From: an uncultured Acidobacteriota bacterium
GTDB taxonomy: Bacteria > Acidobacteriota > UBA6911
Assembly (NCBI GenBank): GCA_963809485.1
Contig: CAWEJX010000012.1
Coordinates: 96,001 to 160,000, forward strand
Length of the DNA: 64,000 nt
Reading direction: 5' to 3'
Positions 1 through 64,000 of the stretch are shown piece after piece. The notes under the pieces were generated by a model. That model saw only the letters and a program-made list of their open reading frames with translations, did no database searches and was not told the origin of the DNA. How positions within the stretch are numbered: the first letter of the stretch is position 1; every line of letters begins with the position of its first letter. Both the position numbers and the translations under genes were made by a program.

Positions 1-178
1 ATTTTACGTCGGCAGGGTTAACTACGCCAAGGGAGCCAGATTGAAAAAATACACTTAATGCTGGTCCGGTTGACTTCGCACCCTATCACATAATGCTCTA
101 CGCCACGTCGGAAAAAGATTTTTACCAGGCGACCCCAAAATGCATGCGATGCTTCCAGCGTAACCGTAGACCTCTGGT

Positions 179-487
179 TTAACCACTATCGGCTAAAGCC
201 GGTAGAATCCTTTGCGACTGAAAGTCGCTGGCGGCGAAAGCCACTTGAGGCCCGAAGGGCCGGCATTGAATTGGCCCGGCCGTCAGGCCGGGAAGAGGAT
301 CGAGGCTAACAAGAGCGCCAAAGGCGCGGCACCTTCATTCCCGTTTGTGCCGGCCCTTCGGGCCTCATTGCCCAACAAGTTCAATCCCGAGCTGACGCTC
401 CGGCCTATTTCTTGCCGGCCCTTCGGGCCTGAAAATCAAGCTGAAAGATTACCGCCTGAAAGGCGATGGGCTTGAACCGGGCGATTG
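179..487. mobile_element. Palindromic non-coding element with IS200/IS605-like ends and internal REP-like repeats
   Basis: Hairpins CTATCGGCT-AA-AGCCGGTAG (186-205), GCGACT-GAA-AGTCGC (214-228) and CGCCT-GAA-AGGCG (453-465). Perfect 20-bp inverted repeat 246-265/348-367, with a third copy at 413-430. No transposase. Confidence 0.5.
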
Positions 488-633
488 AGCTAAAGGCGCA
501 GGTTAAAGTATTGGGCTGCTTCTGCACATTTAACACAGATATATACAGCGTATACATACGGTGATTATCTTATTTCAGGCAACGTATACTCTGCACGGAA
601 ACAGGGACAGGATAACGGCGAGGGGGGCAGAAA

Positions 634-3136
634 ATGGCGATTGAGTCTGGCAGCAAGTATGCCGAAGAAGTTGGATCATGGCAGGAAATTCTTATACCTG
701 TCCGTTCCGCGCGGGTTGAAAAGGCCAGGGAAAGAGTGCGCAAAGAAGCCGAAATCTGCCTGGAACGCATTCGAGCCGAACTCAAGGCCTATAACCAGTA
801 TAAAGACCAGCCTTCCATCATTCAGCGAGCCCGCTTCCTTGAGACTTTCCTGAGGGAGAAAAGTGTGCTTATCCAGGAGGATGAACTCATTATAGGTACC
901 GTGGGAAGTAAGCCTCGCTCCGCTTTTATAACAACGGCGAATATCGCCTCTATCGAAGAAGAGCTGGATGATCCGGTAAAGGACTTCTCAATACGGTCCT
1001 ATGACAGGATTTTAGTTCATCCTGAGGAGAGAAAAGAACTGAGAGAAGAGATTATTCCGGCCGTTAAAGGCAGTGCCATCTCTCTTTTCGAGTATAATTT
1101 TAAAAATGTCGACCGGGATATTCTCGAACATGCCGCTCCCGGAGTCTCATCCTGTCCGCATATACCTATTATCGGTGACGTATCGATGGCAAGAGAAGGC
1201 GGCCACATGTTCCTCAACTTTGAAAAGGCCCTTTGTAAAGGGCTTAGAGGAATCAAGGAAGAGGTCAGGGAGAAGTTGGCGGAACTTGACCAGCCATATC
1301 GCGGATTTGACCGAAAACAGAGACGAGAATTTTACGAATCCGTGCTCATCACCCTGAATGCCGCTACGGAATATTTCCAGAAATATGCCGGACGCGCGCG
1401 TGAGATGGCAGCAAAAGAAACAGATCCGAAACGAAGGACGGAACTGGAACATATTGCCGAGACATGCGACCGGGTGCCGGAAAATCCCGCGCGGGACTGG
1501 TGGGAAGCTCTACAGTCCATCTGGTTCCTGTTCACTCTGAGTTGGATGGAACACGCCACTTTTGCAGTACATTTTCTCGGCCGAATCGACCAGATTTTGT
1601 ATCCCTTCTACAAGAAAACCGTAGAAGATGAGAAGAAAATGACCCGGGAAGAAGCTCTGGAGCTTCTGGAATGCTTCCTGGTGAAATTCAACGAACCAGC
1701 CTGGGCACTCAACTACGAGTGGTCGCAATGGGCAACCGGCCAGGGACTTTCCCAGACAATGGTGATCGGCGGACAGACCAGAGAGGGCAAAGATGCCTGC
1801 AACGAGGTTACCATGCTTGTACTGGAAGCTATGGAACAATTGCGTCTGAATCAGCCGGAATTCGCCATGAGGATATGGGAAGGGACACCCGATAAATATC
1901 TTAAAAAGGCGACCGAGCTTATCCGCCTCGGGCTCGGCTATCCGAAATTCATCGGTGACCGGAAAGGAATTCAGATGGCAGCCAAGGCCTATCCGGACCT
2001 GACAATCGAAGACTGGCGCCAGTTCGCTGTTGCCGGATGTTCGGAGATAGGTCTGCCTTATATCACTATGGATAACGGTTATGAAGCAATCGCACTGGCC
2101 TCCAAGTGGATAGAGCTGGTCTTGAGTAACGGTAAATGCGCGGTATGCGGCAAGCAGATCGGACTGGAAACCGGCGATCCCAGGAAATTTGAATCTATGG
2201 AACAGGTGAAAGAGGCCTACCGCAAACAGGTATTCTACTGGGGCGAGTATATGGCAAAGGCCGAGAAGATTTTCAAGGAAAACCAGAGCGAATGGTATCC
2301 TGCTCCATTCTGCTCGGCCTTTACCGAAGGACCCCTTGACAGAGGGCGAGATATTACCAGGGGCGGCGCCTGGTACACCGTGTACGGTTTCCTGCTGGCC
2401 AGCATCGCCGACGCAGCGGATTCTCTGGGAGTAATAGACAAGCTTATCTACCGTGATAAAAAGGTTACCTGGGACCAGCTGATTGAAGCGGTGAATGCCA
2501 ACTGGGAAGGTTATGAAAACATAAGGCAGCTCTGCGTCAACGGTGTCCCAAAATACGGGAATGACGACGATTACGCCGACGGCTGGGCAATCTGGGTAGC
2601 CGATGTCTGGGCCGACCTTATAGACTGGCTCAATACCAGAAAAGACCTTATGCCGAGGTGGGGAGGCAGATATCTGGCAGGTGGCCTGGTGGCAATAGCC
2701 AGTACCCAGTTCGGAGAATCGATCGGCGCTACACCAAACGGGCGTAAACATCCCATGCCGGTGGCTGATACCTGCTCTCCTGTACAGGGTGTCGACCGGA
2801 ACGGTCCCAGCGCCGTGGTCAAGTCATTCAGTAAATTGCCTACTCACCGGTGGGCGCTCGGCGGTCTGATAAACATCCGGTTAAATCCGAATCTGTTTAC
2901 AACCGATGCTGACCTTGAGAGATTTGCGGCTTTTATTCAGAGCATGTGAAGAGTTAGGTCTGTACCATGTTCAGTTCAATATAATTTCTGCGGAACTGCT
3001 GCGTAATGCAATGAAAGAACCGGAAAAATACCGGGACCTGCTGGTCCGGGTAGCCAGCTATGTCGCCTACTTTGTTGAGTTGAGTCCGAACCAGCAGATG
3101 GACATCATCAACAGAACCGAGCAACAGAGCTGGTAA
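634..3136 (+). CDS. Glycyl-radical-enzyme fold protein (PFL2/glycerol dehydratase-like) with Ser at the radical Gly position; +1 frameshift near 2937
   Basis: ORF 634-2949 has GRE motifs (RIDQILYPFY, IGGQ, Cys loop AGCSE with TGT at 2038, PKYGNDD, GATPNGR). The C-terminus HVQFNI...DLLVRVASY continues in another frame to 3136. RBS GAGGGGG lies upstream. Confidence 0.9.
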
Positions 3137-3169
3137 CAGACCAAAAGCGCACCGGGGAGGGGTATCGGC

Positions 3170-4099
3170 TTGACGAATAAATCGGCTGACCCTGCAAAGA
3201 AACGACATGTCCTCAGCATTACCCGGATGACAGTTCATAACGGACCCGGGATACGAACCTTAATACTTCTGAAAGGCTGTCCTTTACGCTGCATCTGGTG
3301 TTCCACACCCGAATCCCGGAAAGAGACCCCGGAAATCGCTTTCTACCCGCATCAGTGTATCCTCTGTAACGACTGTATTCCGGTCTGTCCGAAGAACGCG
3401 ATAGCAACCGGTGATAGAGCGGTGGTCATAGACAGGGAGTTATGTGATAACTGCGGGCGGTGCGTCGATGTATGCAACACGGAAGCCCTGAGGCTCCTGG
3501 GACAGCAATATACAGCAGACGAACTCGTCCACGAGGTGATGAAGGACGAAATTGTCCATAAACATTCCGGCGGCGGAGCAACAGTCTCGGGAGGAGAGCC
3601 TCTGCTTGAACCTGAGTTTGCCGCCGAATTGCTCCGCTCTCTTAAGGAGAACGGAATTAATACCGGAGCGGATACCTGCGGTTTTGTCCCCCGAAAAAAT
3701 ATCGAGGCCGTCCTCCCCTATGTCGATTTTTTTCTCTGGGATATCAAACACATGGATGATGATACCCACCGCAAACTGACCGGAGTATCCAACCGTCTCA
3801 TCCTGGACAATCTTTGTTTTGCTTCGGGCAATAATATCCCGGTTTATTTGAAAGTACCCGTGATACCCGGCTGCAATGATTCCGAGGAAAACCTCAGGGC
3901 TGTCTGTAATTTCGCCGGAGACCTGCACTCGCTGGTTGAGATAAACCTCCTGCCGTTGCACCATCTGGGCAAGGCCAGATATGCTGCTCTGGGCCTCGAT
4001 TACCCCATAGACGGGATTCCTTTCATTAAGGATGATGTTCTCACGGAGATGAAACGCCTGGCAGAATCATACGGATTAAAATGCAGCATAATCGGGTAA
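3170..4099 (+). CDS. GRE-activating radical SAM enzyme with 2x[4Fe-4S] ferredoxin insert
   Basis: HNGPGIRT, CPLRCIWC (CX3CX2C), CILCNDCIPVC and CDNCGRCVDVC, GGATVSGGEP, DIKHMD; adjacent to the GRE. Confidence 0.93.
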   Translation: MTNKSADPAKKRHVLSITRMTVHNGPGIRTLILLKGCPLRCIWCSTPESRKETPEIAFYPHQCILCNDCIPVCPKNAIATGDRAVVIDRELCDNCGRCVDVCNTEALRLLGQQYTADELVHEVMKDEIVHKHSGGGATVSGGEPLLEPEFAAELLRSLKENGINTGADTCGFVPRKNIEAVLPYVDFFLWDIKHMDDDTHRKLTGVSNRLILDNLCFASGNNIPVYLKVPVIPGCNDSEENLRAVCNFAGDLHSLVEINLLPLHHLGKARYAALGLDYPIDGIPFIKDDVLTEMKRLAESYGLKCSIIG

Positions 4100-4135
4100 C
4101 GGAGAAAAAAGACGCAGAATCCCAATATCGACGAA

Positions 4136-4330
4136 TTGCTCTCCGGCTCAATAGATATGCATCTTCATTCCGGTCCGGACGAGATTCCGGGGCGCGCGGA
4201 TGCCGGTGAAACCGCCGAACAGGCTGCCGACGTCGGAATGAAAGCCATCGTGCTGAAAACTACAGTTATCCCACCACCCCGGTGGCTATCATCGCCCGGG
4301 AGATGGCGCCTGAAGTTGAGGTTTTCGACC
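4136..4330 (+). pseudogene. Truncated amidohydrolase-fold (DUF6282-like) N-terminal fragment
   Basis: GSIDMHLHSGPD...AADVGMKAIVLK, then a frameshift to (N)YSYPTT...APEVEVF; ends before the next gene. Confidence 0.55.
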
Positions 4331-4376
4331 CTTACAACTGTTCAAAAGGAATAAAGTGGAAGAAAGGAGAGAAATC

Positions 4377-6218
4377 ATGCGACGTTTTAGAATAGCATTA
4401 ATCTGTTTATGTGCTCTGGGCATTGTGTTAGCGGTATACGTGGTGACCAAAGGAGGTATAGAGGATGATACCTTAACAAGCAAGAAAGTAACAGTGCTGA
4501 ACCCGAGAGGTATAGCTCCTCCAATCGAAATGATACCCATGGCACCCAGGCTTGACACCCTGGAGGGCAAAACAATATACCTCGCAGGTATAAATTTCCA
4601 ACCGTTGCATCAAGGCATGATAGAAATCCACAGAATACTCGCCGAAAAATATCCCAAAACCACCTTTATACTCAAGGTCAAAGAGGGCTCCTACTTGGTT
4701 AATGACCAGAAGCTATGGGATGAAATCAAAGAAAAGGGCGACGGAGCGATAGTCGGTATCGGGCAGCTAGACACCAATGCACCGGCGACTGTCATCTTCT
4801 CCTCAATACTGGAAAAAATGGGGATACCCACGGCACCTGTTGTCACCGCAGGGTTTCCGAATCTCACAAGAAGCTTCGCGTACAAGAAGGGGATGCCTGA
4901 ACTGCGATTGACTTTTATTCCCCATCCTTTCTCAGCCAGACCAGTCGAAGTACAACGGGAATATATAAAGGGTAAAGATCCCATAAGCGGCAAACCAATT
5001 ATTGAACAAATCGTTGAGGCCCTCACCAAACCGCTAACCGATAAAGAACGAAAGACAGGTACCATAGAAAGACCCATACGAAGAATCCTGGGGCCTGATA
5101 CTCCCGAGAACCTGGCCAAGCTCTTTCTTGAAAACGGATGGACGGACGGTCTTCCGATAATTCTTCCTACGCAAGCAAGGGTAGCCGCGATGCTCAAGGG
5201 AACAAGCCACAAGCCTGATGAAGTAATCGGCATGATGCAGCCCACTCCTCCTAACGAGGCATGGGAAGGCTCTTTAAGGCAACTTGGCGGTAGTCAGGCG
5301 AAAGGAGGAGCTGAATTACCGGTAACGATGCAGCCTTCGCCTCCCTACGAGTCCTGGCAATATACTGTGGAGCATGTCGCTATCAATGCCGTGATGGCGG
5401 GAGCCAGTAAAGAGCATTTTCCTGTTATACTATCTATAGCCTCCACAGGAGTAACCTCATTATTCAGTTCCTGTTCCTCTTTCGCCAGGATGGTTGTCGC
5501 CAACGGGCCAATCCGCAAAGAGATAAAGATGAATTCCGGACTGGCCGCGTTGGGCCCCTTCAATCATGCCAATTCCGTCATCGGAAGGGCGTGGACGCTG
5601 ATATCCAAGAATCTGGGAGGCTCGATACCGGGTGAAACATATCTGGGTGATCTGGGTAATGCCCTCAACTACAACAATTTATGTTTTGCGGAGAATGAAG
5701 AGGCACTGCCCGAAGGATGGAGTCCCCTGCATGTGCAGAAAGGCTTCAAACCTGAAGAAAGCGTTGTCAGTATCTTGAGCGGGTGGAGTTTGATTAATTA
5801 TGGTGCTTTTAAGCCGTACCCGATTCACGAGGTCGCCAGGAAATTGTTTATAAGCTTTGAAACCAGCGGAGCCAGTATGGGTCGCCCTACTCTGTTATTA
5901 AGTCCCATAACGGCAACAGATCTAAAGAATGAAGGCTTCGAGAGTAAGGAGAAGTTGAGCCAGTGGCTCAAGGAAAATACCTATATGACCCTCTGGAATT
6001 ACTGGGCGATGAGGCCTAAGGACTTAGCATCCGCTAAAGCAGGAATCGAGCCATTCGCCTCAATGCTAAAACAGTCCCCGGGGGCATACTCACCGCAAAA
6101 ATCTCTCGCGCCCAACTCACAGGTTGAGATATTGGTAGTCGGTGGGGGGACCGAGGTATCCTGGCAGGCCGGAGACTTCGGGTACATGGTATCCGCATCG
6201 GTGGATAAGTGGAGGTAG
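4377..6218 (+). CDS. UGSC-family protein paralog 1, no Sec/Cys (GQLDTN at the UxxC site), N-terminal signal/TM
   Basis: VLNP, MAPRLDTLEGK, LEKMGIP, WTDGLP, AINAVMAG, ANSVIGRA, ENEE, VVGG; closest in this window to 38786-40504; RBS AAGGAG. Confidence 0.85.
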   Translation: MRRFRIALICLCALGIVLAVYVVTKGGIEDDTLTSKKVTVLNPRGIAPPIEMIPMAPRLDTLEGKTIYLAGINFQPLHQGMIEIHRILAEKYPKTTFILKVKEGSYLVNDQKLWDEIKEKGDGAIVGIGQLDTNAPATVIFSSILEKMGIPTAPVVTAGFPNLTRSFAYKKGMPELRLTFIPHPFSARPVEVQREYIKGKDPISGKPIIEQIVEALTKPLTDKERKTGTIERPIRRILGPDTPENLAKLFLENGWTDGLPIILPTQARVAAMLKGTSHKPDEVIGMMQPTPPNEAWEGSLRQLGGSQAKGGAELPVTMQPSPPYESWQYTVEHVAINAVMAGASKEHFPVILSIASTGVTSLFSSCSSFARMVVANGPIRKEIKMNSGLAALGPFNHANSVIGRAWTLISKNLGGSIPGETYLGDLGNALNYNNLCFAENEEALPEGWSPLHVQKGFKPEESVVSILSGWSLINYGAFKPYPIHEVARKLFISFETSGASMGRPTLLLSPITATDLKNEGFESKEKLSQWLKENTYMTLWNYWAMRPKDLASAKAGIEPFASMLKQSPGAYSPQKSLAPNSQVEILVVGGGTEVSWQAGDFGYMVSASVDKWR

Positions 6219-6267
6219 AACAGCCGGGAGAGATTGATATGGCAGGGATAGGACTGTCCTCTTCCCG

Positions 6268-6470
6268 CTAGCTGGCCAAAAAGCTCGCGAGGTCGAGAGC
6301 ACGGAAAATTTGGTTTTGCTGGCTATCCATGCGAGTAAGAGTACGCTCGGAGCGCGGGCGGCCACCGATATTGAGCTTTTCGGCGGGATGAGCAGGATAA
6401 TAATTTGTGATTTCCTTGATCCTTTTGAGCTGCTCCTTCATGCGCGACTGCGGCAATTCTGCATGCTCGG
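6268..6470 (-). pseudogene. C-terminal remnant of IS1634/IS1549-like transposase
   Basis: YP...GGRPRSERTLTRMDSQQNQIFRALDL resembles IS1634-family C-termini as recalled; no start or catalytic domain. Confidence 0.4.
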
Positions 6471-6645
6471 GTCTGCGAGGGGGGGCGGTCGTTGATAGGT
6501 TAGGGTGTTCCTATTCGGGCACACAGCCGGAAACGTCCGATGCAGACAAGACGACATCTAAAGACCCTATTGTGGCTTCCCCTACTCGGCGGGTCAAGAT
6601 AGTAGCGTGTATTAGTTACAAAGTCGAACACGAAGAAAGGAGAAA

Positions 6646-7887
6646 GTGATGTCTGAAGAAAAGAAAATAACGGCAATAACCAATGGCAGATTAATCGATG
6701 GTACAGGCGCCGACCCTGTTAATAACGCGACGGTCATTATCGAGGGATCGACAATCAAGAAAGTGGAAAAGCGTCAAGAAATTCCCAAGGGTGCCGCAGT
6801 CCTGGATGTTTCCGGGAAGACAGTGATGCCGGGGCTGATAAACGCGCATTTGCACCTGGCGGGAGGCGCTTCCGGGACTGGACCGTCTCCGTACCGCCCC
6901 AGAGAAGTCGCAATGTTCAAAGCGGCAGATGATGCCAAGATTATGCTGGCATCGGGATTCACGACTGTGAAGGACTGCGCGGGGAGAAACGCCCCGTTCC
7001 TGAAGCAGGCAGTCAAAGAGGGCGTCCTGACAGGGCTTCCTCGCATCGTTGCTGCCTGTTGTGTATTGAGCCAGACAGGTGGTCCGCAGGATCAAGCATC
7101 CAAAGGCGGGAAATCTCGTGATGCACGGGAAAATGATGAGGCAGAGTTTCTCATTTGTGACGGCGTGGACGAGTGTGTTAAGGCTTCTCGCTACTCTCTG
7201 CGCTTAGGTGCGGACTTCATTAAGGTCTTTGCCAGTCTGAATTATTTCCATCCGAATCACGATTCTCCAAGCGGTGTCACATTCAGTATGGAGGAGATGG
7301 AGGCTTTTGTGAAGACAGCCGCCCAGGTTGGCAAGTTCGTCACCGTTCATTCTCAGAATCGCCATAGTTCAAAGCTTGCCATACTTGCCGGGGTAAAGAC
7401 CATCGACCACGCCAGCGGGTCGGATGACGAAGTCGTGTCATTGGGAAAGACCCACGGTTCTATTTTCGTTTCGACTCTCGCATATCTCAGGGTGATGCTT
7501 GATGGAAAACTAGCCTCTCAAGCATCAGCAATGATACAAAAGGAGTGGGATGTTTCCGTTGAGGCGTACAGGAAAATGCACGATGCGGGAGTTGTCCTGG
7601 CGGCCGGCACCGATAGCTTCGGAGACACGAGAGAAGGTGCGATGGAAATTGAATTGTTGACGAAATATTGCAGTTTCACCCCGATGGAAGCAATTGTGGC
7701 TGCGACCAAACGCGGAGCCGAAGCCTGTTTTATGGGTGATAAGACGGGGACGATAGAGACAGGTAAGTACGCCGATATTATCGTTGTCGACGGCGACCCG
7801 CTGTCGAACATCAAGATATTGCAGGATGTCAATAAGATTAAAATAGTGATGTTGGAAGGCGACATCTGTGTCGATCGCGGGCTTTAA
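6646..7887 (+). CDS. Metal-dependent amidohydrolase (Xaa-Pro dipeptidase/ochratoxinase-like)
   Basis: GKTVMPGLINAHLH, DFIKV, VTVH, TIDH, AGTD, GTIETGKYADIIVVDGDP. Confidence 0.9.
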   Translation: MMSEEKKITAITNGRLIDGTGADPVNNATVIIEGSTIKKVEKRQEIPKGAAVLDVSGKTVMPGLINAHLHLAGGASGTGPSPYRPREVAMFKAADDAKIMLASGFTTVKDCAGRNAPFLKQAVKEGVLTGLPRIVAACCVLSQTGGPQDQASKGGKSRDARENDEAEFLICDGVDECVKASRYSLRLGADFIKVFASLNYFHPNHDSPSGVTFSMEEMEAFVKTAAQVGKFVTVHSQNRHSSKLAILAGVKTIDHASGSDDEVVSLGKTHGSIFVSTLAYLRVMLDGKLASQASAMIQKEWDVSVEAYRKMHDAGVVLAAGTDSFGDTREGAMEIELLTKYCSFTPMEAIVAATKRGAEACFMGDKTGTIETGKYADIIVVDGDPLSNIKILQDVNKIKIVMLEGDICVDRGL

Positions 7888-8103
7888 GCCCTAAAAATGA
7901 GATAAATCGACCTCATAGAGGATTAGCCTGTCGAGAGCATCGAGGTCGGGCGATGGGCTCCCGAGAGCATGCCTGATTTTTGAAGATCTGAGATGTGTCG
8001 ACATCAGAAAAGCTGGATCTTGGGAGGATGATAAAGATACTCCGGGAAGGTGGAAGACTGGGCACTGTATAAAAAATGTATCCATCCATGGGAGGAACCG
8101 CAG

Positions 8104-9179
8104 ATGAAACATTTAAACAGTATGCAAAAACTATTGATATTCATTAGCTATATCCTAATGGTCTGCGGGAGCGCCGCTATCGCGGATGATCGTCCAGACT
8201 CCGGGGGTATTACATATCTTCAGGGCCCCAGGAATGCCGAGGATATCCAACCGCTTGGTGATTCTCAGTGGTTGGTTACCTCCGGCTTGAACGGCCAGGC
8301 TTCAAAAACGGATGATAACGGCCATATCTACTTGGTCAATCGCAAAGAGAAGACATTCGAAGAATTCTTTCCGGGGGTAACGCCACAATTTAATCACGAT
8401 AAGGTAATGTTCAATGCCTGCCCAGGCCCGATAAACCCTAATAAATTTTCCGCCCATGGACTGGCCGTGCGGAAACGATCGTCCGGGCTTTATCGCCTGT
8501 ACGTCGTCAATCATGGAGAAAGAGAAGCCATAGAAGTATTTAATATTGACGCTAAAAGGCAAAAAGCCAGCGATTAGTTGGGCGGGTTGTGTATTATTAC
8601 CCAAAGAGATCATGGCGAACAGTGTCGCTATTCTTTCAGATGGTGGATTTTTAGACGACCAAGTATTTCGATCCGACTGTGCCGAATTCCATCAAAGAGC
8701 TCGTCCGGGGCAAGATCACCGGTGGTGTTTATGAATGGCATCCCGGCGGAACCGTTAAAGCCCTACACGGTACGGAGCTATCCGGCGCAAACGGGATCGC
8801 GGTATCTCCGGATGGTGAATGGGTCTATGTGACGGCCTTTGGTACACGCGAGATAGCCCGTTTTAACCGTACAAAAAGTCCTATTACAATGGAGAAAGTT
8901 AAGATCGACATCATGCCTGATAACATCCGTTGGGGTGATGATGGCATGCTTTATATCGCGGGTAATAATTATGTACCGCCTGAGCAATGCCCAAAACCAC
9001 CCTGTCGGACTGGATGGTCCGTATTTAGTATCCACCCTGAAACCTTGGAATTGAAACGAGTAACCGGTGTTGATCAAACGGCAACTTTGCAGAATGCCAC
9101 CACGGCACTTGCAGTGGGTAATGAGATATGGGTGGGAACCTACTCGGGTGATAGGATTGGTTATTTACCGAAGCCTTAA
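8104..9179 (+). CDS. Secreted paraoxonase/SMP-30-like beta-propeller, split by two frameshifts (~8560, ~8655)
   Basis: Signal peptide; NAEDI, AHGL, NHGEREAIEVF, ANSVA, GANGI, PDNI motifs are spread over ORFs 8050-8577, 8546-8734 and 8679-9179. Confidence 0.75.
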
Positions 9180-9206
9180 AGGCAGTTCAATATAATGGGA
9201 GGTCTT

Positions 9207-9545
9207 ATGAGTATCAACAGATCAAGGAGGAGCTTTCTAAAGGCTGCGGGTGGGGGATTATTATTGCCTGCCGCCGGATGTGCATCAACAACGGGCCCCA
9301 AAGCCGCATCTCAACCGCCTGCAAACGTTGTCAATCACACTTTCGGCAAAGCAGGCCCGAAGGTTTGCGGAGTAGCCTGCGGGCTCGGCTTCGTGCCTCT
9401 GACGGAAGAGGCCTCCCGTGCCTTGGAAATGGGGATTAATTACTGCGATGCATCAGGAGATTACGGCGACAGCGAAAGGATCTTATCAGACATGACAAAA
9501 GGCCGGAATCGGGTGTACGCCCCGTATTACATGATATATTCGTGA
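9207..9545 (+). pseudogene. Truncated Tat-signal aldo/keto reductase
   Basis: RSRRSFLKAAG; FGKAGPKV..G.G; RALEMGINYCDASGDYGDSERIL; only about 110 aa. Confidence 0.65.
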
Positions 9546-9793
9546 AACCACAGCATATTTCATTACCTGGAAAAGTGCGGAGGCATGGAAGGCCGGCGCC
9601 TATTTTCCGGATAAAGCCAAGCAAGTGTGACCTGGAGCCGGCATTATTCGTCCTTCTGGAATGAGTCCATGGCATTATGCGAGATGTTTCTCCCCGAATG
9701 GGGAGGAGAGTCCCCAGATAGAATATAAGTACTATCAAGCCGCCACGGGGAAAAACGGTTCTCAATCTTCAGACTGCTTGGAAGGAGGAAGAA

Positions 9794-11617
9794 ATGGCAA
9801 AACTTAATGCGGTATGGTTGAGATCAGTAATAGGTGTGTTCTTTGTTTGTTCTATAACCATAGTGCATGCAAATACTTTTGCCGCTGAGCCTGAAGCGAA
9901 GGCAGAAGGTTTTTCATTTGAGGTGCTTAATCCGGAGGCCGAGTGGATTATGCCATCCAAAATCTCACTGATTTCTCCACGGCTTAAGGACCTGTCCCAG
10001 AAGAAAATCGGATTGCTCTACGCCGGCAAATCGGGTGGCGAGTTTTTTCTGGATGCATTAGAGGTGCTTCTGAAGAAGAAATATCCTTCGGCCACGATCT
10101 CAAGATATACCCGATGGGTGGATAATGCAGAGGAAAGGATATTAAGGGAAGAAGATGCCTTTGTTTATGCGGTGGGAGATGCCGGCCAGGCAGCCTGGGA
10201 CAGCATAACCTGGACAGTAAAACTGGAAAAACTCGGTAAACCCGGTGTTGCTGTTTTTGGTGACCGCGTCTTATATAATGCAAAAGTGGCCGCTTCCCAT
10301 CTTGGCATGCCGTCGGTTCGTATGGTGCCCCTACCCAGTATGGAATTTTACCCGAACAGGGCAAGCGCAGCGACCATGATGCCCTGTGCCGAAATGGTTC
10401 TGGACGATATAATAAATGCGTTAACCCGCCCGATACAGCCTTCAGAGAAGAATGCCGGTTTGATACCGAAAAAGGCGACACCTGAGTTTGTAAGAATTAC
10501 AGGCGACAGCCTGGAATCCGCCTATGATAAATTCTACCAGCTATTCATGGATAATGACTGGGGCGATGGACTCCCACTGGTCCCTCCCACGCGCTATAAC
10601 GTCGAACAGATGTTAAAGGCAACCAGCCTTTCACCTGATACAAAACTGGGTACAATACAAGTACATGACGGGAGTTCCGACCTAGTGCATGTCACTGTGG
10701 GTAAAGTTGCTGTAAATGCTGTGATGGCCGGCGCTAAACCGGAATATTTCCCGGTTATTATCGCTGCCATGGAGGGGATATCCGATAGGGGATTTTCCAG
10801 TCACGTTTTTTCTTCTGACGCCTCCTTTAACCTTTTAATAGCCGTGTCCGGCCCCATTGCGAAAAAAATCAATATGCACTCCGGAACAGGTTTCCTGGGG
10901 CACGGGTGGCGGGCCAATAATACCATCGGACGCGCTGTAAGACTGTGCATGAACAATATAGGCCATATAAGACCGGGAAAGCTTGATACGGCATTAACCG
11001 GCAGGGCGTCATCCCATACTTTTTATGTGCTGGCTGAAAATGATGTATTAAGTCCCTGGGCTCCATTTCACACTGTGCGAGGCTACCGGGCGGAAGACAG
11101 TTATGTTACAGTGTCCGGCATAGGTCTGGGCGGCGATTTCACTATTTACGGCGGCGGAACAGGAGGCGCCTGGAAAATTGATGATGTTCTGAAAAGCATT
11201 ATTAATAGAATTGCTCCTAACCGCAGTATGTTTGCAGGAACTGGCGTCAGGCCTCTCAACTATATTTTCATACTGAGTCCCGATACGGCACAGGAACTGA
11301 AGAAACGGGGCTATACCAGGCAGAGCCTTCAGGACTACATTATAGACAAAACATCCGTACCCTATGAGCAGTTGAGCAAGGCTGAGATCGAGGGGCTCAA
11401 AAGGAGGCTTTCGGAAAAGTCCGATGCCTGGGGAGGAACCGGGAATATTCCTGAAGACCGCAAACCCGTGTTCCGGGAAAACCTTAAACCCGGAGGCAAA
11501 ATACCTGCTGTCGTTTCACCTGACAATCTTAACATTTTTGTATCGGGTGATGTGTCAGGCTATAATCTTGGAGCGGTTTATCTGCTCGGGGGCCACTCGA
11601 TTAAGCCTGTTCGATAA
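9794..11617 (+). CDS. UGSC-family protein paralog 2, Ala at both redox positions (GDAGQA), signal peptide
   Basis: VLNP, PRLKDL, LEKLGKPGV, WGDGLPLVPPT, AVNAVMAG, RANNTIGRA; AGQA codons at 10181-10192. Confidence 0.87.
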   Translation: MAKLNAVWLRSVIGVFFVCSITIVHANTFAAEPEAKAEGFSFEVLNPEAEWIMPSKISLISPRLKDLSQKKIGLLYAGKSGGEFFLDALEVLLKKKYPSATISRYTRWVDNAEERILREEDAFVYAVGDAGQAAWDSITWTVKLEKLGKPGVAVFGDRVLYNAKVAASHLGMPSVRMVPLPSMEFYPNRASAATMMPCAEMVLDDIINALTRPIQPSEKNAGLIPKKATPEFVRITGDSLESAYDKFYQLFMDNDWGDGLPLVPPTRYNVEQMLKATSLSPDTKLGTIQVHDGSSDLVHVTVGKVAVNAVMAGAKPEYFPVIIAAMEGISDRGFSSHVFSSDASFNLLIAVSGPIAKKINMHSGTGFLGHGWRANNTIGRAVRLCMNNIGHIRPGKLDTALTGRASSHTFYVLAENDVLSPWAPFHTVRGYRAEDSYVTVSGIGLGGDFTIYGGGTGGAWKIDDVLKSIINRIAPNRSMFAGTGVRPLNYIFILSPDTAQELKKRGYTRQSLQDYIIDKTSVPYEQLSKAEIEGLKRRLSEKSDAWGGTGNIPEDRKPVFRENLKPGGKIPAVVSPDNLNIFVSGDVSGYNLGAVYLLGGHSIKPVR

Positions 11618-11668
11618 GGAAGACGGATTATAGAATCAGGTCATAGCATCTCCTCAGTATCCTCCGTA

Positions 11669-11800
11669 TCAAGTCGTTGTAGCTCCGCGTATGACCTTGT
11701 GAATGTATGGCCCTGTCACTTCCTCAAAATTGGCGGTTGAGCCGCAGGGAGTCTGAAAAACAATCACTCCGTCCGCGCCTATGCCGGGCGGATAGGCGGA
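11669..11800 (-). pseudogene. Possible C-terminal remnant of another UGSC-family gene
   Basis: ...IVFQTPCGST...HKVIRGATTT*YG resembles the paralog ends (VWESPTG..TKLIRGAALTKAGR). Confidence 0.3.
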
Positions 11801-11856
11801 AAAGCTGCATCCAGGGCAAAAGGCCGTTTCCGTGCATAATTCAGGTAATATTATTG

Positions 11857-11912
11857 TTGACACACAAAGCGCGATATTTTACGGTTGATCATATTTTTGT
11901 ACGTATACGTAC
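11857..11912 (+). promoter_or_regulatory. sigma70-like promoter with downstream palindromic operator
   Basis: TTGACA (11857)-17 nt-TACGGT; perfect 14-bp palindrome GTACGTATACGTAC at 11899-11912, upstream of the Mo-hydroxylase operon. Confidence 0.55.
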
Positions 11913-12062
11913 TATGATGCGAATGACGCATCGCCACATCGAAACATGCCTGCAAAGAGAACGGAAAATCAAAGATTTCGTCGCAGGTAAATGTCGGTTT
12001 TTTGCAGGACCCTCTTTAGTGTAAGCTGGGCTACTCTGCTCTTGTGAGCGAAAGGGCCAGGA

Positions 12063-14502
12063 ATGACGGCAGCAAATGAAAGTAAAAGGGAAGAGTCAAG
12101 GGACAACTGGCTCTGGCTCTGGAGACCCCCTGAAGGCGGCGATATCGGCCGCCGCGGCCTGCGGCCCAGAGAGGCTCCCGAGAAAGTAACGGGCAGAGCC
12201 GTTTATACCAATGACGTTTATCTTCCGGGAATGCTGTATGTGAAGGTTTACCGTTCTCCGTATGCCCACGCCAGGATCCGGAAGATGGATACCAGCAAAG
12301 CCGAGGCTCTTCCCGGCGTCTGGGCCGTAATCCGATATGATGATCCGGATATCGATTTAAGCGATCCCTATAAACCCGTATTGGGTTTCATGTGGTTTTG
12401 GCATCGGAATTCCATTCTCCCGGATACCGCCGATTATCAGGGCGTCCGAGTAGGAGCGCTGGTAGTTGCCGAAAGCGAGGAAATCTGCGATCAGGCTTTG
12501 AAATTGATCGGGGAAGGCATCGAGTGGGAGCAATTGCCTTTCATCCTGGACCCGGAAAAGGCGATCCAACCCGATGCGCCTCTTTTGCATCCGGAAATAA
12601 ATCCCAAAAACAATATCTGGAAAGATGCAGTGATTCTCAACCAGGGTGACGTGGAGAAGGGATTTGCCTCATCCGACCATGTCATCGAGTTCAGCGAGAT
12701 CAAGAAGGAGGATGATGTCTGGGCCGGCGTGGAGCCCGGATGTATGGTTGTCCAATGGGTTGGCGACAATCTGGAATTCTGGTATCACGGGCAAAGAATC
12801 GGGGTAGATGTAAATTTCATATCAGCTCCCGTGTTCAAAAACGATAAAAAGCAGCCGAAAAAAGTGAAAGCGCACACGCCTTTTAACGGCGCCACCTTCG
12901 GCGGAAATGCCATGGGTCTTGCCTGCTCATCTGGCCAGGTATGCGGCGATAGCAGCCAGGAAGACCATGCGTCCGGTCAAGGTTGTGGATGATTACGCCA
13001 TGAGCTGGGAAGGCAACAGTTTTGAGACCGGAATTGCCCATTACAAGGTGGGCTTTAATAATGATGGAACCATTGTCGCCATCAAGATCGAAATCAACCA
13101 GAAAAACGGCCTTCCGATAACATCCAAGTTTATCGATACCTTGAAGACGCCGAATGTTTATGTGCATGCGATACATTCTTACTGGAGCAGACCCCATGAG
13201 TCCTGCTGGAAGGATGGCGCGGCCAATTGCACCCTTGTCAACCTGATAATCAATAAGGTAGCTGCCTGTTTGAACATGGACCCGATAAAGGTGCAACTGC
13301 TCAACGATGGCGCCAGATGGGCATGATATGGCCTGGCTGGACGAACATGTCAAGAAGCCTTACGGAATGCCCCTCAGGGACAGCCTGAAGGAGGTTGTTG
13401 AAGCCGGCAAGAAAGCTTTCGATTGGGACCGGAAGTGGCATCCGCCGGGCACGCGCAGGCTCCCCAATGGCCGGATGCATGGTGTCGGTTTTTACGCGGT
13501 AGCCTGTTGGCATACCGGCGCCAGAAAGGGCGGCGTCCCAGGCATATCTATGGCGAGAGATGGAACGGCTACCATCTTTTACCGCCGCCCCGATTGCGGC
13601 CAGTCTGCCGCTACCACCTATTGCCAGATTGCGGCTGATGAGATCGGGCTGCGCTATGACGACGTTAAAATTGAGTTCATAGACTACTTCTACTTTGATG
13701 CTGTTCCTCCCGCAGGTTCCATGGGTTCCAGCCTCAATACTTTCGGCCTTGTGGTCAATGCCCGAAAAATGAAGAGAGCTTCTCCTGGAATATGTTGTGA
13801 ACCCTCCCATTGGGGCAATACGCGCCTATGGCAATGCAGTTCCACCGGTACTCATCCCTTTCCAGGGCAAAAAGGTTGAGGAACTGGATATCAGGGACGG
13901 CGTCATCTTTGAGAAAGCCCATCCGGAAAACAAGCTGCCGGTAAGAAGAGTCACCTCATTGCTGCCGCGCGGATTGGAGGCAGCGGCAGAAGGAGGATCC
14001 TTTCTTCGTCGGCGACAAAGCTCCTGAGCTTCCCGAAGTTAAGGAGAAATATACATTGGCCCGGCAATGTGTTTTCGTCGAAGTCGAGGTTGACACCGAA
14101 ACCGGACAGGTTGAGGTTATCAAGCTGGTCCATCCTTATGATGTAGGCCAGTCGCTGAATCCCGATGTGAATGACCAGCAACTCTACGGCGGTGCCTATC
14201 CGGGCGTAGGTGTCTCCGCCACTGAAGCCATCTATTATGATCCGCATACCGGAGTCAGGCTGAATGATAATCTGCTTGGTTATCCTGTTCTGACCATACT
14301 GGATGTCGGCGAGATTGAAGCTCCCATTGTAGAAACGCATCTGGGCTGGAGCGCCTATGGACTTTGCGGCTGCAGCGAAGCCGGTAAGGCGGCCACAGCC
14401 GCAGCGATACTGGTCCCCGCCGTTTATAACGCCATCGGAAAGTGGATTGAGGAAACCCCGGTTACGCCGGAAAGAGTTCTCAGAGCGCTGGGAAAAGCAT
14501 AG
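12063..14502 (+). pseudogene. Xanthine dehydrogenase-family Mo-binding subunit, multiple frameshifts (~12920, ~13315, ~13780-13800, ~14005)
   Basis: KVTGRAVYTND, RSPYAHARI, VEVEVDTETGQV, AVYNAIG, PVTPERVL; the fragments align colinearly with paralog 15176-17591. Confidence 0.85.
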
Positions 14503-14547
14503 CAGAAATTGCCTTCTTTGCAGCTGTTGATAAAGGAGCCACAACTT

Positions 14548-15171
14548 ATGCTGGCAGAAAAAATAAAGAAAAGAGCAAAATCCGCCAAGATATCCAGCGG
14601 AAAACACCCTAAGGGAACTGCCTCTGCCGGCAAGGGCGTCACCGGCACCGGCACCACAGCCATAACTCCCATCGACGGAATACGAGTTCCTTTGACGATC
14701 AAGCCAAGAACGGTGAGGATCAAGGTAAATGGGAGAACATCTAGTCTCCATGTTGAGCCCAATTGGACTCTGCGGGATGTTCTACGGCAAAAGCTGGGAT
14801 TTACGTCGGTAAAGGATTTTTGTGGCGGCTATGGAGCCTGCGGCTCTTGCTGCGTCATCATGGATGGTCGGCCGGTCCTTTCATGCATGACCCTGGCAGT
14901 TGATTGTGACGGGGCTGCAATCGAAACGGCGGAGGGCATCGCCGATGCCAAACATCCTCTGATTGAAGCCTACATTATGAATTGGACGGCTCAGTGCGGC
15001 TATTGCACTCCCGGCTTCCTCGTTACCGCCAAGGTACTGCTGGACCATAATCTCAATCCAACCGTGGAGGAGATCAAAGAAGCCCTGGCAGGAAATCTGT
15101 GTCGTTGCGGCACCTACCCGGCACACATCAAGGCTATCCAGGATGCGGCCAAAGTGCTGAGGGGGGAGTAA
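14548..15171 (+). CDS. XDH-family [2Fe-2S] subunit (no Tat motif)
   Basis: FCGGYGACGSCC, LSC, QCGYCTPG, NLCRCGTY. Confidence 0.93.
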   Translation: MLAEKIKKRAKSAKISSGKHPKGTASAGKGVTGTGTTAITPIDGIRVPLTIKPRTVRIKVNGRTSSLHVEPNWTLRDVLRQKLGFTSVKDFCGGYGACGSCCVIMDGRPVLSCMTLAVDCDGAAIETAEGIADAKHPLIEAYIMNWTAQCGYCTPGFLVTAKVLLDHNLNPTVEEIKEALAGNLCRCGTYPAHIKAIQDAAKVLRGE

Positions 15172-15175
15172 TAAC

Positions 15176-17591
15176 ATGGCAGAGGAATCAATGGAAAAGC
15201 GGCCCTGGCTATGGAGGCCCCCCGAAGGCGGCTATATCGGCCGCAGAGGCTTGCGTCCCAAGGAAGCCCCTGAAAAGGTCTCGGGCAAAGCAGTGTATAC
15301 AAGTGATGTTTACCTCCCGGGAATGCTGTATTTAAAAGCATTACGTTCCCCCTATGCCCACGCCAGGATCAAGAAGATGGATAGCGGCAAAGCGGAATCC
15401 CTCCCGGGCGTCTGGGCTGTGATCCGATACGACGATCCGGATATCGACTTCTCTGATCCCTATGAGCCCGTGATAGGGCGCTCATGGTTTTGGTATCGGA
15501 ACATTCTCCCGGATATTGCCGACTTTGAAGGTGTAAGGCTGGGAGCGATGGTGGTTGCCGAATCTGAGGAGATCTGCGATCAGGCTTTAAAGCTGATTGG
15601 GCGAAGGCATTGAGTGGGAACAATTGCCATTCATTCTGGATCCGGAGGAAGCCGTGAAATCTGGCGCTCCTCTCCTTCACCCGGAAAGAAATCCCAATAG
15701 CAATATCTTCGATGATGTGGTGACCTACAATATTGGTGACGTAGAGAAGGGATTTGCCTCATCCGACCATGTCGTCGAGTTCAAGTCGGTCAAAATTGAG
15801 GATGACGTCTGGGCCGGCGTAGAGCCCGGAAGCATCGTGGCGTGGCTGAAAGATGAGGAACTGGAAGTCTGGTACCACGGACAAAGAATTCCTGCGGACG
15901 TGAATTTTGTTGCAGCGCCCGTATTCAAAAACGATAAAAGCCGGCCCAAAAAAGTGAAGGTTCATACGCCCTATAACGGAGCGACCTTCGGCGGCAATGC
16001 AATGGGATTGGTCGCCCAGCTGTGCCGATATGCAGTCATCGCAGCCAGGAAAACAGGGCGGCCGGTCAAGGTAGTGGACGATTATGCCATGAGCTGGGAA
16101 GGCACCAGCTATGAGACCGGAACAAATCGTTTCAAGATAGGTTTTAATAACGACGGCACCATCGTTTCGATCAAAATTGACACCCTCCAGATAGCCGGCC
16201 ATCCTCTGCCCAGCAAATTTGTAGATGCCATCAAAACCCCCAATATCCTGGTTCATGAAGTGCACAGTTATTGGAGCAAAGCCCACGAGTCCTGCTGGAA
16301 AGACGGCGCCTCCAATTGCGTTCTTTCGAACCTGGTAATTAATAAAGTGGCGGCCCATCTGAATATGGACCCGATACAAGTGCAGCTGCTCAACGATGGC
16401 GCTCACGGGCATGATATGGCCTGGCTGAACGAAAATGTCAAGAAGCCCAACGGAATGCCGCTCAGGGACAGCTTGAAGGAAGTTGTCGAGGCGGGCAAGA
16501 AAGCTTTCGATTGGGACCATAAGTGGCATCCTCCGGGCACACGCAGGCTCCCCAATGGCAGGATGCACGGGGTCGGTTTTTATGCCGTGGGCTGCTGGCA
16601 CACCGGCGCCAGGAAGGGAGGCGTTCCTGGCATATCCCTGGCGAGGGATGGTACGGCCACCATCTACTACCGGCGCACGGATTGCGGCCAGTCCGCTCCT
16701 TCTACCTATTGTCAGATTGCGGCTGATGAAATAGGGCTGCGCTATGAAGACGTCAAAATAGAATTCAAGGATTATTTCTATTTTGATGCGGTTCCCCCCA
16801 TGGGTTCCATGGGCTCCAGTCTCAACACCTATGCTCTGGTGATGAATGCCAGGAGAATGAAGCAGCGCCTTCTGGAATATGCTGTCAAATTTCAAATGGG
16901 AGCCACGAACATCAATTACGGCGACAAGGTTCCGGCAACAGTCTCTCCGTTCCTGGGCAAAAATATTGAAGACCTGGATATCAAAGACGGCGTCATTTTT
17001 GAGAAAGCCCATCCGGAAAACAGGATGCCGGTCCGAAGAGTCGTCTCTTTTCGGCCTCGAGGCCTGGAATCGAATGCGGAAGTTGGAGAGTTCTTTGTCG
17101 GTGAAACTGCAGATGAACCTCCCATGGTGAAGGAACCCTTCAGTATGGGCCGGCAGTGCGTTTTCGTTGAAGTCGAGGTTGACACCGAAACCGGACAGGT
17201 TGAAGTGACCCGACTGGTTCATCCTTACGACGTAGGCCAGTCGCTGAATCCCGATGTGAATGACCAGCAACTCCTTGGCGGGGCCTATTCCGGCGTAGGC
17301 GTCTCCGCCACGGAAGCCATCTACTATGATCCGCATACCGGGGTCAAGCTGAACGACAACCTGCTCGGCTACCCGATGCTGACCATACTGGATATGGGCC
17401 CCATTGAGGCTCCCATCGTGGAAACACACGTGGGATGGAGCGCTTATGGACTTTACGGCTGCAGCGAAGCCGGCAAGGCGGCTACAGCCGCAGCCATACT
17501 GGTCCCGGCCGTTTATAACGCGATCGGCAAGTGGATTGAGGAAACCCCGGTTACGCCGGAAAGAGTCCTTAGAGCGTTGGGAAAAGCATAA
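15176..17591 (+). CDS. XDH-family Mo-binding subunit, one frameshift (~15600)
   Basis: ORFs 15176-15613 and 15597-17591 join into one full-length subunit. Confidence 0.88.
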
Positions 17592-17603
17592 GAGGTGATT
17601 CAA

Positions 17604-19991
17604 ATGAAGAGCCTAATGAAATTTGAGCATATCAATGCCGCCAGCCTGGATGATGCGGTCTCAATTCTGCGTCAATACGGGGATAAAGCCTGGGTCCTCG
17701 CCGGCGGAACTGATCTGGTGGGCACCATGCGGTTTGAGGTGCTGCACGACTATCCTGAAGTTTTGGTCAATCTGAAGACCATTCCGGGACTGGACTATAT
17801 TAAGGAAGAGAACGGCACTCTCAAGATAGGCGCATTGACCCGGCTGGAGGACATCGCCGCTCATTCCATCGTCCGGAGCCGCTATGCAGCTCTTGCTGAG
17901 GCAGCTCACCGGACAGCTTCGCCCCATGTTCGTGCCATGGGCACCATCGGCGGCAATCTCTGCCAGCTTATTCGTTGCTGGTATTTCCGGAAGGAGGAGA
18001 ACCGATTTGACTGTATCCGGAAGGGTGGCGCCATGTGCCACGCCGTTATCGGAGACAATCGATACCACTCCATCTTCGGAGCTGCGAGGGTCGCGCCTCC
18101 TCCCTGCTCCTCAAATTGTCCGGCCGGAAACGACATTCCCTCTTATCTGAGCAGCATCCGGGACGACAACCTTGCGGAAGCGGCTCAAATACTGCTGAGT
18201 TCAAACCCGATGCCCGCTATCACGGGCAGAATCTGTCCCCATGCCTGTGAACAAAACTGCAATCGAAGAGATTTGGATGAAGCCCTCTCGATATGCTCTG
18301 TCGAACGTTTCGTGGGGGATTACATCCTCGATCACGCCGACCGGCTGTATCAGGCTCCCCGGAGAGAAAGCAAAAAGGGCGTGGCCGTTATAGGGTCCGG
18401 GCCAGCCGGTCTTTCCGCTGCCTATTACCTCAGGAAACTCGGCTACCGCGTGACCATTTTTGAAGCCAGGGAAAAAGCAGGCGGCGTCCTTACTTACGGC
18501 ATCCCGCCTTACAGATTAGCCAAGGATGTGGTAAGCAGGCAGATTCAAGCCATTGAAAACACCGGGGTGCAGTTTAAGTATGGCGCTAAGGTCGGGAAGG
18601 ACATCACTCTCGATGATCTTCAGAAAAGATATAGTGCTGTCTTCTGCGCCACAGGTGCCTGGAAGTCTTCCGTTCTGGGACTACCGAACGAAGGGTTGCT
18701 GAACCGTGGTCTGGATTTCCTGGAGAAGATCAATAGCGGATTAAGAAAGATAAGCGCCAAAAAAATATTGGTGATAGGCGGAGGCAGTGTCGCCATGGAT
18801 GTTGCGACGTCCGCTCTCCGCGCGGGGGCTCAAGAAGTTCTTGTGGCTTGTCTGGAATCCCGAGATGAGATGCCTGCCTTGCCCGGAGAAGTGGAGCAGG
18901 CAGTTAAAGAAGGCATAAAGCTGATGCCTTCATGGGGGCCTTCGCGTATCTTAAAAACCAAAGGCAAGCTCTCCGGGATGGAATTGGTCCGATGCACTTC
19001 GGTCTATGACAGCGAGCATCGATTTGCTCCCGCCTATGATCGGGCGACCAAGAATACCGTGGAGGCCGACCAGATCATTCTGGCCGCCGGGCAAAGACCC
19101 AATTTGTCGTATGCCACATCGAGCTTGAATATGGACAGGGGCTTGATTGTTGTCGATCCCGACACCCAGGCCACCAGCATCGACAAAGTGTTCGCCGGTG
19201 GAGATGCCACAATTTCCGGTCCCCTTTCCGTGGTGGCCGCCCTGGCGTCGGGACGACGGGCCGCAGAGGCGATCAATCATTTTCTTGGAAGCGGGCGTAC
19301 TTTGGAGATTGAGAAGAAAGTGGAACATCTGACCCGCTGCGATGGCGAGTGCCTGGAAAAGTCCATCCGGGTTAAGGCACCGGAGCAACCTCCATCCGAC
19401 TATTGCCTGGATAAAGAGGATGTTCTGGGACTGGATATAAAAGCCGTTGAGACGGAAGCCAAGAGATGTTTCAACTGCGGATGTGACGGAGTCAATCCGT
19501 CCGATATTGCACCTGCACTGATTGCTTTGGATGCCACGATTGTCACCTCCAAGAGAAAGGTAAAGGCGGACGAGTTCTGGGTTGCGGATAAAGGACTGAA
19601 GCCGACTATCCTGGATAACGATGAAATAATAACTGAGATCCGGATACCCCGGCCGGCTGCCAACGTGAAGAGCTCATTCCTCAAGTTCGCCATGAGGAAA
19701 TCTATCGACTTTCCTATCGTAAATTGCGCAGCCGCCATAGAGAGCAAGGACGGAGTCGTTAAATCAGCCCGGATCTGCTTGAATGCGGTATACAGCAATC
19801 CTTACCGTGTGACGAAAGCCGAAGATGCGATCATAGGAAAAACCATTGATGAGGCTATGGCCGAAGATGCTGGGGCAGGCGCGGTCTCTGATGCCATACC
19901 GCTGCCGTATAACAGGTTTAAAATCCAAATAGCCAAAACATTAGTCAAGCGAGCAATACTGGCCTGCAACAACGTTCAGGGCCACGCATAA
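17604..19991 (+). CDS. XDH-family FAD/[4Fe-4S] subunit with inserted GltD/SudA-like Fe-S flavin module
   Basis: AGGTDL, TIGGNLCQ..RCWYFR, then an insert (PCSSNCP, GRICPHACEQNC, GSGPAG, GGGSVA, FAGGD, KRCFNC), then GCDGVNPSD and RKSIDF. Confidence 0.9.
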   Translation: MKSLMKFEHINAASLDDAVSILRQYGDKAWVLAGGTDLVGTMRFEVLHDYPEVLVNLKTIPGLDYIKEENGTLKIGALTRLEDIAAHSIVRSRYAALAEAAHRTASPHVRAMGTIGGNLCQLIRCWYFRKEENRFDCIRKGGAMCHAVIGDNRYHSIFGAARVAPPPCSSNCPAGNDIPSYLSSIRDDNLAEAAQILLSSNPMPAITGRICPHACEQNCNRRDLDEALSICSVERFVGDYILDHADRLYQAPRRESKKGVAVIGSGPAGLSAAYYLRKLGYRVTIFEAREKAGGVLTYGIPPYRLAKDVVSRQIQAIENTGVQFKYGAKVGKDITLDDLQKRYSAVFCATGAWKSSVLGLPNEGLLNRGLDFLEKINSGLRKISAKKILVIGGGSVAMDVATSALRAGAQEVLVACLESRDEMPALPGEVEQAVKEGIKLMPSWGPSRILKTKGKLSGMELVRCTSVYDSEHRFAPAYDRATKNTVEADQIILAAGQRPNLSYATSSLNMDRGLIVVDPDTQATSIDKVFAGGDATISGPLSVVAALASGRRAAEAINHFLGSGRTLEIEKKVEHLTRCDGECLEKSIRVKAPEQPPSDYCLDKEDVLGLDIKAVETEAKRCFNCGCDGVNPSDIAPALIALDATIVTSKRKVKADEFWVADKGLKPTILDNDEIITEIRIPRPAANVKSSFLKFAMRKSIDFPIVNCAAAIESKDGVVKSARICLNAVYSNPYRVTKAEDAIIGKTIDEAMAEDAGAGAVSDAIPLPYNRFKIQIAKTLVKRAILACNNVQGHA

Positions 19992-20011
19992 AAAAAGGAT
20001 ACCAGACCCAG

Positions 20012-20230
20012 ATGCCCAAGCTATTGGTCAAAGTCTTTGGAGATCCCGGGGAGGACACATACGACCTGGAGGATGTGAGATACCTCTTTAATTTTGCCGA
20101 CCAGATTGTTGTGGTTGATGGGCAGAACGTACGCTCCTATGACGAGCTTGCAAAAATCGTTTCCCAGGAAAAATACAGAGATCAGGAGTTTATTGAGGTA
20201 GTGCAGATACCGGCAACTACAGGCGGTTAG
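20012..20230 (+). CDS. Small MoaD/ThiS-like (ubiquitin-like) protein ending in Gly-Gly
   Basis: 72 aa; VVVDG...IEVVQIPATTGG*; RBS AAGGA; operonic. Confidence 0.6.
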   Translation: MPKLLVKVFGDPGEDTYDLEDVRYLFNFADQIVVVDGQNVRSYDELAKIVSQEKYRDQEFIEVVQIPATTGG

Positions 20231-20262
20231 TTTTCCGCATCCTTCCAGAAGGTGAGCAAATA

Positions 20263-21603
20263 ATGACAACCCCTGCTGAGATTGAGAAATATCAGGAAGA
20301 GAATTTGGCACTCAAGAGGCAGATTGAGGAACGGACTGGCCAAACCGTGGAACAGCTTTATGCGGAAAGAGCCCGGCGCGTCAGGGACTCCATTGAATTA
20401 AGAGTGCCGGACCGCGTGCCCTTTTCAGTTTTGATCGAGCCCCACGCCTATTCCGGAATTCCCAATTCGGCCGCCTACTACGATCCCATCACGCTTAAGC
20501 GGACCATGCGACAAATGGCCGTGGATCTGGAGCCCGATATGGCTGAAGGTGGATTCCCGTCATCCGGCGCCGCCATGACCGAGATGGATATCAAAAACGT
20601 CGTATGGCCCGGCGGACCGAAACCGGATGACTACAACTACCAATTCATCGAAGGGGAATACATGAAGGAAGATGAGTATGACATCTTCCTGAACGACCCT
20701 ACGGGTTTTATGATCCGCTGCTACCTCCCCCGCGTATACGGGGCTTTAAAGCCTCTTGCCAAATTGCCCCCCCTGGACAGCATGTTCATGGGTTTTGAGG
20801 CCCTCACGCCTCTCTTGGCCAGCCCGGAGTTTTTCGAAATGGCCAAGCATCTGGCTGCGGCCGGAAAACATGCAGGGGAATTCTTTAAGACTGTCGGCAA
20901 TACTCAGGAAGAGTTGGCCCAACTGGGATTTCCTCCATTCGCCAGTTTTGTGCGCGGCGGTGTGGGCGGAGCGCCCTTTGATACCGTCACGAGTTTCCTG
21001 CGCGGAATGAAAGGATCGATGCTCGACATGTATCGTCGGCCCGAGAAGCTGCTCAAAGCCTGTGAGGTGATACTGGAACGGCGCATCGCACAGGCCATCC
21101 TGGCCGATCGCAACCATCGGGACTATCCTCAAAGGATTGCGATGCCGCTCTGGAGAGGGGATCTGGCCTTCATGTCCGATGCCCAGTTTAAGAAGTTTTA
21201 TTGGCCGGGATTGAAGAAGTCTTTGCAGACACATGTAGACCTCGGCTATGTACCTGTGCCCTTTTTCGAATCCAAATTCGGCGACAGGCTGGAATGCATG
21301 CTGGAGCTACCCAAAGGGAAGATACTGGCTTCGATAGAAGCCGTGGATGCGGTCCGGGCAAAGGAAATTCTGGGAGGCCATACCTGTTTGTTAATCCGCG
21401 CTCCGAATACCAGCAAACTGTGGTCGCTCAGCCAATTGGAATCCTTCATCAAAGATCTTATTGACAAATGCGGCAAAAACGGCGGACTTATCCTCGTCAT
21501 CAAAATGCCGGATAAGGCTCGAGTTGAAGACATGCAGGCTATGCTGAAATCAATTAAAGAGTATGGCCGGAATCAGGTGCCTCCGGCAAAGCCGGAGGCT
21601 TGA
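20263..21603 (+). CDS. Uroporphyrinogen decarboxylase/MtaA-like family protein
   Basis: PDRVP, EYMKEDEY, APFD, LRGMKG.MLDMYR.PEKL, FMS..QFKKFYWP, GGLIL; the last codons come from a repeat element. Confidence 0.85.
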   Translation: MTTPAEIEKYQEENLALKRQIEERTGQTVEQLYAERARRVRDSIELRVPDRVPFSVLIEPHAYSGIPNSAAYYDPITLKRTMRQMAVDLEPDMAEGGFPSSGAAMTEMDIKNVVWPGGPKPDDYNYQFIEGEYMKEDEYDIFLNDPTGFMIRCYLPRVYGALKPLAKLPPLDSMFMGFEALTPLLASPEFFEMAKHLAAAGKHAGEFFKTVGNTQEELAQLGFPPFASFVRGGVGGAPFDTVTSFLRGMKGSMLDMYRRPEKLLKACEVILERRIAQAILADRNHRDYPQRIAMPLWRGDLAFMSDAQFKKFYWPGLKKSLQTHVDLGYVPVPFFESKFGDRLECMLELPKGKILASIEAVDAVRAKEILGGHTCLLIRAPNTSKLWSLSQLESFIKDLIDKCGKNGGLILVIKMPDKARVEDMQAMLKSIKEYGRNQVPPAKPEA

Positions 21604-21973
21604 AAGATTTGAACCGCTCAAAGCGGTTGGACTAGCTACGCCGGTCTTGAACGCTGACTTACGCGGGCAAAAGCCGATGAGGCGCTTCCGATCCCCGCAG
21701 GGGCCAGCGCTCCGCGCTGGACAGTTTTCTGCGGCGGCACTGTGGCAAGCGCCGTGCGGCAAGGAGATGAAGGGTATGAGAAACCGGGCGTTTGCCACAG
21801 TGCCGCCGCAGAAAACTCCATCGGAAGCGCCTCATCGGCTTTTGCTCGCCGACCCTCGCCGAACAAATCGGCGTTTGTCAGCGCTTTTATCAGCGTTTCT
21901 CAGCGTTTCAAAATACGGAGCTGTCAAACTCTTTGAGTCCCCCGGCAGAGCCGGGGGGTTACCAATGTAATTA
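21573..21973 (+). mobile_element. IS200/IS605-like non-autonomous palindromic element, copy A (longest)
   Basis: End hairpins GCCTCCGGC-AAA-GCCGGAGGC and CCCCCGGC-AGA-GCCGGGGG; GAACCGCTCAAAGCGGTT; CAGCGTTT repeats. Confidence 0.75.
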
Positions 21974-21991
21974 CAATGGCAAAGGAGGAAA

Positions 21992-23140
21992 ATGCCGCTA
22001 TTTGAAGAAACTCCGGAACAGAAGGATTTTAGACAGGCATTCCGCAAATTTGTTGCTGCTGAAATTACTCCCCACCGGGAGGAATGGGAGAAGAAACGGG
22101 CAGTTCCTCGTGCTCTGTGGATAAAGATGGGGGAAATGGGATTCCTCTGTCCATGGCTGCCGGAGGAATATGGCGGATTGAACCTCGACTTTAGATATTC
22201 AGCCATAATAAATGAAGAGCTTGCCCGCGGCGAAGGATTCGGAGTTGGCGTCCCTCTCCATAGCGATGTTGCGACTCCCTATCTTTTTCACTACGGCACA
22301 GAAGAGCTGAAGAGAAGGCTGTTGCCAAAAACCACAACAGGAGAGGCTATCTGTGCCATCGCTTTTACCGAACCCAACGCGGGATCGGATCTGGCCGCGA
22401 TCCGGACAAAAGCCGTGCGGGATGCGGATCACTACATCATCAACGGTCAAAAGACCTTCATTACAAACGGCATATTTGCGGACATTATCATCACAGCCTG
22501 CAAAACCGGCCCATCGGAGAATAACAGATCCATTACCCTGATCGCGGTAGAGGCAGACAGCCCCGGATTCCACCGTGGACGTCAGCTCGACAAAATGGGC
22601 CGCCATATGCAGGATACGGCCGAGCTGTTTTACGAAGATTGCCGCGTTCCGGCAGGAAATTTGCTCGGCGAGGAGGGGAAGGGTTTCAACTACATGATGG
22701 AATGTCTTGACCGCGAGAGGCTCGAGGTGTGTGTCAAGTGCCAGGCGATGGCGGAGGAGTGCTTCAAAGAAGGCCTGAACTACGCCAAGACTCGGAAGGC
22801 CTTCGGGCGCCCGGTGGCTGAATTCCAGCATAATGCTTTCAAACTTGCAGAAATGGCAACGGAGGTTGAATTGGGCCGCACTTTCCTTAACGTACTCATT
22901 GAGGAATTCAACAGGGGAGAGAATATCAATGTAAAGGTCTCGATGGCGAAGGCATGGCTTGGCGAGATGGTTAACAGAGTTGCGTATCAGGCTCTCCAGC
23001 TGCATGGAGGATATGGCTACAGCGAGGAATACCGCATCTGCCGCCTTTACCGTGACGTCCGCATTCTGTCGATCTTTGCCGGCACAACCGAAATCATGAA
23101 GCTCATCATCGCCAGGAGCCTTGGCCTGAAAGGACTGTAA
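21992..23140 (+). CDS. Acyl-CoA dehydrogenase (LCAD-like)
   Basis: FTEPNAGSDL, INGQKTFITNG, KMG..QDTAEL, ERL, R.AFG, QLHGGYGY, IFAGTTEIMK. Confidence 0.95.
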   Translation: MPLFEETPEQKDFRQAFRKFVAAEITPHREEWEKKRAVPRALWIKMGEMGFLCPWLPEEYGGLNLDFRYSAIINEELARGEGFGVGVPLHSDVATPYLFHYGTEELKRRLLPKTTTGEAICAIAFTEPNAGSDLAAIRTKAVRDADHYIINGQKTFITNGIFADIIITACKTGPSENNRSITLIAVEADSPGFHRGRQLDKMGRHMQDTAELFYEDCRVPAGNLLGEEGKGFNYMMECLDRERLEVCVKCQAMAEECFKEGLNYAKTRKAFGRPVAEFQHNAFKLAEMATEVELGRTFLNVLIEEFNRGENINVKVSMAKAWLGEMVNRVAYQALQLHGGYGYSEEYRICRLYRDVRILSIFAGTTEIMKLIIARSLGLKGL

Positions 23141-23395
23141 TCGCTCCTCAGGATTACGATCTCAAATCACCTGAGGTAAAAGAGGCGGTGCGTCTCTTTA
23201 TTCTCAAGGGCGACACCTATCTGGAGTGTGAGATTTTGCTTAGACAGAATTGAAGCTGCCCGCAGGCTTGCAGGAGAATGCCGTATCTTCCAAAGTTGGA
23301 GAGTGAAGCGCATCCGGAGTTGCTGCATTCTGCGGGACGCCCGTTTTCAACATGGAATTGCTCAGAAATCATCAGGAGAACGAGGAGGCATGGCT

Positions 23396-25177
23396 ATGAA
23401 GAAGGGAATAAAGAGGTCACTATTGGGAGCATGCCTGATAGCAAGCATGTTTGGGATCAGATCAGGTTTTGCTCAGGTGACATTGGAGGTCATAAGTCCG
23501 CGGGCGGAAATTCCGCCTCCGCCGTCAATTCTTCACCCCGCACCTCGGCTTGCGGATCTGGCGGGCAAAAGAATTGGATTGATTGCCAATAACAAACCCG
23601 GTGCCGAGCTCTTTTTAACGAAGATCGAAGAATTGCTCAAGCAGAAGGTCCCTGATGCAAACATCGTGCGCCTTAAGATGATGAAGGTTTCGGCTGAACA
23701 AGCCAAGAAGCTGGCATCTCAAATCGACACCTTCATCCACAGCACAGGGGACTGAGGGGGATGTACGTGGCTGGTTAGCCGCGATACTATCGAACTGGAA
23801 AAGCTTGGCAAACCCGGCGTAGGCGTTGTCACTTCTACTTTTCTCAGTGATGCTCTTTCGGCGGCTCAAGACTCCGCTATGCCTACGGTGCGTCTTGTAG
23901 CGGTGCCTGCCAAAAATTACTATACGGCGCGGACTCAGGAACCGTTGATGAAGGACGTTGCGGCCGCGATTATTGATAAAGTCCTCGATGCATTAAAGCG
24001 TCCTTTGACCCCGGAAGAAACAGGTGCGGCTGAAGCCTCGAAGAAGGCGAAGAAGGACGAGGAAATACTAAAGTTCACCGGAGCGACCTATAACGAAGCA
24101 GCTGAGGCGCTTTACAAAGGATTTCTCGAGCGCCACTGGGCCGATGGATTGCCCATAATGCCTCCCACAAAAGAGGCTGTCGATTGGATGCTTACAGGAA
24201 CGAACCGCTCTCCGGAGGAAGTAATCGGCATTGTCGCCACAAAAGGCGGGAAGGCAACAATAAGAAAGATTGCCGCGAACGCTGTAATGGCGGGGGCAAG
24301 GCCGGAGTATTTGCCGGTGATCATTGCGGCTATGGAGGCCATCACAGGAGAAGGATTAAGCGCCCTGCATCTGCAGGCCTCCGCGGGATGCGTAAGCCCG
24401 CTCATTTTGGTCAACGGGCCGATCGCTCAAGAATTGGAGATAAATTCCGGGGCCGCCTATATGGGCCATGGATTCCGGGCGAATAACTCCATTGGACGTG
24501 CCGTCAGGCTGAGCATGATCAATTGCGGGCACATGTGGCCGCAACAAAACGATATGTGCTTGCTTGGACGGCAGGATGCGTTTGGGAATACGACTTTTGC
24601 GGAAAATGAGCAAGAGAGCCCATGGAAGCCGTACCACGTTGACTTGGGATTCAAACCGGAAGACAGCACCGTTACGGTAGTGAATTATATGCACCACAAA
24701 CGCGGTCCCGGCGGGCCGGTCGTGCCTGCAACTCCGTATGAGAGCCTGTTTGACCTGGCGAAAACAGTAGAGATCGTAAACACGCCTTTGGGATCGGCAT
24801 CCAATGAGGTCATAATAGCCATCGATCCGACTTTCGCCCACCAACTGTCCACGGTGGGGTTTAGCAAAGAGGATATTAAATGGTGGATCTTTTTGAATGC
24901 GCGCACTCCGTACTCGGAACTAAGAAAAGAAGAGAAAGAAAACCTTCGAAAGTCCATCGAAAGCGGGAAAACGCCCGCCTATCTTTGGACCTGGGGCGAA
25001 CAAGGGCAAGAGAAAAAAATTGAAAACATAGCGGATGTACCCTGCCTCCAGAAACCGGACCGGATTCACATTGCCGTGGTGGGTGGTTCGCCGGGATATT
25101 CGTATGTCTGGGAGTCACCGACGGGGCAGGCCACTAAACTGATACGCGGCGCCGCGCTCACTAAAGCAGGGCGTTAG
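23396..25177 (+). CDS. UGSC-family selenoprotein (593 aa), predicted Sec at TGA 23753-23755, motif GD-U-GG-C
   Basis: ORFs 23228-23755 and 23879-25177 are in frame with an open interval (UGGCTWLVSRDTIELEKLGKPGV); RBS GAGGAGG; signal peptide; SECIS-like hairpin. Confidence 0.88.
23760..23791 (+). promoter_or_regulatory. Putative bacterial SECIS
   Basis: CGUGGCU-GGUU-AGCCGCG stem plus lower GAU/GUA pairs; loop 17 nt after UGA. Confidence 0.7.
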
Positions 25178-25514
25178 TCCGCCCGGGATTTGTGCTCGGT
25201 TCGCAGCACGCCACGCGTGCTCTTTCAAGGAGCATCGTCCGGACGCAAAGAGCATGCAGCGCTGGCCAAAAGCGGCATGCGAATCGGCCACGGCTTCCAG
25301 CCGTGGCCTTGGCCTGTCCCCGCAAAGCGGGGCGAACGGGTGTTATTCCTGTTTTGCGGAGCATACAGAGAAAAGAAACTTTACAGAGCAGCTTTCGCAT
25401 GCTCCGCGTGACACTTCCCTTTTGCTGGTGGCCGCTTGCTGGAAGGACTCAGCCTGTGAGGGCGCATGGCCCGAAGCCCGTGGCTTTATGGGCACTGAGG
25501 TCACTGAAAGAACA

Positions 25515-26849
25515 TCAGCGTGTGCCTTTTTTATCTTCTTTGCCAAATGGGATATCCTGCTTGCCGGCCCCAGTCAGGACCTCTTCCCAATTGGCGGGCA
25601 GCTTCACCTCTCTGCTCACTGCTTTGGAACCGCCCCACACGGGAACGATCATGTTTTTCTCTCCCGGAGGGCCTCCTGCAACCAATATGAGCAGTTGATC
25701 GATGGAAGGCGTAGGGATCATCGCCTTCGACGCGTCGGTTGCCCCGGGAATGGAGTCAGACGCTCCAGGCGCTTCGCCGGACGGACGGTTGAACCTTTTT
25801 TTGAACTCGGCTGCGGGCGTCACGGCATGTTCGGCGATGTACTTTTTAAGTCCGTCCTTCGTCCATCCGTCACCCGCCAGTATGTCGACCGTGTCGTAAT
25901 TGAGAATCAACAGCAACACGCCCATGCGGGCGCTGTGCAATCCTACCAGTCGGTCCGCCAAGAGGCTCAGGAACTGCTCGGAGGTCAGACCCAATCCCAC
26001 AATCGCCTGATAGGATTCCGCCGTGACGACCGTAACGAGATTCGAGTCTTTTGAGTGGCCCAAATCGACGCGCAAAGGCTTCCAGGGATTCCCCTCTTCG
26101 ATTTCAGCAACACAATTCGCGAACTCGCCCGGTTGACCTAAAGTAGACATGTCGTTGACACCCGGCCAACTTCCGCCGATGTTGTTGATGATCATGTGCA
26201 GGGCCCGGCCGATTGTCGCATTTGACCGCCAGCCGCGTCCCAGGGCGTTTGACCCTGAATTGATGTCCAGTTGCCTGGCGATCGGGCCGCTGACGATGAT
26301 CAAGGGGGAGTCATTGCTTGTAGTGGTCGCCACCTGCGACAGGTTGAACTCCGGGTCGGACACGGCCTCGACAGCCGCAATGAGCACCGGCATGTACTCC
26401 GGCCGGCACCCCGCCATCACTGCATTGACGGCAATTTTCTCCACTGTGGCCTGCCCCCCCTTGGGCGGCACGGAGGCGATCACCTTTTCGGCGGGCATAT
26501 CAACGCCGCGCAGCATCTCCCTTACGAGTTCGGGCGTTGGAGGCACGATCGGCAAACCGTCGCCCCACCCGCGCCTGTAAAACAGATCGTTGACCTCCGC
26601 GAAAGCATCCTTGACGATCGTAATTTTCTCGGTTCTCCCCTCGACAAATTCTCCCGCCAAAGAGGGCCGCGTCTTGCCGGTAGCCGCCATGACAGTTTTG
26701 AGAAGTTTGTCGATATAGGCTCCATCTTCGCGTATGCCGGCCGGGTTATAGACTTCGATCACCTGATTGGCCGCAGCGAAAACGGAGGATGCCAGAACAG
26801 CATTGAGGATGAGGGCACGCACGATGGTACGCTGAGAAGTTGTCGGCAT
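25515..26849 (-). CDS. UGSC-family protein lacking the UxxC domain (signal peptide + large C-terminal domain)
   Basis: Signal peptide, VYNP, then directly WGDGLPIVPPT, AVNAVMAGC, SNATIGRA, VAGG; RBS AGGAG. Confidence 0.82.
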   Translation of the reverse strand: MPTTSQRTIVRALILNAVLASSVFAAANQVIEVYNPAGIREDGAYIDKLLKTVMAATGKTRPSLAGEFVEGRTEKITIVKDAFAEVNDLFYRRGWGDGLPIVPPTPELVREMLRGVDMPAEKVIASVPPKGGQATVEKIAVNAVMAGCRPEYMPVLIAAVEAVSDPEFNLSQVATTTSNDSPLIIVSGPIARQLDINSGSNALGRGWRSNATIGRALHMIINNIGGSWPGVNDMSTLGQPGEFANCVAEIEEGNPWKPLRVDLGHSKDSNLVTVVTAESYQAIVGLGLTSEQFLSLLADRLVGLHSARMGVLLLILNYDTVDILAGDGWTKDGLKKYIAEHAVTPAAEFKKRFNRPSGEAPGASDSIPGATDASKAMIPTPSIDQLLILVAGGPPGEKNMIVPVWGGSKAVSREVKLPANWEEVLTGAGKQDIPFGKEDKKGTR

Positions 26850-27101
26850 CCCATAGCTCCTGTTTCGAAATGTGTGGGCGCGCATCGTTACCCCGGAGGT
26901 CCATCGGCCGTCGCGAGGTCCGTGAGAATGGATGTGATACAAGGGCGACACAGGCATTGCGGCCGCATTTCGCAGCCGATTGTCCCGCAGGTTCCCGGGC
27001 TTTTGACTCGTTGGAACGAGTATCGCGCCCTAAACCATTCTAACGGCCGGCATGGGTCCATGCCCTTTGACATTTGGCTACGACAAAATCATGTGCGGAC
27101 G

Positions 27102-27352
27102 GCTCTCCAAAGACTTTCTCAAAACCACTGGCATGAGATCCTCGCCGGCAGTTTTGAGAAAGTCTCTGGAGAGCGGTTTTCACCCCATCAACAGCAACGG
27201 CTGAGTAAATGGCACTTATATATGATTTTTCAGCGTGCGTCAGCGTTTATCGGCGTTAGTCAGCGTTAAAATTTATGCACGGGCTTCCAGAATCGGTATC
27301 AAAACGACTGTCGCGAGATCCTCGCCCCCAGTTTTGACACAGTTTCTCCAGG
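27102..27352. repeat. Two small MITE-like palindromes flanking a CAGCGTT repeat tract
   Basis: 24-bp inverted repeat 27102-27125/27151-27174 (1 mismatch) with a GAGATCCTCGCC core; degenerate copy at about 27287-27352; CAGCGT repeats at 27231-27267. Confidence 0.6.
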
Positions 27353-27460
27353 GCCGTCCGGTAAGACTGAATCGCGTCCGCTTATAGATTCAGGTTTTTT
27401 CGCGCTTCGCATCGGGTTGATCCCAATGGCCATAGGTAAAGATCTGTTGGATGCACTGCG

Positions 27461-29137
27461 CTAGTAAATCTCGTAGTTGGGAACAAGAGCTTTATATTTT
27501 GCTACAAGCTTGTCCCAATTGCGGGGAAACTCGATCTTTTTGGTGACGAAGCTGTTTTCGAAACCGCCCGAGCTCTTAAGTGCCGCCATCCAGACGCCAG
27601 ACCCGCCCGAGACGACCACTATGAAATCCTCTTCTTTGAGCGGCGATCGAAATTCGCCCCGAGGCGCGTTTTTCAAAATGAACTCCCTGAGCCTCTTCTT
27701 CGACCACCCTTCGCTTGAAAGAATGCGAGCATGATCGGGGATGACCACCAGGCAGGACAGCGCGTTAGGACCAAAGCTCGCGAGTCTTTCGGCAATTCCC
27801 TGAGCCGTCGTCTGACTGGGGATGGTTTGGGTAAAGCTATTCGGAAAAAGTACAGTCAGCGCGCTGTCCTCTTTTTTCAGGCCGAAGTTGACATGCAGGG
27901 GTTCCCATGGGCTTTCTTCTTCATTCTCCCCGAGCACAAGGGTGTATTTTTGGGGATTGCCCATGACCCCCATGTCCTCGATACCCTTTCTCACCCCAGC
28001 GATGTTCTTGACCATTAGGCCGACGGCGCGCCCAATGGCGGCGTTGGCCATGTTCCCGGGACTGAAAACGCCCGAGCCGCAATTTATATTGAGATCATTG
28101 CGCACCCCGCCGTTGATGATGAAGAAAGGCGCCCACGAACCCGTGCTTGTTTGAAAGACATCGAATCTGGTTTTCGGATCCGCCAGAGCTTGCACCGCCG
28201 CTATCAGCACCGGCATGTAAGTAGGAAGGGCGCCGGCCATGACCGCGTTTACTGCAATTTTCTCAACAGTAGCCTTGCCTAACTTCGGTACCATCTTGGC
28301 CACCACCTGATCGGGCGGCAGGTCCGTCCCGGTCATCATTTCCGCCACCGCCTTTTCGGTTGGCGGCACAACCGGCAGGCCATCGGTCCAGCCCTTACTG
28401 TAGAAGAAATGGGTTACCTCCTGTTGGGTTCCCTTGAAAATGATCCGGGGAGCCTTCGCCGCTTTCGGCTTCGGCGATTTCTCTTCGGGCGTCAGCGGTT
28501 TAGTCAGTGCGGCAATAATTTCCGGCAGAACGGCAGTGATGCCGCCCTCGATATCTGCGGCAACAGTGGATTCACAAGCGATATTTTCAGCCAGGATTCT
28601 GACTCCCGGCATTCCTTTGACAGATGCTGCTGCCTGGGCATCCTTAACGAAACCATAATTCGCCAGTACCACGACCGGCGTGCCAAAGTCCTCGACGGAT
28701 ACTCCGTTGTACGCGAGGTACTTTGTGCAGGACCCTCAGTCACCGACCATGGCAATGACAGCGTCCATACTCTTTACCCAGGCGGCAAATTCATTGCCGT
28801 CTTTCTGTTCTGCCACGATGATGGTCGTCAAACGGGGTTCAAAGAAGCTGAACTCAGCAGTAGTATATTTTTCTTTCAGTTGCTTCGCAATCGCCTCTGC
28901 CATAGGCTTGGCGGCGCGCTTCCTGTTGGTAAACAGCCCGATTTTCTTGCCGGCCAAAGTATCCAGCCGGGGCGCGAGTCCCCTCGGCGGCACTGCATCC
29001 GCTTCCGCCCACGGGCTAAGGACCTCGTATTGATTGTCCGGTGCGGGGCTGGCGAACGGCGTTGGTGAAGGGGCCGTTACTACCAACGTGCAGAGGACAG
29101 TGGTGATCAAAACCGACGCAATTTTATGCATAAGCAC
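27461..29137 (-). CDS. UGSC-family selenoprotein (558 aa), predicted Sec at TGA 28738-28736, motif GD-U-GS-C
   Basis: ORFs 29137-28736 and 28672-27461 are in frame with an open interval (UGSCTKYLAYNGVSVEDFGTP); literal UGSC motif; signal peptide. Confidence 0.9.
28685..28724 (-). promoter_or_regulatory. Putative bacterial SECIS
   Basis: AAAGU/ACUUU, CCUCG/CGAGG, ACGGA-GUA-UCCGU; loop 33 nt after UGA. Confidence 0.6.
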
Positions 29138-29168
29138 TCTCTCTTCTCCTCAGATATTGTGTGCTGAA

Positions 29169-29206
29169 TTGCCATTCAGTTTTTCAGAATACCAACTGAA
29201 TGGCAA
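29169..29206. other. Intercistronic stem-loop between the FAD subunit and the selenoprotein gene
   Basis: TTGCCATTCAGTT/AACTGAATGGCAA 13-bp stem, 12-nt loop. Confidence 0.5.
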
Positions 29207-29225
29207 ATTGTATTTTCTGCAAAGA

Positions 29226-30191
29226 CTAAGCGCAGGCCAGTATCGCTTTCTTTACCATCCCCGCGGCGACCTGAATCTTCCACTTGTTCAGCGCCAGAGC
29301 CCTCGCTTCCGTGACCGCAACCGTGCCGGCCGCCTGCGCGCTCGCCACATCGATCGTCTTGCCCGCTATGGATTCCTCCGCTTTGGTCGCCCGGTAGGGT
29401 TTGTTATATACCGCATTGAGACATATCCGGGCCGTTCCGCCCCCAATGGCCGCCGCACAATTCACGATGGGAAAGTCTATCGACGACCTCAGGGCAAACT
29501 TTACAAAGGCGCTTTTGACGCCGGAAGCCGGCGCGGGAACCTGAATCTCCTTTACGATTTCATCGTTCTCCAGCACCGTGGAACGAGGGATCTTTACCGC
29601 CCAGAACTCCTCGGCGTTGAGGGTTCTCTTCGACGTCACGATCCTGGCATTTAAAGCGACCAGCGCCGGCGCCGTGTCGCTTGGATTCACAGCCATGCAG
29701 GCTGAAACACCCCCGAATATCGAGTGATATCGATTCTCCCCGGCCATGGCAAAGCACGCTTTGCCGCCTTTCCTGATACAGAAAAACCTGTTGTCGTGAA
29801 GCCGGAAATACCAGCATCGATTCAGCTGGCAGATGTTGCCGCCGATCGTCCCCATTTCCCGGATGTGCGGCGAAGCGGTCTTATGGGCCGCCTCCGACAG
29901 CGCCGTCCATTTGCTTTTGACCACACTGCTCTTCGCAATGTCCTCGAGCCGGGCCAATGCGCCAATCCGCAGCATGCCCTTTTCTTCTTTGATGTAATCC
30001 AGGCTTGGCGTAATGGTCTTGAGGTTTACCAGAATCTGAGGATACATGGCATCCGGGAGTACCTCAAACCTCATGGTTCCCACAAGATCGGTGCCCCCGG
30101 CAAGTGCCCAGGCATTGGCTGCACGCAGGGCCGACACCGCCTCTTCTACCGTCTTGGCATTGACACGGGTGAATTTCTTTACGGTCTTCAT
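29226..30191 (-). CDS. XDH-family FAD/[4Fe-4S] subunit (PaoB/HcrB-like)
   Basis: AGGTDL, RCWYFR...CIRKGGKAC...CMAVNPSD, RSSIDF. Confidence 0.93.
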   Translation of the reverse strand: MKTVKKFTRVNAKTVEEAVSALRAANAWALAGGTDLVGTMRFEVLPDAMYPQILVNLKTITPSLDYIKEEKGMLRIGALARLEDIAKSSVVKSKWTALSEAAHKTASPHIREMGTIGGNICQLNRCWYFRLHDNRFFCIRKGGKACFAMAGENRYHSIFGGVSACMAVNPSDTAPALVALNARIVTSKRTLNAEEFWAVKIPRSTVLENDEIVKEIQVPAPASGVKSAFVKFALRSSIDFPIVNCAAAIGGGTARICLNAVYNKPYRATKAEESIAGKTIDVASAQAAGTVAVTEARALALNKWKIQVAAGMVKKAILACA

Positions 30192-30205
30192 TTTTGTCTA
30201 AGCTC

Positions 30206-32551
30206 CTATGCTTTGCCCAATGCTTTAAGGATCCTGTCCGGGGTGACCGGTTCAATGTCCACATACTTGCCTATGGCGTTGTATACGGCCGTAGGCATGA
30301 TGGTGTGGTTGCAGGCGCCGCCGGATTCCCCGATGCCGCAGCTTCCGTAAGGGGCATACGCCAGACCCGTTTCCACATAGGCGCAGTCAATGGATGCGAC
30401 GTCATTCATCACATTCACCGGGTAACCTATCAGGTTATCGTTGAGTACCACTCCTGTTTTTGGATCGTGATATACCGTCTCTTTGCTGGATCTCCCGAGC
30501 CCCATATAAGCGCCGCCGTACTGCTGGCCGTTAAACGCGTCCGGGTTTATTACTCTGCCTCCGTCATTGACACTAACCTGTTTTAGTATTTCTATCCCTC
30601 CCGTATCGGGGTCTACCTCTATTTCCACGAAGTGCGCTTGCCGGACCATGTTGTACTCATGTCCCACACCGCCACGCCCTGTGTGACCGGGAGTATAGTC
30701 CCATACATACAAATAATAAGTCAGGGCTGCTGCGATTTGCGCCAGTGTCTTTTTGTTTTCCGGGTGTGCCTTTTCAAAAATTACGCTGTCCTTGATGTCC
30801 AATTCCTCAGGCTTTTTATTCGGAAAGAACGCAGGCCTTGAAGGCATCAGATTTCCCAGTGTTCTGCGCAGGGGGGTTGGCTGGGTTACCATTTCAAGGA
30901 TCAACTGCTTCATCTTCCGCGCGGCTCTTGCCGCTGCGAGATTACTTCCGCTCATCCCCTGGGATCCGCCGCCCGGCTCCGATACGAGACCGTCGCGGCC
31001 TTCGAACGGTCTTATCCGAACGTCTTTATAATCGGCTCCCATTTCATCCGCCACCACCTGGGAGTAGGAGGTCTGTCCACACAACCCTACATCACATTGC
31101 GTAGCCAGGATATCAACCGTTCCATCGGCATTCACTCGGATGCCCATGCCGGCAGTCCCCACCGTATGCGCCCACCCGACGGTGGAGACATAGCCCATCC
31201 CGTGATAATTCCCATTGGGCAGAATTTTTGTCCCGGGCAAGTGCCATTTCTTATCCCACTCCATAATCTTCTTACCCAGTTCGTTCACCTCTTTGAAACT
31301 GTCTCTGTCCGTGTTAAATCCCTGCGGCTTCCTGATGTGTTCGTTGGCATAGGCCCAGTCGTGGCCTTCGCAGCCCTCATTGATCTGGGCGACCTTGCTT
31401 GGATCCATCCCCAGTTCGCCGGCTACGTGCTCCCATACCTGGGTTACAACTCTGGTGGCCGAGCAACCATGCTTGAAGCACTGGATGGGCGGCTTTGTAT
31501 GAGCCGCCACATCGCACGTAATGTATATATTGGGGATCGTGGTGCCTTCGTGTATTTTGTTGGTACTGGTTTGTGTAACCCAAGCTTCGTAGCATTTCAG
31601 TTGCATGGCGGTGATGCGGCCATCCAGTTTGAATCCTACTTTGAAGTAATAGCGCGACCGGGCGTCCTCGTCACAGCCCTCGAAGTGACTGTCATCGTCC
31701 AGGACCTTTACCGGACACCCCGTTCGCCTGGCTGCTATCACAGCAACCACTGCTGTATGGGGGTTCGAGCGTAAATTTCCCGTACCTCCAAAAATAGCTC
31801 CATTATAGGGCAGGTAAAGATGGATCTTGTGCACAGGGCTGTATTGCCGCAGAGCGTCCATCGCGTACAACCAGTTCTGGCCGTGATGCCAAACATCCAG
31901 ATAGTCTCCCCGGCATTCGGCCACTCCGACATGGCCCTCTACCCCGGCCCACACGTCCTGATCATCACCCGCTACCCATTCGACCACTTTGTCGGCCTCG
32001 GCAAATCCTTTTTCAATATCCCCAAACTTGATAGGAGGCTGCCTCGTCTTATTGTTCGACTTGGGATTTGTGTCCGGGCGCATTATTGGAGCGCCCGGCT
32101 TCAACGCTTCCTCAGGGTCCAGGATGACCGGCAGTTCTTCTATCTCGAGTTCTATCAGCCGCAATGCCCGGTCTACTATCGCCTCGCTTTCGCCTACCAC
32201 CACAGCTCCCATCATCCCCGGATACCAGTGGTTCGTGTCGGAGACAAGCGCTTGGCCTTGATACTTAGGCCAGGTTATCGTGGGGTCATCATATCGGAGT
32301 ACCGCTCGGACTCCGGGGAAAGCCTCGGCCTTGCTGGTATCCAGGCGTTTGATCTTAGCGTGGCCGTGGGGGGATCTAAGAAACTTCGCATATAGCATCC
32401 CCGGACGGTATATATCCCGGGTATACACTGCGCTTCCGCTCGCTTTTTCGTAACCATCCAGACGGCGTATGCGGCGTTTCCCGATCACACCGCCTTCCGG
32501 CACCGGCCAAAGCCACGGATATAAGGGTTCTCCCTCTTTTAGACCGTACAT
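30206..32551 (-). CDS. XDH-family Mo-binding subunit
   Basis: KASGSAVYTRD, RSPHGHAKI, VEIEVDPDTG, GIGE, AVYNAIG. Confidence 0.93.
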   Translation of the reverse strand: MYGLKEGEPLYPWLWPVPEGGVIGKRRIRRLDGYEKASGSAVYTRDIYRPGMLYAKFLRSPHGHAKIKRLDTSKAEAFPGVRAVLRYDDPTITWPKYQGQALVSDTNHWYPGMMGAVVVGESEAIVDRALRLIELEIEELPVILDPEEALKPGAPIMRPDTNPKSNNKTRQPPIKFGDIEKGFAEADKVVEWVAGDDQDVWAGVEGHVGVAECRGDYLDVWHHGQNWLYAMDALRQYSPVHKIHLYLPYNGAIFGGTGNLRSNPHTAVVAVIAARRTGCPVKVLDDDSHFEGCDEDARSRYYFKVGFKLDGRITAMQLKCYEAWVTQTSTNKIHEGTTIPNIYITCDVAAHTKPPIQCFKHGCSATRVVTQVWEHVAGELGMDPSKVAQINEGCEGHDWAYANEHIRKPQGFNTDRDSFKEVNELGKKIMEWDKKWHLPGTKILPNGNYHGMGYVSTVGWAHTVGTAGMGIRVNADGTVDILATQCDVGLCGQTSYSQVVADEMGADYKDVRIRPFEGRDGLVSEPGGGSQGMSGSNLAAARAARKMKQLILEMVTQPTPLRRTLGNLMPSRPAFFPNKKPEELDIKDSVIFEKAHPENKKTLAQIAAALTYYLYVWDYTPGHTGRGGVGHEYNMVRQAHFVEIEVDPDTGGIEILKQVSVNDGGRVINPDAFNGQQYGGAYMGLGRSSKETVYHDPKTGVVLNDNLIGYPVNVMNDVASIDCAYVETGLAYAPYGSCGIGESGGACNHTIMPTAVYNAIGKYVDIEPVTPDRILKALGKA

Positions 32552-32562
32552 TTTCTCCTCCT

Positions 32563-33225
32563 CTAGGCGTTCCCGATGACTTCCTTAATCGCTATGATGT
32601 GTTGTGTATAGGTGCCGCACCGGCATATGTTGCCCCCCAGCGCGTCCCTCATATCCGCTTCAGTCGGCTTGGGAATACGGTCCAGCAGCGCCTTGGCCGT
32701 TACCACAAATCCCGGCGTGCAGTAGCCGCACTGCATGCAATGGTTCAGAACGTAAGCCTCGATGAGTTGCGGATTGTTAATGGCAACACCTTCTGCCGTC
32801 TCTATGGCCATGCCGTCACAATCCGCCGCAAACGTCATGCAGGAAAGCACCGGCCGCCCGTTCATAATCACCGTGCACGATCCGCAGGCCCCGTAACCGT
32901 TGCACATATCTTTGATGGATATAAAGCCCAGCTGATCGCGAAGCACATCGCGCAGCATCCATTCCGGCTCGACCCGGAGCTCATACTTATGCTTGTTCAC
33001 GGTGAATTTTATCGTTTGGGCAGCTGCCGAGGCGGCCGGCGCGACGGTGCCCGCCGGAGCGGCACCGGCTCGACTCGCCGCCTGGGGATCAGCGGCAACC
33101 ACAGTGGCGCCGGCTCCGGTACCGAGGATGGCTACAGAGCTGACAGCAAATTCCCGGCGCGACATCGGTCCCAACCCTGTTCTTTCACATTCTTCGCTTT
33201 TCTTTTTTTCTTCCTCTTTCGACAT
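32563..33225 (-). CDS. XDH-family [2Fe-2S] subunit with Tat signal (PaoA-like)
   Basis: SRREFAVSS plus hydrophobic stretch; CNGYGACGSC, QCGYCTPG, NICRCGTY. Confidence 0.93.
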   Translation of the reverse strand: MSKEEEKKKSEECERTGLGPMSRREFAVSSVAILGTGAGATVVAADPQAASRAGAAPAGTVAPAASAAAQTIKFTVNKHKYELRVEPEWMLRDVLRDQLGFISIKDMCNGYGACGSCTVIMNGRPVLSCMTFAADCDGMAIETAEGVAINNPQLIEAYVLNHCMQCGYCTPGFVVTAKALLDRIPKPTEADMRDALGGNICRCGTYTQHIIAIKEVIGNA

Positions 33226-33542
33226 TGCGCACTCTCCCTGATAATTCCTGCCTTTTTATCCCCCCAAACCGAAGCTATTGCCAGGGATCCTTTGTCTAAA
33301 TTCAGCAGTTGTAATCAACGCCTGATCTCGCATCGGCTCGCATTCCCCGTAACAGTGCGAAGGCACTCCATGATTCCATTCCGATTATTTGCACTTGACG
33401 ATGAACAATTGTAAGGCGGGCGGACAAACGCGATAGATGCACACATCACCTGGCCTCAAAATCCATTTGAAAATATCGGCCGTCTATAATGGCACGCCTG
33501 AAAGCACAAAGTGGTTCTCTATTACCTGTTTAGCCGTGGCAT

Positions 33543-33575
33543 TGTCAAGATAATTGTTTTATAAAATGCAACATT
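33543..33575 (-). promoter_or_regulatory. AATGTTGCAT box + TTGACA, homologous to 51828-51859
   Basis: Reverse strand reads AATGTTGCATTT-N11-TATCTTGACA. Confidence 0.45.
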
Positions 33576-33616
33576 CCCCTTGATAACGGAAAAGTTGAAC
33601 CGCCATAAGGTTTCAA

Positions 33617-33802
33617 GTCAGGCACCTCCGGCAAAGCCGGCTTGAAAGATTGGAACCGCTCAAAGCGGTTGGACTAGTTACGCTGGTCTTGAACGCTGGC
33701 TTAGGCGGGCAAAAGCCGATGAGGCGCTTCCGATCCCCCGCCGAACAAATCGGCGTTTGTCAGCGCTTCTGTCGGCGTATCTCAGCGTTTCAAAATGCGG
33801 AA
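33617..33802 (+). mobile_element. IS200/IS605-like palindromic element, copy B (one end missing)
   Basis: GTCAGGCACCTCCGGCAAAGCCGG...CTCAGCGTTTCAAAATGCGGA. Confidence 0.7.
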
Positions 33803-33879
33803 GCGCGCCTGCCGGATAAAATCCCATTCCGCGCTCTCCGGCTGCACGGATCCGCGCATAGCAAAACGCCAGTCTTTTA

Positions 33880-34854
33880 CTACTCCCAGCCGCTTGGCGA
33901 GTTGTATGGTGCGACAACGCCTATGGCCTCGATTTCATGAATCTGGCCACCCCAGATTTTGAAGATATGCATCGCCAGCGTATCAAAGGGATTGTAGGAT
34001 CTATCGACCGTCTCACGCCCCGGATCATTAAGTATTCTAAATTGTTTTTTCTCCATCGCGTGACGAAAGTCGGAAAAGCCGAGCGCCAGCCCAGTCTTTT
34101 CATCGGCGATCTCGACTCGGCGACTGACAATCTCGGTGATGTATTCGAACGTTTGCATGTCGATTTGGCTCCTGCAATCGATCATTCCCGAGAGCCCGAT
34201 CGGCCGTTGGACTGCGCCGGGAATGTCGGGTCCGCTCAACGGACCGCCGGACGGCGCGGTGCGCAACCCATTCTCGTGACGATCGCAATCAGAGGCGAAG
34301 GGCGCAAGCGAACCGTTGTTCAGATCCACTGCATCGTAATAGGACTTGGCGATGTGAATCAGCCGGCCGCGCGAGTCGGCATATTCATAGGGTATTTCCA
34401 TCGGGATGGCAGGACGAACCTTGTTCAATGTCGCCGGAAGCTCGCCGCCGCGCGGGATGGCAATCAAGTGTTCGGCTTCGATGATCATGCCGTCAGCCAA
34501 CTTCAGCCGGAAACCAACCTGCGCAGGTTTCCCTTCGGACTGCATGATGACCATGCCGCCGACTTGCTGCGATAGGGGATCTGGTACGACAATTTTGAAC
34601 TCCGTCGGACCGGCCGATGCCGTTTTCCAGAGACCTTCTCCCGGCCGGATACGCTTTGCGTTTTCAACCATCCTGACACCGCTGCTCAAGGGCGCATTCT
34701 GGGGATCGTGTGCCGCCAGCGCAGCTATGTATTTATCCGCCAGCGCCATCAGGCACGTACGGTCGCAATCGGCCGCATATGCGGTTGCCATACTGAAAAT
34801 CAACAGTGCGGCTCTTCCCAGTACTGAATATACGAATCGCATAGCATCCTCCAA
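33880..34854 (-). CDS. Secreted hypothetical protein (DCDRTCL N-terminus)
   Basis: 324-aa ORF with signal peptide ending AYA; ENG motif; C-terminal FKI.GG.I.EIEA. Confidence 0.7.
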   Translation of the reverse strand: MEDAMRFVYSVLGRAALLIFSMATAYAADCDRTCLMALADKYIAALAAHDPQNAPLSSGVRMVENAKRIRPGEGLWKTASAGPTEFKIVVPDPLSQQVGGMVIMQSEGKPAQVGFRLKLADGMIIEAEHLIAIPRGGELPATLNKVRPAIPMEIPYEYADSRGRLIHIAKSYYDAVDLNNGSLAPFASDCDRHENGLRTAPSGGPLSGPDIPGAVQRPIGLSGMIDCRSQIDMQTFEYITEIVSRRVEIADEKTGLALGFSDFRHAMEKKQFRILNDPGRETVDRSYNPFDTLAMHIFKIWGGQIHEIEAIGVVAPYNSPSGWE

Positions 34855-34952
34855 GCCTTCGGGTTATCCGCAGCTTTCTATGACGCTCTCAATGTCGAAC
34901 GCTTTCTGCGCAAAAGGTTCTGTAAGATCAGCCTCAAAAGACGGTGATCGTC

Positions 34953-36548
34953 TTAAGCCCAGGGCTTCTCGGCAACAACGCGTTCGCCCGCAATGCGTCC
35001 GAAAGCGACACACTCACCAAAGTTGCCCGTCCCCTGGTAGCCGAAGCTGAATATGGAGCCAAGCTCCCCGGCGGAGTACAGTCTTGGGATGGGCTTACGA
35101 TTCGTATCCAACACTTGAGCGCGACCGTTGTGTCGCGGCCCCCCCAAAGTGTTAACGAAGGCGGGCACCAGCTCCATGGCATAATAGGGTGGAGTTTGTA
35201 TCGGGATCAGTCGTTCCTTCGGCCTGCCGAATTCCGAGTCGCTACCTGCCGCACAAGACCGATTCCATGTAGCCAGAGTCTTTTCCAGAATGTCCGGATT
35301 TTTCCCCATTTTTGAGGCCAGCTCGCGTATGGTATCGCCCTTGAGAATCCAGCCCTTCTGCAATTCCACGCTGCTGTCGGCGCTCCATTTATATTTTTCA
35401 ATCACTCCGTGCCAGCACCAAAATTCATCAGCCCGGTAAAGCGGGCCACTATTTCTCCCGACCTCATCAAAAACCGCGTGTACTGGCAAGGGCGGGGGAA
35501 GATGAACGTAGGTACCGTGGTAGGCTACCTTGCCGTGTTTGCCAGGTTGGTTTTCGTTGACGAACCTTGTTGCGTCACTGGCAGCAAAAATGTATCCCCC
35601 GGCAGACAGGGTGAATCCGGCGCCAAAGGCCCATTCACAGCCTGGAGCTTTAAAACTAAGAACTGTACCGCACATATTAGCCATGTGCCAAAGGTCGGCG
35701 CCCACGGCCTGAGCCATTCTTATACCGTCACCGGTGTTATAGGGGCTGCCAAATGGGTATGCGTACGGCAGCAGAAGGTAGTCACGGATCATCTCCTGAT
35801 TGTTTTCGTACCCGCCGGTACACAGGATCACACCCTTTTTCGCTTTAACATATACCTTTTTACCTTGTCTTTCCGCGATTACACCATGGATTTCCCTGCT
35901 CTTATAATCCTGGACCAATTCAATTCCAGGCGTTTCATACATGATCTTTACTTGCCTCTTGTCGACGGCTTCTTTGAGCATCTTCCAGAGCCTGGAGTAT
36001 CCCCACCCCTCTGCGGAGCCGCACATATAGCCGCTTCCGGATCCAGGCAACTCAGGAAATTCTGCCTGGGCCGTTCCGGAAGTGCGCTGACTGATTTTTC
36101 CGCTGCATGTTTTTTTCAGCCATTCGAAGCTCTTTGTGGTGTATTCATGATAGGCCTGAAATACTTCATCGGGGACTGGATATCGGCCATTGAGCGCCTT
36201 TTGATAAGTAAGGGCTTCATCGAGGTTGGGCGGACACCAAACACCCTGCATGCTTACCCTGCTGTTGCCTCCCGCGTGAGCTTCGGATGCCTTCTCGAGG
36301 ATCAGCACGTCGGCGCCCAGATCACGGGCAGCTATGGCTGAACTAAGGCCGGCTCCCCCTATTCCCAGCACAACGACCTCCGTCTCATGGTCCCATTTCG
36401 AAACCTGACTTTGCTGGGCCGCCGCTGCTTCTCTCGAACCGGCGCCGGCCAGAGCGGCCGAGCCTGCGCTGACTGCTGCTGTTTGTATAAAATTCCTCCT
36501 TGTGAGACGATTTCTTTTCCTTTCAGCTTTCATAAGCTTTTCTCCCAT
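34953..36548 (-). CDS. Tat-exported FAD-dependent oxidoreductase (flavocytochrome c/TcuA/3-ketosteroid dehydrogenase-like)
   Basis: TRRNFIQ; VVVLGIGGAG; GGNS; KGVILCTGG; NTGDG; TLGG; IPRLYSAGE; GRIAG. Confidence 0.9.
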   Translation of the reverse strand: MGEKLMKAERKRNRLTRRNFIQTAAVSAGSAALAGAGSREAAAAQQSQVSKWDHETEVVVLGIGGAGLSSAIAARDLGADVLILEKASEAHAGGNSRVSMQGVWCPPNLDEALTYQKALNGRYPVPDEVFQAYHEYTTKSFEWLKKTCSGKISQRTSGTAQAEFPELPGSGSGYMCGSAEGWGYSRLWKMLKEAVDKRQVKIMYETPGIELVQDYKSREIHGVIAERQGKKVYVKAKKGVILCTGGYENNQEMIRDYLLLPYAYPFGSPYNTGDGIRMAQAVGADLWHMANMCGTVLSFKAPGCEWAFGAGFTLSAGGYIFAASDATRFVNENQPGKHGKVAYHGTYVHLPPPLPVHAVFDEVGRNSGPLYRADEFWCWHGVIEKYKWSADSSVELQKGWILKGDTIRELASKMGKNPDILEKTLATWNRSCAAGSDSEFGRPKERLIPIQTPPYYAMELVPAFVNTLGGPRHNGRAQVLDTNRKPIPRLYSAGELGSIFSFGYQGTGNFGECVAFGRIAGERVVAEKPWA

Positions 36549-36822
36549 TGGAAGTCTCCTGTGGCAATCGGGCTGTTATGCTGTCTATTATGTGTGTATT
36601 ACAAATGGAATGATAGGAAATTGTTTTTGACGGTGTTGGGAAAACATCCGCGAATTATCACAGATTGGGGAGGGGAGGCTGTTGCTGCGTATGGGATAAT
36701 GTGTCCGCAGGAATTGAACCTGCACTAAGGCAGCGATGGGGCAGGCAATATATTGAATTTACTGCTTTGAGACTCCCCTATTATGTGGCAAAAATAGGAA
36801 ATCTCAAGAGGTGGGAGGCTGC

Positions 36823-38136
36823 ATGCGAAAATGGTTAACCCGACCCTCAATGCATGTTTTGGCGGCAGTTGTATTTGCAGGCTGTCTTTGGGCGAACTGG
36901 CCGCAGTGGCGTGGGCCCGAATCGAACGGCACGGCGCCGAAAGCCCACGACCTTCCCGTAACATGGTCCGATTCCCGAAACATCCTGTGGCGGACAAAGC
37001 TGCCAGGCTGGAGCGCAGCCACGCCCGCTGTCTGGCAGGATAGGATCTTCGTAACCTCCGCCGAGGAAGGATCTCCGCGCCTGCGCAGCGAAAACCCCGG
37101 GGATGCAGCACGCGACAAAATTTTCCTGATTGCGATAAACCGGAAAGATGGTTCTATTCGATGGCAGTGTCAGATCGACTCCGGCAATAGGCTCTTCCGG
37201 AAACAGAATTCTGCCTCACCTTCTCCGATAACGGATGGCAGCCGGGTTTGGATTATGACGGGCAACGGCAAGCTCATCTGTCTCACGCTGGATGGGAAGG
37301 AGATCTGGAAACGTGATATCCAGGCTGAGTATGGTAAATTCGGTCTCAATCATGGGTACGCCTCGACGCCGCTGCTCCACGGCGGGCGGCTCTACGTCCA
37401 GGTTTTGCACGGGATGCTTACTGACGACCCGTCCTATGTATTTGCTGTGGATAAAAATACAGGCAAGACGCTATGGAAGTCGAACCGTCCCACTGACGCC
37501 AGTAAGGAGTCCCCCGACAATTATGCGACTCCGCAGATGGCGAAGGTGGAAGGGAAACTGCAACTCGTGATCTCCGGCGCCGATTATGTGACCGGCCACG
37601 ATCCGGATACTGGAAAAGAGCTATGGCGGATCGGCGGCTTCAATCCAGCAAACAATCCCGCCAATCGTACCGTCGCATCCTCTCTTGTGATCGGAGAGAA
37701 CGTGTTTACGCCAAGCACGAGAGGCCGTCCGTTCATTGCCTTCCGCGCCGGAGGTTCAGGCAACATCACCGGGAAGAGTGAACTCTGGACCAACAACCTG
37801 GCGGCTGACGTGCCGACGCCGACCACCGACGGCAAATACATTTATGCCCTCGGGGACAACGGGATCATGAACTGCATCGAAGCAGCAACCGGCAGCGTCG
37901 TTTATCAGGGGAAGCGTATCGAGAATGGAACCTACAGCGCGTCTCCTCTCCTGGCGGACGGCAAGATCTATTGTGTTAGCGAAGACGGCACGACTACTGT
38001 CGTGAGGGCCGGGCTTGCGTTTGAGATCTTGGGTGTGAACAAGTTGGACGGCCTGACGCTAGCCAGCCCGGTGGCTGTGGACAATCAGATCTTCATTCGA
38101 ACCGCCGACTATCTCTACTGTATTCAACAAATATAG
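36823..38136 (+). CDS. PQQ-like (BamB-type) beta-propeller protein, secreted
   Basis: ANWPQWRGP, W...NILW, repeated SP/TP...G..W motifs. Confidence 0.87.
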   Translation: MRKWLTRPSMHVLAAVVFAGCLWANWPQWRGPESNGTAPKAHDLPVTWSDSRNILWRTKLPGWSAATPAVWQDRIFVTSAEEGSPRLRSENPGDAARDKIFLIAINRKDGSIRWQCQIDSGNRLFRKQNSASPSPITDGSRVWIMTGNGKLICLTLDGKEIWKRDIQAEYGKFGLNHGYASTPLLHGGRLYVQVLHGMLTDDPSYVFAVDKNTGKTLWKSNRPTDASKESPDNYATPQMAKVEGKLQLVISGADYVTGHDPDTGKELWRIGGFNPANNPANRTVASSLVIGENVFTPSTRGRPFIAFRAGGSGNITGKSELWTNNLAADVPTPTTDGKYIYALGDNGIMNCIEAATGSVVYQGKRIENGTYSASPLLADGKIYCVSEDGTTTVVRAGLAFEILGVNKLDGLTLASPVAVDNQIFIRTADYLYCIQQI

Positions 38137-38785
38137 CGGGGCGCGCACCTATGGAGGATGTTCGTGACGCGCAGCATCGATCGGTATGCACTGCATGGCG
38201 GGTAAGCCTGCAGATGCAAGGAGCTCTTGCCGACGGCTTCCGATCCATCTTTCAGCAATTCCATTCTGCCATGGACTTAAAGGGCTCGTGCGTTTGGGGT
38301 TTATGCCACTTGACTCCAGCAATTCCATTGCTATCCAAAACCTGTAACATATTGTAAAATCAAACTGTTATAAACAGATCGGCAACGGTGGATGTCAGAA
38401 AGCTACATAATGCCTTATCAGAAACAGTGTAGAAGGCATCCGCGGACCGGAATAGCCGCCTGCCAGGCGAAACGGCAGCTTGAACTTCCTATCTCTCTTT
38501 GGCCAAAGGAAAGCCGGGAGATAAGGTCTACGATCTGATAAGGAAGATCAATTTCCTGCGTTCTCGTGGAACGGTTCCATTCGGTATCCCGCCGCAAACG
38601 CAGTCCCCTCAAAACCACGATTGACGGGGACGTTGCATTCCGGCGATTCGGCGGAGAGATGGATTGTCGTCCTTGTGGCACGTAACGATACAAAACCATT
38701 CACGGCATTTCGGGCGGATGTCCGCCTTTTCAGTCGTAGCGGAATCGGTCCTTCTTTTCGACTTTACTGACCAGCGAGGTTTGGT

Positions 38786-40504
38786 ATGCGTTTCGGAAAA
38801 TTTCTGATATTGTGCTTCCTCGAATTGAGTCTATTTCCACTGCATGCTCAGGAACCCAAAGTTACTGTAATGAACCCGCTGGGAACTCCCCCTCCGATCC
38901 GGCTGGTTCCCATGGCGCCGCGACTCGATACGCTCGACGGCAAGACCGTGTATTTTGTCGATTCGCGCTATGTGGGAGGAGATATCTTCCTGAAGGAGAT
39001 GATGTCCTGGTTTTCCGTGAACATGCCCAAAGTTAAGCTTGAATTCAGGCAGAAGGCCGGCGCCTACGCGGAAAGCGATCCCCAGTTGTGGGACGAGATC
39101 CGGCAAAAAGGGGATGCTGTAATTATGGCGATCGGGCATTGAAGTACCTGCACGCCGGCGGTCGTCGGCCATTGTCTCGAGCTCGAGAAACTCGGCAAGC
39201 CCACTGCGCCTGTTGTTACGAACAGCTTTGTGGCGTTGGCAAGAGGCAATGCCCATAAGCGCGGCATGCCGGGAGAACGTTTCACCTTTGTTCCGCACCC
39301 TGTCTTCGGGAAGACGCCGCAGGAAATGCGGCGCGATATTGAAGGGAAGGATCCGGTCACGGGAAGACCGGTCATGCAGGAAATCGTGGAAGCCCTGACC
39401 AAGCCGCTGACTGCGGAAGAAAGGAAGGATGGATTCCTGCAGAGGCCGCCAAATCCCCGGTTCCTTCCCCCCGATACTGCGGACAACCTGCAGCGATATT
39501 TTCACGAACATGGAATGACGGACTATCTCCCGGTCATTCTTCCTACCGGGGAAAAGGTAGCCGCCATGCTCAAGGGAACCAGTCATGACCGCAACGAGGT
39601 GGTTGGAAAAATGGCGGGAGGCGCGTTCGACCCCTGGGAATACACGGTGGAACAGGTGGCCGTGAATGCCGTCATGGCCGGTGCGCGGCCGGAATACTTG
39701 CCGGTTATCCTCGCACTGGCATCTAGCGGGCAGGCATCGCTGTACAGTTCCACAAACTCATTCGCATATTCCGTGGTGGTCAACGGGACGATTCGCGACG
39801 AGATAAAAATGCACTACAGGGTCGGAGCGATGGGGCCGTTCAGCCAGGCGAACGCAACGATTGGAAGAGCATGGACTTTGATGTCGAGAAACCTGGCAAA
39901 CGGAGGCATCGTCGGAGAGACATACCTTGGGTCCACCGGGAACAATCTGAATTACAACAATCTCGTTGTCGCCGAGAATGAAGCGGACAGTCCGTGGAAT
40001 TCACTGAGTGTGCAATTAGGATACAAACCGGGGGAGAGCGTCATCAGCATCTTTACCGGTTTGGGAATGCAGCCGGGACAATTTGCGAAGGGGGGCGGCA
40101 TTTCGGTAAAGCCTCGGTATGACGAACAGTTTCTGAGCGTAATAAGCAATTTCACTACGCTGTTTGGAGCTTTGGTAGTCTGTGATCCCCTCATTGCCAA
40201 GGCTCTCAAGGAACAGGGCTACGATACAAAAGAAAAGCTGATTGACTGGCTTTATAAAAATGCCGTCCATACGGTGCGGGAATATAAGGACGCCAGTTTT
40301 GTGCTGACATTTGATCTTCCTCGAGCTCAGAAGGGCGTTGAGCCCTTCGCCTCGTGGTTCAAGCTGCCGGATGACGCAAAAATTCCAATCTTTATAAAGC
40401 CGTCGGATCTCTCGATTGTGGTGGCAGGCGGCCAGACGCAGGCCAGGTTCCAAGCGGGGAATCTACGCTATACGGCGAGTTTTTCTGTTGACAAATGGAG
40501 ATAA
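38786..40504 (+). CDS. UGSC-family selenoprotein (572 aa), predicted Sec at TGA 39140-39142, motif GH-U-ST-C
   Basis: ORFs 38786-39142 and 39230-40504 are in frame with an open interval (USTCTPAVVGHCLELEKLGKP); colinear with uninterrupted paralog 4377-6218. Confidence 0.9.
39150..39175 (+). promoter_or_regulatory. Putative bacterial SECIS
   Basis: GCCGGC-GGUC-GUCGGC; loop 17 nt after UGA. Confidence 0.65.
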
Positions 40505-40624
40505 GTGTCCTGAGGAGCTTTGTTCAGACGCATTCTCACGGCCAGGTCCATGGTTTGATTGGGGCCGCATTTCTGCCGGCTATGCGCCCGAATGCGCTCG
40601 CGTCCCAAACGTTGCCATCGGTGA

Positions 40625-40659
40625 CGCTATAGGTTCTGCCGCAGATTGAACCTATAGCG
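40625..40659. terminator. Hairpin downstream of selenoprotein gene
   Basis: CGCTATAGGTTC/GAACCTATAGCG 12-bp stem; no U tract. Confidence 0.3.
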
Positions 40660-41071
40660 CCGGCTAAGAACTGTCGTAGGACAGGGGTCAGATCAGGATT
40701 CAATACCTCGGATCTGGGGCAGAACGAGGCGGACCGCCGTGGGTGCAGACGCCACCCGGTCCCGGTGCTTTGGCAAAGGTGTAATAGGGCGGAGCGTTCC
40801 CCAGAAGCAGACTCGACGCCGGCCGTTTGTGTTCCCAAGGCATTGCTCCAGGCACAGCCCTATGGTTTGGCCGGGCAACGGCAGCCGGAGAAAAAATTCT
40901 ATGAAGCGGCCGTGAAGGTTTCTACAGCAAAGCTGCGGCAGCAACTGTTCACCGTTGGGAATTTTTCTTCCTTACATGCCCTCAGGAGAATTTGGGCAGT
41001 TTTCCGACTAGCCCTATGCTATCCTGCTCCCATCACACAAAAAGCAAATTACTATCTCCAGGAGGTCAGGT

Positions 41072-43087
41072 ATGAAAAGCAAAAGCAATTTGCTGGCGAT
41101 GATTTCACTGATCTTTGTGTTTCTTCTGGGTCTGGCGAGCTTCGCTACTGGCGTCGCGCCTGCAAATCATGGAAATAAGGTAAAGCCGGGACAGTTTGTC
41201 ATCGGAGATCCAACTCTTATTTGCCTTGGATTTGAATGGAACATTGAGGGCGATGATAACCGTAATGCGGCGGTTGCGGTCCAATACCGCAAAAAAGCGA
41301 CGACCGCCTGGAAAGAAGGGTTGCCCCTTCTGCGCCTCCAAAATGAGGAAGCGGGCGGGAGCTTTATTCGCGATTTTGTAGGTCCCAACATGTTTGCGGG
41401 AAGCATACTGGATTTGGAACCTGATACGGAGTATGAGTGCAAATTTCAGATGTCCGATCCGGACGGCGTGGATGGAACCAAGCAAAAAATGGTCACGGTG
41501 CGAACACGTCCGGAACCGAAACCTTTCGCGGGCGGACGGATCCTGCACGCGTACCCCATGAATTACAAAGGCGCCAAAGATAAGCAGGTCTTTTCGGGCC
41601 TGGTATCGGCTTACGGGGCGGCTGAACCCGGCGATACTATCCTGATACATGCCGGCGTCTATCAGAGTGATCGCGCCAGCTATAATTCCCGAATGAGAAG
41701 CGGAGTCGGATCAGACGGATTTGGAACGACCAGGCTTACCAAGAGCGGCACGGCTGAGAAGCCTATTGTGATAAAGGGCGCAGGGGATGGCGAGGTCATT
41801 TTCGACGGTGGCGGCTGTTCTATTCTCTTCGATGTGATGGGAGCAGATTATTTGTACTTCGAGGGTCTCACCTTCCGCAATGCCGATGTGGCTATTTACA
41901 CGGGTGTAAAGAACGTGATTGGCAGCAGCGGATTGACAGTCCGAAAATGCCGCTTTGAGAACGTATGCATGGCCATCTGGGGAACATACCAGGCATCAAA
42001 AAATTATTACATCGCTGACAACGTGCTCATCGGCCGATTCAATCCGAAGGCACTGATGGGGGAGTTTGGGGGTGACTTTATTCCGTATAAAACACTGCCC
42101 GGCTGGCCCATGAAAATAAACGGCCCCAATGGCTCCTACTACGCGGTCACGGTGGCGGGGCAGGGGCACGTCCTGTGCTACAACCGTGTTGAGAACTTCT
42201 GGGATGGGACGTGCGTCGATCAGGGAGGAAGCCTTTCGTTCCCGGGAAAGCCGGGGGGGCCGCATGCCAATATCGACTTCTACAATAACTACTATTGCAA
42301 TATTTACGACAATCCTGTCGAAGTCGACACCGGCACTCACAACATCCGCTTTATGCGCAACCTTTGCCTCAATAGCGGACATGCCGCCTTGAGCGCACAG
42401 CCTATTTATGGCGGACCGGCGTACTTTATACGGAATATCGTTTACCATGCCCCGGACCGGGGAGCTATAAAGATGTATGACCGGCCGGCAGGCGTGATTA
42501 TGTATCACAACACATACTGTGCCGAAGTTTACGCTGGGCAACCCTCCGCCAATTTAAACGGCCGCGAAGGCGCTTCGAACTTGCATTTCCGTAACAACCT
42601 CATGCTGGGAGAAAGCCCCATTTCAATGAGGAATTACCGTACCAACAGGGAATTTGGCGGTATTTACTTTATGGATACTTACACTTCCTATACAACCTCT
42701 GACTATAACGGGTTCCGTCCCAATGAAGGGTATGAGGCCCAATTCATGTGGCTTTCCCCTGCCGGTGGCGCAGTGCGCGACTATAAAAATCCCAGGGAGG
42801 TGCATTCCTTTAAAACTCTCCAGGAGCTCTGCAAGACACTAGGGCAGGAGTGCCATGGGATAATGGTAGACTACGATATATTTGAGAACGTGAAAAAGGC
42901 GGATTTAAAGGAATTTTCAAGGGTATATACACGCGATGAACTGGATTTCCGGCTTAAGCCGAATGCCGTCGCTGTTGATGCGGGGTGCGTCCTTCCCGGC
43001 GTTAACGATGGCTTTGCCGGGAAGGCTCCTGATCTTGGGGCATTGGAGGTTGGGCTGCCCCTGCCAATATGGGGACCACGGCCGTAA
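41072..43087 (+). CDS. Secreted FnIII + right-handed beta-helix protein (pectate-lyase-like fold)
   Basis: Signal peptide; PTLICLGFEW.IEGDDNRNA; PGD.ILIHAG; GT..KPIVI; APDLGALE. Confidence 0.85.
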   Translation: MKSKSNLLAMISLIFVFLLGLASFATGVAPANHGNKVKPGQFVIGDPTLICLGFEWNIEGDDNRNAAVAVQYRKKATTAWKEGLPLLRLQNEEAGGSFIRDFVGPNMFAGSILDLEPDTEYECKFQMSDPDGVDGTKQKMVTVRTRPEPKPFAGGRILHAYPMNYKGAKDKQVFSGLVSAYGAAEPGDTILIHAGVYQSDRASYNSRMRSGVGSDGFGTTRLTKSGTAEKPIVIKGAGDGEVIFDGGGCSILFDVMGADYLYFEGLTFRNADVAIYTGVKNVIGSSGLTVRKCRFENVCMAIWGTYQASKNYYIADNVLIGRFNPKALMGEFGGDFIPYKTLPGWPMKINGPNGSYYAVTVAGQGHVLCYNRVENFWDGTCVDQGGSLSFPGKPGGPHANIDFYNNYYCNIYDNPVEVDTGTHNIRFMRNLCLNSGHAALSAQPIYGGPAYFIRNIVYHAPDRGAIKMYDRPAGVIMYHNTYCAEVYAGQPSANLNGREGASNLHFRNNLMLGESPISMRNYRTNREFGGIYFMDTYTSYTTSDYNGFRPNEGYEAQFMWLSPAGGAVRDYKNPREVHSFKTLQELCKTLGQECHGIMVDYDIFENVKKADLKEFSRVYTRDELDFRLKPNAVAVDAGCVLPGVNDGFAGKAPDLGALEVGLPLPIWGPRP

Positions 43088-43109
43088 TCAGCCCGAAAGG
43101 AATTGCGAG

Positions 43110-43677
43110 CTCTTGGATCGAACGAGCGGTTCATCGATGATCCGGCGAATTGCGGAGGCACTGAGTGGGACCGATATCCTCGAAGGGAGTGTGCGCAAGG
43201 TAGGAAACAGGAATCGAGTCAGGTGCCTCCGGCAAAGCCGGAGGCTTGAAAGATTTGAACCGCTCAAAGCGGTTGGAGGAGTTACTCCGGTCTTGAACGC
43301 TGACTTACGCGGGCAAAAGCCGATGAGGCGCTTCCGACCCTCGCCGAACAAATCGGCGTTTGTCAGCGCTTTTGTCAGCGTATCTCAGCGTTTCAAAATG
43401 CGGAACTGTCAAACTCTATGAGTCCCCCGGCAGAGCCGTGGGTTTACCAACAGAATTGCTGCTGCGGATGGAAGCCATCTTTGGGCTGAGCGCTATGATC
43501 GAGAGATGAGAGACGTATGCACGATCGAGGAGATCCAGGAGCCTTTCCATAAGCAGCATCGGACTGATGGCCTTCCGGTCATCCCACCCAAAAAGGAAGC
43601 CGTGGCGGAGATGTTGAAGGGAACGGGCTTCACGGCTAAGACAGACGTCAGAAACACAGCCCGGCTCAAAAAGTGAC
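43110..43677 (+). pseudogene. TolB-like/TPR gene remnant split by element C and fused to a UGSC-family fragment
   Basis: ILEGSVRKVGNRNRV before the element; AADGSHLWAERYDRE then TDGLPVIPPKKEAVAEMLKGT after it. Confidence 0.6.
43218..43450 (+). mobile_element. IS200/IS605-like palindromic element, copy C
   Basis: Same ends and body as copy A, without the internal cruciform. Confidence 0.75.
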
Positions 43678-43720
43678 CGATTTGCTGAGGAACCGGTCTT
43701 GGCGTCTGAGCGGTACGCCG

Positions 43721-44987
43721 TCAATATCTCCCGTATTCTTTTGTGAATTCAATCATGGCCTTCAAGTTCTCCGGCTTTACCTCATCCGTGGAACTCCTTG
43801 GCCCCAGAATGTATCCGCCGCCCTTGCCCACCGTGTCAATGAGGTTCTTGCAGTAGTCTTTGACTTCCTGAACCGACCCCATCTGCAGAAGTGAAGACGG
43901 CACATTCCCTTCTATGCACACATGATCTTTAAGAATCTCTTTCGCCTTGACTATGTCGGTGCGGTCGAACCGGGCCAGTATCTTGCCCTTGGGAAACTCG
44001 AGCAGATACTCCAAACGCGACGTGAATGTCCCCTCAAAAAAAATGCAGGGCGTTGCTCCACGATCGACGAGAGTCATGACAAGCTTCTTGAATGTCGGCC
44101 AGTAAAAAGTCTGGAACTGCTTCATCGACATGAAGTCGTCGGACCCCCTCGTATTGGTCATGAAAATCCTGATGTTGCCGAATTCATTAGGCTTCGGTAG
44201 CGGTCTTGCCAGCGTTTTCTCCAGCAGGAATTCACACATCGCGATGAGTTTGTGCGGCTTTCGATACATGTCCAGCATCGTGCCCTTCATGCCGCGAATA
44301 CTGTTGGAGATCACATCAAATGGCGGCATTGCCGCCCCCTGAAACAACTGGGGGATGCCGTAGTCAAGCAACATCTGGTTGAACTCGTCGATTTTGTGCT
44401 GCCACCTCCTGAATTCCCGCCCTGCCTTCTGGAGGTTTTCGATCATGGATTCGAACTTGGGTTCGGTAAAGATCATCGCCAGCGTTTGCGCGGCCATAGG
44501 CTCGATCCAACTCATGCTGTTCGAGCTCCGGAAGCATCGACAGCCCTTCCAGGCTTTCATACGTCCTCGGCAGATGATGCCGTATCATGAAATCGGCCGG
44601 CTTGTCTAAAAAGCAGTCGTGTTCGTCATCCCGCAAGCTTTCAATTTCAATGGCCTGGTGCCCATGGTTGGGAGCAACGCCGTAGCCGGGCCATTTCCGA
44701 AACCTTGGATTCAGGTATTCCATTGCGGTTCCGGGAGAGAAAGGCTGGGTGAATGACATGTCCGGCTGATAGTCGCCAAGTGTTTTTCGGTATGCCGCCA
44801 GCCAGGCGTCAGGATCATAATACGCAGCCGAGCATGGTATGCCGGCATAGCGGGCGACGAAGTAGCCAAGCGAACAGATTACCGGGACCCTGTCCGTAGG
44901 TCTGAGACGGATGGCGTTCGTGACCCGCAGTTCTCTTTCACGGCGCAATTCCTCGGAAGTTTTTCCATGTTCAAGTGTTGTTGTCAT
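43721..44987 (-). CDS. UroD/MtaA-like family protein, one frameshift (~44525)
   Basis: TDRVP, AAYYDP, PPFD, IRGMKG.MLDMYRKP, FMS..QF..FYWP, GGGYIL; paralog of 20263. Confidence 0.82.
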
Positions 44988-45139
44988 TCCCGTCTGTCCC
45001 TTGCTGCAGCTCTACGGTGAACCGTTCTCAAACTCTCATTGGATGAACAGCTTGCCGATCCCTATAGCGGAACCTGATCCAGGGACAGGCCGGTGGTGGA
45101 CATGCGCCAAATGAATGGCAAATTGTATTTTCCAAAAAA

Positions 45140-46105
45140 CTAAGCGCAGGCCAGTATCGCTTTCTTTACCATCCCCGCGGCGACCTGAATCTTCCACTTG
45201 TTCAGCGCCAGAGCCCTCGCTTCCGTGACCGCAGCCGTGCCGGCCGCCTGCGCGCTCGCCACATCGATCGTCTTGCCCGCTATGGATTCCTCCGCTTTGG
45301 TCGCCCGGTAGGGTTTGTTATATACCGCATTGAGACATATCCGGGCCGTTCCGCCCCCAATGGCCGCCGCACAATTCACGATGGGAAAGTCTATCGACGA
45401 CCTCAGGGCAAACTTTACAAAGGCGCTTTTGACGCCGGAAGCCGGCGCGGGAACCTGAATCTCCTTTACGATTTCATCGTTCTCCAGCACCGTGGAACGA
45501 GGGATCTTTACCGCCCAGAACTCCTCGGCGTTGAGGGTTCTCTTCGACGTCACGATCCTGGCATTTAAAGCGACCAGCGCCGGCGCCGTGTCGCTTGGAT
45601 TCACAGCCATGCAGGCTGAAACACCCCCGAATATCGAGTGATATCGATTCTCCCCGGCCATGGCAAAGCACGCTTTGCCGCCTTTCCTGATACAGAAAAA
45701 CCTGTTGTCGTGAAGCCGGAAATACCAGCAGCGATTGAGCTGGCAGACGTTGCCGCCGATCGTCCCCATTTCCCGGATGTGCGGCGAAGCGGTCTTATGG
45801 GCCGCCTCCGACAGCGCCGCCCATTTGCTTTTGACCACACTGCTCTTCGCAATGTCCTCGAGCCGGGCCAATGCGCCAATCCGCAGCATGCCCTTTTCTT
45901 CTTTGATGTAATCCAGGCTTGGCGTAATGGTCTTGAGGTTTACCAGAATCTGAGGATACATGGCATCCGGGAGTACCTCAAACCTCATGGTTCCCACAAG
46001 ATCGGTGCCCCCGGCAAGTGCCCAGGCATTGGCTGCACGCAGGGCCGACACCGCCTCTTCTACCGTCTTGGCATTGACACGGGTGAATTTCTTTACGGTC
46101 TTCAT
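45140..46105 (-). CDS. XDH-family FAD/[4Fe-4S] subunit
   Basis: 3 aa differences seen versus 29226-30191. Confidence 0.93.
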   Translation of the reverse strand: MKTVKKFTRVNAKTVEEAVSALRAANAWALAGGTDLVGTMRFEVLPDAMYPQILVNLKTITPSLDYIKEEKGMLRIGALARLEDIAKSSVVKSKWAALSEAAHKTASPHIREMGTIGGNVCQLNRCWYFRLHDNRFFCIRKGGKACFAMAGENRYHSIFGGVSACMAVNPSDTAPALVALNARIVTSKRTLNAEEFWAVKIPRSTVLENDEIVKEIQVPAPASGVKSAFVKFALRSSIDFPIVNCAAAIGGGTARICLNAVYNKPYRATKAEESIAGKTIDVASAQAAGTAAVTEARALALNKWKIQVAAGMVKKAILACA

Positions 46106-46119
46106 TTTTGTCTAAGCTC

Positions 46120-48468
46120 CTATGCTTTGCCCAATGCTTTAAGGATTTTGTCCGGGGTGACCGGTTCCGAGTCCACATATTTGCCTATGGCGTTGTATAC
46201 GGCCGTAGGCATGATCGTGTGGTTGCAGGCGCCGCCGTCTTCCCCAACGCCGCAACTCCCATAAGGAGCATAACCCAGACCAGTTTCCACAATGGCGCAC
46301 TCAATGGACGCGACGTCATTCATCACATTCACCGGGTAACCTATAAGGTTGTCGTTGAGTGCGAGTCCTGTTTTTGGGTCGAAATATAGCGTCTCTTTGG
46401 TGGACCTACTGAGCCCCATATACGCTCCGCCATATTGCTGGCCGTTAAACGCGTCCGGGTTTATTACTTTGCCGCCGTCATTCACGCTCACCTGTTTTAG
46501 TATCTCGATCCCTCCTGTGTCGGGATCCACTTCTATTTCCACGAAGTGGGCTTGCCGGACCATGCTGTACTCTTCCTGAACGCCGCCGCGCCCCGTGTGA
46601 CCGGGAGTATAGTCCCATACAAACAAATAATAAGTCAGGGCCGCTGCGATTTGCGCCAGTGTCTTTTTGTTTTCCGGGTTTGCCTTTTCAAAAATTACGC
46701 TGTCCTTGATGTCCAATTCTTCAGGCTTTTTATTGGGAAAGAACGCAGGCCTTGAAGGCATCAGATTTCCCAGTGTTCTGCGCAGGGGGGTTGGCTGAGT
46801 TACCATTTCAAGGATCAGCTGCTTCATTTTCCGCGAGGCTCTTCCTGTTGTGAGACTACTTCCGCTCAGCCCCTGGGAACCGCCCCCCGGCTCCGTTACA
46901 AAACCGTCGCGCCCCTCGAATGGCCTTATCCGGATATCTTTAAAGCTGACTCCCATTTCATCTGCCGCAATCTGGGAGAAGGCGGTCTGTCCGGCCCAGC
47001 CTCCATCACATTGCGTAGCCAGAAGGTCAACCGTTCCATCGGCGTTCACTCTTATGCCCATGCCGGCAGTCCCCACTGTATGCGCCCACTCGACGGTCGA
47101 GACATAGCCCATCCCGTGATATTTCCCATTGGGCAGAATTTTGGTTCCGGGCAAGTGCCACTTTTTGTCCCACTCCATAATTTTCTTGCCCAATTCATTC
47201 ACCTCTTTGCTGCTGTCCCTGGCAAGGTCAAACCCCTGTGGTTTTTTGATGTGCTCGTTCACGTATGCCCATTCGTGGCCTTCGACACCATCATTTATCT
47301 GGGCAATCTTGCTTGGATCCACCCCCAATTCGCCGGCTACGTGCTCCCATACCTGGGTCGTCACTCTGACTGTCGAGCAACCATGCTTGAAGCACTGGTC
47401 GAACGGTTTTGTATAGGCCGCAGAATCGCACGTAATGAGTATGTTGGGAATATTTGTGCCTTTGTGTATTTTATTGGTACTGAGTTCTGTAACCCAGGCT
47501 TCGTAGCATCTCAGTTGCATGGCCGTGATGCGGCCATCCAGTTTGAATCCTACTTTAAAGTAGTAACGGGACCGGGCGTCCTCGTCACCGCCGACGAAGT
47601 GACTTTCATCGTCCAGAACCTTCACAGGACAACCCGTTCGCCTGGAAGCTATCACCGCTACCTCAGCTGTATGATGGGACGCGATAAGACTCGAACCTCC
47701 AAAAAACGCTCCGTTGTAGGGCAGATACAGATGGATTTTGTTGAGAGGTGAGTATGGTCGCAGACCCGTCATCATAGTTAACCAGTTCTGACCGTGATGC
47801 CAGACATCCAGATAATCTCCCCTACTTTCGGCCACACCGACATGTGCCTCTACTCCGGCCCACACGTCGTGCTCCGTAATCGCTTTCCACTCGATTATTT
47901 TGTCGGCTTCGGCAAAGCCTTTTTCAATATCCCCAAACTTATATTCGGGACCAAATCTGGGCCTGCGGTTGGACTTGGGATCCACATCCGGGCGCATTAT
48001 CGGAGCGCCCGGCTTCAACGCTTCCTCGACGTCCAGGATGATCGGCAGCTCTTCCATCTCGAGTTCTATCAGTCGCAATGCCCGGTCGACGATCGCCTCG
48101 CTTTCGCCTACCACGACAGCTCCCACCATCCCCTCATACCAGTGGTTCGTGTCGGAGACAAGAGCTTGGCTTACAAGCTTAGGCCAGATTATCGTGGGAT
48201 CATCATATCGGAGTACCGCCCTTACACCTTGAAGAGCCTCGGCTTTGCTGGTATCCAGGCGTTTGATCTTGGCGTGAGCGTGGGGGGATCTAAGAAACTT
48301 CGCATAGAGCATCCCCGGACGGTATATGTCCCTGGTATACACTGCACTTCCGCTCGCTTTTTCGTAACCATCAACACGGTATATGCGGCGTTTTCCAATC
48401 ATTGTAGCGTTTTCCGGTACCGGCCAAAGCCACGGATATAGTGGTTCTCCCTCTTTTAGACCGTACAT
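46120..48468 (-). CDS. XDH-family Mo-binding subunit
   Basis: Paralog of 30206-32551; GVGE. Confidence 0.93.
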   Translation of the reverse strand: MYGLKEGEPLYPWLWPVPENATMIGKRRIYRVDGYEKASGSAVYTRDIYRPGMLYAKFLRSPHAHAKIKRLDTSKAEALQGVRAVLRYDDPTIIWPKLVSQALVSDTNHWYEGMVGAVVVGESEAIVDRALRLIELEMEELPIILDVEEALKPGAPIMRPDVDPKSNRRPRFGPEYKFGDIEKGFAEADKIIEWKAITEHDVWAGVEAHVGVAESRGDYLDVWHHGQNWLTMMTGLRPYSPLNKIHLYLPYNGAFFGGSSLIASHHTAEVAVIASRRTGCPVKVLDDESHFVGGDEDARSRYYFKVGFKLDGRITAMQLRCYEAWVTELSTNKIHKGTNIPNILITCDSAAYTKPFDQCFKHGCSTVRVTTQVWEHVAGELGVDPSKIAQINDGVEGHEWAYVNEHIKKPQGFDLARDSSKEVNELGKKIMEWDKKWHLPGTKILPNGKYHGMGYVSTVEWAHTVGTAGMGIRVNADGTVDLLATQCDGGWAGQTAFSQIAADEMGVSFKDIRIRPFEGRDGFVTEPGGGSQGLSGSSLTTGRASRKMKQLILEMVTQPTPLRRTLGNLMPSRPAFFPNKKPEELDIKDSVIFEKANPENKKTLAQIAAALTYYLFVWDYTPGHTGRGGVQEEYSMVRQAHFVEIEVDPDTGGIEILKQVSVNDGGKVINPDAFNGQQYGGAYMGLSRSTKETLYFDPKTGLALNDNLIGYPVNVMNDVASIECAIVETGLGYAPYGSCGVGEDGGACNHTIMPTAVYNAIGKYVDSEPVTPDKILKALGKA

Positions 48469-48483
48469 TTTCTCAGCCCTCCT

Positions 48484-49146
48484 CTAAGCGTTCCCGATGA
48501 CTTCCTTAACCGCTATTATGTGTTGTGTGTAGGTCCCGCACCGGCATATGTTGCCCCCCAGCGCGTCCCTTATATCCGCTTCAGTCGGCTTGGGAATACG
48601 ATCCAGCAGCGCCTTGGCGGTTACCACGAATCCCGGCGTGCAGTAGCCGCACTGCATGCAATGGTTCAGAACGTAAGCCTCGATGAGTTGCGGATTGTTA
48701 ATGGCAACACCTTCTGCCGTCTCTATGGCCATGCCGTCACAATCCGCCGCAAACGTCATGCAGGAAAGCACCGGCCGCCCGTTCATAATCACGGTGCATG
48801 ATCCGCAGGCCCCGTAACCGTTGCACATATCTTTGATGGATATAAAGCCCAGCTGATCGCGAAGCACATCGCGCAGCATCCACTCCGGCTCAACCCGAAG
48901 CTCATACTTATGCTTGTTCACGGTGAATTTTATCGTTTGGGCAGCTGCCGAGGCGGCCGGCGCGACGGTGCCCGCCGGAGCGGCACCGGCTCGTTTCGCC
49001 GCCTGGGGATCAGCGGCAACCACAGTGGCGCCGGCGCCTGTACCGAGGATGGCTACAGAGCTGACAGCAAATTCCCGGCGGGATATCGGTCCCAACCCTG
49101 TTCTTTCACTTTCTTCGGTTCTCTTTTTTTCTTCCTCTTTCGACAT
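48484..49146 (-). CDS. XDH-family [2Fe-2S] subunit with Tat signal
   Basis: SRREFAVSS; Cys motifs as in 32563-33225. Confidence 0.93.
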   Translation of the reverse strand: MSKEEEKKRTEESERTGLGPISRREFAVSSVAILGTGAGATVVAADPQAAKRAGAAPAGTVAPAASAAAQTIKFTVNKHKYELRVEPEWMLRDVLRDQLGFISIKDMCNGYGACGSCTVIMNGRPVLSCMTFAADCDGMAIETAEGVAINNPQLIEAYVLNHCMQCGYCTPGFVVTAKALLDRIPKPTEADIRDALGGNICRCGTYTQHIIAVKEVIGNA

Positions 49147-49185
49147 TGCGCACTCTCCCTGATAATTCCTGCCTTTTTTATCTGA

Positions 49186-51138
49186 TCACGGGCGCGGTCC
49201 GTAGTGAGGAACCGGGGAGCCCGCTTCGTACGCTCCGAGGTCCGGAGCCCGTCCGGTGAAATCGTCGTTAATATTGGGAAGTCGAGTCCCGGCGTCCACC
49301 GCCGCCGAGCCGGAACGCAGTCGGAAGTCAAAGTCAGCCGGATTGTAAAGCTTGGTGGGATTGGCCGGATCCGGCGGGGATACCTTCTCAAAAACGTTGT
49401 AGTCAACCAAAACGCTGTGCTTGTCCTGGCCGGTAGCCGCGCTGAACTCCTGAAGGGTCTTGAATTTTCGCATCTCCGGTTTGGCGTTGTAGTCCACGCG
49501 AGTTGAAAACGGAGGCGAATCCCATTCGAAAGAGCTTTCGGCATCTTCGTTCGGGCGGAAACCGTTGTAATCGGAGCTGGAGTAATTCGTGAATGTCTGG
49601 ACGGTGAACAAATCCGGAACTTCGCTCCGGCCAAGAATCAGGTTATTTCGGAAGTGGAGGTTGGATACGGGCGCAAGCATCCAGCGTGCAGCAGCGATCA
49701 AGGTGTTGTGGTAGAAGAGAATTCCCGACGATCCAAAGCAGAACTTCAGCGCGCCTCCTTCCGGGGCGTGGTACACGATGTTGCGCACGAAGTACACCGG
49801 GCCGCCGAACACCGGTTGAGTGCTCAAAGCCCTGTGCGCGTGGTTGAAGCAGCGATTCCGGAAAACCCGGATGTTGTGCGTAGCGCCGTCCGCCTCGATG
49901 CAATTGTCGTCGATGTTGGTGATATCGTTGTTGTAAAAGTCGATGGAAACCGGCAGGCGATCCCGGATCGGGTTCGGGGTGCCGTCGGGGTCGCCGTAAG
50001 TAGCGTGGTCGATTCCGTCGTGGAAGTTGGCTACGTAATTATGGGCGACAACGTGCCCCGAGCCGTATACCTTGACCGCATATTCCGACAGCAACTTGTT
50101 GGGAAAACCAGGCAGCTTTTGCCATGTGGCGCCGATCCAGCCCATAAGGATGTCCGATCGGTTCCTGCCGATGAAAACGTTGTCGGCGATGTAGAAATCC
50201 TTCGAGCCCGACCAATCGGTGGAGATACCTCGGCCGATATTCTCGAACCGGCATTTTTTGACAGTGAGGCCGCGCGAACCGGCAATGTTCTTCAGGCCTG
50301 CCAGAAAAGCCACATCGGTGTTGCGAATCGTCAGACCTTCAAAGTAATTGTCATTGGCGGCCATCACATTGAAGAGGTTATAGGCTCCGTCGCCATCGAA
50401 AATCACCTCTCCGTCGCCGGCCGCCTTGATGACGATCGGCTTGTCGGGAGTCCCGCTTTGAGTCAGGTAATACGTCCCGCCGGAAGGGTCCGTCCCTGCC
50501 CCGGGCTGAGCGTACCGCGTGCGGTCATCCCGGTATGTGCCGGCATGCACAAGGATCATGTCTCCCGCCTGCACCCGGGGAGGGTATGTATTGAAGTTGT
50601 CCGTACGCGAGGCGCCCATAAAATAAGCGCCGGCAAGGCCCGTGAACGCCGGCGTCTGCTTCTCTCCCTTGTAGCCCGGTGGATAAACGTGATAGACACG
50701 GCCGCCGGCAAAGGGTTGCGGCTCGAAACGCGTCCGCACCGTCACGAGGTTTTCCGATTTCCCCTCGATGCCGTCCGGATCCGCCAGAACAAACCGGCAC
50801 TCGTATTCGGTGCCGGCTTCCAGGTCAAAAATGCTTCCCGCGAACATGTTGGGCGCGCTGTAGTGGAAGGCGCCGGAGTAGGTCTGCTCGCGTTGCAGTC
50901 TCAGAAGGGGCAGCCCCCCTTTCCAGGCTTGCTCCCCCTTCTTTCTGTACTGAACCGAAACCTCGGCATTCCGGTTGTCATCGCCGTCTATATGCCACTC
51001 AAACCCCAGGGAGATCAGGGTCGGAGGCTCCACAACAAAATCTTTGGAAACGGTCCTGTCCAAGGCCGCGAGCGTGCCGGGCAGGAGGGAGAGGAACAGA
51101 ACCAAGGAAACAATTCGCTGCGCCGCGAATTTGCACAT
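49186..51138 (-). CDS. Secreted FnIII + beta-helix protein
   Basis: Paralog of 41072; 40 nt upstream of the Tat 2Fe-2S gene. Confidence 0.85.
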   Translation of the reverse strand: MCKFAAQRIVSLVLFLSLLPGTLAALDRTVSKDFVVEPPTLISLGFEWHIDGDDNRNAEVSVQYRKKGEQAWKGGLPLLRLQREQTYSGAFHYSAPNMFAGSIFDLEAGTEYECRFVLADPDGIEGKSENLVTVRTRFEPQPFAGGRVYHVYPPGYKGEKQTPAFTGLAGAYFMGASRTDNFNTYPPRVQAGDMILVHAGTYRDDRTRYAQPGAGTDPSGGTYYLTQSGTPDKPIVIKAAGDGEVIFDGDGAYNLFNVMAANDNYFEGLTIRNTDVAFLAGLKNIAGSRGLTVKKCRFENIGRGISTDWSGSKDFYIADNVFIGRNRSDILMGWIGATWQKLPGFPNKLLSEYAVKVYGSGHVVAHNYVANFHDGIDHATYGDPDGTPNPIRDRLPVSIDFYNNDITNIDDNCIEADGATHNIRVFRNRCFNHAHRALSTQPVFGGPVYFVRNIVYHAPEGGALKFCFGSSGILFYHNTLIAAARWMLAPVSNLHFRNNLILGRSEVPDLFTVQTFTNYSSSDYNGFRPNEDAESSFEWDSPPFSTRVDYNAKPEMRKFKTLQEFSAATGQDKHSVLVDYNVFEKVSPPDPANPTKLYNPADFDFRLRSGSAAVDAGTRLPNINDDFTGRAPDLGAYEAGSPVPHYGPRP

Positions 51139-51274
51139 GCTCGAAATCTCCTTAATCGTCACTTACGATATATGAAAATCTGCAGATAAAGCAATCCGCT
51201 CACAGTCCAATCGTGCGATCGCCCGTTCGCGTGCTTCCTGCGCGGCACACATCTCCGTTACACTGCTTTTCGGC

Positions 51275-51432
51275 CTCAATCAAGGCGCTGGGATGACAGC
51301 CCCTGAAGGGTCACACACGGTGCCCGTTATGGTGCCGCGGTCGCCCCCGGCAGGGGCGGCCGCCGGTATAGCCGTCAAGACGCACAGGCATGCCACGACT
51401 GGACGAGCGAGACACTTCAGAGAGACTATCAT
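51275..51432 (-). pseudogene. N-terminal remnant of TonB-dependent receptor (carboxypeptidase-regulatory-like domain)
   Basis: Signal peptide then DRGTITGTVCDPSGAVIP, followed by a frameshift and loss of the rest. Confidence 0.55.
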
Positions 51433-51827
51433 GTCGGCCCCTTGTCGCCTGAGGACTTCAGGAACTTCCCTCCGGAAATGAGTTACCTAAGTCACTTGGA
51501 ACCGAGCTGTTAGCTATCTAAGATGCAACATTTGATGCTTGTCAAGGGGAGTATTACCTTTTGTTTCTTTTTTTGCAACTTTATTTCCTCCAAATTTTTT
51601 GATCATTCCAATAAATCACATTCAGAATCTCACACTTTGTCGGTTTAGGAGCGCTGTACCCTGTTGCTGCCATCCGGATGTGGCGGGGCATCCTATCGCG
51701 GTAGCAATCGGGAAAAGTGATCTTCAAGAAGCTCAGTTTTGATGGGGCGGGGATCCGTCACAACCCGCCATCCCTTTGATTCTCAGACGCACTCACAGGC
51801 TTTTGAACTTCCTTTGGCCATCGATTT

Positions 51828-51882
51828 AATGTTGCATTTCTGTGACATTTATCTTGACAACAAAATTGTTAGTATGAATAAT
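51828..51882 (+). promoter_or_regulatory. sigma70 promoter with upstream AATGTTGCAT box
   Basis: TTGACA (51854)-17 nt-AATAAT (51877); AATGTTGCAT at 51828. Confidence 0.6.
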
Positions 51883-52147
51883 CCCGTCCATCGATAGCAC
51901 AATGCCTTGAAAGCTTTCGCAAAACCAACGGACCCAAAAACAGATTTTGGGAATTCCGAATGACGAATTCAAAGACTCCCGAAATCGTTAGCGATCAAAA
52001 TAGGCCCGTGCCTTTCCGTTGCCGAAAGCAACACCCTATTTCAAAATCGGGGATTTGCTCAGATAAAACCGCACTCTAAGCGTCGGCTTGCAGGGGAGTA
52101 CGTCTCCCCATATCAACACCAGTATAGGAGGCGAAAGGAGATCAGGC

Positions 52148-54141
52148 ATGAAGAATAAAAAGAGCATCGTCATTTCAGGTGTCCTTATATTTCTCCTGGG
52201 CTTATCCTCCTTTGTCGCCGGTACGGTACCCGAAACATACGGGAACAAAGTAAAGGCGGGAGAGTTTGTCGTCGAGCCTCCAACGCTCATTTGCCTGGGG
52301 TTTGAATGGCATATCGACGGCGATGATAACCGTAATGCCACCGTGGATGTCCATTATCGTAAAAAGGGAGATACGGCCTGGAAACAGGCACAGCCGCTTT
52401 TGCGCCTCCAACGTGAGCAGGCAGGCGGGGACGCAACAATTCAAGATTATGTGATTCCAAACATGTTTGCCGGAAGCATATTGGATCTGGAACCTGATAC
52501 CGAGTATGAATGCAAGTTTCAGCATGAACGATCCGGACGGCGTAATTGGAACCAGGCAGAAAATCGTGTCTGTACGCACACGTCCCGAACCGAAACCTTT
52601 TGCGGGCGGAAAGACCTTGCACGTGTATCCTGCCGAGTATAAAGGTTCCAAAGAAAAGCCGGCCTTTGTAGGATTGAAATCGGCGTATGAAGAGGCTGAG
52701 CCAGGCGATATTATCCTGGTGCATGCCGGCCTTTACCAAAGCGACCGCACCAAATATCTGGACTATCTGAGAAAGGGGGTCGGATCAGACGTATTTGGAA
52801 CATCCAGGCTTACGAAGAGCGGAACAGCCGAAAAGCCCATTGCGATCAAGGGTGCAGGGGATGGCGAGGCCATTTTCGATGGCAATGCCTGCTCTCTCTT
52901 TTTCGATGTCATGGGCGCGAATTATCTATACTTCGAGGGGCTTACCTTCCGCAACGCCGATGTCGCTTTCCTCACGGGTTTGAAGAACGTGGCTGGCTGC
53001 AGCGGATTGACAATTAAGAAATGCCGTTTTGAGAATGTGGCCGAGGCCATCAGGGGAACCTATCAAGGGTCAAAAAACTATTACATTGCCGATAACGTGA
53101 TCATCGGCCGGAACAACCCAACAAGGCTGCTTGGCATGATCAGCAGAGAGGTTCGATATGACACTCAACCCGGCTTCCCCCCCTCGGTAGGCGGCCCGAA
53201 CGGATCCAACAATGCAATCACCGTCGCAGGGCAGGGCCACGTTGTATGTTACAACTATGTTGCAAATTTCTTCGACGGAATAGACACGAATCAATCATCC
53301 GGTGCACCGGCGGAAGGACAGGTATTGTTGCCGCCTATCGCGATCGACTTCTACAACAATTATATTTCCAATATGTCCGACAATTGTTTCGAAACGGATT
53401 GCTCTACGCACAACGTCCGCGTGATGCGCAACATGTGCATCAACAACGCCCATGGCACCTTGAGCTCACAGCCCGTCTATGGTGGACCGGTATACTGGAT
53501 ACGCAATATCGTTTACCATGCTCCCGATCGAGGAGCTCTAAAGATGTATGCAAGACCGGCAGGTGTGATCTTCTATCACAATACGTTCTGTGCCGAAGCC
53601 ATTGTTGGGCAACCCTCTGGATTGGGAGCTTCGAACATACACTTCCGCAACAACCTCATTCTTGGAGAGAATCCCGAATCCATGGTTAACTATCTTCCCA
53701 AGGATTTCAGGGGAATTTTCCTTATGGACACCTATACTTCCTATTCCACTGCCGATTATGACGGATTTCGTCCAAATGAGGGGCACGACATGCAGTTCGC
53801 CTGGAACTCACCGGCCGGCGGTGCACGGATCGATTACAAAAATCCACGGGAGGTGCATGTATTTAAAACTCTTAAAGAGCTTTGCGCAGCCACGGGCCAG
53901 GAATGTCATGGGATATTAGTGGATTACGATATATTCCAGAATGTAAAAAAAGCGGATATGGCCAACTTCAGCAAAATTTACGATGCTAAAGACATGGATT
54001 TTCGCCTTAAGCCCGGATTCTGTAGCGGTTGACGCCGGATGCATCCTCCCCAACATCAACGACGGTTTTACCGGAAAAGCTCCGGACCTCGGGGCATTGG
54101 AAGTCGGGCAGCCCGTGCCTATCTATGGGCCGCGGCCGTGA
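52148..54141 (+). CDS. Secreted FnIII + beta-helix protein, two frameshifts (~52522, ~54018)
   Basis: Fragments align with 41072-43087 through APDLGALE...GPRP*. Confidence 0.82.
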
Positions 54142-54221
54142 TGTTCTGAACCAACAACTGTGAAAGATTGATCCGAATCCATTGGAAGGCTTCCGCGAAA
54201 GCAAATAGAGAGGAGGAATCT

Positions 54222-55799
54222 ATGAAAGCCAAAAAACAAAAACGGAATCTCACAAGGAGAGATTTTCTGACAACGGCAGCCGTCAGTGCAGGCGCAACCG
54301 CCCTGGTTGGGGTCGGTCCGGAAGAAGCCGGAGCCGTCCAACAAAGCGATGTCCGAAAATGGGACTACGAGGCGGGGATCGTTATCCTGGGCATGGGCGG
54401 AGCGGGCCTTACCTCAGCTATAACGGCTCACGATCAGGGAGCCGACGTGCTCATGCTCGAGAAGGCGTCGGAAGCTCACGCCGGAGGCAACACCAGGGTA
54501 TCCATGCAGGGGGTTTGGTGTCCCCCAAACCTGGAGGAAGCCCTTACCTATCACAGAGCGCTCAATGGCCGATATCCGGTTCCCGATGAAGTGTTTCATT
54601 CCTATCATGAATACACTACAAAGAGCTTCGAATGGCTGAAAAAAATCGCCGACGGCAAGGTCAACCAGCAACTCAGCACCGGCAAGGGAGAGTACCCCGA
54701 GTTCCCTGGAGCAATGAGCAGCTACATCTGTTCGTCCAAAGAAGGATATGGATACCAGAGGCTTTGGAAGGTGCTCAAGGGCAACGTCGACAAGAGAAAA
54801 ATAAAGATCCTGTATGAAACGCCCGGAGTTGATCTGGTCCAGGATTCCAGGACCCGGGAAATCCGCGGTGTAGTCGCGCAGAGGCAGGGCAAAAAGATCT
54901 ATGTCAAAGCCAAAAAGGCTGTGATCCTGTGCACCGGCGGGTTCGAAAACAATCAGGAGATGATCCGTGATTACCTTCTGCTGCCCTGCGGATATCCGCT
55001 TGGCAGCCCATACAACACCGGAGACGGGATAAGGATGAGCCAAGCCGTAGGCGCCGATCTGTGGCACATGGCTAACATGTGTGGGGTTTCACTCAGCTTT
55101 AGAGCCCCGGGTAACGGCTGGGCCTTTGGCGCCGGATTTTCCATGCCCTCCGGCGGATATATCTTTGTTGCCAGTGACGCGACGAGGTTTGTGAACGAAA
55201 ACCAACCCTCCAGGCACGGCAAGGTGGCCTACCACGGCACCTATGTTCATCTTCCCCTGCCTTTGCCCATACACGCAGTCTTTGATGAAAATGGGAGAAA
55301 GGGCGGCCCGCTTTATCAGACTGAGGAATACTGGTGTTGGTATGCCGTGATTGAAAAGTATAAGTGGAGCGCGGACAGCAGCGCTGAATTGGAAAAGGGC
55401 TGGATCCTTAAGGGCGATACCATAAGGGAGTTGGCCGCAAAAATGGGCAAGGACCCGGATACTTTGGAAAAGACTGTAGCCAAATGGAATCAGTCTTGCG
55501 CGGCAGGGAGCGATTCAGAATTCGGCCGGCCGGCTAAAAGAATGGCTCCCATCAAAAATCCGCCCTACTATGCCATGGAACTGGTGCCCGCCTTCACCAA
55601 TACATTGGGAGGCCCCCGGCACAATCAGCATGCTCAGGTGTTGGACACAAACCGGAAGCCAATCCCGAGACTGTACTCTGCCGGAGAACTGGGTTCCATA
55701 TTCAGTTATCACTACCAGGGAGCCGGAAACTTTGGGGAGTGTGTGGCTTTCGGACGAATCGCCGGTGAACGCGCTTCTGCTGAGAAGCCATGGTCTTAG
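54222..55799 (+). CDS. Tat-exported FAD-dependent oxidoreductase
   Basis: TRRDFL; paralog of 34953-36548; RBS AGGAGG. Confidence 0.9.
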   Translation: MKAKKQKRNLTRRDFLTTAAVSAGATALVGVGPEEAGAVQQSDVRKWDYEAGIVILGMGGAGLTSAITAHDQGADVLMLEKASEAHAGGNTRVSMQGVWCPPNLEEALTYHRALNGRYPVPDEVFHSYHEYTTKSFEWLKKIADGKVNQQLSTGKGEYPEFPGAMSSYICSSKEGYGYQRLWKVLKGNVDKRKIKILYETPGVDLVQDSRTREIRGVVAQRQGKKIYVKAKKAVILCTGGFENNQEMIRDYLLLPCGYPLGSPYNTGDGIRMSQAVGADLWHMANMCGVSLSFRAPGNGWAFGAGFSMPSGGYIFVASDATRFVNENQPSRHGKVAYHGTYVHLPLPLPIHAVFDENGRKGGPLYQTEEYWCWYAVIEKYKWSADSSAELEKGWILKGDTIRELAAKMGKDPDTLEKTVAKWNQSCAAGSDSEFGRPAKRMAPIKNPPYYAMELVPAFTNTLGGPRHNQHAQVLDTNRKPIPRLYSAGELGSIFSYHYQGAGNFGECVAFGRIAGERASAEKPWS

Positions 55800-55856
55800 C
55801 CTTGCCGCGCTCTGTGGCGCTTAAGTGCTATTTACCGGCAGAATGACCCTGCGGTA

Positions 55857-58295
55857 TTGGAAGCGAAGAATCTTTTTGGGAGAACGAAATGGCAGAAAAC
55901 TATCAGCCATGGACTTGGCAAATACCCGAATCCGACGAGAGTATTCAAAAGCAACATGATCCCCCGCCAGGATGCCTATGAGAGGGTGAGCGGCCATGCC
56001 GTTTACACAAGAGACGTTTATCTTCCCGGAATGCTTTACGCGAAGATCCTCACGTCGCCTTACGCTCATGCAAAAATTGTAAGCATGGATACAAGCAGAG
56101 CCGAGGCGCTCATCGGGGTACGGGATATACTCAAATACGAAGACCCGGACGTTGCGAATGAAAATAATACCGGGACCAGTCCAAGCAATGTTCTTGCTCT
56201 TCCCGGCATCAGTGACTTTTACAACCATCCCATGGGAGTTGCGGTGGTCGCTGACACTGAGGAACTGTGCGACCGGGCGCTGCGGCTGATCAAGATGGAA
56301 TGGGAGGAGCGGCCGTTCATCCTGGATATGGAGGAATCACTGAAACCGGATGCTCCAAAGATTTGGAGCGAGGTAGTGCGCGTACGGGAAACGGCAAAGG
56401 GACCTAACGGCCTCGGAACTCGTGAGGAGGAAATCGGTGACGTGCAGAAGGGTTTCGCCGAGGCAGACAAAATCGTGGAGTACACCATTAAAAGGGCGGC
56501 GAATTCGCCGGCGGGTGTCGAGGCCATGGCTTGTGTGGCCCAATGGAGGGGAGAATTCCTGGATATTTGGGTGCATCACCAGAATAACCCGCAATCGAGT
56601 CTCAGTTCTTCCCCCGGCGGGAGGTCTGGCGCTGTTAGAGGAAGGAAGCCGAATCCTGGCTTTACGCACTGGTCCAAGATAACAGTCACATTACCCTACC
56701 AGGGCTCCTGGTTCGGGGGGCTGTCCTGGATCGGTTATTCCGATTTGTTTGTCCGCCTCGCCGTCATACTGGCGAAGAGGGCGGCCGGGAAACCGGTGAA
56801 GCTGCTGTATGACGAAAGTCAGTTCTATCTCAACGGCGAAGAAACCGGCAGCTATAGATGCAAAGTGGGCGCCAAAAAGGATGGCACCATCACGGCCTGC
56901 CATTGGCACATGATCGGGACGAGGAATCCCGGCGTTGATAAGACTCCTGAGTGCACGGGTATACCCAATATCCGAGGCACCATGGAGGCGGCGTGCACCA
57001 ATATGGGCCACATCAGTTGTTTCCGGGATGGTACTTCAGCAAGCATCGGCCACCAGGTTATGTTTGATCGGGTGGCTGCTGAGTTCGGCCTCGATCCGAC
57101 CGAGGTGGCGCTGAAGAACGATGGTTGCCACGGACACTACTGGGATTGGGTCACGCAATACCAGAAAGACAATGGTTTCCCCCAAAGGTGGAGCCTTAAA
57201 GAGGTCCTTGAAAAGGGCAAGAAGGCCATTGACTGGGACCGGAAATGGCACGCGCCCGGAACCAAAAGGCTTGCCAATGGGAAGATGCACGGTATGGGAT
57301 TCATGTCCATTAATGAATGGGCATGCAATGCAGGCAGCAGGCTGGCGTGTTTGATGCTTCGCGACGGCAAAGTCGCCATCGTAGGGATGCGATGCGATCC
57401 GGGAATTGACTCGATATCCGGTTTCCGCCAGTGCGTGGCCGCGGCGATGGGACTGAAATATGAAGATACGGTTGTTCACCAACATCGATCCGACAACAGC
57501 ATGTACCGCTTTTCCAATCCAGGCGGTTCCCAGGGCACGATCACGACCGTTCCTCAATTGATAATTGCCGCCAGGGAGCTAAAACAAAGGATCCTGCAAG
57601 CTGCCATAACGCCTCGGCCCGGCTTCATGATGCGTCCTGCGCAGCCCGCTATGTTCCCGGGCAAAAAGACCGAGGACCTCGATATCAAAGACAGCATGGT
57701 ATTCGAGAAAGCAAATCCAAGTAACAAGAAGCCGGTGATCGAGGTGATGGGCCCCTCATCCGACAGCGACAATTCGGGCATCGTTCATCCCGTTGCCGGC
57801 ACGGTATCGGGATTGACTTCAGACGGGAAGCCGGATCCGACGAACTACATCATGAGCCGGCAAGCCCACTTCATAGAGGTAGAAGTGGATACCGAAACCG
57901 GGCAGGTTGAGATCACCAATGCGGTCTGCGTCAACGACATTGGCCATTGCTTTAATCCTGCAGGCGCCATGGGACAACAGTATGGCGGCGCCGTCATGGC
58001 CTTTGGCCGAAGCGCAACCGAAGAGAAGGTGTTCTGCCCGAACTCCGGAGTGGGGCTTAACTATGATCATATGAACTACCACATTGGAACCATGAATGAC
58101 TTTGCGCCCGTCCAATGCATCCTAAACGAGAGTCATCTGGGATATTCTGCGTACGGCGCGTACGGGATTGGGGAAAACATCGGCGCCAGCCTTTCCGGAA
58201 TCACTTCTTCCGCCATATACAACGCAATAGGCAAATGGGTCCTTGACTTTCCAACGACTCCGGAAAAAGTGCTCAAAGCCCTGGGCAAAATATAA
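55857..58295 (+). CDS. XDH-family Mo-binding subunit (start uncertain)
   Basis: RVSGHAVYTRD, SPYAHAKI, IEVEVDTETG, GIGE, AIYNAIG. Confidence 0.9.
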   Translation: MEAKNLFGRTKWQKTISHGLGKYPNPTRVFKSNMIPRQDAYERVSGHAVYTRDVYLPGMLYAKILTSPYAHAKIVSMDTSRAEALIGVRDILKYEDPDVANENNTGTSPSNVLALPGISDFYNHPMGVAVVADTEELCDRALRLIKMEWEERPFILDMEESLKPDAPKIWSEVVRVRETAKGPNGLGTREEEIGDVQKGFAEADKIVEYTIKRAANSPAGVEAMACVAQWRGEFLDIWVHHQNNPQSSLSSSPGGRSGAVRGRKPNPGFTHWSKITVTLPYQGSWFGGLSWIGYSDLFVRLAVILAKRAAGKPVKLLYDESQFYLNGEETGSYRCKVGAKKDGTITACHWHMIGTRNPGVDKTPECTGIPNIRGTMEAACTNMGHISCFRDGTSASIGHQVMFDRVAAEFGLDPTEVALKNDGCHGHYWDWVTQYQKDNGFPQRWSLKEVLEKGKKAIDWDRKWHAPGTKRLANGKMHGMGFMSINEWACNAGSRLACLMLRDGKVAIVGMRCDPGIDSISGFRQCVAAAMGLKYEDTVVHQHRSDNSMYRFSNPGGSQGTITTVPQLIIAARELKQRILQAAITPRPGFMMRPAQPAMFPGKKTEDLDIKDSMVFEKANPSNKKPVIEVMGPSSDSDNSGIVHPVAGTVSGLTSDGKPDPTNYIMSRQAHFIEVEVDTETGQVEITNAVCVNDIGHCFNPAGAMGQQYGGAVMAFGRSATEEKVFCPNSGVGLNYDHMNYHIGTMNDFAPVQCILNESHLGYSAYGAYGIGENIGASLSGITSSAIYNAIGKWVLDFPTTPEKVLKALGKI

Positions 58296-58363
58296 TAGAA
58301 GAAGCTCTGGGAAAACCTGGAAGAAACTTGTGACCGCGGGGCGAGGTTTCGCGACAGAAACTA

Positions 58364-58597
58364 GTCAGGCACCTCCGGCAAAGCCGGAGGTTTGAAAGAT
58401 TGGGACCGATCAAAGCGGTTGGAGGAATTACGCTGGTCTTGAACGCTGACTTACGCGGGCAAAAGCCGATGAGGCGCTCGCCGACCCTCGCCGAACAAAT
58501 CGACGTTTGTCAGCGCTTTTGTCAGCGTATCTCAGCGTTTCAAAATACGGAGCTGTCAAACTCTATGAGTCCCCCGGCAGAGCCGTGAGTTTTACAA
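58364..58597 (+). mobile_element. IS200/IS605-like palindromic element, copy D
   Basis: Both ends present; lies between convergent genes. Confidence 0.75.
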
Positions 58598-58602
58598 TAG
58601 AA

Positions 58603-60264
58603 TTATCTCCCGGCCTTGGTCAGGGTCGCGCCCGTTATCTTTTTCGTAACATGGGCACCTTCTCCGTAATCCCATATCATGGAATACCCCGGCACACCGC
58701 CGGTCACGGCGATGGAAATATTCTTCTCCGGTACTCCGGTTTTTTGGGCAAACCAAGCCTGCAAATCCTTTCTGTTGGTAAAGGATGTTTTCAGCCCTTG
58801 GGCGGCTTCCGGATGAAACCAAAGCCAATAACTGTTGTAAATAGCACCACTGGTATGAGTCATTTCTTTAACCATACCATCCAAAATTGACTGCTCTGTC
58901 CAGGTATCAACTGCTCCACCCCCAACCTTTTGGCCCGAAGCTCCAATGTAGGAGCCGACCTTGGTCACCGTCACAGCGCTGTCTCCCTTCGCAAAACCCT
59001 GGCTCATACTATACGGCTCCCACGGGTTCATCTCCTCATTTTCGGCAAAGGTGTAAAAGGTATGCGCCGACGGCCGGCCGGTCAGGGCCATGTCGTTCAC
59101 TACCGGCCAAGTGTGGCCGATATTGCGTGTTGCCAATCGAACGGATCGCCCAATCGTACTATTGGCTCGCCAGCAATCGCCCAAAAAACCAATCCCGGAA
59201 TTCATGTTGATTTCCTTAGCTATGGGACCGTTCACCATAATGATGAGAGTAAAACCACCCGAAGAACCCATCATGTGCCAGAATCCCATGCTCCACTGTC
59301 CTCCCGCCGAAATAGCCTCCATGGCCGCGATGATCACTGGAAGGTACTCCGGCTTCGCCCCTGCCATCACCGCATTGATAGCAATCTTTTCAATAGTGGC
59401 GATGCCAAATTTCATGGGAATTTTTCCTATTACTTCGCTGGGAGAACGGCTCGTTCCTTTGAGCATCTTGGCAACAGCCTCTCTGGTAGGGGGTACCAGA
59501 GGCAGTCCATCGCTCATCTGGTTATCGAGAAACGACTGGTTGAATTTTTCCTCAGCGTCCGCATAATTGGCGCCAGTAATGCGGATAGGGGGGTAGTCGA
59601 CTGCGGTTTTTTGCTGAGGCTTGGCCTCCTCTTGTGTTAGGGGGGTCGTCAGAGCCTTAACAATGGGATCCAAAGCGGCTTCAGCAAGCGGTCTTACCTC
59701 TTTTACAGTTCCCCGATTCCGGTACCATTTATCGGAAGGTATTGTTACTATCCGGATGTTGGGCATCGACCAATCAGCAGCAGCTGATTTGGCATCTGCA
59801 AGGAATTGCGAGCTGACCAGAAATACTCCAGGCGCTCCATACTTTTCCATCTGCATAGTGCGGCGGGAACCCCACCACGTGCAGGTCCCTCAGTCTCCTA
59901 TGGCAAAAATAAAAGCATCACACTCCTTTGCTATCTTTTGAAACTCTTCTTCCCTTGGATCTGCTGTTGATCCCGCCTTATATTGCGTTAAAATAGTTGC
60001 GGTTGGGTATTTCTGCTTCAGCAGTTCTTCCAGTGCGGTAATTAGATTTCTCACACCAGATTTGCCGTTATTCAGCAAAGCAACCTTCTTACCGGCCAGA
60101 TCAGGAATACGAGGCGTCAGTCCTATGGTTTTCGCCGGCTCAATCACGCCCATGGGGTTGAGCAACTCCAAAGAGACCTTTTCGCTCGCCGGTCTGGCCG
60201 AACGCCCGCCCAGAAATAAACCGGCGGCAAGCAGCAAAGAAACCGACAGCAGTTTATTTTTCAT
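58603..60264 (-). CDS. UGSC-family selenoprotein (553 aa), predicted Sec at TGA 59892-59890, motif GD-U-GT-C
   Basis: In-frame ORFs with an open interval UGTCTWWGSRRTMQMEK; signal peptide. Confidence 0.9.
59851..59884 (-). promoter_or_regulatory. Putative bacterial SECIS
   Basis: CUGCA/UGCAG lower stem; GUGGUGGG-GUU-CCCGCCGC upper stem; loop 19 nt after UGA. Confidence 0.72.
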
Positions 60265-60340
60265 TCTCTGATCTCCCAATTTTGTTAAGGTTGGATTCCA
60301 ATTCTCCAAATTATTTATTCGGGATAGGTGCACACTTAGG

Positions 60341-60465
60341 CTAGCGCAGGCAGGACATCAGCCGGCTTTGGATGCTTCACCGCAGCTCCAGCCAACTCGC
60401 AGCGCCGTGGCCTTATAGTCGCCCTTAATCGTCGGCCTGACAGATCGCGCCTCGCCGTTCCATTC
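60341..60465 (-). pseudogene. Eroded 3' end of an XDH FAD-subunit gene
   Basis: Fragments GEAR(IC), YKATA, AGAAV, ...CA*; CTAGCGCAGG resembles the intact gene end CTAAGCGCAGG. Confidence 0.35.
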
Positions 60466-60527
60466 CGGGACAAAGAGCGGCGAGGCCGCGATTGAGTGTC
60501 CCGCTATCGGCACATCTATGCTCGAAA

Positions 60528-62183
60528 TTATCGCCCGGCTTTAGTCATGGTTGCGCCCGTGATCTTTTTTGTGACATGGGCAACCGTCTCGTAGCTCCAC
60601 AACAGGGAATAACCCGGCACACCGCCGGCCACGGTAATGGAAAAATTCTTTTCCGGTATGCCGGTCTTTTGAGCAAACCAACCCTGTACATCCTTGCTGG
60701 TTTTATAGCCCATTTTTGCTAAACCTTGAGCACATTCCGGATGAAACCATACCAGATAGCTTCCTCTGCCTTTGCCGATCGATTTAACCATACCGTCCAA
60801 AATCCCCTGCTCCGTCCAGATAGCGACCGCTCCACCTCCAAACATATTGGCTCCGGATCCACCATAGGAGCCGACCTTGGTCACCGTCACTGTACTGTCC
60901 CCCTTGGCAAAACCCTGGCTTACCTGATAGGGGTCCCAGGGGCTCATCTCTTCATTTTCGGCAAAGGTGTAAAAGGTATGCGGCGACGTCCGCCCGGTCA
61001 GGGCCATGTCGTTCTCCGCCGGCCACGTGTGGCCGATATTGCGCGTCGCCAATCGAACGGACCGTCCAATGGTATTGTTGGCACGCCAGCAATCGCCCAG
61101 GTAACCAATCCCGGAATTCATGTTGATTTCCTTGGCTATAGGACCGTTCACCTGAATGGCAAGAGTAAAGGCACCCGCCGATCCCATCATGTGCCAGAAT
61201 CCCATCCCGGTATACCCTGGCGCCACAAATGCCTCCATCGCCGCGATTACCACCGGAAGGTACTCCGGCTTTGCTCCGGCCATCACCGCGTTGATCGCAA
61301 TCTTTTCAATAGTGGCCGTGCCGGATTTCATGGGGATTTTGCCTATCACTTCGCCCGGAGAACGACTCGTCCCTTTGAGCATCCGGGCAACGGCTTCCCT
61401 GGTCGGGGGCACCAGAGGCAATCCATCGCCCATCTTGTTTTCCAGAAACGACGCGTTGAACTTTTCCACCGCGTCCTCATAACTATCGCCCGTAATGCGA
61501 ACGGGCGGGTATTCGACTGCGGATCTTGTCTGAGGCTTGGCCTCCTCAGCCGTAAGAGGCTTCGTCAGTGCGTCCACAATGGGATTAAAAGCGTCTTCAA
61601 CGAGGGGTCTTAACTCTTGTACCGTTCCCCGAAGCCTGTACCACTTTTCGGAAGGAAATGTTACCATCCGCATGTTGGGCATCAACCAATCAACAGCGGC
61701 TGATTTTGCGTCCTTCAGGAAATTCGAGCTGACCAGAAGTACTCCAGGCGCTCCATACTTTTCCATCTGCATTGTGCGGCGGGCACCCCACCACGTGCAG
61801 GTCCCTCAGTCTCCCATCGCATATACAAAGGCATCGCATCCCTTCGCGATCGACTGAAAATGTTCTTCCTGTGCCTGTGCCTGTATTCCCGGGTTAAATC
61901 CTCGCTGAATAGTTACGCCCGGATACTTCTGCTTCAGCATTTCTTCCAGTATGTCGAATAGCTGGGGCACACCCGGTTTGATGTTATGCACCAGAGCAAT
62001 CTTCTTACCAGAATAATCCGAAAGACGAGGCCTCAGTGCTAAATATGGCTCAGGCTCAATCATGCCCATGGGATTGAGCAGCTCCAAAGTAACCTTTTCG
62101 TTCGCCGGTTTGGCCGTCGAAAATCCGCAAAAAACCAAAGCGGCAGCTAGCAATAAAGAAATCGCTACCAGTTTATTTTTCAT
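60528..62183 (-). CDS. UGSC-family selenoprotein (551 aa), predicted Sec at TGA 61808-61806, motif GD-U-GT-C
   Basis: In-frame ORFs with an open interval UGTCTWWGARRTMQMEK; tandem paralog of 58603-60264. Confidence 0.9.
61767..61800 (-). promoter_or_regulatory. Putative bacterial SECIS
   Basis: Same stems as 59851-59884; differences fall only in the loop (GUG) and internal loop (ACAA). Confidence 0.72.
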
Positions 62184-62244
62184 TCTTTGATCTCCCAATT
62201 CGTTTTGATGTTGATTCCGCTTTCGAACAAATGCTGACTCCGAT

Positions 62245-62533
62245 TAATTACATTGGTAAATCCCCGGCTCTGCCGGGGGACTCAAAGAGTTTGACAGCTC
62301 CGTATTTTGAAACGCTGAGAAACGCTGATAAAAGCGCTGACAAACGCCGATTTGTTCGGCGAGGGTCGGCGAGCAAAAGCCGATGAGGCGCTCCGCGCTG
62401 GCCCCAGCGGGGATCGGAAGCGCCTCATCGGCTTTTGTCCGCGTAAGTCAGCGTTCAAGACCGGCATAACTCCTCCAACCGTTTTGAGCGGTTCCAATCT
62501 TTCAAGCCTCCGTCTATGCCGGAGGTACCTGAC
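62245..62533 (-). mobile_element. IS200/IS605-like palindromic element, copy E (inverted)
   Basis: Reverse complement of copy A, including the ACCAATGTAATTA end and a shorter internal inverted repeat. Confidence 0.75.
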
Positions 62534-62645
62534 TCGCTCCTTCCATTAAGGACGCTTTTTCTCTTGCTCCATCCTCAAGCTATGGGTTAAGGCTCCTATC
62601 TTGAGAATGCCCTTTTCTTCTTTCGAATTTCTTTACGGTCTTCAT
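62534..62645 (-). pseudogene. Deleted/truncated FAD subunit gene
   Basis: MKTVKKF joined directly to KEEKGILKIGAL, then cut at element E. Confidence 0.7.
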
Positions 62646-62658
62646 TTTGTCCAAGCTG

Positions 62659-64000
62659 CTATGCTTTGCCCAGCGCTTCAAGGATTTTGTCAGGGGTGAC
62701 CGGTTCCGAGTCTACGTATTTGCCTATTGCGTTGTATACGGCGGACGGTATGATACAGTGGTTCACAGCACCGCCGCTTTCACCGATGCCGCAAGTCCCA
62801 TAAGGAGCATAGCCCAGGCCGGTCTCCACAAAACGGCAGTCAATGGACGCCACGTCATTCATCACATTCACCGGGTACCCTATCAGGTTCTCGTTAAGCG
62901 CCACCCCTGTTTGTGGATCGTGATACACCGTTTCTTTGCTGGACCTCCCGAGACCCATATAAGCCCCGCCGTACTGCTGGCCGTTAAAGGCATCGGGATT
63001 TATTACCTTGCCTCCGTCGTTCACGCTAACCTGTTTTTTTATTTCAATACCCCCTGTATCAGGATCCACTTCTATTTCCACGAAGTGGGCTTGCCGGACC
63101 ATGCAGTACTCCTCCTCTACACCTCCACGCCCGGTGTGCGCGGGCGGAACGTCCCATACGAACAGATCACGGCTCCACAATGCCGCGACCTGTGCCAGTG
63201 TTTTTTTATTCGCTGGCTTTGCCTTTTCAAAAACGATGCTATCTTTGAGGTCCAATTCTTCAGGCCTTTGATTCGGGAAAAGTGCTGATCTTTGGGGCGG
63301 CAGGCCCAAAGACCGGCTCCGGGGCGGCGGCTGAACCGCTTTTTCAAGAATCAGCTGCTTCATTTTCCGGGCGGCTCTTATCATGGATGGAGTCGTTCCA
63401 TTCATACCCGCGGATCCGCCGCCGGGCGCCGACGCAAAACCGCCCCGGTCATCGTAGGCTCTTATGCGAACATCTTTATAAACGACTCCCAATTCATCGG
63501 CCGCAACCTGACAGTAAGTGGTCTGTGGACACCAGCCTCCATCCTGTTGCGCAGCCAGGATATTAACGGTTCCATCGGAGTTTATCCTTATGGCTGCGCT
63601 GGAATTGCCCATCGTATGAGCCCAACCGATCGTGGAGACATAGCCAATGCCATGATAATTCCCGTTGGGCAGAATTTTGGTTCCTGGCAAGTGCCACTTA
63701 TTATCCCAATCGATTGCAGCCTTCCCCAACTCGTGGACCTCCTTCAAGCTGTCCCTGTCCGAATCAAATCCCTGCGGTTTCTTCACGTGTTCGCTGATGT
63801 ATGCCATGTCCTGCCCGTCGCAGCCGTCATTGATCTCGGCAACCTTGGTTGGATCCATTCCCAGTTCACCGGCGACGTGCTCCCAAACCTGGGCGACAAC
63901 CCGGACCGTGGAACTACCATGCTTGAAGCAGTAACTGGGCGGCCTTGTAAAGGCTGCAAAGTCGCCCGAAATGTATAGGTTGGGAATCCTGGTGCCTTCG
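62659..64000 (-). CDS. XDH-family Mo-binding subunit (5' part outside window)
   Basis: CFKHG...VEIEVDPDTG, GIGE, AVYNAIG; paralog of 30206/46120. Confidence 0.92.
   Translation of the reverse strand, partial: EGTRIPNLYISGDFAAFTRPPSYCFKHGSSTVRVVAQVWEHVAGELGMDPTKVAEINDGCDGQDMAYISEHVKKPQGFDSDRDSLKEVHELGKAAIDWDNKWHLPGTKILPNGNYHGIGYVSTIGWAHTMGNSSAAIRINSDGTVNILAAQQDGGWCPQTTYCQVAADELGVVYKDVRIRAYDDRGGFASAPGGGSAGMNGTTPSMIRAARKMKQLILEKAVQPPPRSRSLGLPPQRSALFPNQRPEELDLKDSIVFEKAKPANKKTLAQVAALWSRDLFVWDVPPAHTGRGGVEEEYCMVRQAHFVEIEVDPDTGGIEIKKQVSVNDGGKVINPDAFNGQQYGGAYMGLGRSSKETVYHDPQTGVALNENLIGYPVNVMNDVASIDCRFVETGLGYAPYGTCGIGESGGAVNHCIIPSAVYNAIGKYVDSEPVTPDKILEALGKA

Follow-up and report, generated by a model that had tools for sequence, protein, structure and literature searches.

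A divided radical enzyme gene and its neighbours

The window, by which we mean the whole 64,000-nucleotide stretch that was analysed, carries near its start a PFL-like radical enzyme (634-3139) with the fingerprint RVASY, and the gene of an activating enzyme lies directly downstream (Table 1). As assembled, the radical enzyme is read in two frames. The frame 1 ORF (634-2949) encodes 771 aa ending in ERFAAFIQSM at a TGA stop (2947-2949), and frame 2 (2906-3136) translates to a sequence ending in ACEELGLYHVQFNIISAELLRNAMKEPEKYRDLLVRVASYVAYFVELSPNQQMDIINRTEQQSW before its stop. Pfam places the PFL-like domain PF02901 at residues 27-664 (E 1.9e-158) and divides the Gly_radical domain at the break, with profile positions 2-62 in the first piece and 56-106 in the second.

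Table 1. Features of the putative seryl radical enzyme (SRE) locus, in window positions
Feature	Position	Strand	Description
DHDPS-family gene site	60..489	.	second copy in relatives, directly upstream of SRE; blastn versus G001, Pfam
SRE, N-terminal part	634..2937	+	768 codons, frame 1; PFL-like barrel and first half of radical domain
Cys loop C-S-E	2038..2046	+	Cys469 (thiyl radical) and Glu471 of CXE motif
Frameshift site	2938..2941	+	CAGA versus relatives' Arg codon CGA; extra A at 2939
SRE, C-terminal part	2942..3139	+	65 codons and stop, frame 2; fingerprint RVASYx6Lx4Qx2Ix2R
Ser codon AGC at radical-Gly position	3056..3058	+	direct reading and HMMER alignment
SRE-activating enzyme	3170..4099	+	radical SAM, 309 aa, intact; CX3CX2C and two-cluster ferredoxin insert
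Activase N24	3239..3241	+	PFL-AE Asp16; Asp in ordinary activases
Activase T46	3305..3307	+	PFL-AE Asn38; Asn in ordinary activases
Activase R270	3977..3979	+	Lys in ordinary activases; PFL-AE Lys208 by alignment offset
DUF6282-type gene remnant	4136..4351	+	between activase and next gene; PF19799 profile 1-40 of 196 only
UGSC-family protein	4356..6218	+	620 aa; recurrent SRE-gene neighbour

The published GRE fingerprint, RVxG[FWY]x6-8[FL]x4Qx2[IV]x2R, contains the radical Gly (PMC13450708). In the window it reads RVASYVAYFVELSPNQQMDIINR, and every element is present but the Gly, which is replaced by Ser. Its first codons are R (3047-3049), V (3050-3052), A (3053-3055), S (AGC) and Y (3059-3061), and in HMMER alignments to solved enzymes this Ser falls on the catalytic Gly, as in the IslA segment 'vriagysayf'. 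The Cys loop is AVAGCSEI, with AGCSE at 2032-2046, Cys at 2038-2040 and Glu at 2044-2046, and G468, C469 and E471 are invariant in the 22 family members aligned. Among the features of the GRE superfamily (PFL-like, IPR004184), the barrel, the Cys loop and the activase neighbour are thus present and the radical Gly is absent. The CXE motif is that of 1,2-eliminases and isomerases (PMC13450708), and it appears here as C469-S-E471, invariant across relatives. The initial annotation, made from the letters of the window, had described both an RVASY loop with AGC at 3056-3058 and an intact thiyl Cys within AGCSE; codon reading and the HMMER alignment bear out the former, and the invariance of C469 in 22 relatives the latter.

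Genes neighbouring the SRE gene in the window are decayed. The DHDPS-family gene survives as just 86 bp (92-177). The UGSC copy lacks the U/CxxC motif, having QLDTN in its place. Among 28 SRE loci flanked by 10 kb or more of sequence, the recurrent neighbours are CoA_transf_3 (17 loci), MaoC-like (17), AOR (12), UGSC (9) and DHDPS (6) genes, the first three of which stand for CoA-transferases, a MaoC-like hydratase and an aldehyde oxidoreductase (AOR). To our knowledge, this combination of CoA_transf_3 pairs with MaoC-like, AOR, UGSC and DHDPS genes matches no eliminase pathway.

Serine and the activase signature across the family

The pattern RVAS[YF] was found in 113 of the 120 best homologues, and four of the seven that it missed were read individually, being the window's own truncated piece, two sequences with RAGSY and one with RVASS. 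Every close homologue that was read has Ser at the fingerprint site and none has Gly. The codon is AGY at 83 of 83 related sites (AGC at 60 and AGT at 23), and Ser is also present in the same-genus genome G001; among the rows listed, relatives' contigs from independent runs show no difference at 3056-3058. A loop-pattern search over 80 metagenome loci, which found no loop in some loci and two in two of them, returned 71 Ser-type loops (VASY 43, VASF 21, AGSY 4, VASS 2, VAST 1) together with a lone Thr-type loop, VATY, that belongs to a neighbouring enzyme. The family as sampled here amounts to no fewer than 113 clusters (90% identity) among the 120 homologues listed, plus another 80 loci from metagenomes. 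Of 10 candidate proteins traced through their clusters, one had a named source, a Dehalococcoidales MAG.

In a tree, the 11 Ser rows form one clade with support of 100 on a stem of length 0.74. When the 150 closest representatives at 50% identity are considered, just two have Ser; both fall within the window's clade and score 1218 and 1148 bits, against 717 for the next representative, and no second Ser clade was found among these 150. The Ser clade does not lie beside the Thr enzymes in our quick tree, in which deep forks are weak, unlike in the tree of Fu et al. Among the matches listed, no genome-encoded Gly enzyme exceeds 38% identity, and the closest solved structures are choline TMA-lyase (5.3e-127) followed by other eliminases and isomerases.

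The downstream activase has the cluster motif CPLRCIWC and a PF04055 match, and its top solved relative is PFL-AE (3c8f, E 8.3e-41). Its motifs HNGPGIR (N24) and CPLRCIWCSTPES (T46) place N24 opposite D16 and T46 opposite N38 of PFL-AE in the HMMER alignment. In PFL-AE, Asp16 and Asn38 hydrogen-bond Gly734, the substrate glycine (PMC9326890), which backs the contact described in the initial annotation. That annotation had also singled out HNGPGIR and WCSTPES; both are seen, and comparing 114 clade with 64 ordinary activases at each of the 309 positions sharpens them to a set of three residues, since only N24, T46 and R270 separate the two groups. Position 24 is Asn in 100% of the 114 clade activases and Asp in 64/64 ordinary ones, position 46 is Thr in 100% of the former and Asn in 64/64 of the latter, and position 270 is Arg in a fraction of 0.99 of the clade and Lys in 64/64 ordinary activases. 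The Asn/Thr pattern is present in 118 of 120 activase homologues, in all 46 SRE-adjacent activases of the metagenome loci and in the activases of loci L011-L013. The five other activases of the source genome all have Asp at the first of these positions, with Asn in four and Ser in one at the second. The activases of Thr enzymes (L034, L126) likewise retain Asp and Asn, so that the signature is not general to non-Gly enzymes. An adjacent activase is absent from 18 of the 63 SRE loci with enough downstream sequence. For an orphan activase on contig 8, a search for a YjjI-type partner gave no PF11230 match. As to earlier descriptions of the signature, neither 'Asp' nor 'Asn' appears anywhere in the PMC11528403 main text, although its Figure S4 (activase alignments) may show these residues, and PMC13450708 contains 0 mentions of Asp16, Asn38 or D16. 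In the literature searched, the 2024 paper was the sole match for aminoacyl radical enzyme terms.

We read N24, T46 and R270 as a probable adaptation for accepting L-Ser and taking its sole C-alpha hydrogen. The signature is a single clade-level event, however, so that its tie to Ser recognition is a correlation and not a proof.

The serine codon might have arisen by a G-to-A base error, or by a private mutation, in an ordinary glycyl radical enzyme, given that AGC is one step away from GGC. This explanation is scarcely credible and is already refuted by family-wide conservation: Ser is found in all close homologues read, in G001 and in the independent-run contigs among the rows listed, and the partner activase is altered at the matching contact residues across the family. 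Recurrence of Ser and of two activase residues throughout a large family is far beyond chance. The argument of the initial annotation that changes in the partner speak against a base error holds. A search for homologues that pair RVASY with an NGPG activase, as that annotation had suggested, found Ser throughout the family and Asn and Thr in the partner activases. Where it had envisaged closest homologues that all carry Gly and a copy under relaxed selection, Ser was found throughout and the copy shows no sign of relaxed selection. It is also very improbable that the Ser family is a dead or non-radical offshoot, such as a pseudo-enzyme or structural protein, with a leftover activase-like neighbour. 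That view draws on the statement in PMC13450708 that aminoacyl radical enzymes are without any known reaction, but both the SRE and activase genes are under purifying selection, the Cys, the Glu and the entire fingerprint are invariant, the activase is altered exactly at the substrate-contact residues, and a Ser radical has been seen by EPR in one SRE (PMC11528403).

The extra base at position 2939

The window reads ATT-C-A-GA-GCA where relatives read ATT CGA GCA, and homologues at the break site read FAAFIRACEELG. The initial annotation had noted a frameshift near 2937; it proves to be one extra base at 2939 that has no counterpart in relatives and divides the gene, leaving no complete ORF. 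Relatives' contigs compared over the window came from 4 runs, stretches that they leave uncovered carrying no information, and base 2939 is missing from those in 2 runs and from the same-genus genome G001. The N-terminal piece is 96% identical to an unbroken 833-aa homologue (P0002), and the unbroken 833-aa orthologue of the same-genus genome is 93% identical. The copy is therefore either a recent pseudogene or the product of an assembly error.

Several other genes of the source genome are broken as well. Two bases are inserted in the SGL gene, the reading frame shifts 4 times along a gene of the xanthine-dehydrogenase family, and a further GRE carries a single surplus base compared with 5 genus genomes. 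An apparent 1471-aa frame over two GREs was rejected as a stop read-through artefact, the sequence really holding an intact 804-aa gene and a gene with a single frameshift. A homopolymer origin of the breaks was likewise rejected, the insertions at 2939 and at C12:65271 lying outside such runs. No indexed sequencing run contains the source strain, the best word share being 0.34.

On balance we favour the view that the extra base is real and that the SRE gene turned into a pseudogene only very recently, within a locus under decay. Most of the adjacent DHDPS gene is gone, a loss for which no base-call error accounts, and true gene loss has thus taken place next door at the same locus. Moreover, essential genes over ~27 kb of the source genome contain no break and the count of ORFs of at least 800 aa (224) is normal, which would be unlikely if errors fell at random at the local frequency of ~0.3 per kb. 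The breaks in the SGL gene, the xanthine-dehydrogenase-family gene and the further GRE point the same way. These observations weigh against a consensus error of the assembly in an organism whose gene is intact and encodes a working 833-aa SRE, an explanation that nonetheless retains a considerable, if lesser, probability. In favour of an intact gene, signs of relaxed selection are absent: the window copy departs from the family at none of its invariant columns (0 private substitutions), dN/dS for the SRE gene is 0.145 upstream of the break and 0.20 downstream, similar to intact neighbours, and the activase is intact with a dN/dS of 0.27 versus G001. The genome itself (6.0 Mb in 21 contigs, 7.3% contamination) fits a long-read metagenome bin of mixed strains, several of its breaks consist of one base inserted outside repeats, and fragments of SRE genes are found on other long contigs (cluster 6), as expected from long-read errors. 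Regulation of radical-domain output by a programmed +1 ribosomal frameshift is very improbable. Two other GRE genes in the genome are also broken toward the C-terminal part, but relatives with 88-97% DNA identity have no extra base and a continuous frame, no break was noted in tblastn matches to 80 metagenome loci, and the break sites have no common slippery motif; nor was the shifted arrangement found to be conserved in independent genomes.

Relation to known radical enzymes and proposed function

Taken together, we consider it very probable that the locus encodes an SRE and its dedicated activase, working by the mechanism proposed below, with an extra base in the SRE gene. The class itself is already published. 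Aminoacyl radical enzymes were first described in 2024 (Fu et al., JACS, PMC11528403), and SREs are one class among them, so that the initial annotation is right that non-glycyl enzymes have been reported; its proposal of a serinyl-radical enzyme of unassigned reaction is supported by the conservation of Ser and by the activase signature, both of which are sequence evidence. The same paper reports a Ser C-alpha radical, seen as a four-line EPR spectrum, for one SRE, DaSRE from Dethiosulfatibacter aminovorans, together with AGY as the Ser codons and a monophyletic set of 21 SRE sequences in nr (PMC11528403). According to PMC13450708, none of the aminoacyl radical enzymes has a known reaction. 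DaSRE and the window SRE may belong to the same clade, given the monophyly of SREs in nr reported in the paper and the presence of nr/NCBI members in our clade. DaSRE itself was absent from the 80 genome-contig loci listed. A profile search for it across 400 genomes, drawn evenly from the class to which L028 belongs, gave 0 matches at E <= 1e-230, but with up to 2 candidates scored per genome this outcome carries no weight.

Like SREs of the DaSRE type, the window enzyme has Ser in place of the fingerprint Gly, an AGY codon, a retained catalytic Cys and a radical SAM activase next door, and its nearest characterised relatives are GRE eliminases. It differs from the published SREs in that this copy is frameshifted, and the family as seen here exceeds the 21 nr sequences of the paper. 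With the glycyl 1,2-eliminases and isomerases (CutC, IslA, glycerol/propanediol dehydratases, HypD and YbiW/PflD), which are its top solved matches (E 5e-127 to 1e-85), it has the barrel in common and the full radical fingerprint apart from one residue; in contrast to them, its radical residue is Ser and not Gly, and its clade stands apart on a long stem. The activase resembles PFL-AE (PDB 3C8F/3CB8) in its radical SAM core, CX3CX2C motif and G-x-G-x-R loop, and the two-ferredoxin-cluster activases of eliminases in its ferredoxin-like insert. SRE activases differ from PFL-AE by Asp16 to Asn, Asn38 to Thr and, as placed by alignment offset, Lys208 to Arg, changes that are fixed in SRE activases and absent in the 64 ordinary ones.

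In the proposed mechanism, the radical SAM activase would cleave SAM and take the C-alpha hydrogen of Ser808, leaving a stable C-alpha seryl radical, a step demonstrated for one published SRE. This radical would oxidise Cys469 to a thiyl radical, which would in turn abstract a hydrogen from the substrate with assistance from Glu471 of the CXE motif. Most probably this would result in a 1,2-elimination or an isomerisation, perhaps of a small oxygenated acid or alcohol whose product would enter a route of aldehyde oxidoreductase, CoA-transferase and hydratase.

We also put forward, tentatively and as a joint proposal that is rather doubtful as a whole, that N24, T46 and R270 form a compact specificity code and that the SRE clade carries out an undescribed radical elimination feeding AOR, paired family-III CoA-transferases and the MaoC-like hydratase. 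Activases of aminoacyl radical enzymes must remove hydrogen with a stereochemistry other than that proposed for glycine, and must also recognise the side chain (PMC11528403). Under such a code, the bound loop would be turned, and the 5'-deoxyadenosyl radical would take the single C-alpha hydrogen of L-serine from the face opposite the pro-S hydrogen of glycine.

The window SRE copy is interrupted and so adds little biochemically. The wider family, which in the searched metagenome collections is much larger than the 21 nr sequences, offers two leads. The recurrent neighbourhood of CoA_transf_3 pairs with MaoC-like, AOR, UGSC and DHDPS genes narrows the search for the substrate, and the SRE activases carry an exact three-residue signature, two residues of which lie where PFL-AE holds glycine. 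If the specificity code is true, residue swaps would interconvert Gly and Ser activases.

Serine in the radical loop of the window protein and its relatives

The initial annotation had described a homologue of the glycyl radical enzymes (GREs) with the radical loop RVASY, in which serine (AGC, 3056-3058) stands in place of glycine, and with an intact cysteine in AGCSE; both features are recovered in our reading of the window. The coding region has a PFL-like domain (Pfam, E 1.9e-158) and a Gly_radical domain that is split over its two pieces (profile positions 2-62 and 56-106, respectively), and its serine aligns in HMMER with the catalytic glycine of solved enzymes, e.g. IslA and PflD. Serine is the only residue that departs from the GRE fingerprint RVxG[FWY]x6-8[FL]x4Qx2[IV]x2R, as given in the main text of PMC13450708. 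These sequence data confirm the exchange of glycine for serine and support the interpretation of the protein as a seryl radical enzyme (SRE).

Searching with the 771-residue piece listed 120 proteins at 53-100% identity, nearly all of them unbroken and 825-834 residues long. The initial annotation would have been contradicted by closest homologues that all carry glycine, together with relaxed selection on this copy, and 113 of these best 120 have RVASY (77) or RVASF (36); the pattern missed seven, of which four were read, namely two RAGSY proteins, one with RVASS and the truncated piece from the window itself. Among the 80 species-representative genome loci listed, four fall in the SRE group at 54-58% identity (one Deltaproteobacteria MAG and three Dehalococcoidia MAGs; RVASY, RVASY, RVAST and RVASF), one has a threonine enzyme (RVSTW), and the remaining loops that were read have glycine, at no more than 38% identity. 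The 80 metagenome loci listed (54-95% identity) gave, by pattern, VASY 43 times, VASF 21, AGSY four, VASS two and VAST one; one further match is the threonine-type loop of a neighbouring enzyme, two loci have two matches and some have none. The serine codon is AGC at 60 of 83 sites and AGT at the other 23. When 1.84 billion representatives at 50% identity were searched with a profile, the SRE group comprised two of them (1218 and 1148 bits), the next protein scoring 717, and the best 150 included 2 serine, 9 threonine and 3 alanine enzymes, the rest having glycine or being misparsed by the pattern. A quick tree built from 94 rows, moreover, places the 11 serine rows in one clade (support 100, stem 0.74). 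The presence of serine across homologues, representatives and this clade excludes a base error or a private mutation as its source.

Some loops within the serine clade vary: RAGSY (loci L129 and L136-L138, proteins P0037 and P0040) has glycine one place ahead of the serine, and RVASS (L132, L160, P0045) and RVAST (L013, L169) have no aromatic residue after it.

Features of the SRE locus, the UGSC paralogues and interrupted genes (window coordinates, except where a contig, C4 or C12, of the window's own genome, G000, is named)
Feature	Position	Strand	Remarks
SRE, N-terminal frame	634-2949	+	open, 771 codons, ending ...ERFAAFIQSM, then stop
SRE, C-terminal piece	from ~2942 to 3136	+	frame 2; reads ACEELGLYHVQFNIIS...DLLVRVASYVAYFVELSPNQQMDIINRTEQQSW, then stop
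Cys loop AGCSE	Cys 2038-2040, Glu 2044-2046	+	reading of the window SRE
SRE activase	3170-4099	+	radical SAM, 309 aa; CPLRCIWC, ferredoxin-like insert
UGSC copy	4356-6215		uninterrupted
UGSC copy	9794-11614		uninterrupted
UGSC copy	23228-25174	+	one in-frame TGA
UGSC copy	27464-29137	-	one in-frame TGA
UGSC copy	38786-40501	+	one in-frame TGA
UGSC copy	58606-60333	-	one in-frame TGA
UGSC copy	60531-62198	-	one in-frame TGA
SGL (gluconolactonase-like) gene	8050-9542		interrupted at 8554 and 8653, each time by a single extra A
Xanthine-dehydrogenase-family molybdoenzyme gene	12114-14499		four frame changes (3,1,2,3,1)
Next xanthine-dehydrogenase-family gene	15203-17588		one frame change
URO-D-like frame	43724-44560	-	profile positions 141-346 of 346 only; N-terminal part possibly detached or missing
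Second broken GRE	G000 C12:63346-65761		one extra base at C12:65271 vs five genus genomes
Third broken GRE	G000 C4:228026-230388		at least 4 pieces; normal RIGGF loop

The frameshift in the window copy

The two SRE pieces are separated where the window reads ATT C-A-GA GCA and its relatives ATT CGA GCA (I R A). The initial annotation had marked positions 3056 and ~2937 for checking against reads. For contigs of two independent runs that bridge the site and are about 97% alike, no difference at 3056-3058 is among those listed, in agreement with the serine codon; the base at 2939 is missing from these contigs, and also from G001, a genome of the same genus (~90% DNA identity, syntenic over window 489-11722). 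Because the window's strain is itself in no indexed sequencing run, this check on the assembly is indirect.

The break is probably that of a real, very recent pseudogene. An error of assembly, which we regard as possible although somewhat doubtful, would be in keeping with the lack of private substitutions at any family-invariant column (one singleton among 31 close relatives), with inserted bases that lie outside homopolymers, and with the presence of SRE gene pieces on other long contigs. In addition, the relaxed selection that the initial annotation associated with a true pseudogene is not seen, dN/dS relative to G001 being 0.145 upstream of the break and 0.20 downstream, similar to that of intact neighbours (0.155-0.27). 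Such an error is harder to reconcile with about 27 kb of essential genes (three to four aminoacyl-tRNA synthetases, RpoB, RpoC and two topoisomerase subunits) in which there is no break, with a normal count of 224 ORFs of at least 800 aa in the 6.04 Mb genome, and with the concentration of breaks in accessory genes, namely the xanthine-dehydrogenase-family, SGL and two further GRE genes of the table. Moreover, of the DHDPS-family gene that immediately precedes the SRE in G001 the window retains only an 86-bp remnant, a loss beyond any base-calling artefact. A programmed frameshift is very unlikely given that relatives of the SRE read straight through the site. Pseudogene formation may also extend to the two xanthine-dehydrogenase-family genes in the table, which from their frames look like pseudogenes; three intact paralogues are present in the window. 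The SGL gene is one 359-aa frame in G001, and two of the eight PFL-like genes of the window's genome are broken besides the window SRE, both outside the window.

Where the DHDPS gene has been lost, the sequence now in its place contains GC-rich hairpin repeats (186-430), with sub-threshold matches to the Rfam Acido-Lenti-1 RNA at 248-293 (-) and 385-430 (+) (33 and 30.6 bits vs gathering 37). Two other GRE loci in this genome have copies of weak similarity (68-74%) some kilobases upstream (C12:57592-57708 and C20:3853-4050).

A three-residue signature in the activases

The initial annotation had proposed that the motifs HNGPGIR and WCSTPES of the adjacent activase vary together with the serine loop. 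Both motifs are present, and Asn and Thr occupy the corresponding sites in all SRE-adjacent activases read, including those of the window and three genome loci, and 46 of 46 from metagenomes (44 HN/STPE, one NN/STPE and one HN/STPD). The pattern is found in 118 of the 120 activase homologues listed (58-100% identity), the exceptions being one GPS variant and one protein truncated at its N-terminus, both of which have WCSTPES. We scanned all 309 positions in 114 activases of the clade and 64 located beside ordinary glycine enzymes of diverse phyla, accepting those at which at least 95% of the clade have one residue and at least 85% of the ordinary group another, with at most 5% overlap. Only N24, T46 and R270 passed, the ordinary activases having Asp, Asn and Lys, respectively, in 64 of 64 cases, so that the proposed co-variation holds. 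The five other activases of the window's genome have Asp in every case and Asn in four (Ser in the fifth), and Asp and Asn are kept in the two threonine-enzyme activases seen (L034 and L126).

In the HMMER alignment N24 and T46 correspond to Asp16 and Asn38 of the pyruvate formate-lyase activating enzyme (PFL-AE), and R270, by offset of the same alignment, to Lys208. Asp16 and Asn38 are described in the text consulted as anchoring residues that form hydrogen bonds to Gly734 (PMC9326890). Fu et al. argue in their main text that abstraction by SRE activases must follow a stereochemistry other than the pro-S course put forward for glycine, and that these activases have to recognise the side chain (PMC11528403); changes at exactly the loop-anchoring residues would be consistent with this argument. 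The link between signature and serine is a correlation rather than proof, because it reflects one clade-level event. We did not find the signature in the AARE main texts searched (PMC11528403 and PMC13450708); activase alignments are given in the 2024 supplement.

Asn and Thr are also kept in every activase read beside the RAGSY, RVASS and RVAST enzymes. The metagenome contig L126 carries a serine and a threonine enzyme (RVATY) together, the latter with its own activase (VD...CNPE). Outside the window, at C8:118549 of the same genome, lies an activase-like gene with QDGPGIR...WCHSPES, in which Ser occupies the site of the otherwise fixed Asn; no PFL-like or YjjI-like gene was found in its vicinity.

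Gene neighbourhood and relation to published enzymes

The SRE gene is accessory and patchy, since among 29 other genomes of the genus an orthologue (93% identical, unbroken) occurs only in G001, the others having only glycine-type enzymes at no more than 37% identity. An activase lies within the flanks of 45 of the 63 loci with at least 1.3 kb downstream; RVASF types make up most of the other 18. Where the flank is at least 10 kb (28 loci, some of them near-duplicates), the neighbours include family-III CoA-transferases, usually paired (17/28), a MaoC-like double hot-dog hydratase (17/28), aldehyde:ferredoxin oxidoreductase (12/28), a UGSC-family protein of ~600 aa (9/28), DHDPS-family aldolase-like genes (6/28) and family-5 solute-binding proteins (5/28). 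G001 has the full set in order: four CoA-transferases with MaoC, two DHDPS-family genes, SRE, activase, UGSC, amidohydrolase and SGL. This neighbourhood, together with a CXE motif that is invariant among family members and with best solved relatives that are eliminases and isomerases, tentatively suggests a radical elimination or isomerisation, the product of which, perhaps an aldehyde or acid, might be oxidised and then metabolised further as a CoA ester.

The 64 kb contain seven UGSC-family paralogues of ~570-650 aa. Two copies were read with TGA as U, and in both the TGA coincides with the U of a UxxC motif (GD-U-GGC and GH-U-STC); the TGA-interrupted copies are, judged by these motifs, likely selenoproteins. 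The copy that adjoins the activase has QLDTN at the motif place, neither Sec nor Cys.

Aminoacyl radical enzymes (AAREs), in which Ala, Ser or Thr replaces the Gly, were described by Fu et al. (JACS 2024, PMC11528403), whose main text counts 21 serine enzymes in nr, places Ser codons one step away from Gly codons, finds each class monophyletic, and reports a C-alpha seryl radical by EPR for DaSRE of Dethiosulfatibacter aminovorans with its own activase. The window protein agrees with the SRE class in its sequence criteria; a common clade for it and DaSRE would rest on the published monophyly and on the nr/NCBI entries seen in the clade described here. The kind of enzyme is already published, and the window locus is a further member of the SRE class. 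A 2026 review treats AAREs in its main text as a seventh class with no function known (PMC13450708). The value of the locus lies less in the interrupted window copy than in the family, with the three-residue signature of its serine-specific activases and its recurrent neighbourhood, both of which bear directly on open questions about AAREs.

Follow-up and report, generated by a model that had tools for sequence, protein, structure and literature searches.

A probable lineage-specific expansion of mostly exported two-domain UGSC selenoproteins among Tat oxidoreductases in an Acidobacteriota-like genome

Introduction

The stretch of DNA analyzed here (the window, 64,000 nucleotides) originates from an uncultured soil or wetland bacterium, Acidobacteriota-like, and carries genes of the UGSC selenoprotein family among genes for XDH-family Mo enzymes and twin-arginine (Tat) flavoproteins. 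This arrangement raises the question of whether these genes constitute one dedicated periplasmic Se/Mo redox system, as proposed in a sequence-only reading. Our analysis makes it on balance probable that they belong to a family of two-domain Sec redox enzymes, mostly exported, that has expanded in this lineage among likewise expanded Tat oxidoreductases, without forming a single dedicated Se/Mo system. The assembly is MAG-like, with contamination of 7.3% and several single-base frameshifts.

Results and Discussion

UGSC-family genes in the window

Eight genes in the window belong to one family, in which a UGSC selenoprotein domain lies between a signal peptide and a C-terminal domain of ~350 aa (Table 1). 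All eight had been noted to begin with a hydrophobic signal-like peptide. Family membership and a hydrophobic signal-like N-terminus were found for all eight, signal peptides being called throughout with a crude Kyte-Doolittle hydrophobicity rule; the UGSC domain (PF24696, 53-104 bits, cut-off 25) was found in seven and Sec in five. In each of these five, one TGA codon falls in frame at the Sec position of the aligned U-x-x-C motif, and in four of them a hairpin starts 8-14 nt 3' of the UGA. Alignment revealed that genes 4356-6218 and 9794-11617 have lost both U and C. Gene 4356-6218 lies outside the range of the earlier claim (9794-64000), and is preceded by genes for a glycyl-radical enzyme (634-2949) and then an activase (3170-4099).

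Table 1. Features of the window discussed in this study.
Position	Strand	Feature	Evidence
4356-6218	+	UGSC two-domain protein, hydrophobic N-terminus, no Sec or Cys at U-x-x-C	PF24696 61.5 bits
9794-11617	+	UGSC two-domain protein, signal peptide, no Sec (GDAGQAAW)	PF24696 53 bits
12063-14146	+	Decayed, frameshifted tandem copy of XDH-family Mo subunit	Broken frames; 72-86% nt identity to 15176-17591
14509-15171	+	[2Fe-2S] subunit, XDH-family enzyme	NCBIfam matches
15176-17591	+	XDH-family Mo subunit, split by one extra G in G-run near 15597	
17595-19991	+	FAD subunit fused to GltD-like NAD(P)H/FAD domain, 798 aa	NF009410 434 bits; XdhB-type matches
20263-21603	+	URO-D/MtaA-like protein, one of ~20 genome paralogs	
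23390-25177	+	UGSC selenoprotein, signal peptide, UGA 23753-23755, then hairpin (z -3.2)	PF24696 97.6 bits
25515-26957	-	Signal peptide and C-terminal domain only; start likely at 26849	C-domain HMM 456 bits; no UGSC domain, no match in Pfam and NCBIfam searches
27461-29131	-	UGSC selenoprotein (UGSC), signal peptide, UGA 28736-28738	PF24696; AF2 model
29226-30191	-	FAD subunit (CoxM/XdhB/PaoB type) of Tat-exported XDH-family enzyme	
30206-32551	-	Mo (MoCo-binding) subunit, XDH family	
32563-33225	-	[2Fe-2S] subunit, PaoA-like, twin-arginine signal SRREFAV	
34953-36548	-	Tat-signal flavoprotein (FAD_binding_2; KstD/flavocytochrome-c-like), TRRNFIQ	
38786-40504	+	UGSC selenoprotein (HUSTC), signal peptide, UGA 39140-39142, then hairpin with GGUC loop	PF24696
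41072-43087	+	Exported protein, possibly right-handed beta-helix, one of 11 paralogs	Sub-threshold Pfam match only
45140-49146	-	Second FeS(Tat)-Mo-FAD operon, segmental duplicate of 29226-33225	
49186-51162	-	Exported beta-helix-like protein directly upstream of FeS gene 48484-49146	
52088-58295	+	Beta-helix-like gene (split frame), Tat flavoprotein 54168-55799, Mo subunit 55857-58295	
58603-60264	-	UGSC selenoprotein, signal peptide, UGA 59890-59892; tandem duplicate of 60528-62183	PF24696
60528-62183	-	UGSC selenoprotein, signal peptide, UGA 61806-61808	PF24696
62184-62658	-	Gap (~475 nt) with faint remnants of deleted FAD-subunit gene	tblastn E 0.008; 64-nt blastn match
62659-64000	-	Third paralogous Mo subunit gene, 3' part, continuing past window end	

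Fold and relation to known UGSC proteins

The AF2 model of gene 27461-29131 (pLDDT 91, pTM 0.92) contains an N-domain for which structural matches were flavodoxin-like only; thioredoxin is absent from its top 50 structural matches. The 2008 GOS paper guessed a Trx-like fold for UGSC, in contrast to the flavodoxin-like model obtained here, and noted a 'UGSC/Unknown_1' fusion. Selenoproteome surveys of marine metagenomes have described the UGSC family (PF24696, NCBIfam NF041046); the N-domain matches its Pfam model, and Sec in U-x-x-C with very few Cys homologs is common to both groups. Unlike classical UGSC proteins, which are small and single-domain, the genes analyzed here encode fusions of ~560-620 aa, score below the NF041046 equivalog cut-off (45-90 bits against 125), are mostly exported and have multiplied to 58 copies per genome.

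Searches of Pfam, NCBIfam and PDB revealed no relative of the C-domain. Its ~350 residues include invariant Asp, Asn, Arg and Glu, which suggest a small-molecule site; these residues are also kept in copies without U, and genes encoding the C-domain alone exist in the genome.

Molybdenum enzymes, flavoproteins and associated genes

Twin-arginine motifs had been reported for two [2Fe-2S] subunits and two flavoproteins, and all four were recovered by eye and with a regular expression, the second of each pair being SRREFAV in 48484-49146 and TRRDFLT in 54168-55799. The same inspection found no such motif in the third FeS subunit (14509-15171). The fusion of the FAD subunit at that locus to a GltD-like domain points to a cytoplasmic enzyme, and the extra G in the Mo subunit gene there could reflect either a genuine mutation or faulty assembly. 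Comparison of the two Tat operons revealed identities of 99% for the FAD gene, 97% for the FeS gene and 85-89% for the Mo gene; the copy at 45140-49146 is followed by a frameshifted URO-D-like gene and not by a UGSC gene. A paralog of the URO-D/MtaA-like protein at 43721-44560 gave weak NCBIfam matches. The cluster at 52088-58295 contains no FeS or FAD genes.

Beta-helix genes had been said to lead two Mo operons. Their positions agree with this, one preceding the FeS gene at 49146 and the other the flavoprotein and Mo genes (54168-58295), but the fold was matched below threshold only (Beta_helix Pfam score 21.6 bits, cut-off 25.9), and no PDB relative was found for 41072-43087.

As in PaoABC-type periplasmic aldehyde oxidoreductase, the Tat-exported enzymes consist of FeS, FAD and Mo subunits, of which only FeS bears a twin-arginine signal; the alignment of this subunit to the PaoA model extends through the signal region. 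The enzymes differ in gene order, which is FeS-Mo-FAD here, and fall well short of the equivalog cut-offs for PaoA (111 against 322) and PaoC (173 against 1180); their best matches, also below cut-off, were the 4-hydroxybenzoyl-CoA reductase and XdhA models.

Operons joining Mo-FAD and UGSC genes

Consistent with the sequence-only reading, the order FeS-Mo-FAD-UGSC is intact at 33225-27461. The UGSC gene lies on the same strand, and 88-94 nt separate it from the FAD subunit gene upstream; this gap contains no terminator-like site, and no RNA contig bridging the FAD-UGSC junction is shown. Both the Mo trimer (Tat on FeS) and the selenoprotein (Sec-type signal) are predicted to be exported. A recurrence with a decayed FAD gene had been proposed at 64000-60528, where only faint FAD-gene remnants were detected, the 64-nt match being to an intact paralogous locus (C8:382290-387301). 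That locus has an intact Mo-FAD-UGSC order, and its UGSC gene is 95.6% identical to that at 64000-60528. The possible further occurrence before 60264 was not borne out, as only the tandem UGSC duplicate is present there, without Mo or FAD remnants. An FAD-subunit gene followed by a UGSC gene occurs at three other genome sites. The order found at 33225-27461 is repeated at C8:382290 and C20:505863 and, as a variant, at C10:26276.

Genome-wide distribution of the family

The window is a biased sample of the family. The genome contains 58 copies, diverged to ~30% identity, of which 42 have Sec-type signals and two have Tat motifs. Of 51 aligned copies, 41 have TGA in one shared alignment column, with the frame open into the C-domain. 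Ala, Ser, Gly, Thr or Leu replaces Sec in the remaining 10, so not every member can depend on a redox cycle. The MFE 3' of the site averages -18.1 kcal/mol in copies with TGA (n=41) and -14.0 in those without (n=10).

A Mo subunit was found within 3 kb of seven family copies and was absent for the other 51. In 300 random placements, 3.2 copies on average fell near a Mo subunit, with seven as the highest count; the enrichment is thus ~2-fold and was matched only by the most extreme of these placements. Genome-wide, the adjacency is weak. The XDH-adjacent copies are scattered across several subfamilies of the family tree, on which adjacency amounts to five changes (at least 4-5 gains or losses), with as few changes in 82 of 500 shuffles. 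The flanking genes are mixed and include esterases, CoA-transferases, AFOR, glycyl-radical enzymes, flavoproteins, TonB-type porins and MFS transporters. All 18 same-genus genomes contain 11-45 family matches; among 12 genomes drawn from the class outside this taxonomic family, only two contain a match, one each. Within the genus, the correlation between copy numbers is attributable to genome size (partial Spearman 0.30, p 0.22).

Homologs in other phyla

Neighbors within 7 kb were counted at 80 loci from other genomes and phyla. No signal peptide was found in 76 of 92 copies from other genomes, while nine have a signal and four a Tat-like motif, so that the family appears to be mostly cytoplasmic outside the source lineage. 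Among 64 aligned copies, the site residue is U in 55, C in four and another residue in five. An SDR gene was found near the family copy at 11 loci and a TrxR-like gene at eight; the latter is immediately downstream on the same strand at four (L107, L154, L093 and L114).

UGSC and XDH genes do co-occur elsewhere: an XDH Mo subunit was found at eight of the 80 loci and a full Mo, FeS and FAD set at four. One cluster, in a Desulfatiglans MAG (L138), has the order URO-D-like / UGSC-type, FeS, Mo, FAD/GltD and mirrors window 9794-21603; an ortholog of the URO-D/MtaA-like gene 20263-21603 flanks it. The XDH enzymes of L138 and window 9794-19991 have no Tat signal, and in L138 the UGSC-type protein also lacks both Sec and a signal; neither cluster can supply redox partners in the periplasm.

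Alternative explanations

It is rather unlikely that exported UGSC proteins are dedicated partners of the Tat Mo hydroxylases in one periplasmic Se/Mo module, where they would accept or donate electrons at the FAD subunit or catalyze the next catabolic step. The operon at 33225-27461 with its short same-strand gap, the other genome sites with this adjacency, the XDH genes at loci elsewhere and the Desulfatiglans cluster all argue for such a module, and exported copies, cut off from NAD(P)H and TrxR, would need another reductant. Predicted joint export and recurring adjacency thus stand from the original proposal, but its dedicated system is not supported, since most copies have no Mo enzyme nearby; with so few copies next to Mo enzymes, a Se/Mo system would be no more than one special case within a far larger family. 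The Mo-adjacent copies come from several subfamilies, homologs elsewhere are mostly cytoplasmic and have TrxR-like or SDR neighbors as often as XDH, and the absence of Tat signals from L138 and window 9794-19991, the within-genus correlation and the unbridged FAD-UGSC junction also weigh against it. The ~2-fold enrichment and the cross-phylum cluster nevertheless leave room for some real coupling. Some XDH-family enzymes require labile Se, and marker genes for selenium-dependent Mo hydroxylases are present in the genome; a supply of Se or S by UGSC proteins to the labile ligand of the Mo cofactor in neighboring hydroxylases, also suggested earlier, is however very improbable. The genes yqeB (C7:172980) and yqeC-like (C7:573539, C8:97461), far from the window, already fill this role, peptide-bound Sec is not known to be a Se donor, XDH is absent near most family copies and homologous loci, and with 96 bits the Mo subunits of the window stay below the Se_dep_XDH cut-off of 830.

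The exported copies could also be general periplasmic thiol/selenol-disulfide oxidoreductases or antioxidants (Dsb/Prx-like) served by a single DsbD-type membrane reductant, with the C-domain as client- or ligand-binding module and incidental gene neighbors. The U-x-x-C motif, the one DsbD_TM gene in the genome (C20:547421, 182 bits), thiol-redox neighbors at some loci (AhpC-TSA; DSBA, rhodanese, Ni-SOD) and the grouping of UGSC with Trx-like redox selenoproteins in published reviews are in line with this. We consider it distinctly unlikely, as the presence of 58 diverged paralogs in catabolic clusters is better explained by substrate diversification than by a housekeeping role, the N-domain was modeled with a flavodoxin-like fold and the invariant C-domain residues suggest a small-molecule site. 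Public gene calls split these genes, and most database homologs are ~403-aa pieces starting after the TGA, as expected if TGA were a true stop separating a short N-terminal ORF from a C-terminal gene. Such an artefact is hardly credible, as the TGA falls at one active-site column in paralogs and in homologs elsewhere with sense codons in the remainder, the Pfam UGSC model spans it, tRNA-Sec and selB (391 bits, cut-off 242) are present in the genome, and an RNA-library contig (28400-29137) crosses the UGA of gene 27461-29131.

Proposed role and comparison with known systems

In the preferred reading of a lineage-specific expansion, the window would be part of a catabolic gene island with two interleaved lineage-specific gene expansions. 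One would comprise proteins with a signal peptide, a flavodoxin-like UGSC domain with U-x-x-C at a strand-to-helix turn, and the C-domain; the other would consist of XDH-family Mo enzymes and flavoproteins, both exported via Tat. The selenoproteins most likely act as redox enzymes themselves, in which the C-domain would hold the substrate while the U-x-x-C center cycles between selenol/thiol and selenenyl-sulfide and is then recharged by a partner. For the cytoplasmic relatives in other phyla this partner may be the thioredoxin-reductase-like flavoprotein often encoded by the adjoining gene. In the source lineage the family would have been relocated out of the cytoplasm and increased in copy number. 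Where a UGSC gene directly follows it, in 3-4 operons, the FAD subunit of the Mo enzyme may be the local reductant of the selenoprotein, or may belong to a neighboring pathway step.

Glycine/D-proline reductase selenoproteins (GrdB/PrdB) have a thioredoxin system encoded in the operon. By analogy, the family studied here would share with them a Sec nucleophile in U-x-x-C and, at several homologous loci, an adjoining thioredoxin-reductase-type gene. In contrast to GrdB, neither UGSC nor C-domain sequences match PF07355 (GRDB) even at E <= 10, and compared with GrdB/PrdB no pyruvoyl subunit was seen and most copies are exported. In anaerobes respiring organic compounds, flavin and molybdopterin reductases exported via Tat form expanded families. 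Similarly, Tat signals were found genome-wide in 15 of 20 ORF matches for flavoproteins and in 11 of 21 FeS subunits, many of them paralogous; the Mo enzymes here, however, belong to the XDH family and not to the DMSO-reductase family.

Gene content of the window

The gene map was drawn with TGA read as selenocysteine (Sec) and with Pfam and NCBIfam scans, and its main features are listed in the table. Three complete subunit gene sets of XDH-family enzymes and eight UGSC-family genes were identified, along with two Tat-signal flavoproteins, three exported beta-helix-like genes, URO-D-like genes, an acyl-CoA dehydrogenase and a PQQ_2 propeller. The best Pfam matches of the beta-helix-like proteins stayed below threshold (Beta_helix 21.6 vs 25.9 bits; chondroitinase B 16-19 vs 24), and no PDB relatives were found for the beta-helix-like protein or for a 324-aa exported protein of the window. 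An Rfam scan of the window gave zero families at gathering level.

Main features of the window (UGSC-family genes are named by their first coordinate)
Feature	Position	Remarks
Glycyl-radical enzyme and activase	634-4099	
UGSC-family genes	4356, 9794, 23390, 25515, 27461, 38786, 58603, 60528	Eight genes
Decayed Mo copy	12063-14146	Ahead of XDH set 1
XDH set 1	14509-19991	FeS without Tat motif, Mo, FAD fused to GltD-like domain
XDH set 2	33225-29226	FeS-Mo-FAD, Tat motif on FeS subunit
XDH set 3	49146-45140	Segmental duplicate of set 2, FAD gene 99% identical
Further Mo subunit genes	55857-58295 and 62659-64000	Two genes

A family of two-domain selenoproteins

Seven of the eight window genes score above the gathering cut-off of the UGSC model PF24696 (53-104 bits; cut-off 25), and the eighth (25515) carries the shared C-terminal domain only. 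Scores against the equivalog NF041046 were below its 125-bit cut-off (45-90 bits in six of the seven family proteins submitted). While the UGSC family is classically expected as a small stand-alone protein of ~150-200 aa, the window proteins are 551-620 aa long, each consisting of a signal peptide, a UGSC domain of ~170 aa and an additional domain of ~350 aa (hereafter the C-domain). An in-frame Sec codon is present in five of the eight genes, each with a single TGA at the aligned U-x-x-C site (23753, 28736, 39140, 59890 and 61806); in genes 4356 and 9794 both U and C are missing from this site.

The genome of the window (6.04 Mb in 21 contigs, 95.7% complete, 7.3% contamination) contains 58 PF24696 matches, and 58 copies of the C-domain score at least 140 bits. 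TGA occupies the Sec column in 41 of 51 aligned copies; the other 10 have alanine, serine, glycine, threonine or leucine at this position, and cysteine never appeared. Among 64 aligned copies from elsewhere the column holds U in 55, C in four and other residues in five. Such scarcity of cysteine forms is unusual, many cysteine homologs being typical of most selenoprotein families. Three tandem copies on contig C4 (340996-348037) show the motif GQSWUGAATS, in which Sec is present and the resolving cysteine is absent; they adjoin NrfD-like and 4Fe-4S dicluster genes.

Sec decoding machinery is present in the genome, with a tRNA-SeC gene (C19:20948-21046) and selB (391 bits). A hairpin with a small G/U-containing loop begins 8-14 nt past the UGA in four of the five window Sec genes when 51 nt are considered, and the fifth requires 60 nt. 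RNAalifold did not recover a common consensus from 33 segments of UGA plus 48 nt, as the hairpins stand in different registers; with only three consensus pairs, covariation support for a common SECIS is not claimed. Taken together, the family members are Sec-containing two-domain proteins. Public gene callers stop at the UGA, and most database relatives of the C-domain are pieces of ~403 aa that begin after the TGA; hence the two-domain family is largely invisible in annotations.

The C-domain

The C-domain is marked by the motifs DGLPxxPPT, AxNAVMAG, NGP, ANxxIGRA and AENE, and its invariant aspartic acid, asparagine, arginine and glutamic acid are retained even in copies that have no Sec. 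Comparison with Pfam and NCBIfam gave no match, and isolated domains searched against Pfam at E <= 10 gave nothing beyond UGSC. Sequence and profile searches of the PDB (queries: the C-domain protein, A2 and A1) returned only a designed repeat protein (E 0.069). None of the libraries searched (Pfam, NCBIfam and PDB) contains a relative of this large domain fused to UGSC. A C-domain profile run against 1.84 billion proteins identified 7,193 cluster representatives (50% identity) at E <= 1e-3 and 4,924 at E <= 1e-10; a word-indexed search found 5,316 relatives among 8,000 scored candidates, all named ones being annotated as 'hypothetical protein'. Six database relatives of ~710-740 aa (P0121, P0122, P0126, P0130, P0134 and P0154) have two tandem C-domains.

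The full-length mature protein of gene 27461-29131 was modelled with 43 paralogs, and the predicted structure reached a pLDDT of 91.0 and a pTM of 0.92. In a Foldseek search of the PDB, the N-terminal domain matched flavodoxin-like structures, and these only weakly (best 1tik, E 1e-4, TMt 0.45).

Predicted export

Signal-like starts had been described for all eight window genes, and a Kyte-Doolittle rule, which is heuristic only, likewise found a hydrophobic N-terminus in each; the twin-arginine motifs were also present as described. Among the 58 genome copies, 42 have a Sec-type signal, two a twin-arginine signal, ~10 look cytoplasmic and the rest are fragments. Of 92 N-domain copies from other genomes, 76 are without a signal, nine are signal-like, four Tat-like and three cut by a contig end. 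From these N-termini, the family is predicted to be mostly exported in this lineage and cytoplasmic elsewhere. The two twin-arginine members are C4:293828 (PRRAFLRD) and C12:202394 (SRRAFFKG), where the motif replaces the Sec-type signal; C4:293828 is followed by an aldehyde:ferredoxin-oxidoreductase gene.

Association with Mo enzymes

The PaoABC layout, with FeS, FAD and Mo subunits and a Tat signal on the FeS subunit, is found among the XDH-family enzymes (sets 2 and 3). Their scores lie below the equivalog cut-offs for PaoABC (PaoA 111 vs 322 bits; PaoC 173 vs 1180), for the alpha, beta and gamma subunits of 4-hydroxybenzoyl-CoA reductase (241 vs 995, 137 vs 405 and 122 vs 258 bits) and for Se_dep_XDH (TIGR03311, 96 vs 830 bits). 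The markers yqeB and yqeC (yqeC-like genes) are encoded on other contigs of the genome and not beside the window Mo genes, which makes a role of the UGSC protein as Se donor unlikely.

The sequence-only reading had joined the exported UGSC selenoproteins and the Tat-exported Mo hydroxylases into one periplasmic Se/Mo redox system. Genome-wide, a Mo-subunit ORF lies within 3 kb of seven of the 58 family copies, and four of these seven are in the window; over 300 random placements the count averaged 3.2 and never exceeded 7. When 52 C-domains, six of them XDH-adjacent, were placed on a quick maximum-likelihood tree, adjacency required five changes, at least four of them forced by well-supported branches; shuffled adjacency required 5.8 on average and as few as observed in 82 of 500 shuffles. 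The flanking ORFs of 150 aa or more (n=154) represent many Pfam classes, among them carboxylesterases, esterases, tannase, CoA-transferase III, DHDPS-like proteins, glycyl-radical enzymes, amidohydrolase and AFOR, together with FAD_binding_2 and FAD_oxidored flavoproteins, TonB-type barrels, MFS transporters and regulators.

Outside this genome, 80 loci with ±7-kb flanks were compared from Thermodesulfobacteriota, Dehalococcoidia, Chloroflexota, Betaproteobacteria, Binatia, Methylomirabilota, Actinomycetota and others. A Mo subunit occurs in eight of the 80 and the full Mo, FeS and FAD set in four; other neighbours are SDR (11 loci), TctC (11), SBP_bac_5 (8) and a TrxR-like gene (8), which in L107, L154, L093 and L114 follows directly on the same strand. 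One counterpart of the window is locus L138 of a Desulfatiglans MAG, where a URO-D-like gene stands beside a run of UGSC-type, FeS, Mo and FAD/GltD genes, an arrangement that mirrors 9794-21603; its UGSC-type protein lacks both signal and Sec, and its FeS subunit lacks the Tat motif.

UGSC matches were found in all 18 same-genus genomes sampled (11-45 each); among 12 genomes that represent other families of the class, only two have a match, one small stand-alone form each. Mo-subunit matches number 31 in the genome of the window, against 4-24 for the genus and 2-11 for the other families; the ranges for other families include the unpublished genome G028 and are unchanged without it. Within the genus, UGSC and Mo-subunit copy numbers correlate (Spearman 0.55) because of genome size: the partial correlation falls to 0.30 (p 0.22), and copy-number coupling was rejected.

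These results demonstrate that the family is not tied to Mo enzymes. The gene arrangement behind the proposed Se/Mo system is largely real; judged from gene neighbourhoods, its interpretation as a system does not appear to extend beyond a minority of loci, and the pairing is best described as a local, facultative arrangement. The large, mostly exported selenoprotein family itself is the more interesting object.

Gene order and duplication

For four family members (window 27461, C8:382290, C20:505863 and C10:26276), the gene directly ahead encodes an FAD subunit. The decayed FAD gene reported for the last Mo operon is supported by faint FAD remnants in the gap 62184-62658 and by a paralogous locus on contig C8 with intact Mo-FAD-UGSC order, whose UGSC gene is 95.6% identical. 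A further occurrence suspected before 60264 did not hold up, the gene there being a tandem duplicate. The FeS-Mo-FAD segments 29221-33225 and 45135-49146 are segmental duplicates (FAD 99%, FeS 97%, Mo 85-89% identical), and a third Mo copy (62645-64000) is 70-82% identical; only in the first operon copy (29221-33225) is an intact FAD gene still followed directly by a UGSC gene.

A promoter and terminator scan of 27300-33600 found sites no more numerous than in shuffled sequence and none in the FAD-UGSC gap. RNA-library contigs from four runs (90-97% identity) cover the selenoprotein gene 27461-29131, with DNA carry-over possible. None of the RNA-library pieces listed bridges 29137-29226, which has no bearing either way on co-transcription.

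Possible function of the expanded family

The U-x-x-C centre would act as a redox-active selenol/thiol pair, judging by its motif, by the predominance of Sec and by the TrxR-like gene next door in eight of the 80 loci; this recurrent neighbour makes the redox-cycle idea testable. The C-domain may provide the substrate site, since its invariant residues are kept without Sec and C-domain-only genes exist. Exported copies would be barred from NAD(P)H, and their reductant could be a single DsbD-type system or neighbouring exported dehydrogenases, the latter including the FAD subunit of the three to four Mo-FAD-UGSC operons. The chemistry would presumably resemble that of GrdB/PrdB-type Sec reductases. 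The GRDB model (PF07355) gave no hit at E <= 10 in four N-domains and four C-domains, and across the genome only one weak, unrelated hit.

A broader proposal, which we consider improbable, is that in this Acidobacteriota lineage a cytoplasmic Sec reductase family was re-targeted to the periplasm and grew to ~40-60 genes, and that its selenenyl-sulfide centres would be recharged there by co-encoded Tat-exported dehydrogenases (XDH-type FAD subunit, flavoproteins, AFOR) and not by NAD(P)H/TrxR. With 41 or more Sec genes in a single family, the selenoproteome of this genome would then also rank among the largest known from bacteria. If true, many substrate-specific reductases would be fed by an extracytoplasmic electron relay based on selenols.

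The UGSC family alone provides at least 41 Sec-encoding genes. Published counts are 57 and 63 genes for the largest bacterial selenoproteomes, of a symbiont and a MAG (PMC13188914), and 46 for the record isolate (PMC12013277). Against these records stands a lineage whose exported and enlarged family has 58 copies and 41 Sec genes. Earlier work lists a UGSC selenoprotein of unknown function (PMC1976440) and names the UGSC-containing proteins among the major selenoprotein families of GOS (255 Sec vs 21 Cys), with a 'likely Trx-like fold' (PMC2398784). Figure S1 of the latter includes a UGSC/Unknown_1 fusion, in which Unknown_1 might correspond to the present C-domain. In a 2026 review (PMC13188914), UGSC counts among the most abundant selenoprotein families of the environment and is still given as uncharacterised. 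Titles and abstract openings among the matches listed for UGSC, Acidobacteriota selenoproteins and Methylomirabilota selenoproteomes gave no pointer to the expansion, the export or a UGSC-XDH system.

Other observations

In the window (634-6218), the genes of a glycyl-radical enzyme and its activase are directly followed by a UGSC-family gene without Sec. Glycyl-radical enzymes are neighbours of family members in two further genomes, a Desulfatiglans MAG and a Chloroflexi MAG (loci L082 and L112), and make up a second recurrent neighbour class of the family. Other large paralog sets of the genome comprise ~20 URO-D/MtaA-like ORFs, 24 AFOR hits, 49 TonB-type barrel hits, 18 carboxylesterase hits and 20 FAD_binding_2 flavoproteins, 15 of them with Tat motifs. 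This profile looks like that of a bacterium that breaks down aromatic or ester-rich organic matter anaerobically.

The Mo subunit gene at 55857-58295 follows a Tat flavoprotein, has no adjoining FeS or FAD genes and is of odd composition for the XDH family. Frameshifts split genes at 15597, 52467-52642, 44364-44560 and 12063-14146; the split near 15597 is one extra G within a G-run, and the window frameshifts may stem from the assembly instead of from genuine decay. An intergenic repeat of ~130-380 nt is present in three to four copies (21597-21973, 33639-33801, 43243-43458 and 58389-58605; 66-92% identity) and had no match in Rfam. Its copies adjoin gene ends, decayed genes and duplication borders, and it may therefore be a small mobile or REP-like element. 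A C-domain remnant of 35-46 aa (DGLPVIPP...) was found at 43521-43625 on the plus strand, downstream of the second Mo operon and on the opposite strand to it, amid repeats and a frameshifted URO-D-like gene.

Follow-up and report, generated by a model that had tools for sequence, protein, structure and literature searches.

Within the window, by which we mean the whole stretch of 64,000 nucleotides that was analysed, five pairs of open reading frames are each joined across a single in-frame TGA. Translation of all five intervals gave one internal stop per gene, always TGA, and the natural ends of these genes are TAA or TAG only (Table 1). The original prediction had described five such pairs, interrupted at the same column in the sequence contexts listed here and encoding read-through products of 551–593 amino acids, and all of this was reproduced by translation. 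Homology and the open frame extend to both sides of the TGA in the five genes, and the match to the Pfam family PF24696 (UGSC) crosses it. RNA-library contigs run across two of the TGAs, which is indirect evidence and no demonstration of read-through. A sequence nearly identical to gene 5 is present at another place in the same genome (C8:382290-383987).

Two further paralogues in the window are uninterrupted, and the alignment agrees with the earlier statement that they are colinear across the TGA site. As their motifs contain neither Cys nor Sec at the site, they are not Cys homologues. In the paralogue at 4356..6218 the C-terminal domain is conserved despite the loss of the motif. A degenerate family member with a signal peptide lies inside the interval covered by the original prediction, which had not listed it; the family HMM aligned with its C-terminal domain alone (positions 232-566). 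Broken genes of other kinds are also present in the window.

Table 1. Family members and SECIS-type hairpins in the window (positions of the window; Sec genes and hairpins as predicted)
Feature	Position	Strand	Product	Details
Sec gene 1	23396..25177	+	593 aa, U120	TGA 23753-23755, GDUGGC, stop TAG
Sec gene 2	27461..29137	-	558 aa, U134	TGA 28736-28738, GDUGSC, stop TAG
Sec gene 3	38786..40504	+	572 aa, U119	TGA 39140-39142, GHUSTC, stop TAA
Sec gene 4	58603..60264	-	553 aa, U125	TGA 59890-59892, GDUGTC, stop TAA
Sec gene 5	60528..62183	-	551 aa, U126	TGA 61806-61808, GDUGTC, stop TAA
Non-Sec paralogue	4356..6218	+	620 aa	from GTG 4356; ATG at 4377; GQLDTNA
Non-Sec paralogue	9794..11617	+	607 aa	motif lost, GDAGQAA
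Degenerate family member	25515..26957	-	480 aa	with signal peptide
SECIS-type hairpin, gene 1	23766..23783	+		7-bp stem, loop GGUU, 17 nt past UGA, -9.8 kcal/mol
SECIS-type hairpin, gene 2	28677..28734	-		extended; apical loop GUA 33 nt past UGA
SECIS-type hairpin, gene 3	39154..39169	+		6-bp stem, loop GGUC, 17 nt past UGA, -9.0 kcal/mol
SECIS-type hairpin, gene 4	59860..59878	-		8-bp stem, loop GUU, 19 nt past UGA, -12.3 kcal/mol
SECIS-type hairpin, gene 5	61776..61794	-		8-bp stem, loop GUG, 19 nt past UGA, -12.3 kcal/mol

The TGA column and the decoding of UGA

When the family members of the genome are all aligned by HMM, the TGA falls on one column in 44 sites. The census of this genome lists 36 members of full length that have one TGA in this column, 12 of full length that have none there, and 24 pieces, which are partial or multi-TGA copies; no Cys form at the Sec column was found in it. 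In a set of 80 loci from other genomes, with relatives from several other phyla, 97 ORFs span the column (70 U, 7 C, 20 other residues), and all sets pooled contain 106 U, 7 C and 32 other residues. A TGA column shared by 44 sites in the genome and by 70 of 97 ORFs elsewhere is far beyond chance. The search for homologues with Cys in place of U was successful in P0047 and P0048, which have CxxC at the Sec column, and in the seven ORFs of other genomes. At the locus L087, Sec stands beside Cys in the tandem paralogues GHUSTC, GHCAGC and GHCSTC. The resolving Cys is kept in 96% of the Sec forms of the pooled sets; it is missing in three Sec paralogues that carry WUGAAT (C4:340996-348037). All 18 genomes of the same genus that were searched carry the family, with 11-45 copies each. 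The expansion that had been claimed from the five copies is about sevenfold larger than originally noted (36 intact Sec copies) and common to the whole genus.

The genes selA, selB, selC and selD, proposed earlier as a check, form a complete set in the genome: in profile searches selA (565 bits), selB (391 bits) and selD (345 bits) all score above the curated cut-offs, and the tRNA-Sec (selC) does so with 70.6 bits and is called SeC(tca) by ARAGORN. An in-frame TGA is found within selD itself. TGA is the commonest stop codon of the genome, at which 1549 of 3570 long frames end, and thus it is still a stop and has not been reassigned.

Bacterial SECIS elements, by the criteria set out in the pertinent part of PMC13188914, have an apical loop of 3-9 nt, a stem of 4-16 bp and a G within loop positions 1-2, lie 16-37 nt after the UGA and have a minimum free energy of <= -7.5 kcal/mol. 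Hairpins within all of these limits and with an uninterrupted stem follow the TGA in four of the five window genes, and gene 2 comes within them through an extended hairpin, a shape common to the 'KYLAY' subfamily (the 63 nt from the UGA fold with -25.2 kcal/mol and z -2.78, the hairpin alone with -23.6 kcal/mol). Genome-wide, the full criteria with an uninterrupted stem apply to 23 of 44 Sec sites vs 0 of 13 non-Sec sites, and 21 of the 44 Sec sites lie outside the energy limit when the stem must be uninterrupted. GU occurs in the apical loop of 34/43 hairpins at Sec sites compared to 2/10 at non-Sec sites, and the fold energy of the site has a median percentile within its own gene of 0.16 for Sec and 0.61 for non-Sec members (Mann-Whitney p = 1.4e-4). 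Stem sequences vary from subfamily to subfamily. A subgroup of 30 sequences from other genomes has 94.3% of its cells paired and double changes in 4 of 7 pairs, values reached by 0 of 500 shuffles and set against 19-50% pairing in slid controls. The sequences of this subgroup vary only modestly, and pairing is already 91.5% after shuffling. Folding of single sequences gives a weak signal (z -1.39, -2.78, +0.31, -1.20 and -0.69 for genes 1-5, 60-63 nt after the UGA).

Taken together, the five ORF pairs are very probably five intact genes for Sec-containing two-domain proteins that were amplified throughout the genus. SelB and Sec-tRNA(Sec) would decode the in-frame UGA as Sec, and a SECIS-type hairpin in the coding sequence, with an apical loop opening with G or GU 17-33 nt after the codon, would steer the decoding. 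The 24 degraded family copies in the genome and the other broken genes in the window could instead point to nonsense-mutated pseudogenes or to adjacent unrelated ORFs. However, this is refuted by the comparative data and its probability is close to nil: 44 paralogous sites and 70 relatives of several phyla have this codon in one and the same column, each intact gene has one TGA that is spanned by a single Pfam domain, and there is conservation on either side of it. The existence of Cys forms, which are presumably functional, would fit a UGA that is read as a residue other than Sec, by near-cognate read-through as Cys or Trp or by local reassignment. We consider this highly improbable, given TGA as the commonest stop codon, the complete Sec machinery, the hairpins with a G or GU loop at the canonical distance, which are absent in the non-Sec paralogues, and the U:C ratio of 106:7 in the sampled family with no Cys form in this genome.

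Sec decoding in bacteria competes with termination, and this known competition also allows a selenium-dependent dual output, in which the UGA would mostly terminate to yield a fragment of ~120 amino acids, the remaining ~410 amino acids would restart at the first Met past the UGA, and the full-length Sec protein would be minor or conditional. It would suit such a scheme that in close relatives gene callers place a Met start (MQMEKYG...) a short way past the TGA and that the two domains are separate genes in some genomes. Nevertheless, it appears improbable, though somewhat less so than a non-Sec residue: the TGA falls some two thirds of the way along the Pfam model, within the UGSC domain and not at a domain boundary, so that termination would cut the fold; the break in the split forms comes behind the UGSC domain, whose gene retains the TGA; and the Met past the TGA is not conserved between subfamilies.

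A long form of the UGSC family

The proteins are built from a signal peptide, the UGSC domain and a C-terminal domain of ~340 amino acids, in this order. PF24696 matches the N-terminal ~170 amino acids of the five Sec genes with 89-104 bits and gives 53-104 bits over all seven window members, each above the cut-off of 25. The equivalog model NF041046, with a length of 147 positions, scores 69-91 bits for the five Sec genes and 43.6-90.6 bits for all seven, below its cut-off of 125 bits, and the window members, with 551-620 amino acids, exceed the size criterion of this single-domain model by the extra domain. The assignment to the UGSC family made in the original prediction thus holds at the level of Pfam and does not extend to the equivalog; the low NF041046 score and the extra domain mark a long-form subfamily and not classical UGSC proteins. 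A classical UGSC protein has ~150 amino acids. The long form shares with it the UxxC at the same place and a predominance of Sec over Cys forms, the latter being 106:7 in the sampled long-form family and 255:21 for UGSC in the ocean metagenome as reported in the part of PMC2398784 on this family. It differs by its signal peptide, the extra domain and a varied motif (UGGC, UGSC, USTC or UGTC). The entry 'UGSC/Unknown_1' of the Global Ocean Sampling selenoproteome (PMC2398784, Fig. S1A), described as UGSC with a conserved domain in a few aquatic organisms, resembles the long form as a UGSC-domain fusion by this text description only, and the description makes no mention of export signals, of a multiplication of paralogues or of a spread over phyla as broad as that found here.

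The product of Sec gene 4 was modelled with AlphaFold2 (full model: pLDDT 86.6, pTM 0.87; C-terminal domain: pLDDT 90.1, pTM 0.92). The predicted N-terminal domain aligns with generic Rossmann- or flavodoxin-like chains (Z 9-10.4), and there was no thioredoxin-fold entry among the 50 matches listed. It is thus modelled as a flavodoxin/Rossmann-like alpha/beta domain, whereas the passage on UGSC in PMC2398784 had guessed a thioredoxin-like fold. In the model the U-x-x-C is located at the beginning of a helix, which suggests a selenenylsulfide or selenol-thiol redox couple. For the C-terminal domain neither Pfam nor NCBIfam has a matching family, and no solved structure is convincingly related to it; we saw in it neither a conserved Cys or His nor a conserved metal site, and its conserved polar residues are equally kept in Sec and non-Sec members. 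A signal-like hydrophobic N-terminus is present in 38 of the 48 intact members of this genome, some of them Tat-like or with a lipobox. Elsewhere it was found in 3/58 public full-length relatives and in 32/62 members of the loci, so export is not family-wide. In L061, L066 and L092 the UGSC domain and the C-terminal domain are separate, adjoining genes.

Gene neighbourhood and possible function

A FAD_binding_2 gene lies within 10 kb of 15/57 family members (1000 random draws: mean 3.0, maximum 10) and an XDH large subunit within 10 kb of 14/57 (random draws: mean 5.7, maximum 14); the clustering of the family members inflates both counts. Tat motifs are found on neighbouring 2Fe-2S and FAD proteins. 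A conserved gene partner was not found in the 80 loci, where even the most frequent of the annotated neighbour families are present in just 8; ABC, SBP_bac_5 and TctC transport genes are neighbours in 4-8 of the 80.

It is conceivable, at rather low probability, that the proteins are substrate-specific selenol/thiol oxidoreductases, periplasmic and acting alongside molybdenum hydroxylases and flavoenzymes that are exported by Tat. In such enzymes the substrate would be bound by the C-terminal domain, with the UxxC giving or taking two electrons; the paralogues would have diversified, each set for other substrates, and members without U and C may retain the function of the C-terminal domain alone. 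As 12 intact paralogues lack the redox motif, redox chemistry may be accessory. We give a similar, limited chance to the proposal that these selenoproteins are not enzymes but proteins that bind ligands or act as chaperones in the periplasm, such as solute receptors for transporters, or maturation and escort factors for exported molybdo- and flavoenzymes, with the UxxC as a redox switch or a carrier of chalcogen (S/Se). The N-terminal domain is similar (Z 9-10) to receiver domains and to half-domains of periplasmic-binding/LacI proteins, transport genes are among the neighbours, so large a number of paralogues with signal peptides may recall expanded receptor families, and the motif is missing in the 12 intact members. 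On the other hand, the matches to known folds are generic ones, none of the transporters is a constant neighbour, export signals are missing in many relatives, and the high Sec:Cys ratio would point to catalysis and not to a structural or switch role.

GrdB and PrdB, the substrate-specific selenoproteins B of the glycine, betaine and proline reductases, are cytoplasmic and act in defined multi-protein complexes, and PrdB is an alpha/beta protein that serves a substrate-specific reductase. No conserved partner genes of such complexes lie near the long-form UGSC genes. The likeness is a working analogy that rests on the UxxC Sec motif, tabulated for PrdB in PMC2398784; there is no relation in sequence, as the PF07355 profile gives no match even at E <= 10.

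Like the genomes of the Olavius delta-1 symbiont and a Methylomirabilota MAG, which have the largest bacterial selenoproteomes reported, this one is of the anaerobe type and carries many Sec genes. For the former, the relevant text of PMC1976440 gives 57 selenoprotein genes in 27 families (21 known and 6 new), several with 2-12 genes, and for the latter that of PMC13188914 gives 63 selenoprotein genes. Here one family alone accounts for 36 intact Sec genes, and if the reading as Sec genes is true, at least 36 intact Sec paralogues of one family approach these published totals of 57-63. The genus may possibly carry the largest single-family selenoprotein expansion described, consisting of two-domain, mostly exported selenoenzymes, each paralogue tuned to another substrate of periplasmic anaerobic catabolism, although we hold this only tentatively. 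It would represent an unrecognised class of selenoenzymes whose catalytic or binding domain has a fold without a solved relative, and the family would have stayed hidden across many phyla because gene callers cut its genes at the UGA. In public databases, close relatives are stored as truncated "hypothetical proteins".

In-frame TGA codons and the Sec machinery

The interpretation of the five interrupted genes (genes 1-5, see table) as selenoprotein genes was right, and the finding is real, larger and more structured than first described, with Sec-type recoding signals, Sec machinery, Sec/Cys pairs, a two-domain architecture and export signals. Translation of the five intervals showed a single internal stop in each ORF, always TGA, in the contexts already described, GD*GGC, GD*GSC, GH*STC, GD*GTC and GD*GTC (genes 1 to 5), and with this TGA read as U the products comprise 593, 558, 572, 553 and 551 aa, within the range of 551-593 aa given originally. 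The genes end in TAA or TAG, and TGA, being the terminator of 1549 of the 3570 stop-to-stop frames of at least 300 codons in the genome, is still a stop. The Sec machinery on which the original prediction depended was found in the genome (6.04 Mb in 21 contigs, 55.6% GC, completeness 95.7%, contamination 7.3%), i.e., selA (565 bits), selB (391 bits), selD (345 bits), which carries an in-frame TGA itself, and tRNA-Sec (70.6 bits; called as SeC with anticodon tca by ARAGORN). The scan of the 64-kb window returned no tRNAs. The TGA of gene 4 is bridged by an RNA-library contig (X2 record 10) and that of gene 5 by two (X2 record 11 and X3 record 23, about 95% identity); as these contigs stem from relatives and may contain DNA, they indicate at most contiguous transcripts.

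The two uninterrupted paralogues of the window align end to end with the five Sec proteins, as described before, and at the site they read GQLDTNA and GDAGQAA, meaning that the motif is lost and that they are not Cys forms. Homologues with Cys at the U column do exist in other genomes: the full-length public proteins P0047 and P0048 carry CxxC, and among 97 family ORFs reaching across the column in 80 foreign loci 70 have TGA, 7 Cys and 20 something else. In one of these loci (L087) copies with GHUSTC, GHCAGC and GHCSTC lie in tandem. Over all sets together, the column holds U in 106 cases, C in 7 and another residue in 32. The long form, the N-terminal UGSC domain followed by a C-terminal domain (C-domain) of ~340 aa, is mostly Sec-containing.

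A genome-wide scan for Sec/Cys pairs yielded mainly repeat and antisense-frame noise and 2-3 plausible extra selenoprotein candidates. One candidate frame (C1:339996-341498, +) contains RICGVUPASHH, which we take to be the N-terminal metal-binding motif from the large subunit of a [NiFe]-hydrogenase; TGA takes the place of its second Cys, which four in-genome paralogues keep. Another candidate (C3:6175-7059, +) reads AFCCEFUAYSAAD and is presumably MvhD/HdrA-like.

SECIS-type hairpins downstream of the TGA

The Rfam scan of the window at gathering score gave no match, and whole-window fold-energy z-scores (-1.39, -2.78, +0.31, -1.20 and -0.69 for genes 1 to 5) did not discriminate the five sites; the SECIS signal is position-specific. 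Among the genome's 44 Sec sites, 31 of 43 best uninterrupted hairpins begin 14-17 nt from the U of UGA, and GU occurs in the apical loop at 34 of 43 Sec sites vs. 2 of 10 equivalent places in non-Sec paralogues. The published bacterial SECIS model demands that the loop measure 3-9 nt, that the stem have 4-16 bp, that G be present within the first two loop positions at a spacing of 16-37 nt, and that the energy be <= -7.5 kcal/mol (PMC13188914). All four constraints are satisfied through an uninterrupted stem alone at 23 of the genome's 44 Sec sites but at 0 of its 13 non-Sec sites. When the 42 nt following the codon were ranked by fold energy among the in-frame windows of the same gene, the median percentile was 0.16 for Sec and 0.61 for non-Sec sites (Mann-Whitney p = 1.4e-4).

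Stem sequences depend on the subfamily and the hairpin registers differ slightly, as in GCCGGC/GCCGGC with loop GGUC, GUGGUGGG/CCCACCAC with loop GUU, UCGGC/GCCGA with loop CGUGA, and GUGUUCA/UGAAUAC with loop GUC. In genes 1, 3, 4 and 5 simple hairpins fit the SECIS model (loops GGUU, GGUC, GUU and GUG; spacing 17-19 nt; -9.0 to -12.3 kcal/mol). Gene 2 has a longer hairpin (-25.2 kcal/mol, z -2.78) with its loop GUA 33 nt past the UGA, a shape common to its subfamily, in which CCUCG/CGAGG changes compensatorily to CCUCA/UGAGG. Covariation was analyzed in an alignment of 61 sequences (A3), comprising 4 of 5 window sites and 57 of 75 sites from the foreign loci and omitting 14 long-hairpin "KYLAY" sites, two L047 sites, L054:8054 and the near-duplicate L024, and in a subgroup of 30 sequences that share one register (A4). 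In A4, 94.3% of the cells of a 7-bp stem are paired and 4 of the 7 pairs show two-sided changes, neither value being reached in 500 shuffles, although shuffled pairing already amounts to 91.5%, reflecting modest variation within the subgroup; sliding the partner by 1-3 columns lowers pairing to 19-50%. Three tandem Sec paralogues elsewhere in the genome (C4:340996-348037, +) read WUGAAT and keep the TGA and the hairpin with stem GUGUUCA/UGAAUAC and loop GUC without the resolving Cys, the C of UxxC.

Family expansion and relatives

A family HMM built from the seven window proteins and run on the six-frame translation of the genome detected 72 frames. Of the full-length members, 36 have one TGA, always at the identical column, and 12 have none; the other 24 frames are partial or multiply interrupted. 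With these pieces counted, TGA occupies the column at 44 sites and another residue at 13, and Cys occurs at none of these own-genome sites. The predicted expansion was thus borne out, its size of five paralogues falling short of the 36 intact Sec copies. When the 48 intact paralogues were placed in a quick maximum-likelihood tree, the five window genes fell into four different clades, and at least 5-6 changes between the Sec and the non-Sec state are needed. In a comparison with 30 relatives, this genome had the most PF24696 matches (58); all 18 same-genus genomes had 11-45, and in other genera of the class 10 of the 12 genomes lacked matches and 2 had a single one, both times in a short open frame (177 or 266 aa). 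The only short stand-alone UGSC gene of the genome (C12:92787-93303, -; CDUGSC; 129.5 bits to PF24696) lies immediately upstream of the window and has an apparent frameshift near its 3' end.

The long form is widespread, as 4320 of the 8000 public protein candidates scored reached E <= 1e-10. Foreign loci carry titles of Phycisphaerae, Acidobacteriota, Dehalococcoidia/Chloroflexota, Desulfobacterota, Nitrospiraceae, Proteobacteria, Latescibacterota and Clostridiales, and the closest public record, titled as a Phycisphaerae MAG, has 73% identity over the full length. Among the matches listed, the closest relatives (72-99% identity) are fragments of ~410 aa that begin at the first Met past the TGA, indicating that gene callers cut such genes, as had been anticipated. 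The long form is consequently hidden by annotation, its close listed relatives appearing as "hypothetical protein" fragments; in the records looked up, this was the name wherever one was given, and the majority were nameless. A protein atlas queried with a non-Sec paralogue returned unannotated clusters only.

UGSC proteins rank among the commonest selenoproteins in aquatic metagenomes, and no function has been known for them from their discovery onwards. The literature presents the UGSC-containing protein as an established selenoprotein family of unknown function (PMC13188914, PMC2398784, PMC1976440), and a "UGSC/Unknown_1" fusion named in a supplementary figure of the 2008 ocean study (PMC2398784) may be the long-form architecture. 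Searches of the main-text literature on UGSC selenoproteins and on Phycisphaerae and Methylomirabilota selenoproteins found no description of the long form, its export or its expansion. The long two-domain form is new within a known selenoprotein family; it is not a new kind of system. The largest bacterial selenoproteomes reported contain 57 genes (delta-1 symbiont; PMC1976440) and 63 genes (PMC13188914); the 57 genes of the symbiont are spread over 27 families, whereas in the present genome one family accounts for 36 intact Sec genes, plus selD. Having 36 intact Sec paralogues in one genome bears on the size limit of selenoproteomes and on the selenium need of such anaerobes, and the expansion bears on SECIS diversification inside coding sequence.

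Domain architecture, gene neighbourhood and possible function

PF24696 matches the N-terminal ~170 residues of all seven window proteins (53-104 bits, cut-off 25) and spans the TGA, so the UGSC-type assignment stands at this level. It fails for the equivalog NF041046 (147 positions; 43.6-90.6 bits vs. a cut-off of 125), and the window proteins are not classical UGSC proteins. An AlphaFold2 model of the gene 4 product (pLDDT 86.6, pTM 0.87) shows a disordered N-terminus and a strand-helix alpha/beta domain (~30-215), with Sec at the junction between strand 117-123 and helix 126-141. This N-domain aligns with generic Rossmann/flavodoxin-like chains (Z 9-10.4), including LacI/periplasmic-binding half-domains, receiver domains, short-chain dehydrogenases and B12-binding domains; a thioredoxin-like fold had been guessed earlier for UGSC (PMC2398784), and no thioredoxin-fold entry is among the matches listed for the predicted model.

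For the C-domain, no Pfam family was found even at E <= 10 and no NCBIfam family; a PDB sequence-profile search gave no relative (best E 0.05), and Foldseek with the full model returned weak partial matches only (TMq <= 0.21). Folded alone from a 55-sequence alignment, the C-domain reached pLDDT 90.1 and pTM 0.92, and Foldseek gave no row at E <= 0.001. Class I fumarate hydratase, the best Foldseek hit (E 6e-3, TMq 0.30), was rejected as a relative, as was the fumarate hydratase alpha subunit from a wide VIA-align search (186 residues, rmsd 5.4), whose best Z of 5.5 lies under the level typical of unrelated models and therefore gives neither a fold assignment nor proof of a new fold. As far as the predicted model goes, the structure searches point to neither a known nor a new fold, and the C-domain is a good target for structure determination. 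Three foreign loci encode the TGA-bearing UGSC domain and the C-domain as adjoining separate genes, which supports a functional link between the two. A UGSC domain fused to, or in some genomes encoded beside, a large conserved domain offers a first handle on the function of the family.

A hydrophobic signal-like N-terminus, in some cases Tat-like and in some with a lipobox Cys, is present in 38 of the 48 intact members of the genome. It is not family-wide, occurring in 3 of 58 public full-length relatives and in 32 of 62 loci members. To our knowledge, few selenoproteins are exported via the Sec and Tat pathways.

The window is a redox island with several xanthine-dehydrogenase (XDH)-family gene sets and an acyl-CoA dehydrogenase, and its 2Fe-2S subunits resemble the periplasmic aldehyde oxidoreductase PaoA in their N-terminal twin-arginine motif. 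The glycyl-radical enzyme is nearest to the choline lyase/hydroxyproline dehydratase group, below all equivalog cut-offs. Genome-wide, 15 of 57 family members have a FAD_binding_2 gene within 10 kb, against a mean of 3.0 and a maximum of 10 in 1000 random draws; for an XDH large subunit the count is 14 of 57 (random mean 5.7, maximum 14). These counts overstate independence, since 19 members are clustered on contig 12 and 15 on contig 4. Across the 80 foreign loci no conserved gene neighbour was found; the top neighbour cluster (11 loci) consisted of antisense ORFs of family genes and was discarded, and the next families (AMP-binding, ABC exporter, SDR) occur in 8 loci each.

Features of the window and split forms in foreign loci
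Feature	Location	Strand	Remark
Gene 1, TGA	23753-23755	+	translation of 23396-25177
Gene 2, TGA	28736-28738	-	translation of 27461-29137
Gene 3, TGA	39140-39142	+	translation of 38786-40504
Gene 4, TGA	59890-59892	-	translation of 58603-60264
Gene 5, TGA	61806-61808	-	translation of 60528-62183
Non-Sec paralogue	4356-6218	+
Non-Sec paralogue	9794-11617	+
Degenerate family member, 480 aa	25515-26957	-	signal peptide, "IEVYNP" start; HMM positions 232-566 only (C-domain); no UxxC
Glycyl-radical enzyme and activase	634-4099	+	PFL-like; directly upstream of 4356-6218
XDH-family cassette	29226-33225	-	three genes (FAD, Mo, 2Fe-2S subunits); near-duplicate of the next
XDH-family cassette	45140-49146	-	three genes (FAD, Mo, 2Fe-2S subunits)
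2Fe-2S subunit	32563-33225	-	N-terminal twin-arginine motif SRREFA
2Fe-2S subunit	48484-49146	-	N-terminal twin-arginine motif SRREFA
KstD/flavocytochrome-like FAD protein	34953-36548	-	FAD_binding_2; Tat motif
KstD/flavocytochrome-like FAD protein	54168-55799	+	FAD_binding_2; Tat motif
Split fusion	L061:6001-9465		Chloroflexota MAG
Split fusion	L066:5962-8517		Tectimicrobiota MAG
Split fusion	L092:784-2511		Dehalococcoidia MAG

U and the resolving Cys, which is found three residues downstream in 96% of the Sec forms of the pooled sets, could form a selenenylsulfide couple, and the C-domain might bind a substrate; on this basis the proteins might, tentatively, act in the periplasm as substrate-specific oxidoreductases, a reading about as doubtful as a non-enzymatic role in binding, escort or chalcogen carriage. 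The XDH-family, KstD/flavocytochrome-like and glycyl-radical enzymes nearby would point to aromatic, heterocyclic and organosulfur compounds as candidate substrates. Near-invariant C-domain residues lie in the motifs DGLP..PPT, NAVMAG..PE, VNGP, RAN.TIGR and AENE..SPW, which are conserved equally in Sec and non-Sec members, the two groups differing only at U, C and two other columns. The D, T, N, N, R, N, E and W of the DGLP, NAVMAG, RAN..GR and AENE..PW motifs would make up a conserved pocket of the C-domain.

No Pfam or NCBIfam match was obtained for four further window proteins, 20263-21603 (446 aa), 52467-54032 (521 aa), 41072-43087 (+, 671 aa) and 49186-51162 (-, 658 aa), the latter two being apparent paralogues with similar N-termini and signal peptides. 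Two genes for XDH large subunits appear to be broken or frameshifted: at 12063-13879 (+), the frame 12063-12992 ends at TGA and many stops follow before a MoCoBD_2 piece (13307-13879), and at 15176-17591 (+) the frames 15176-15613 and 15597-17591 overlap in different frames.
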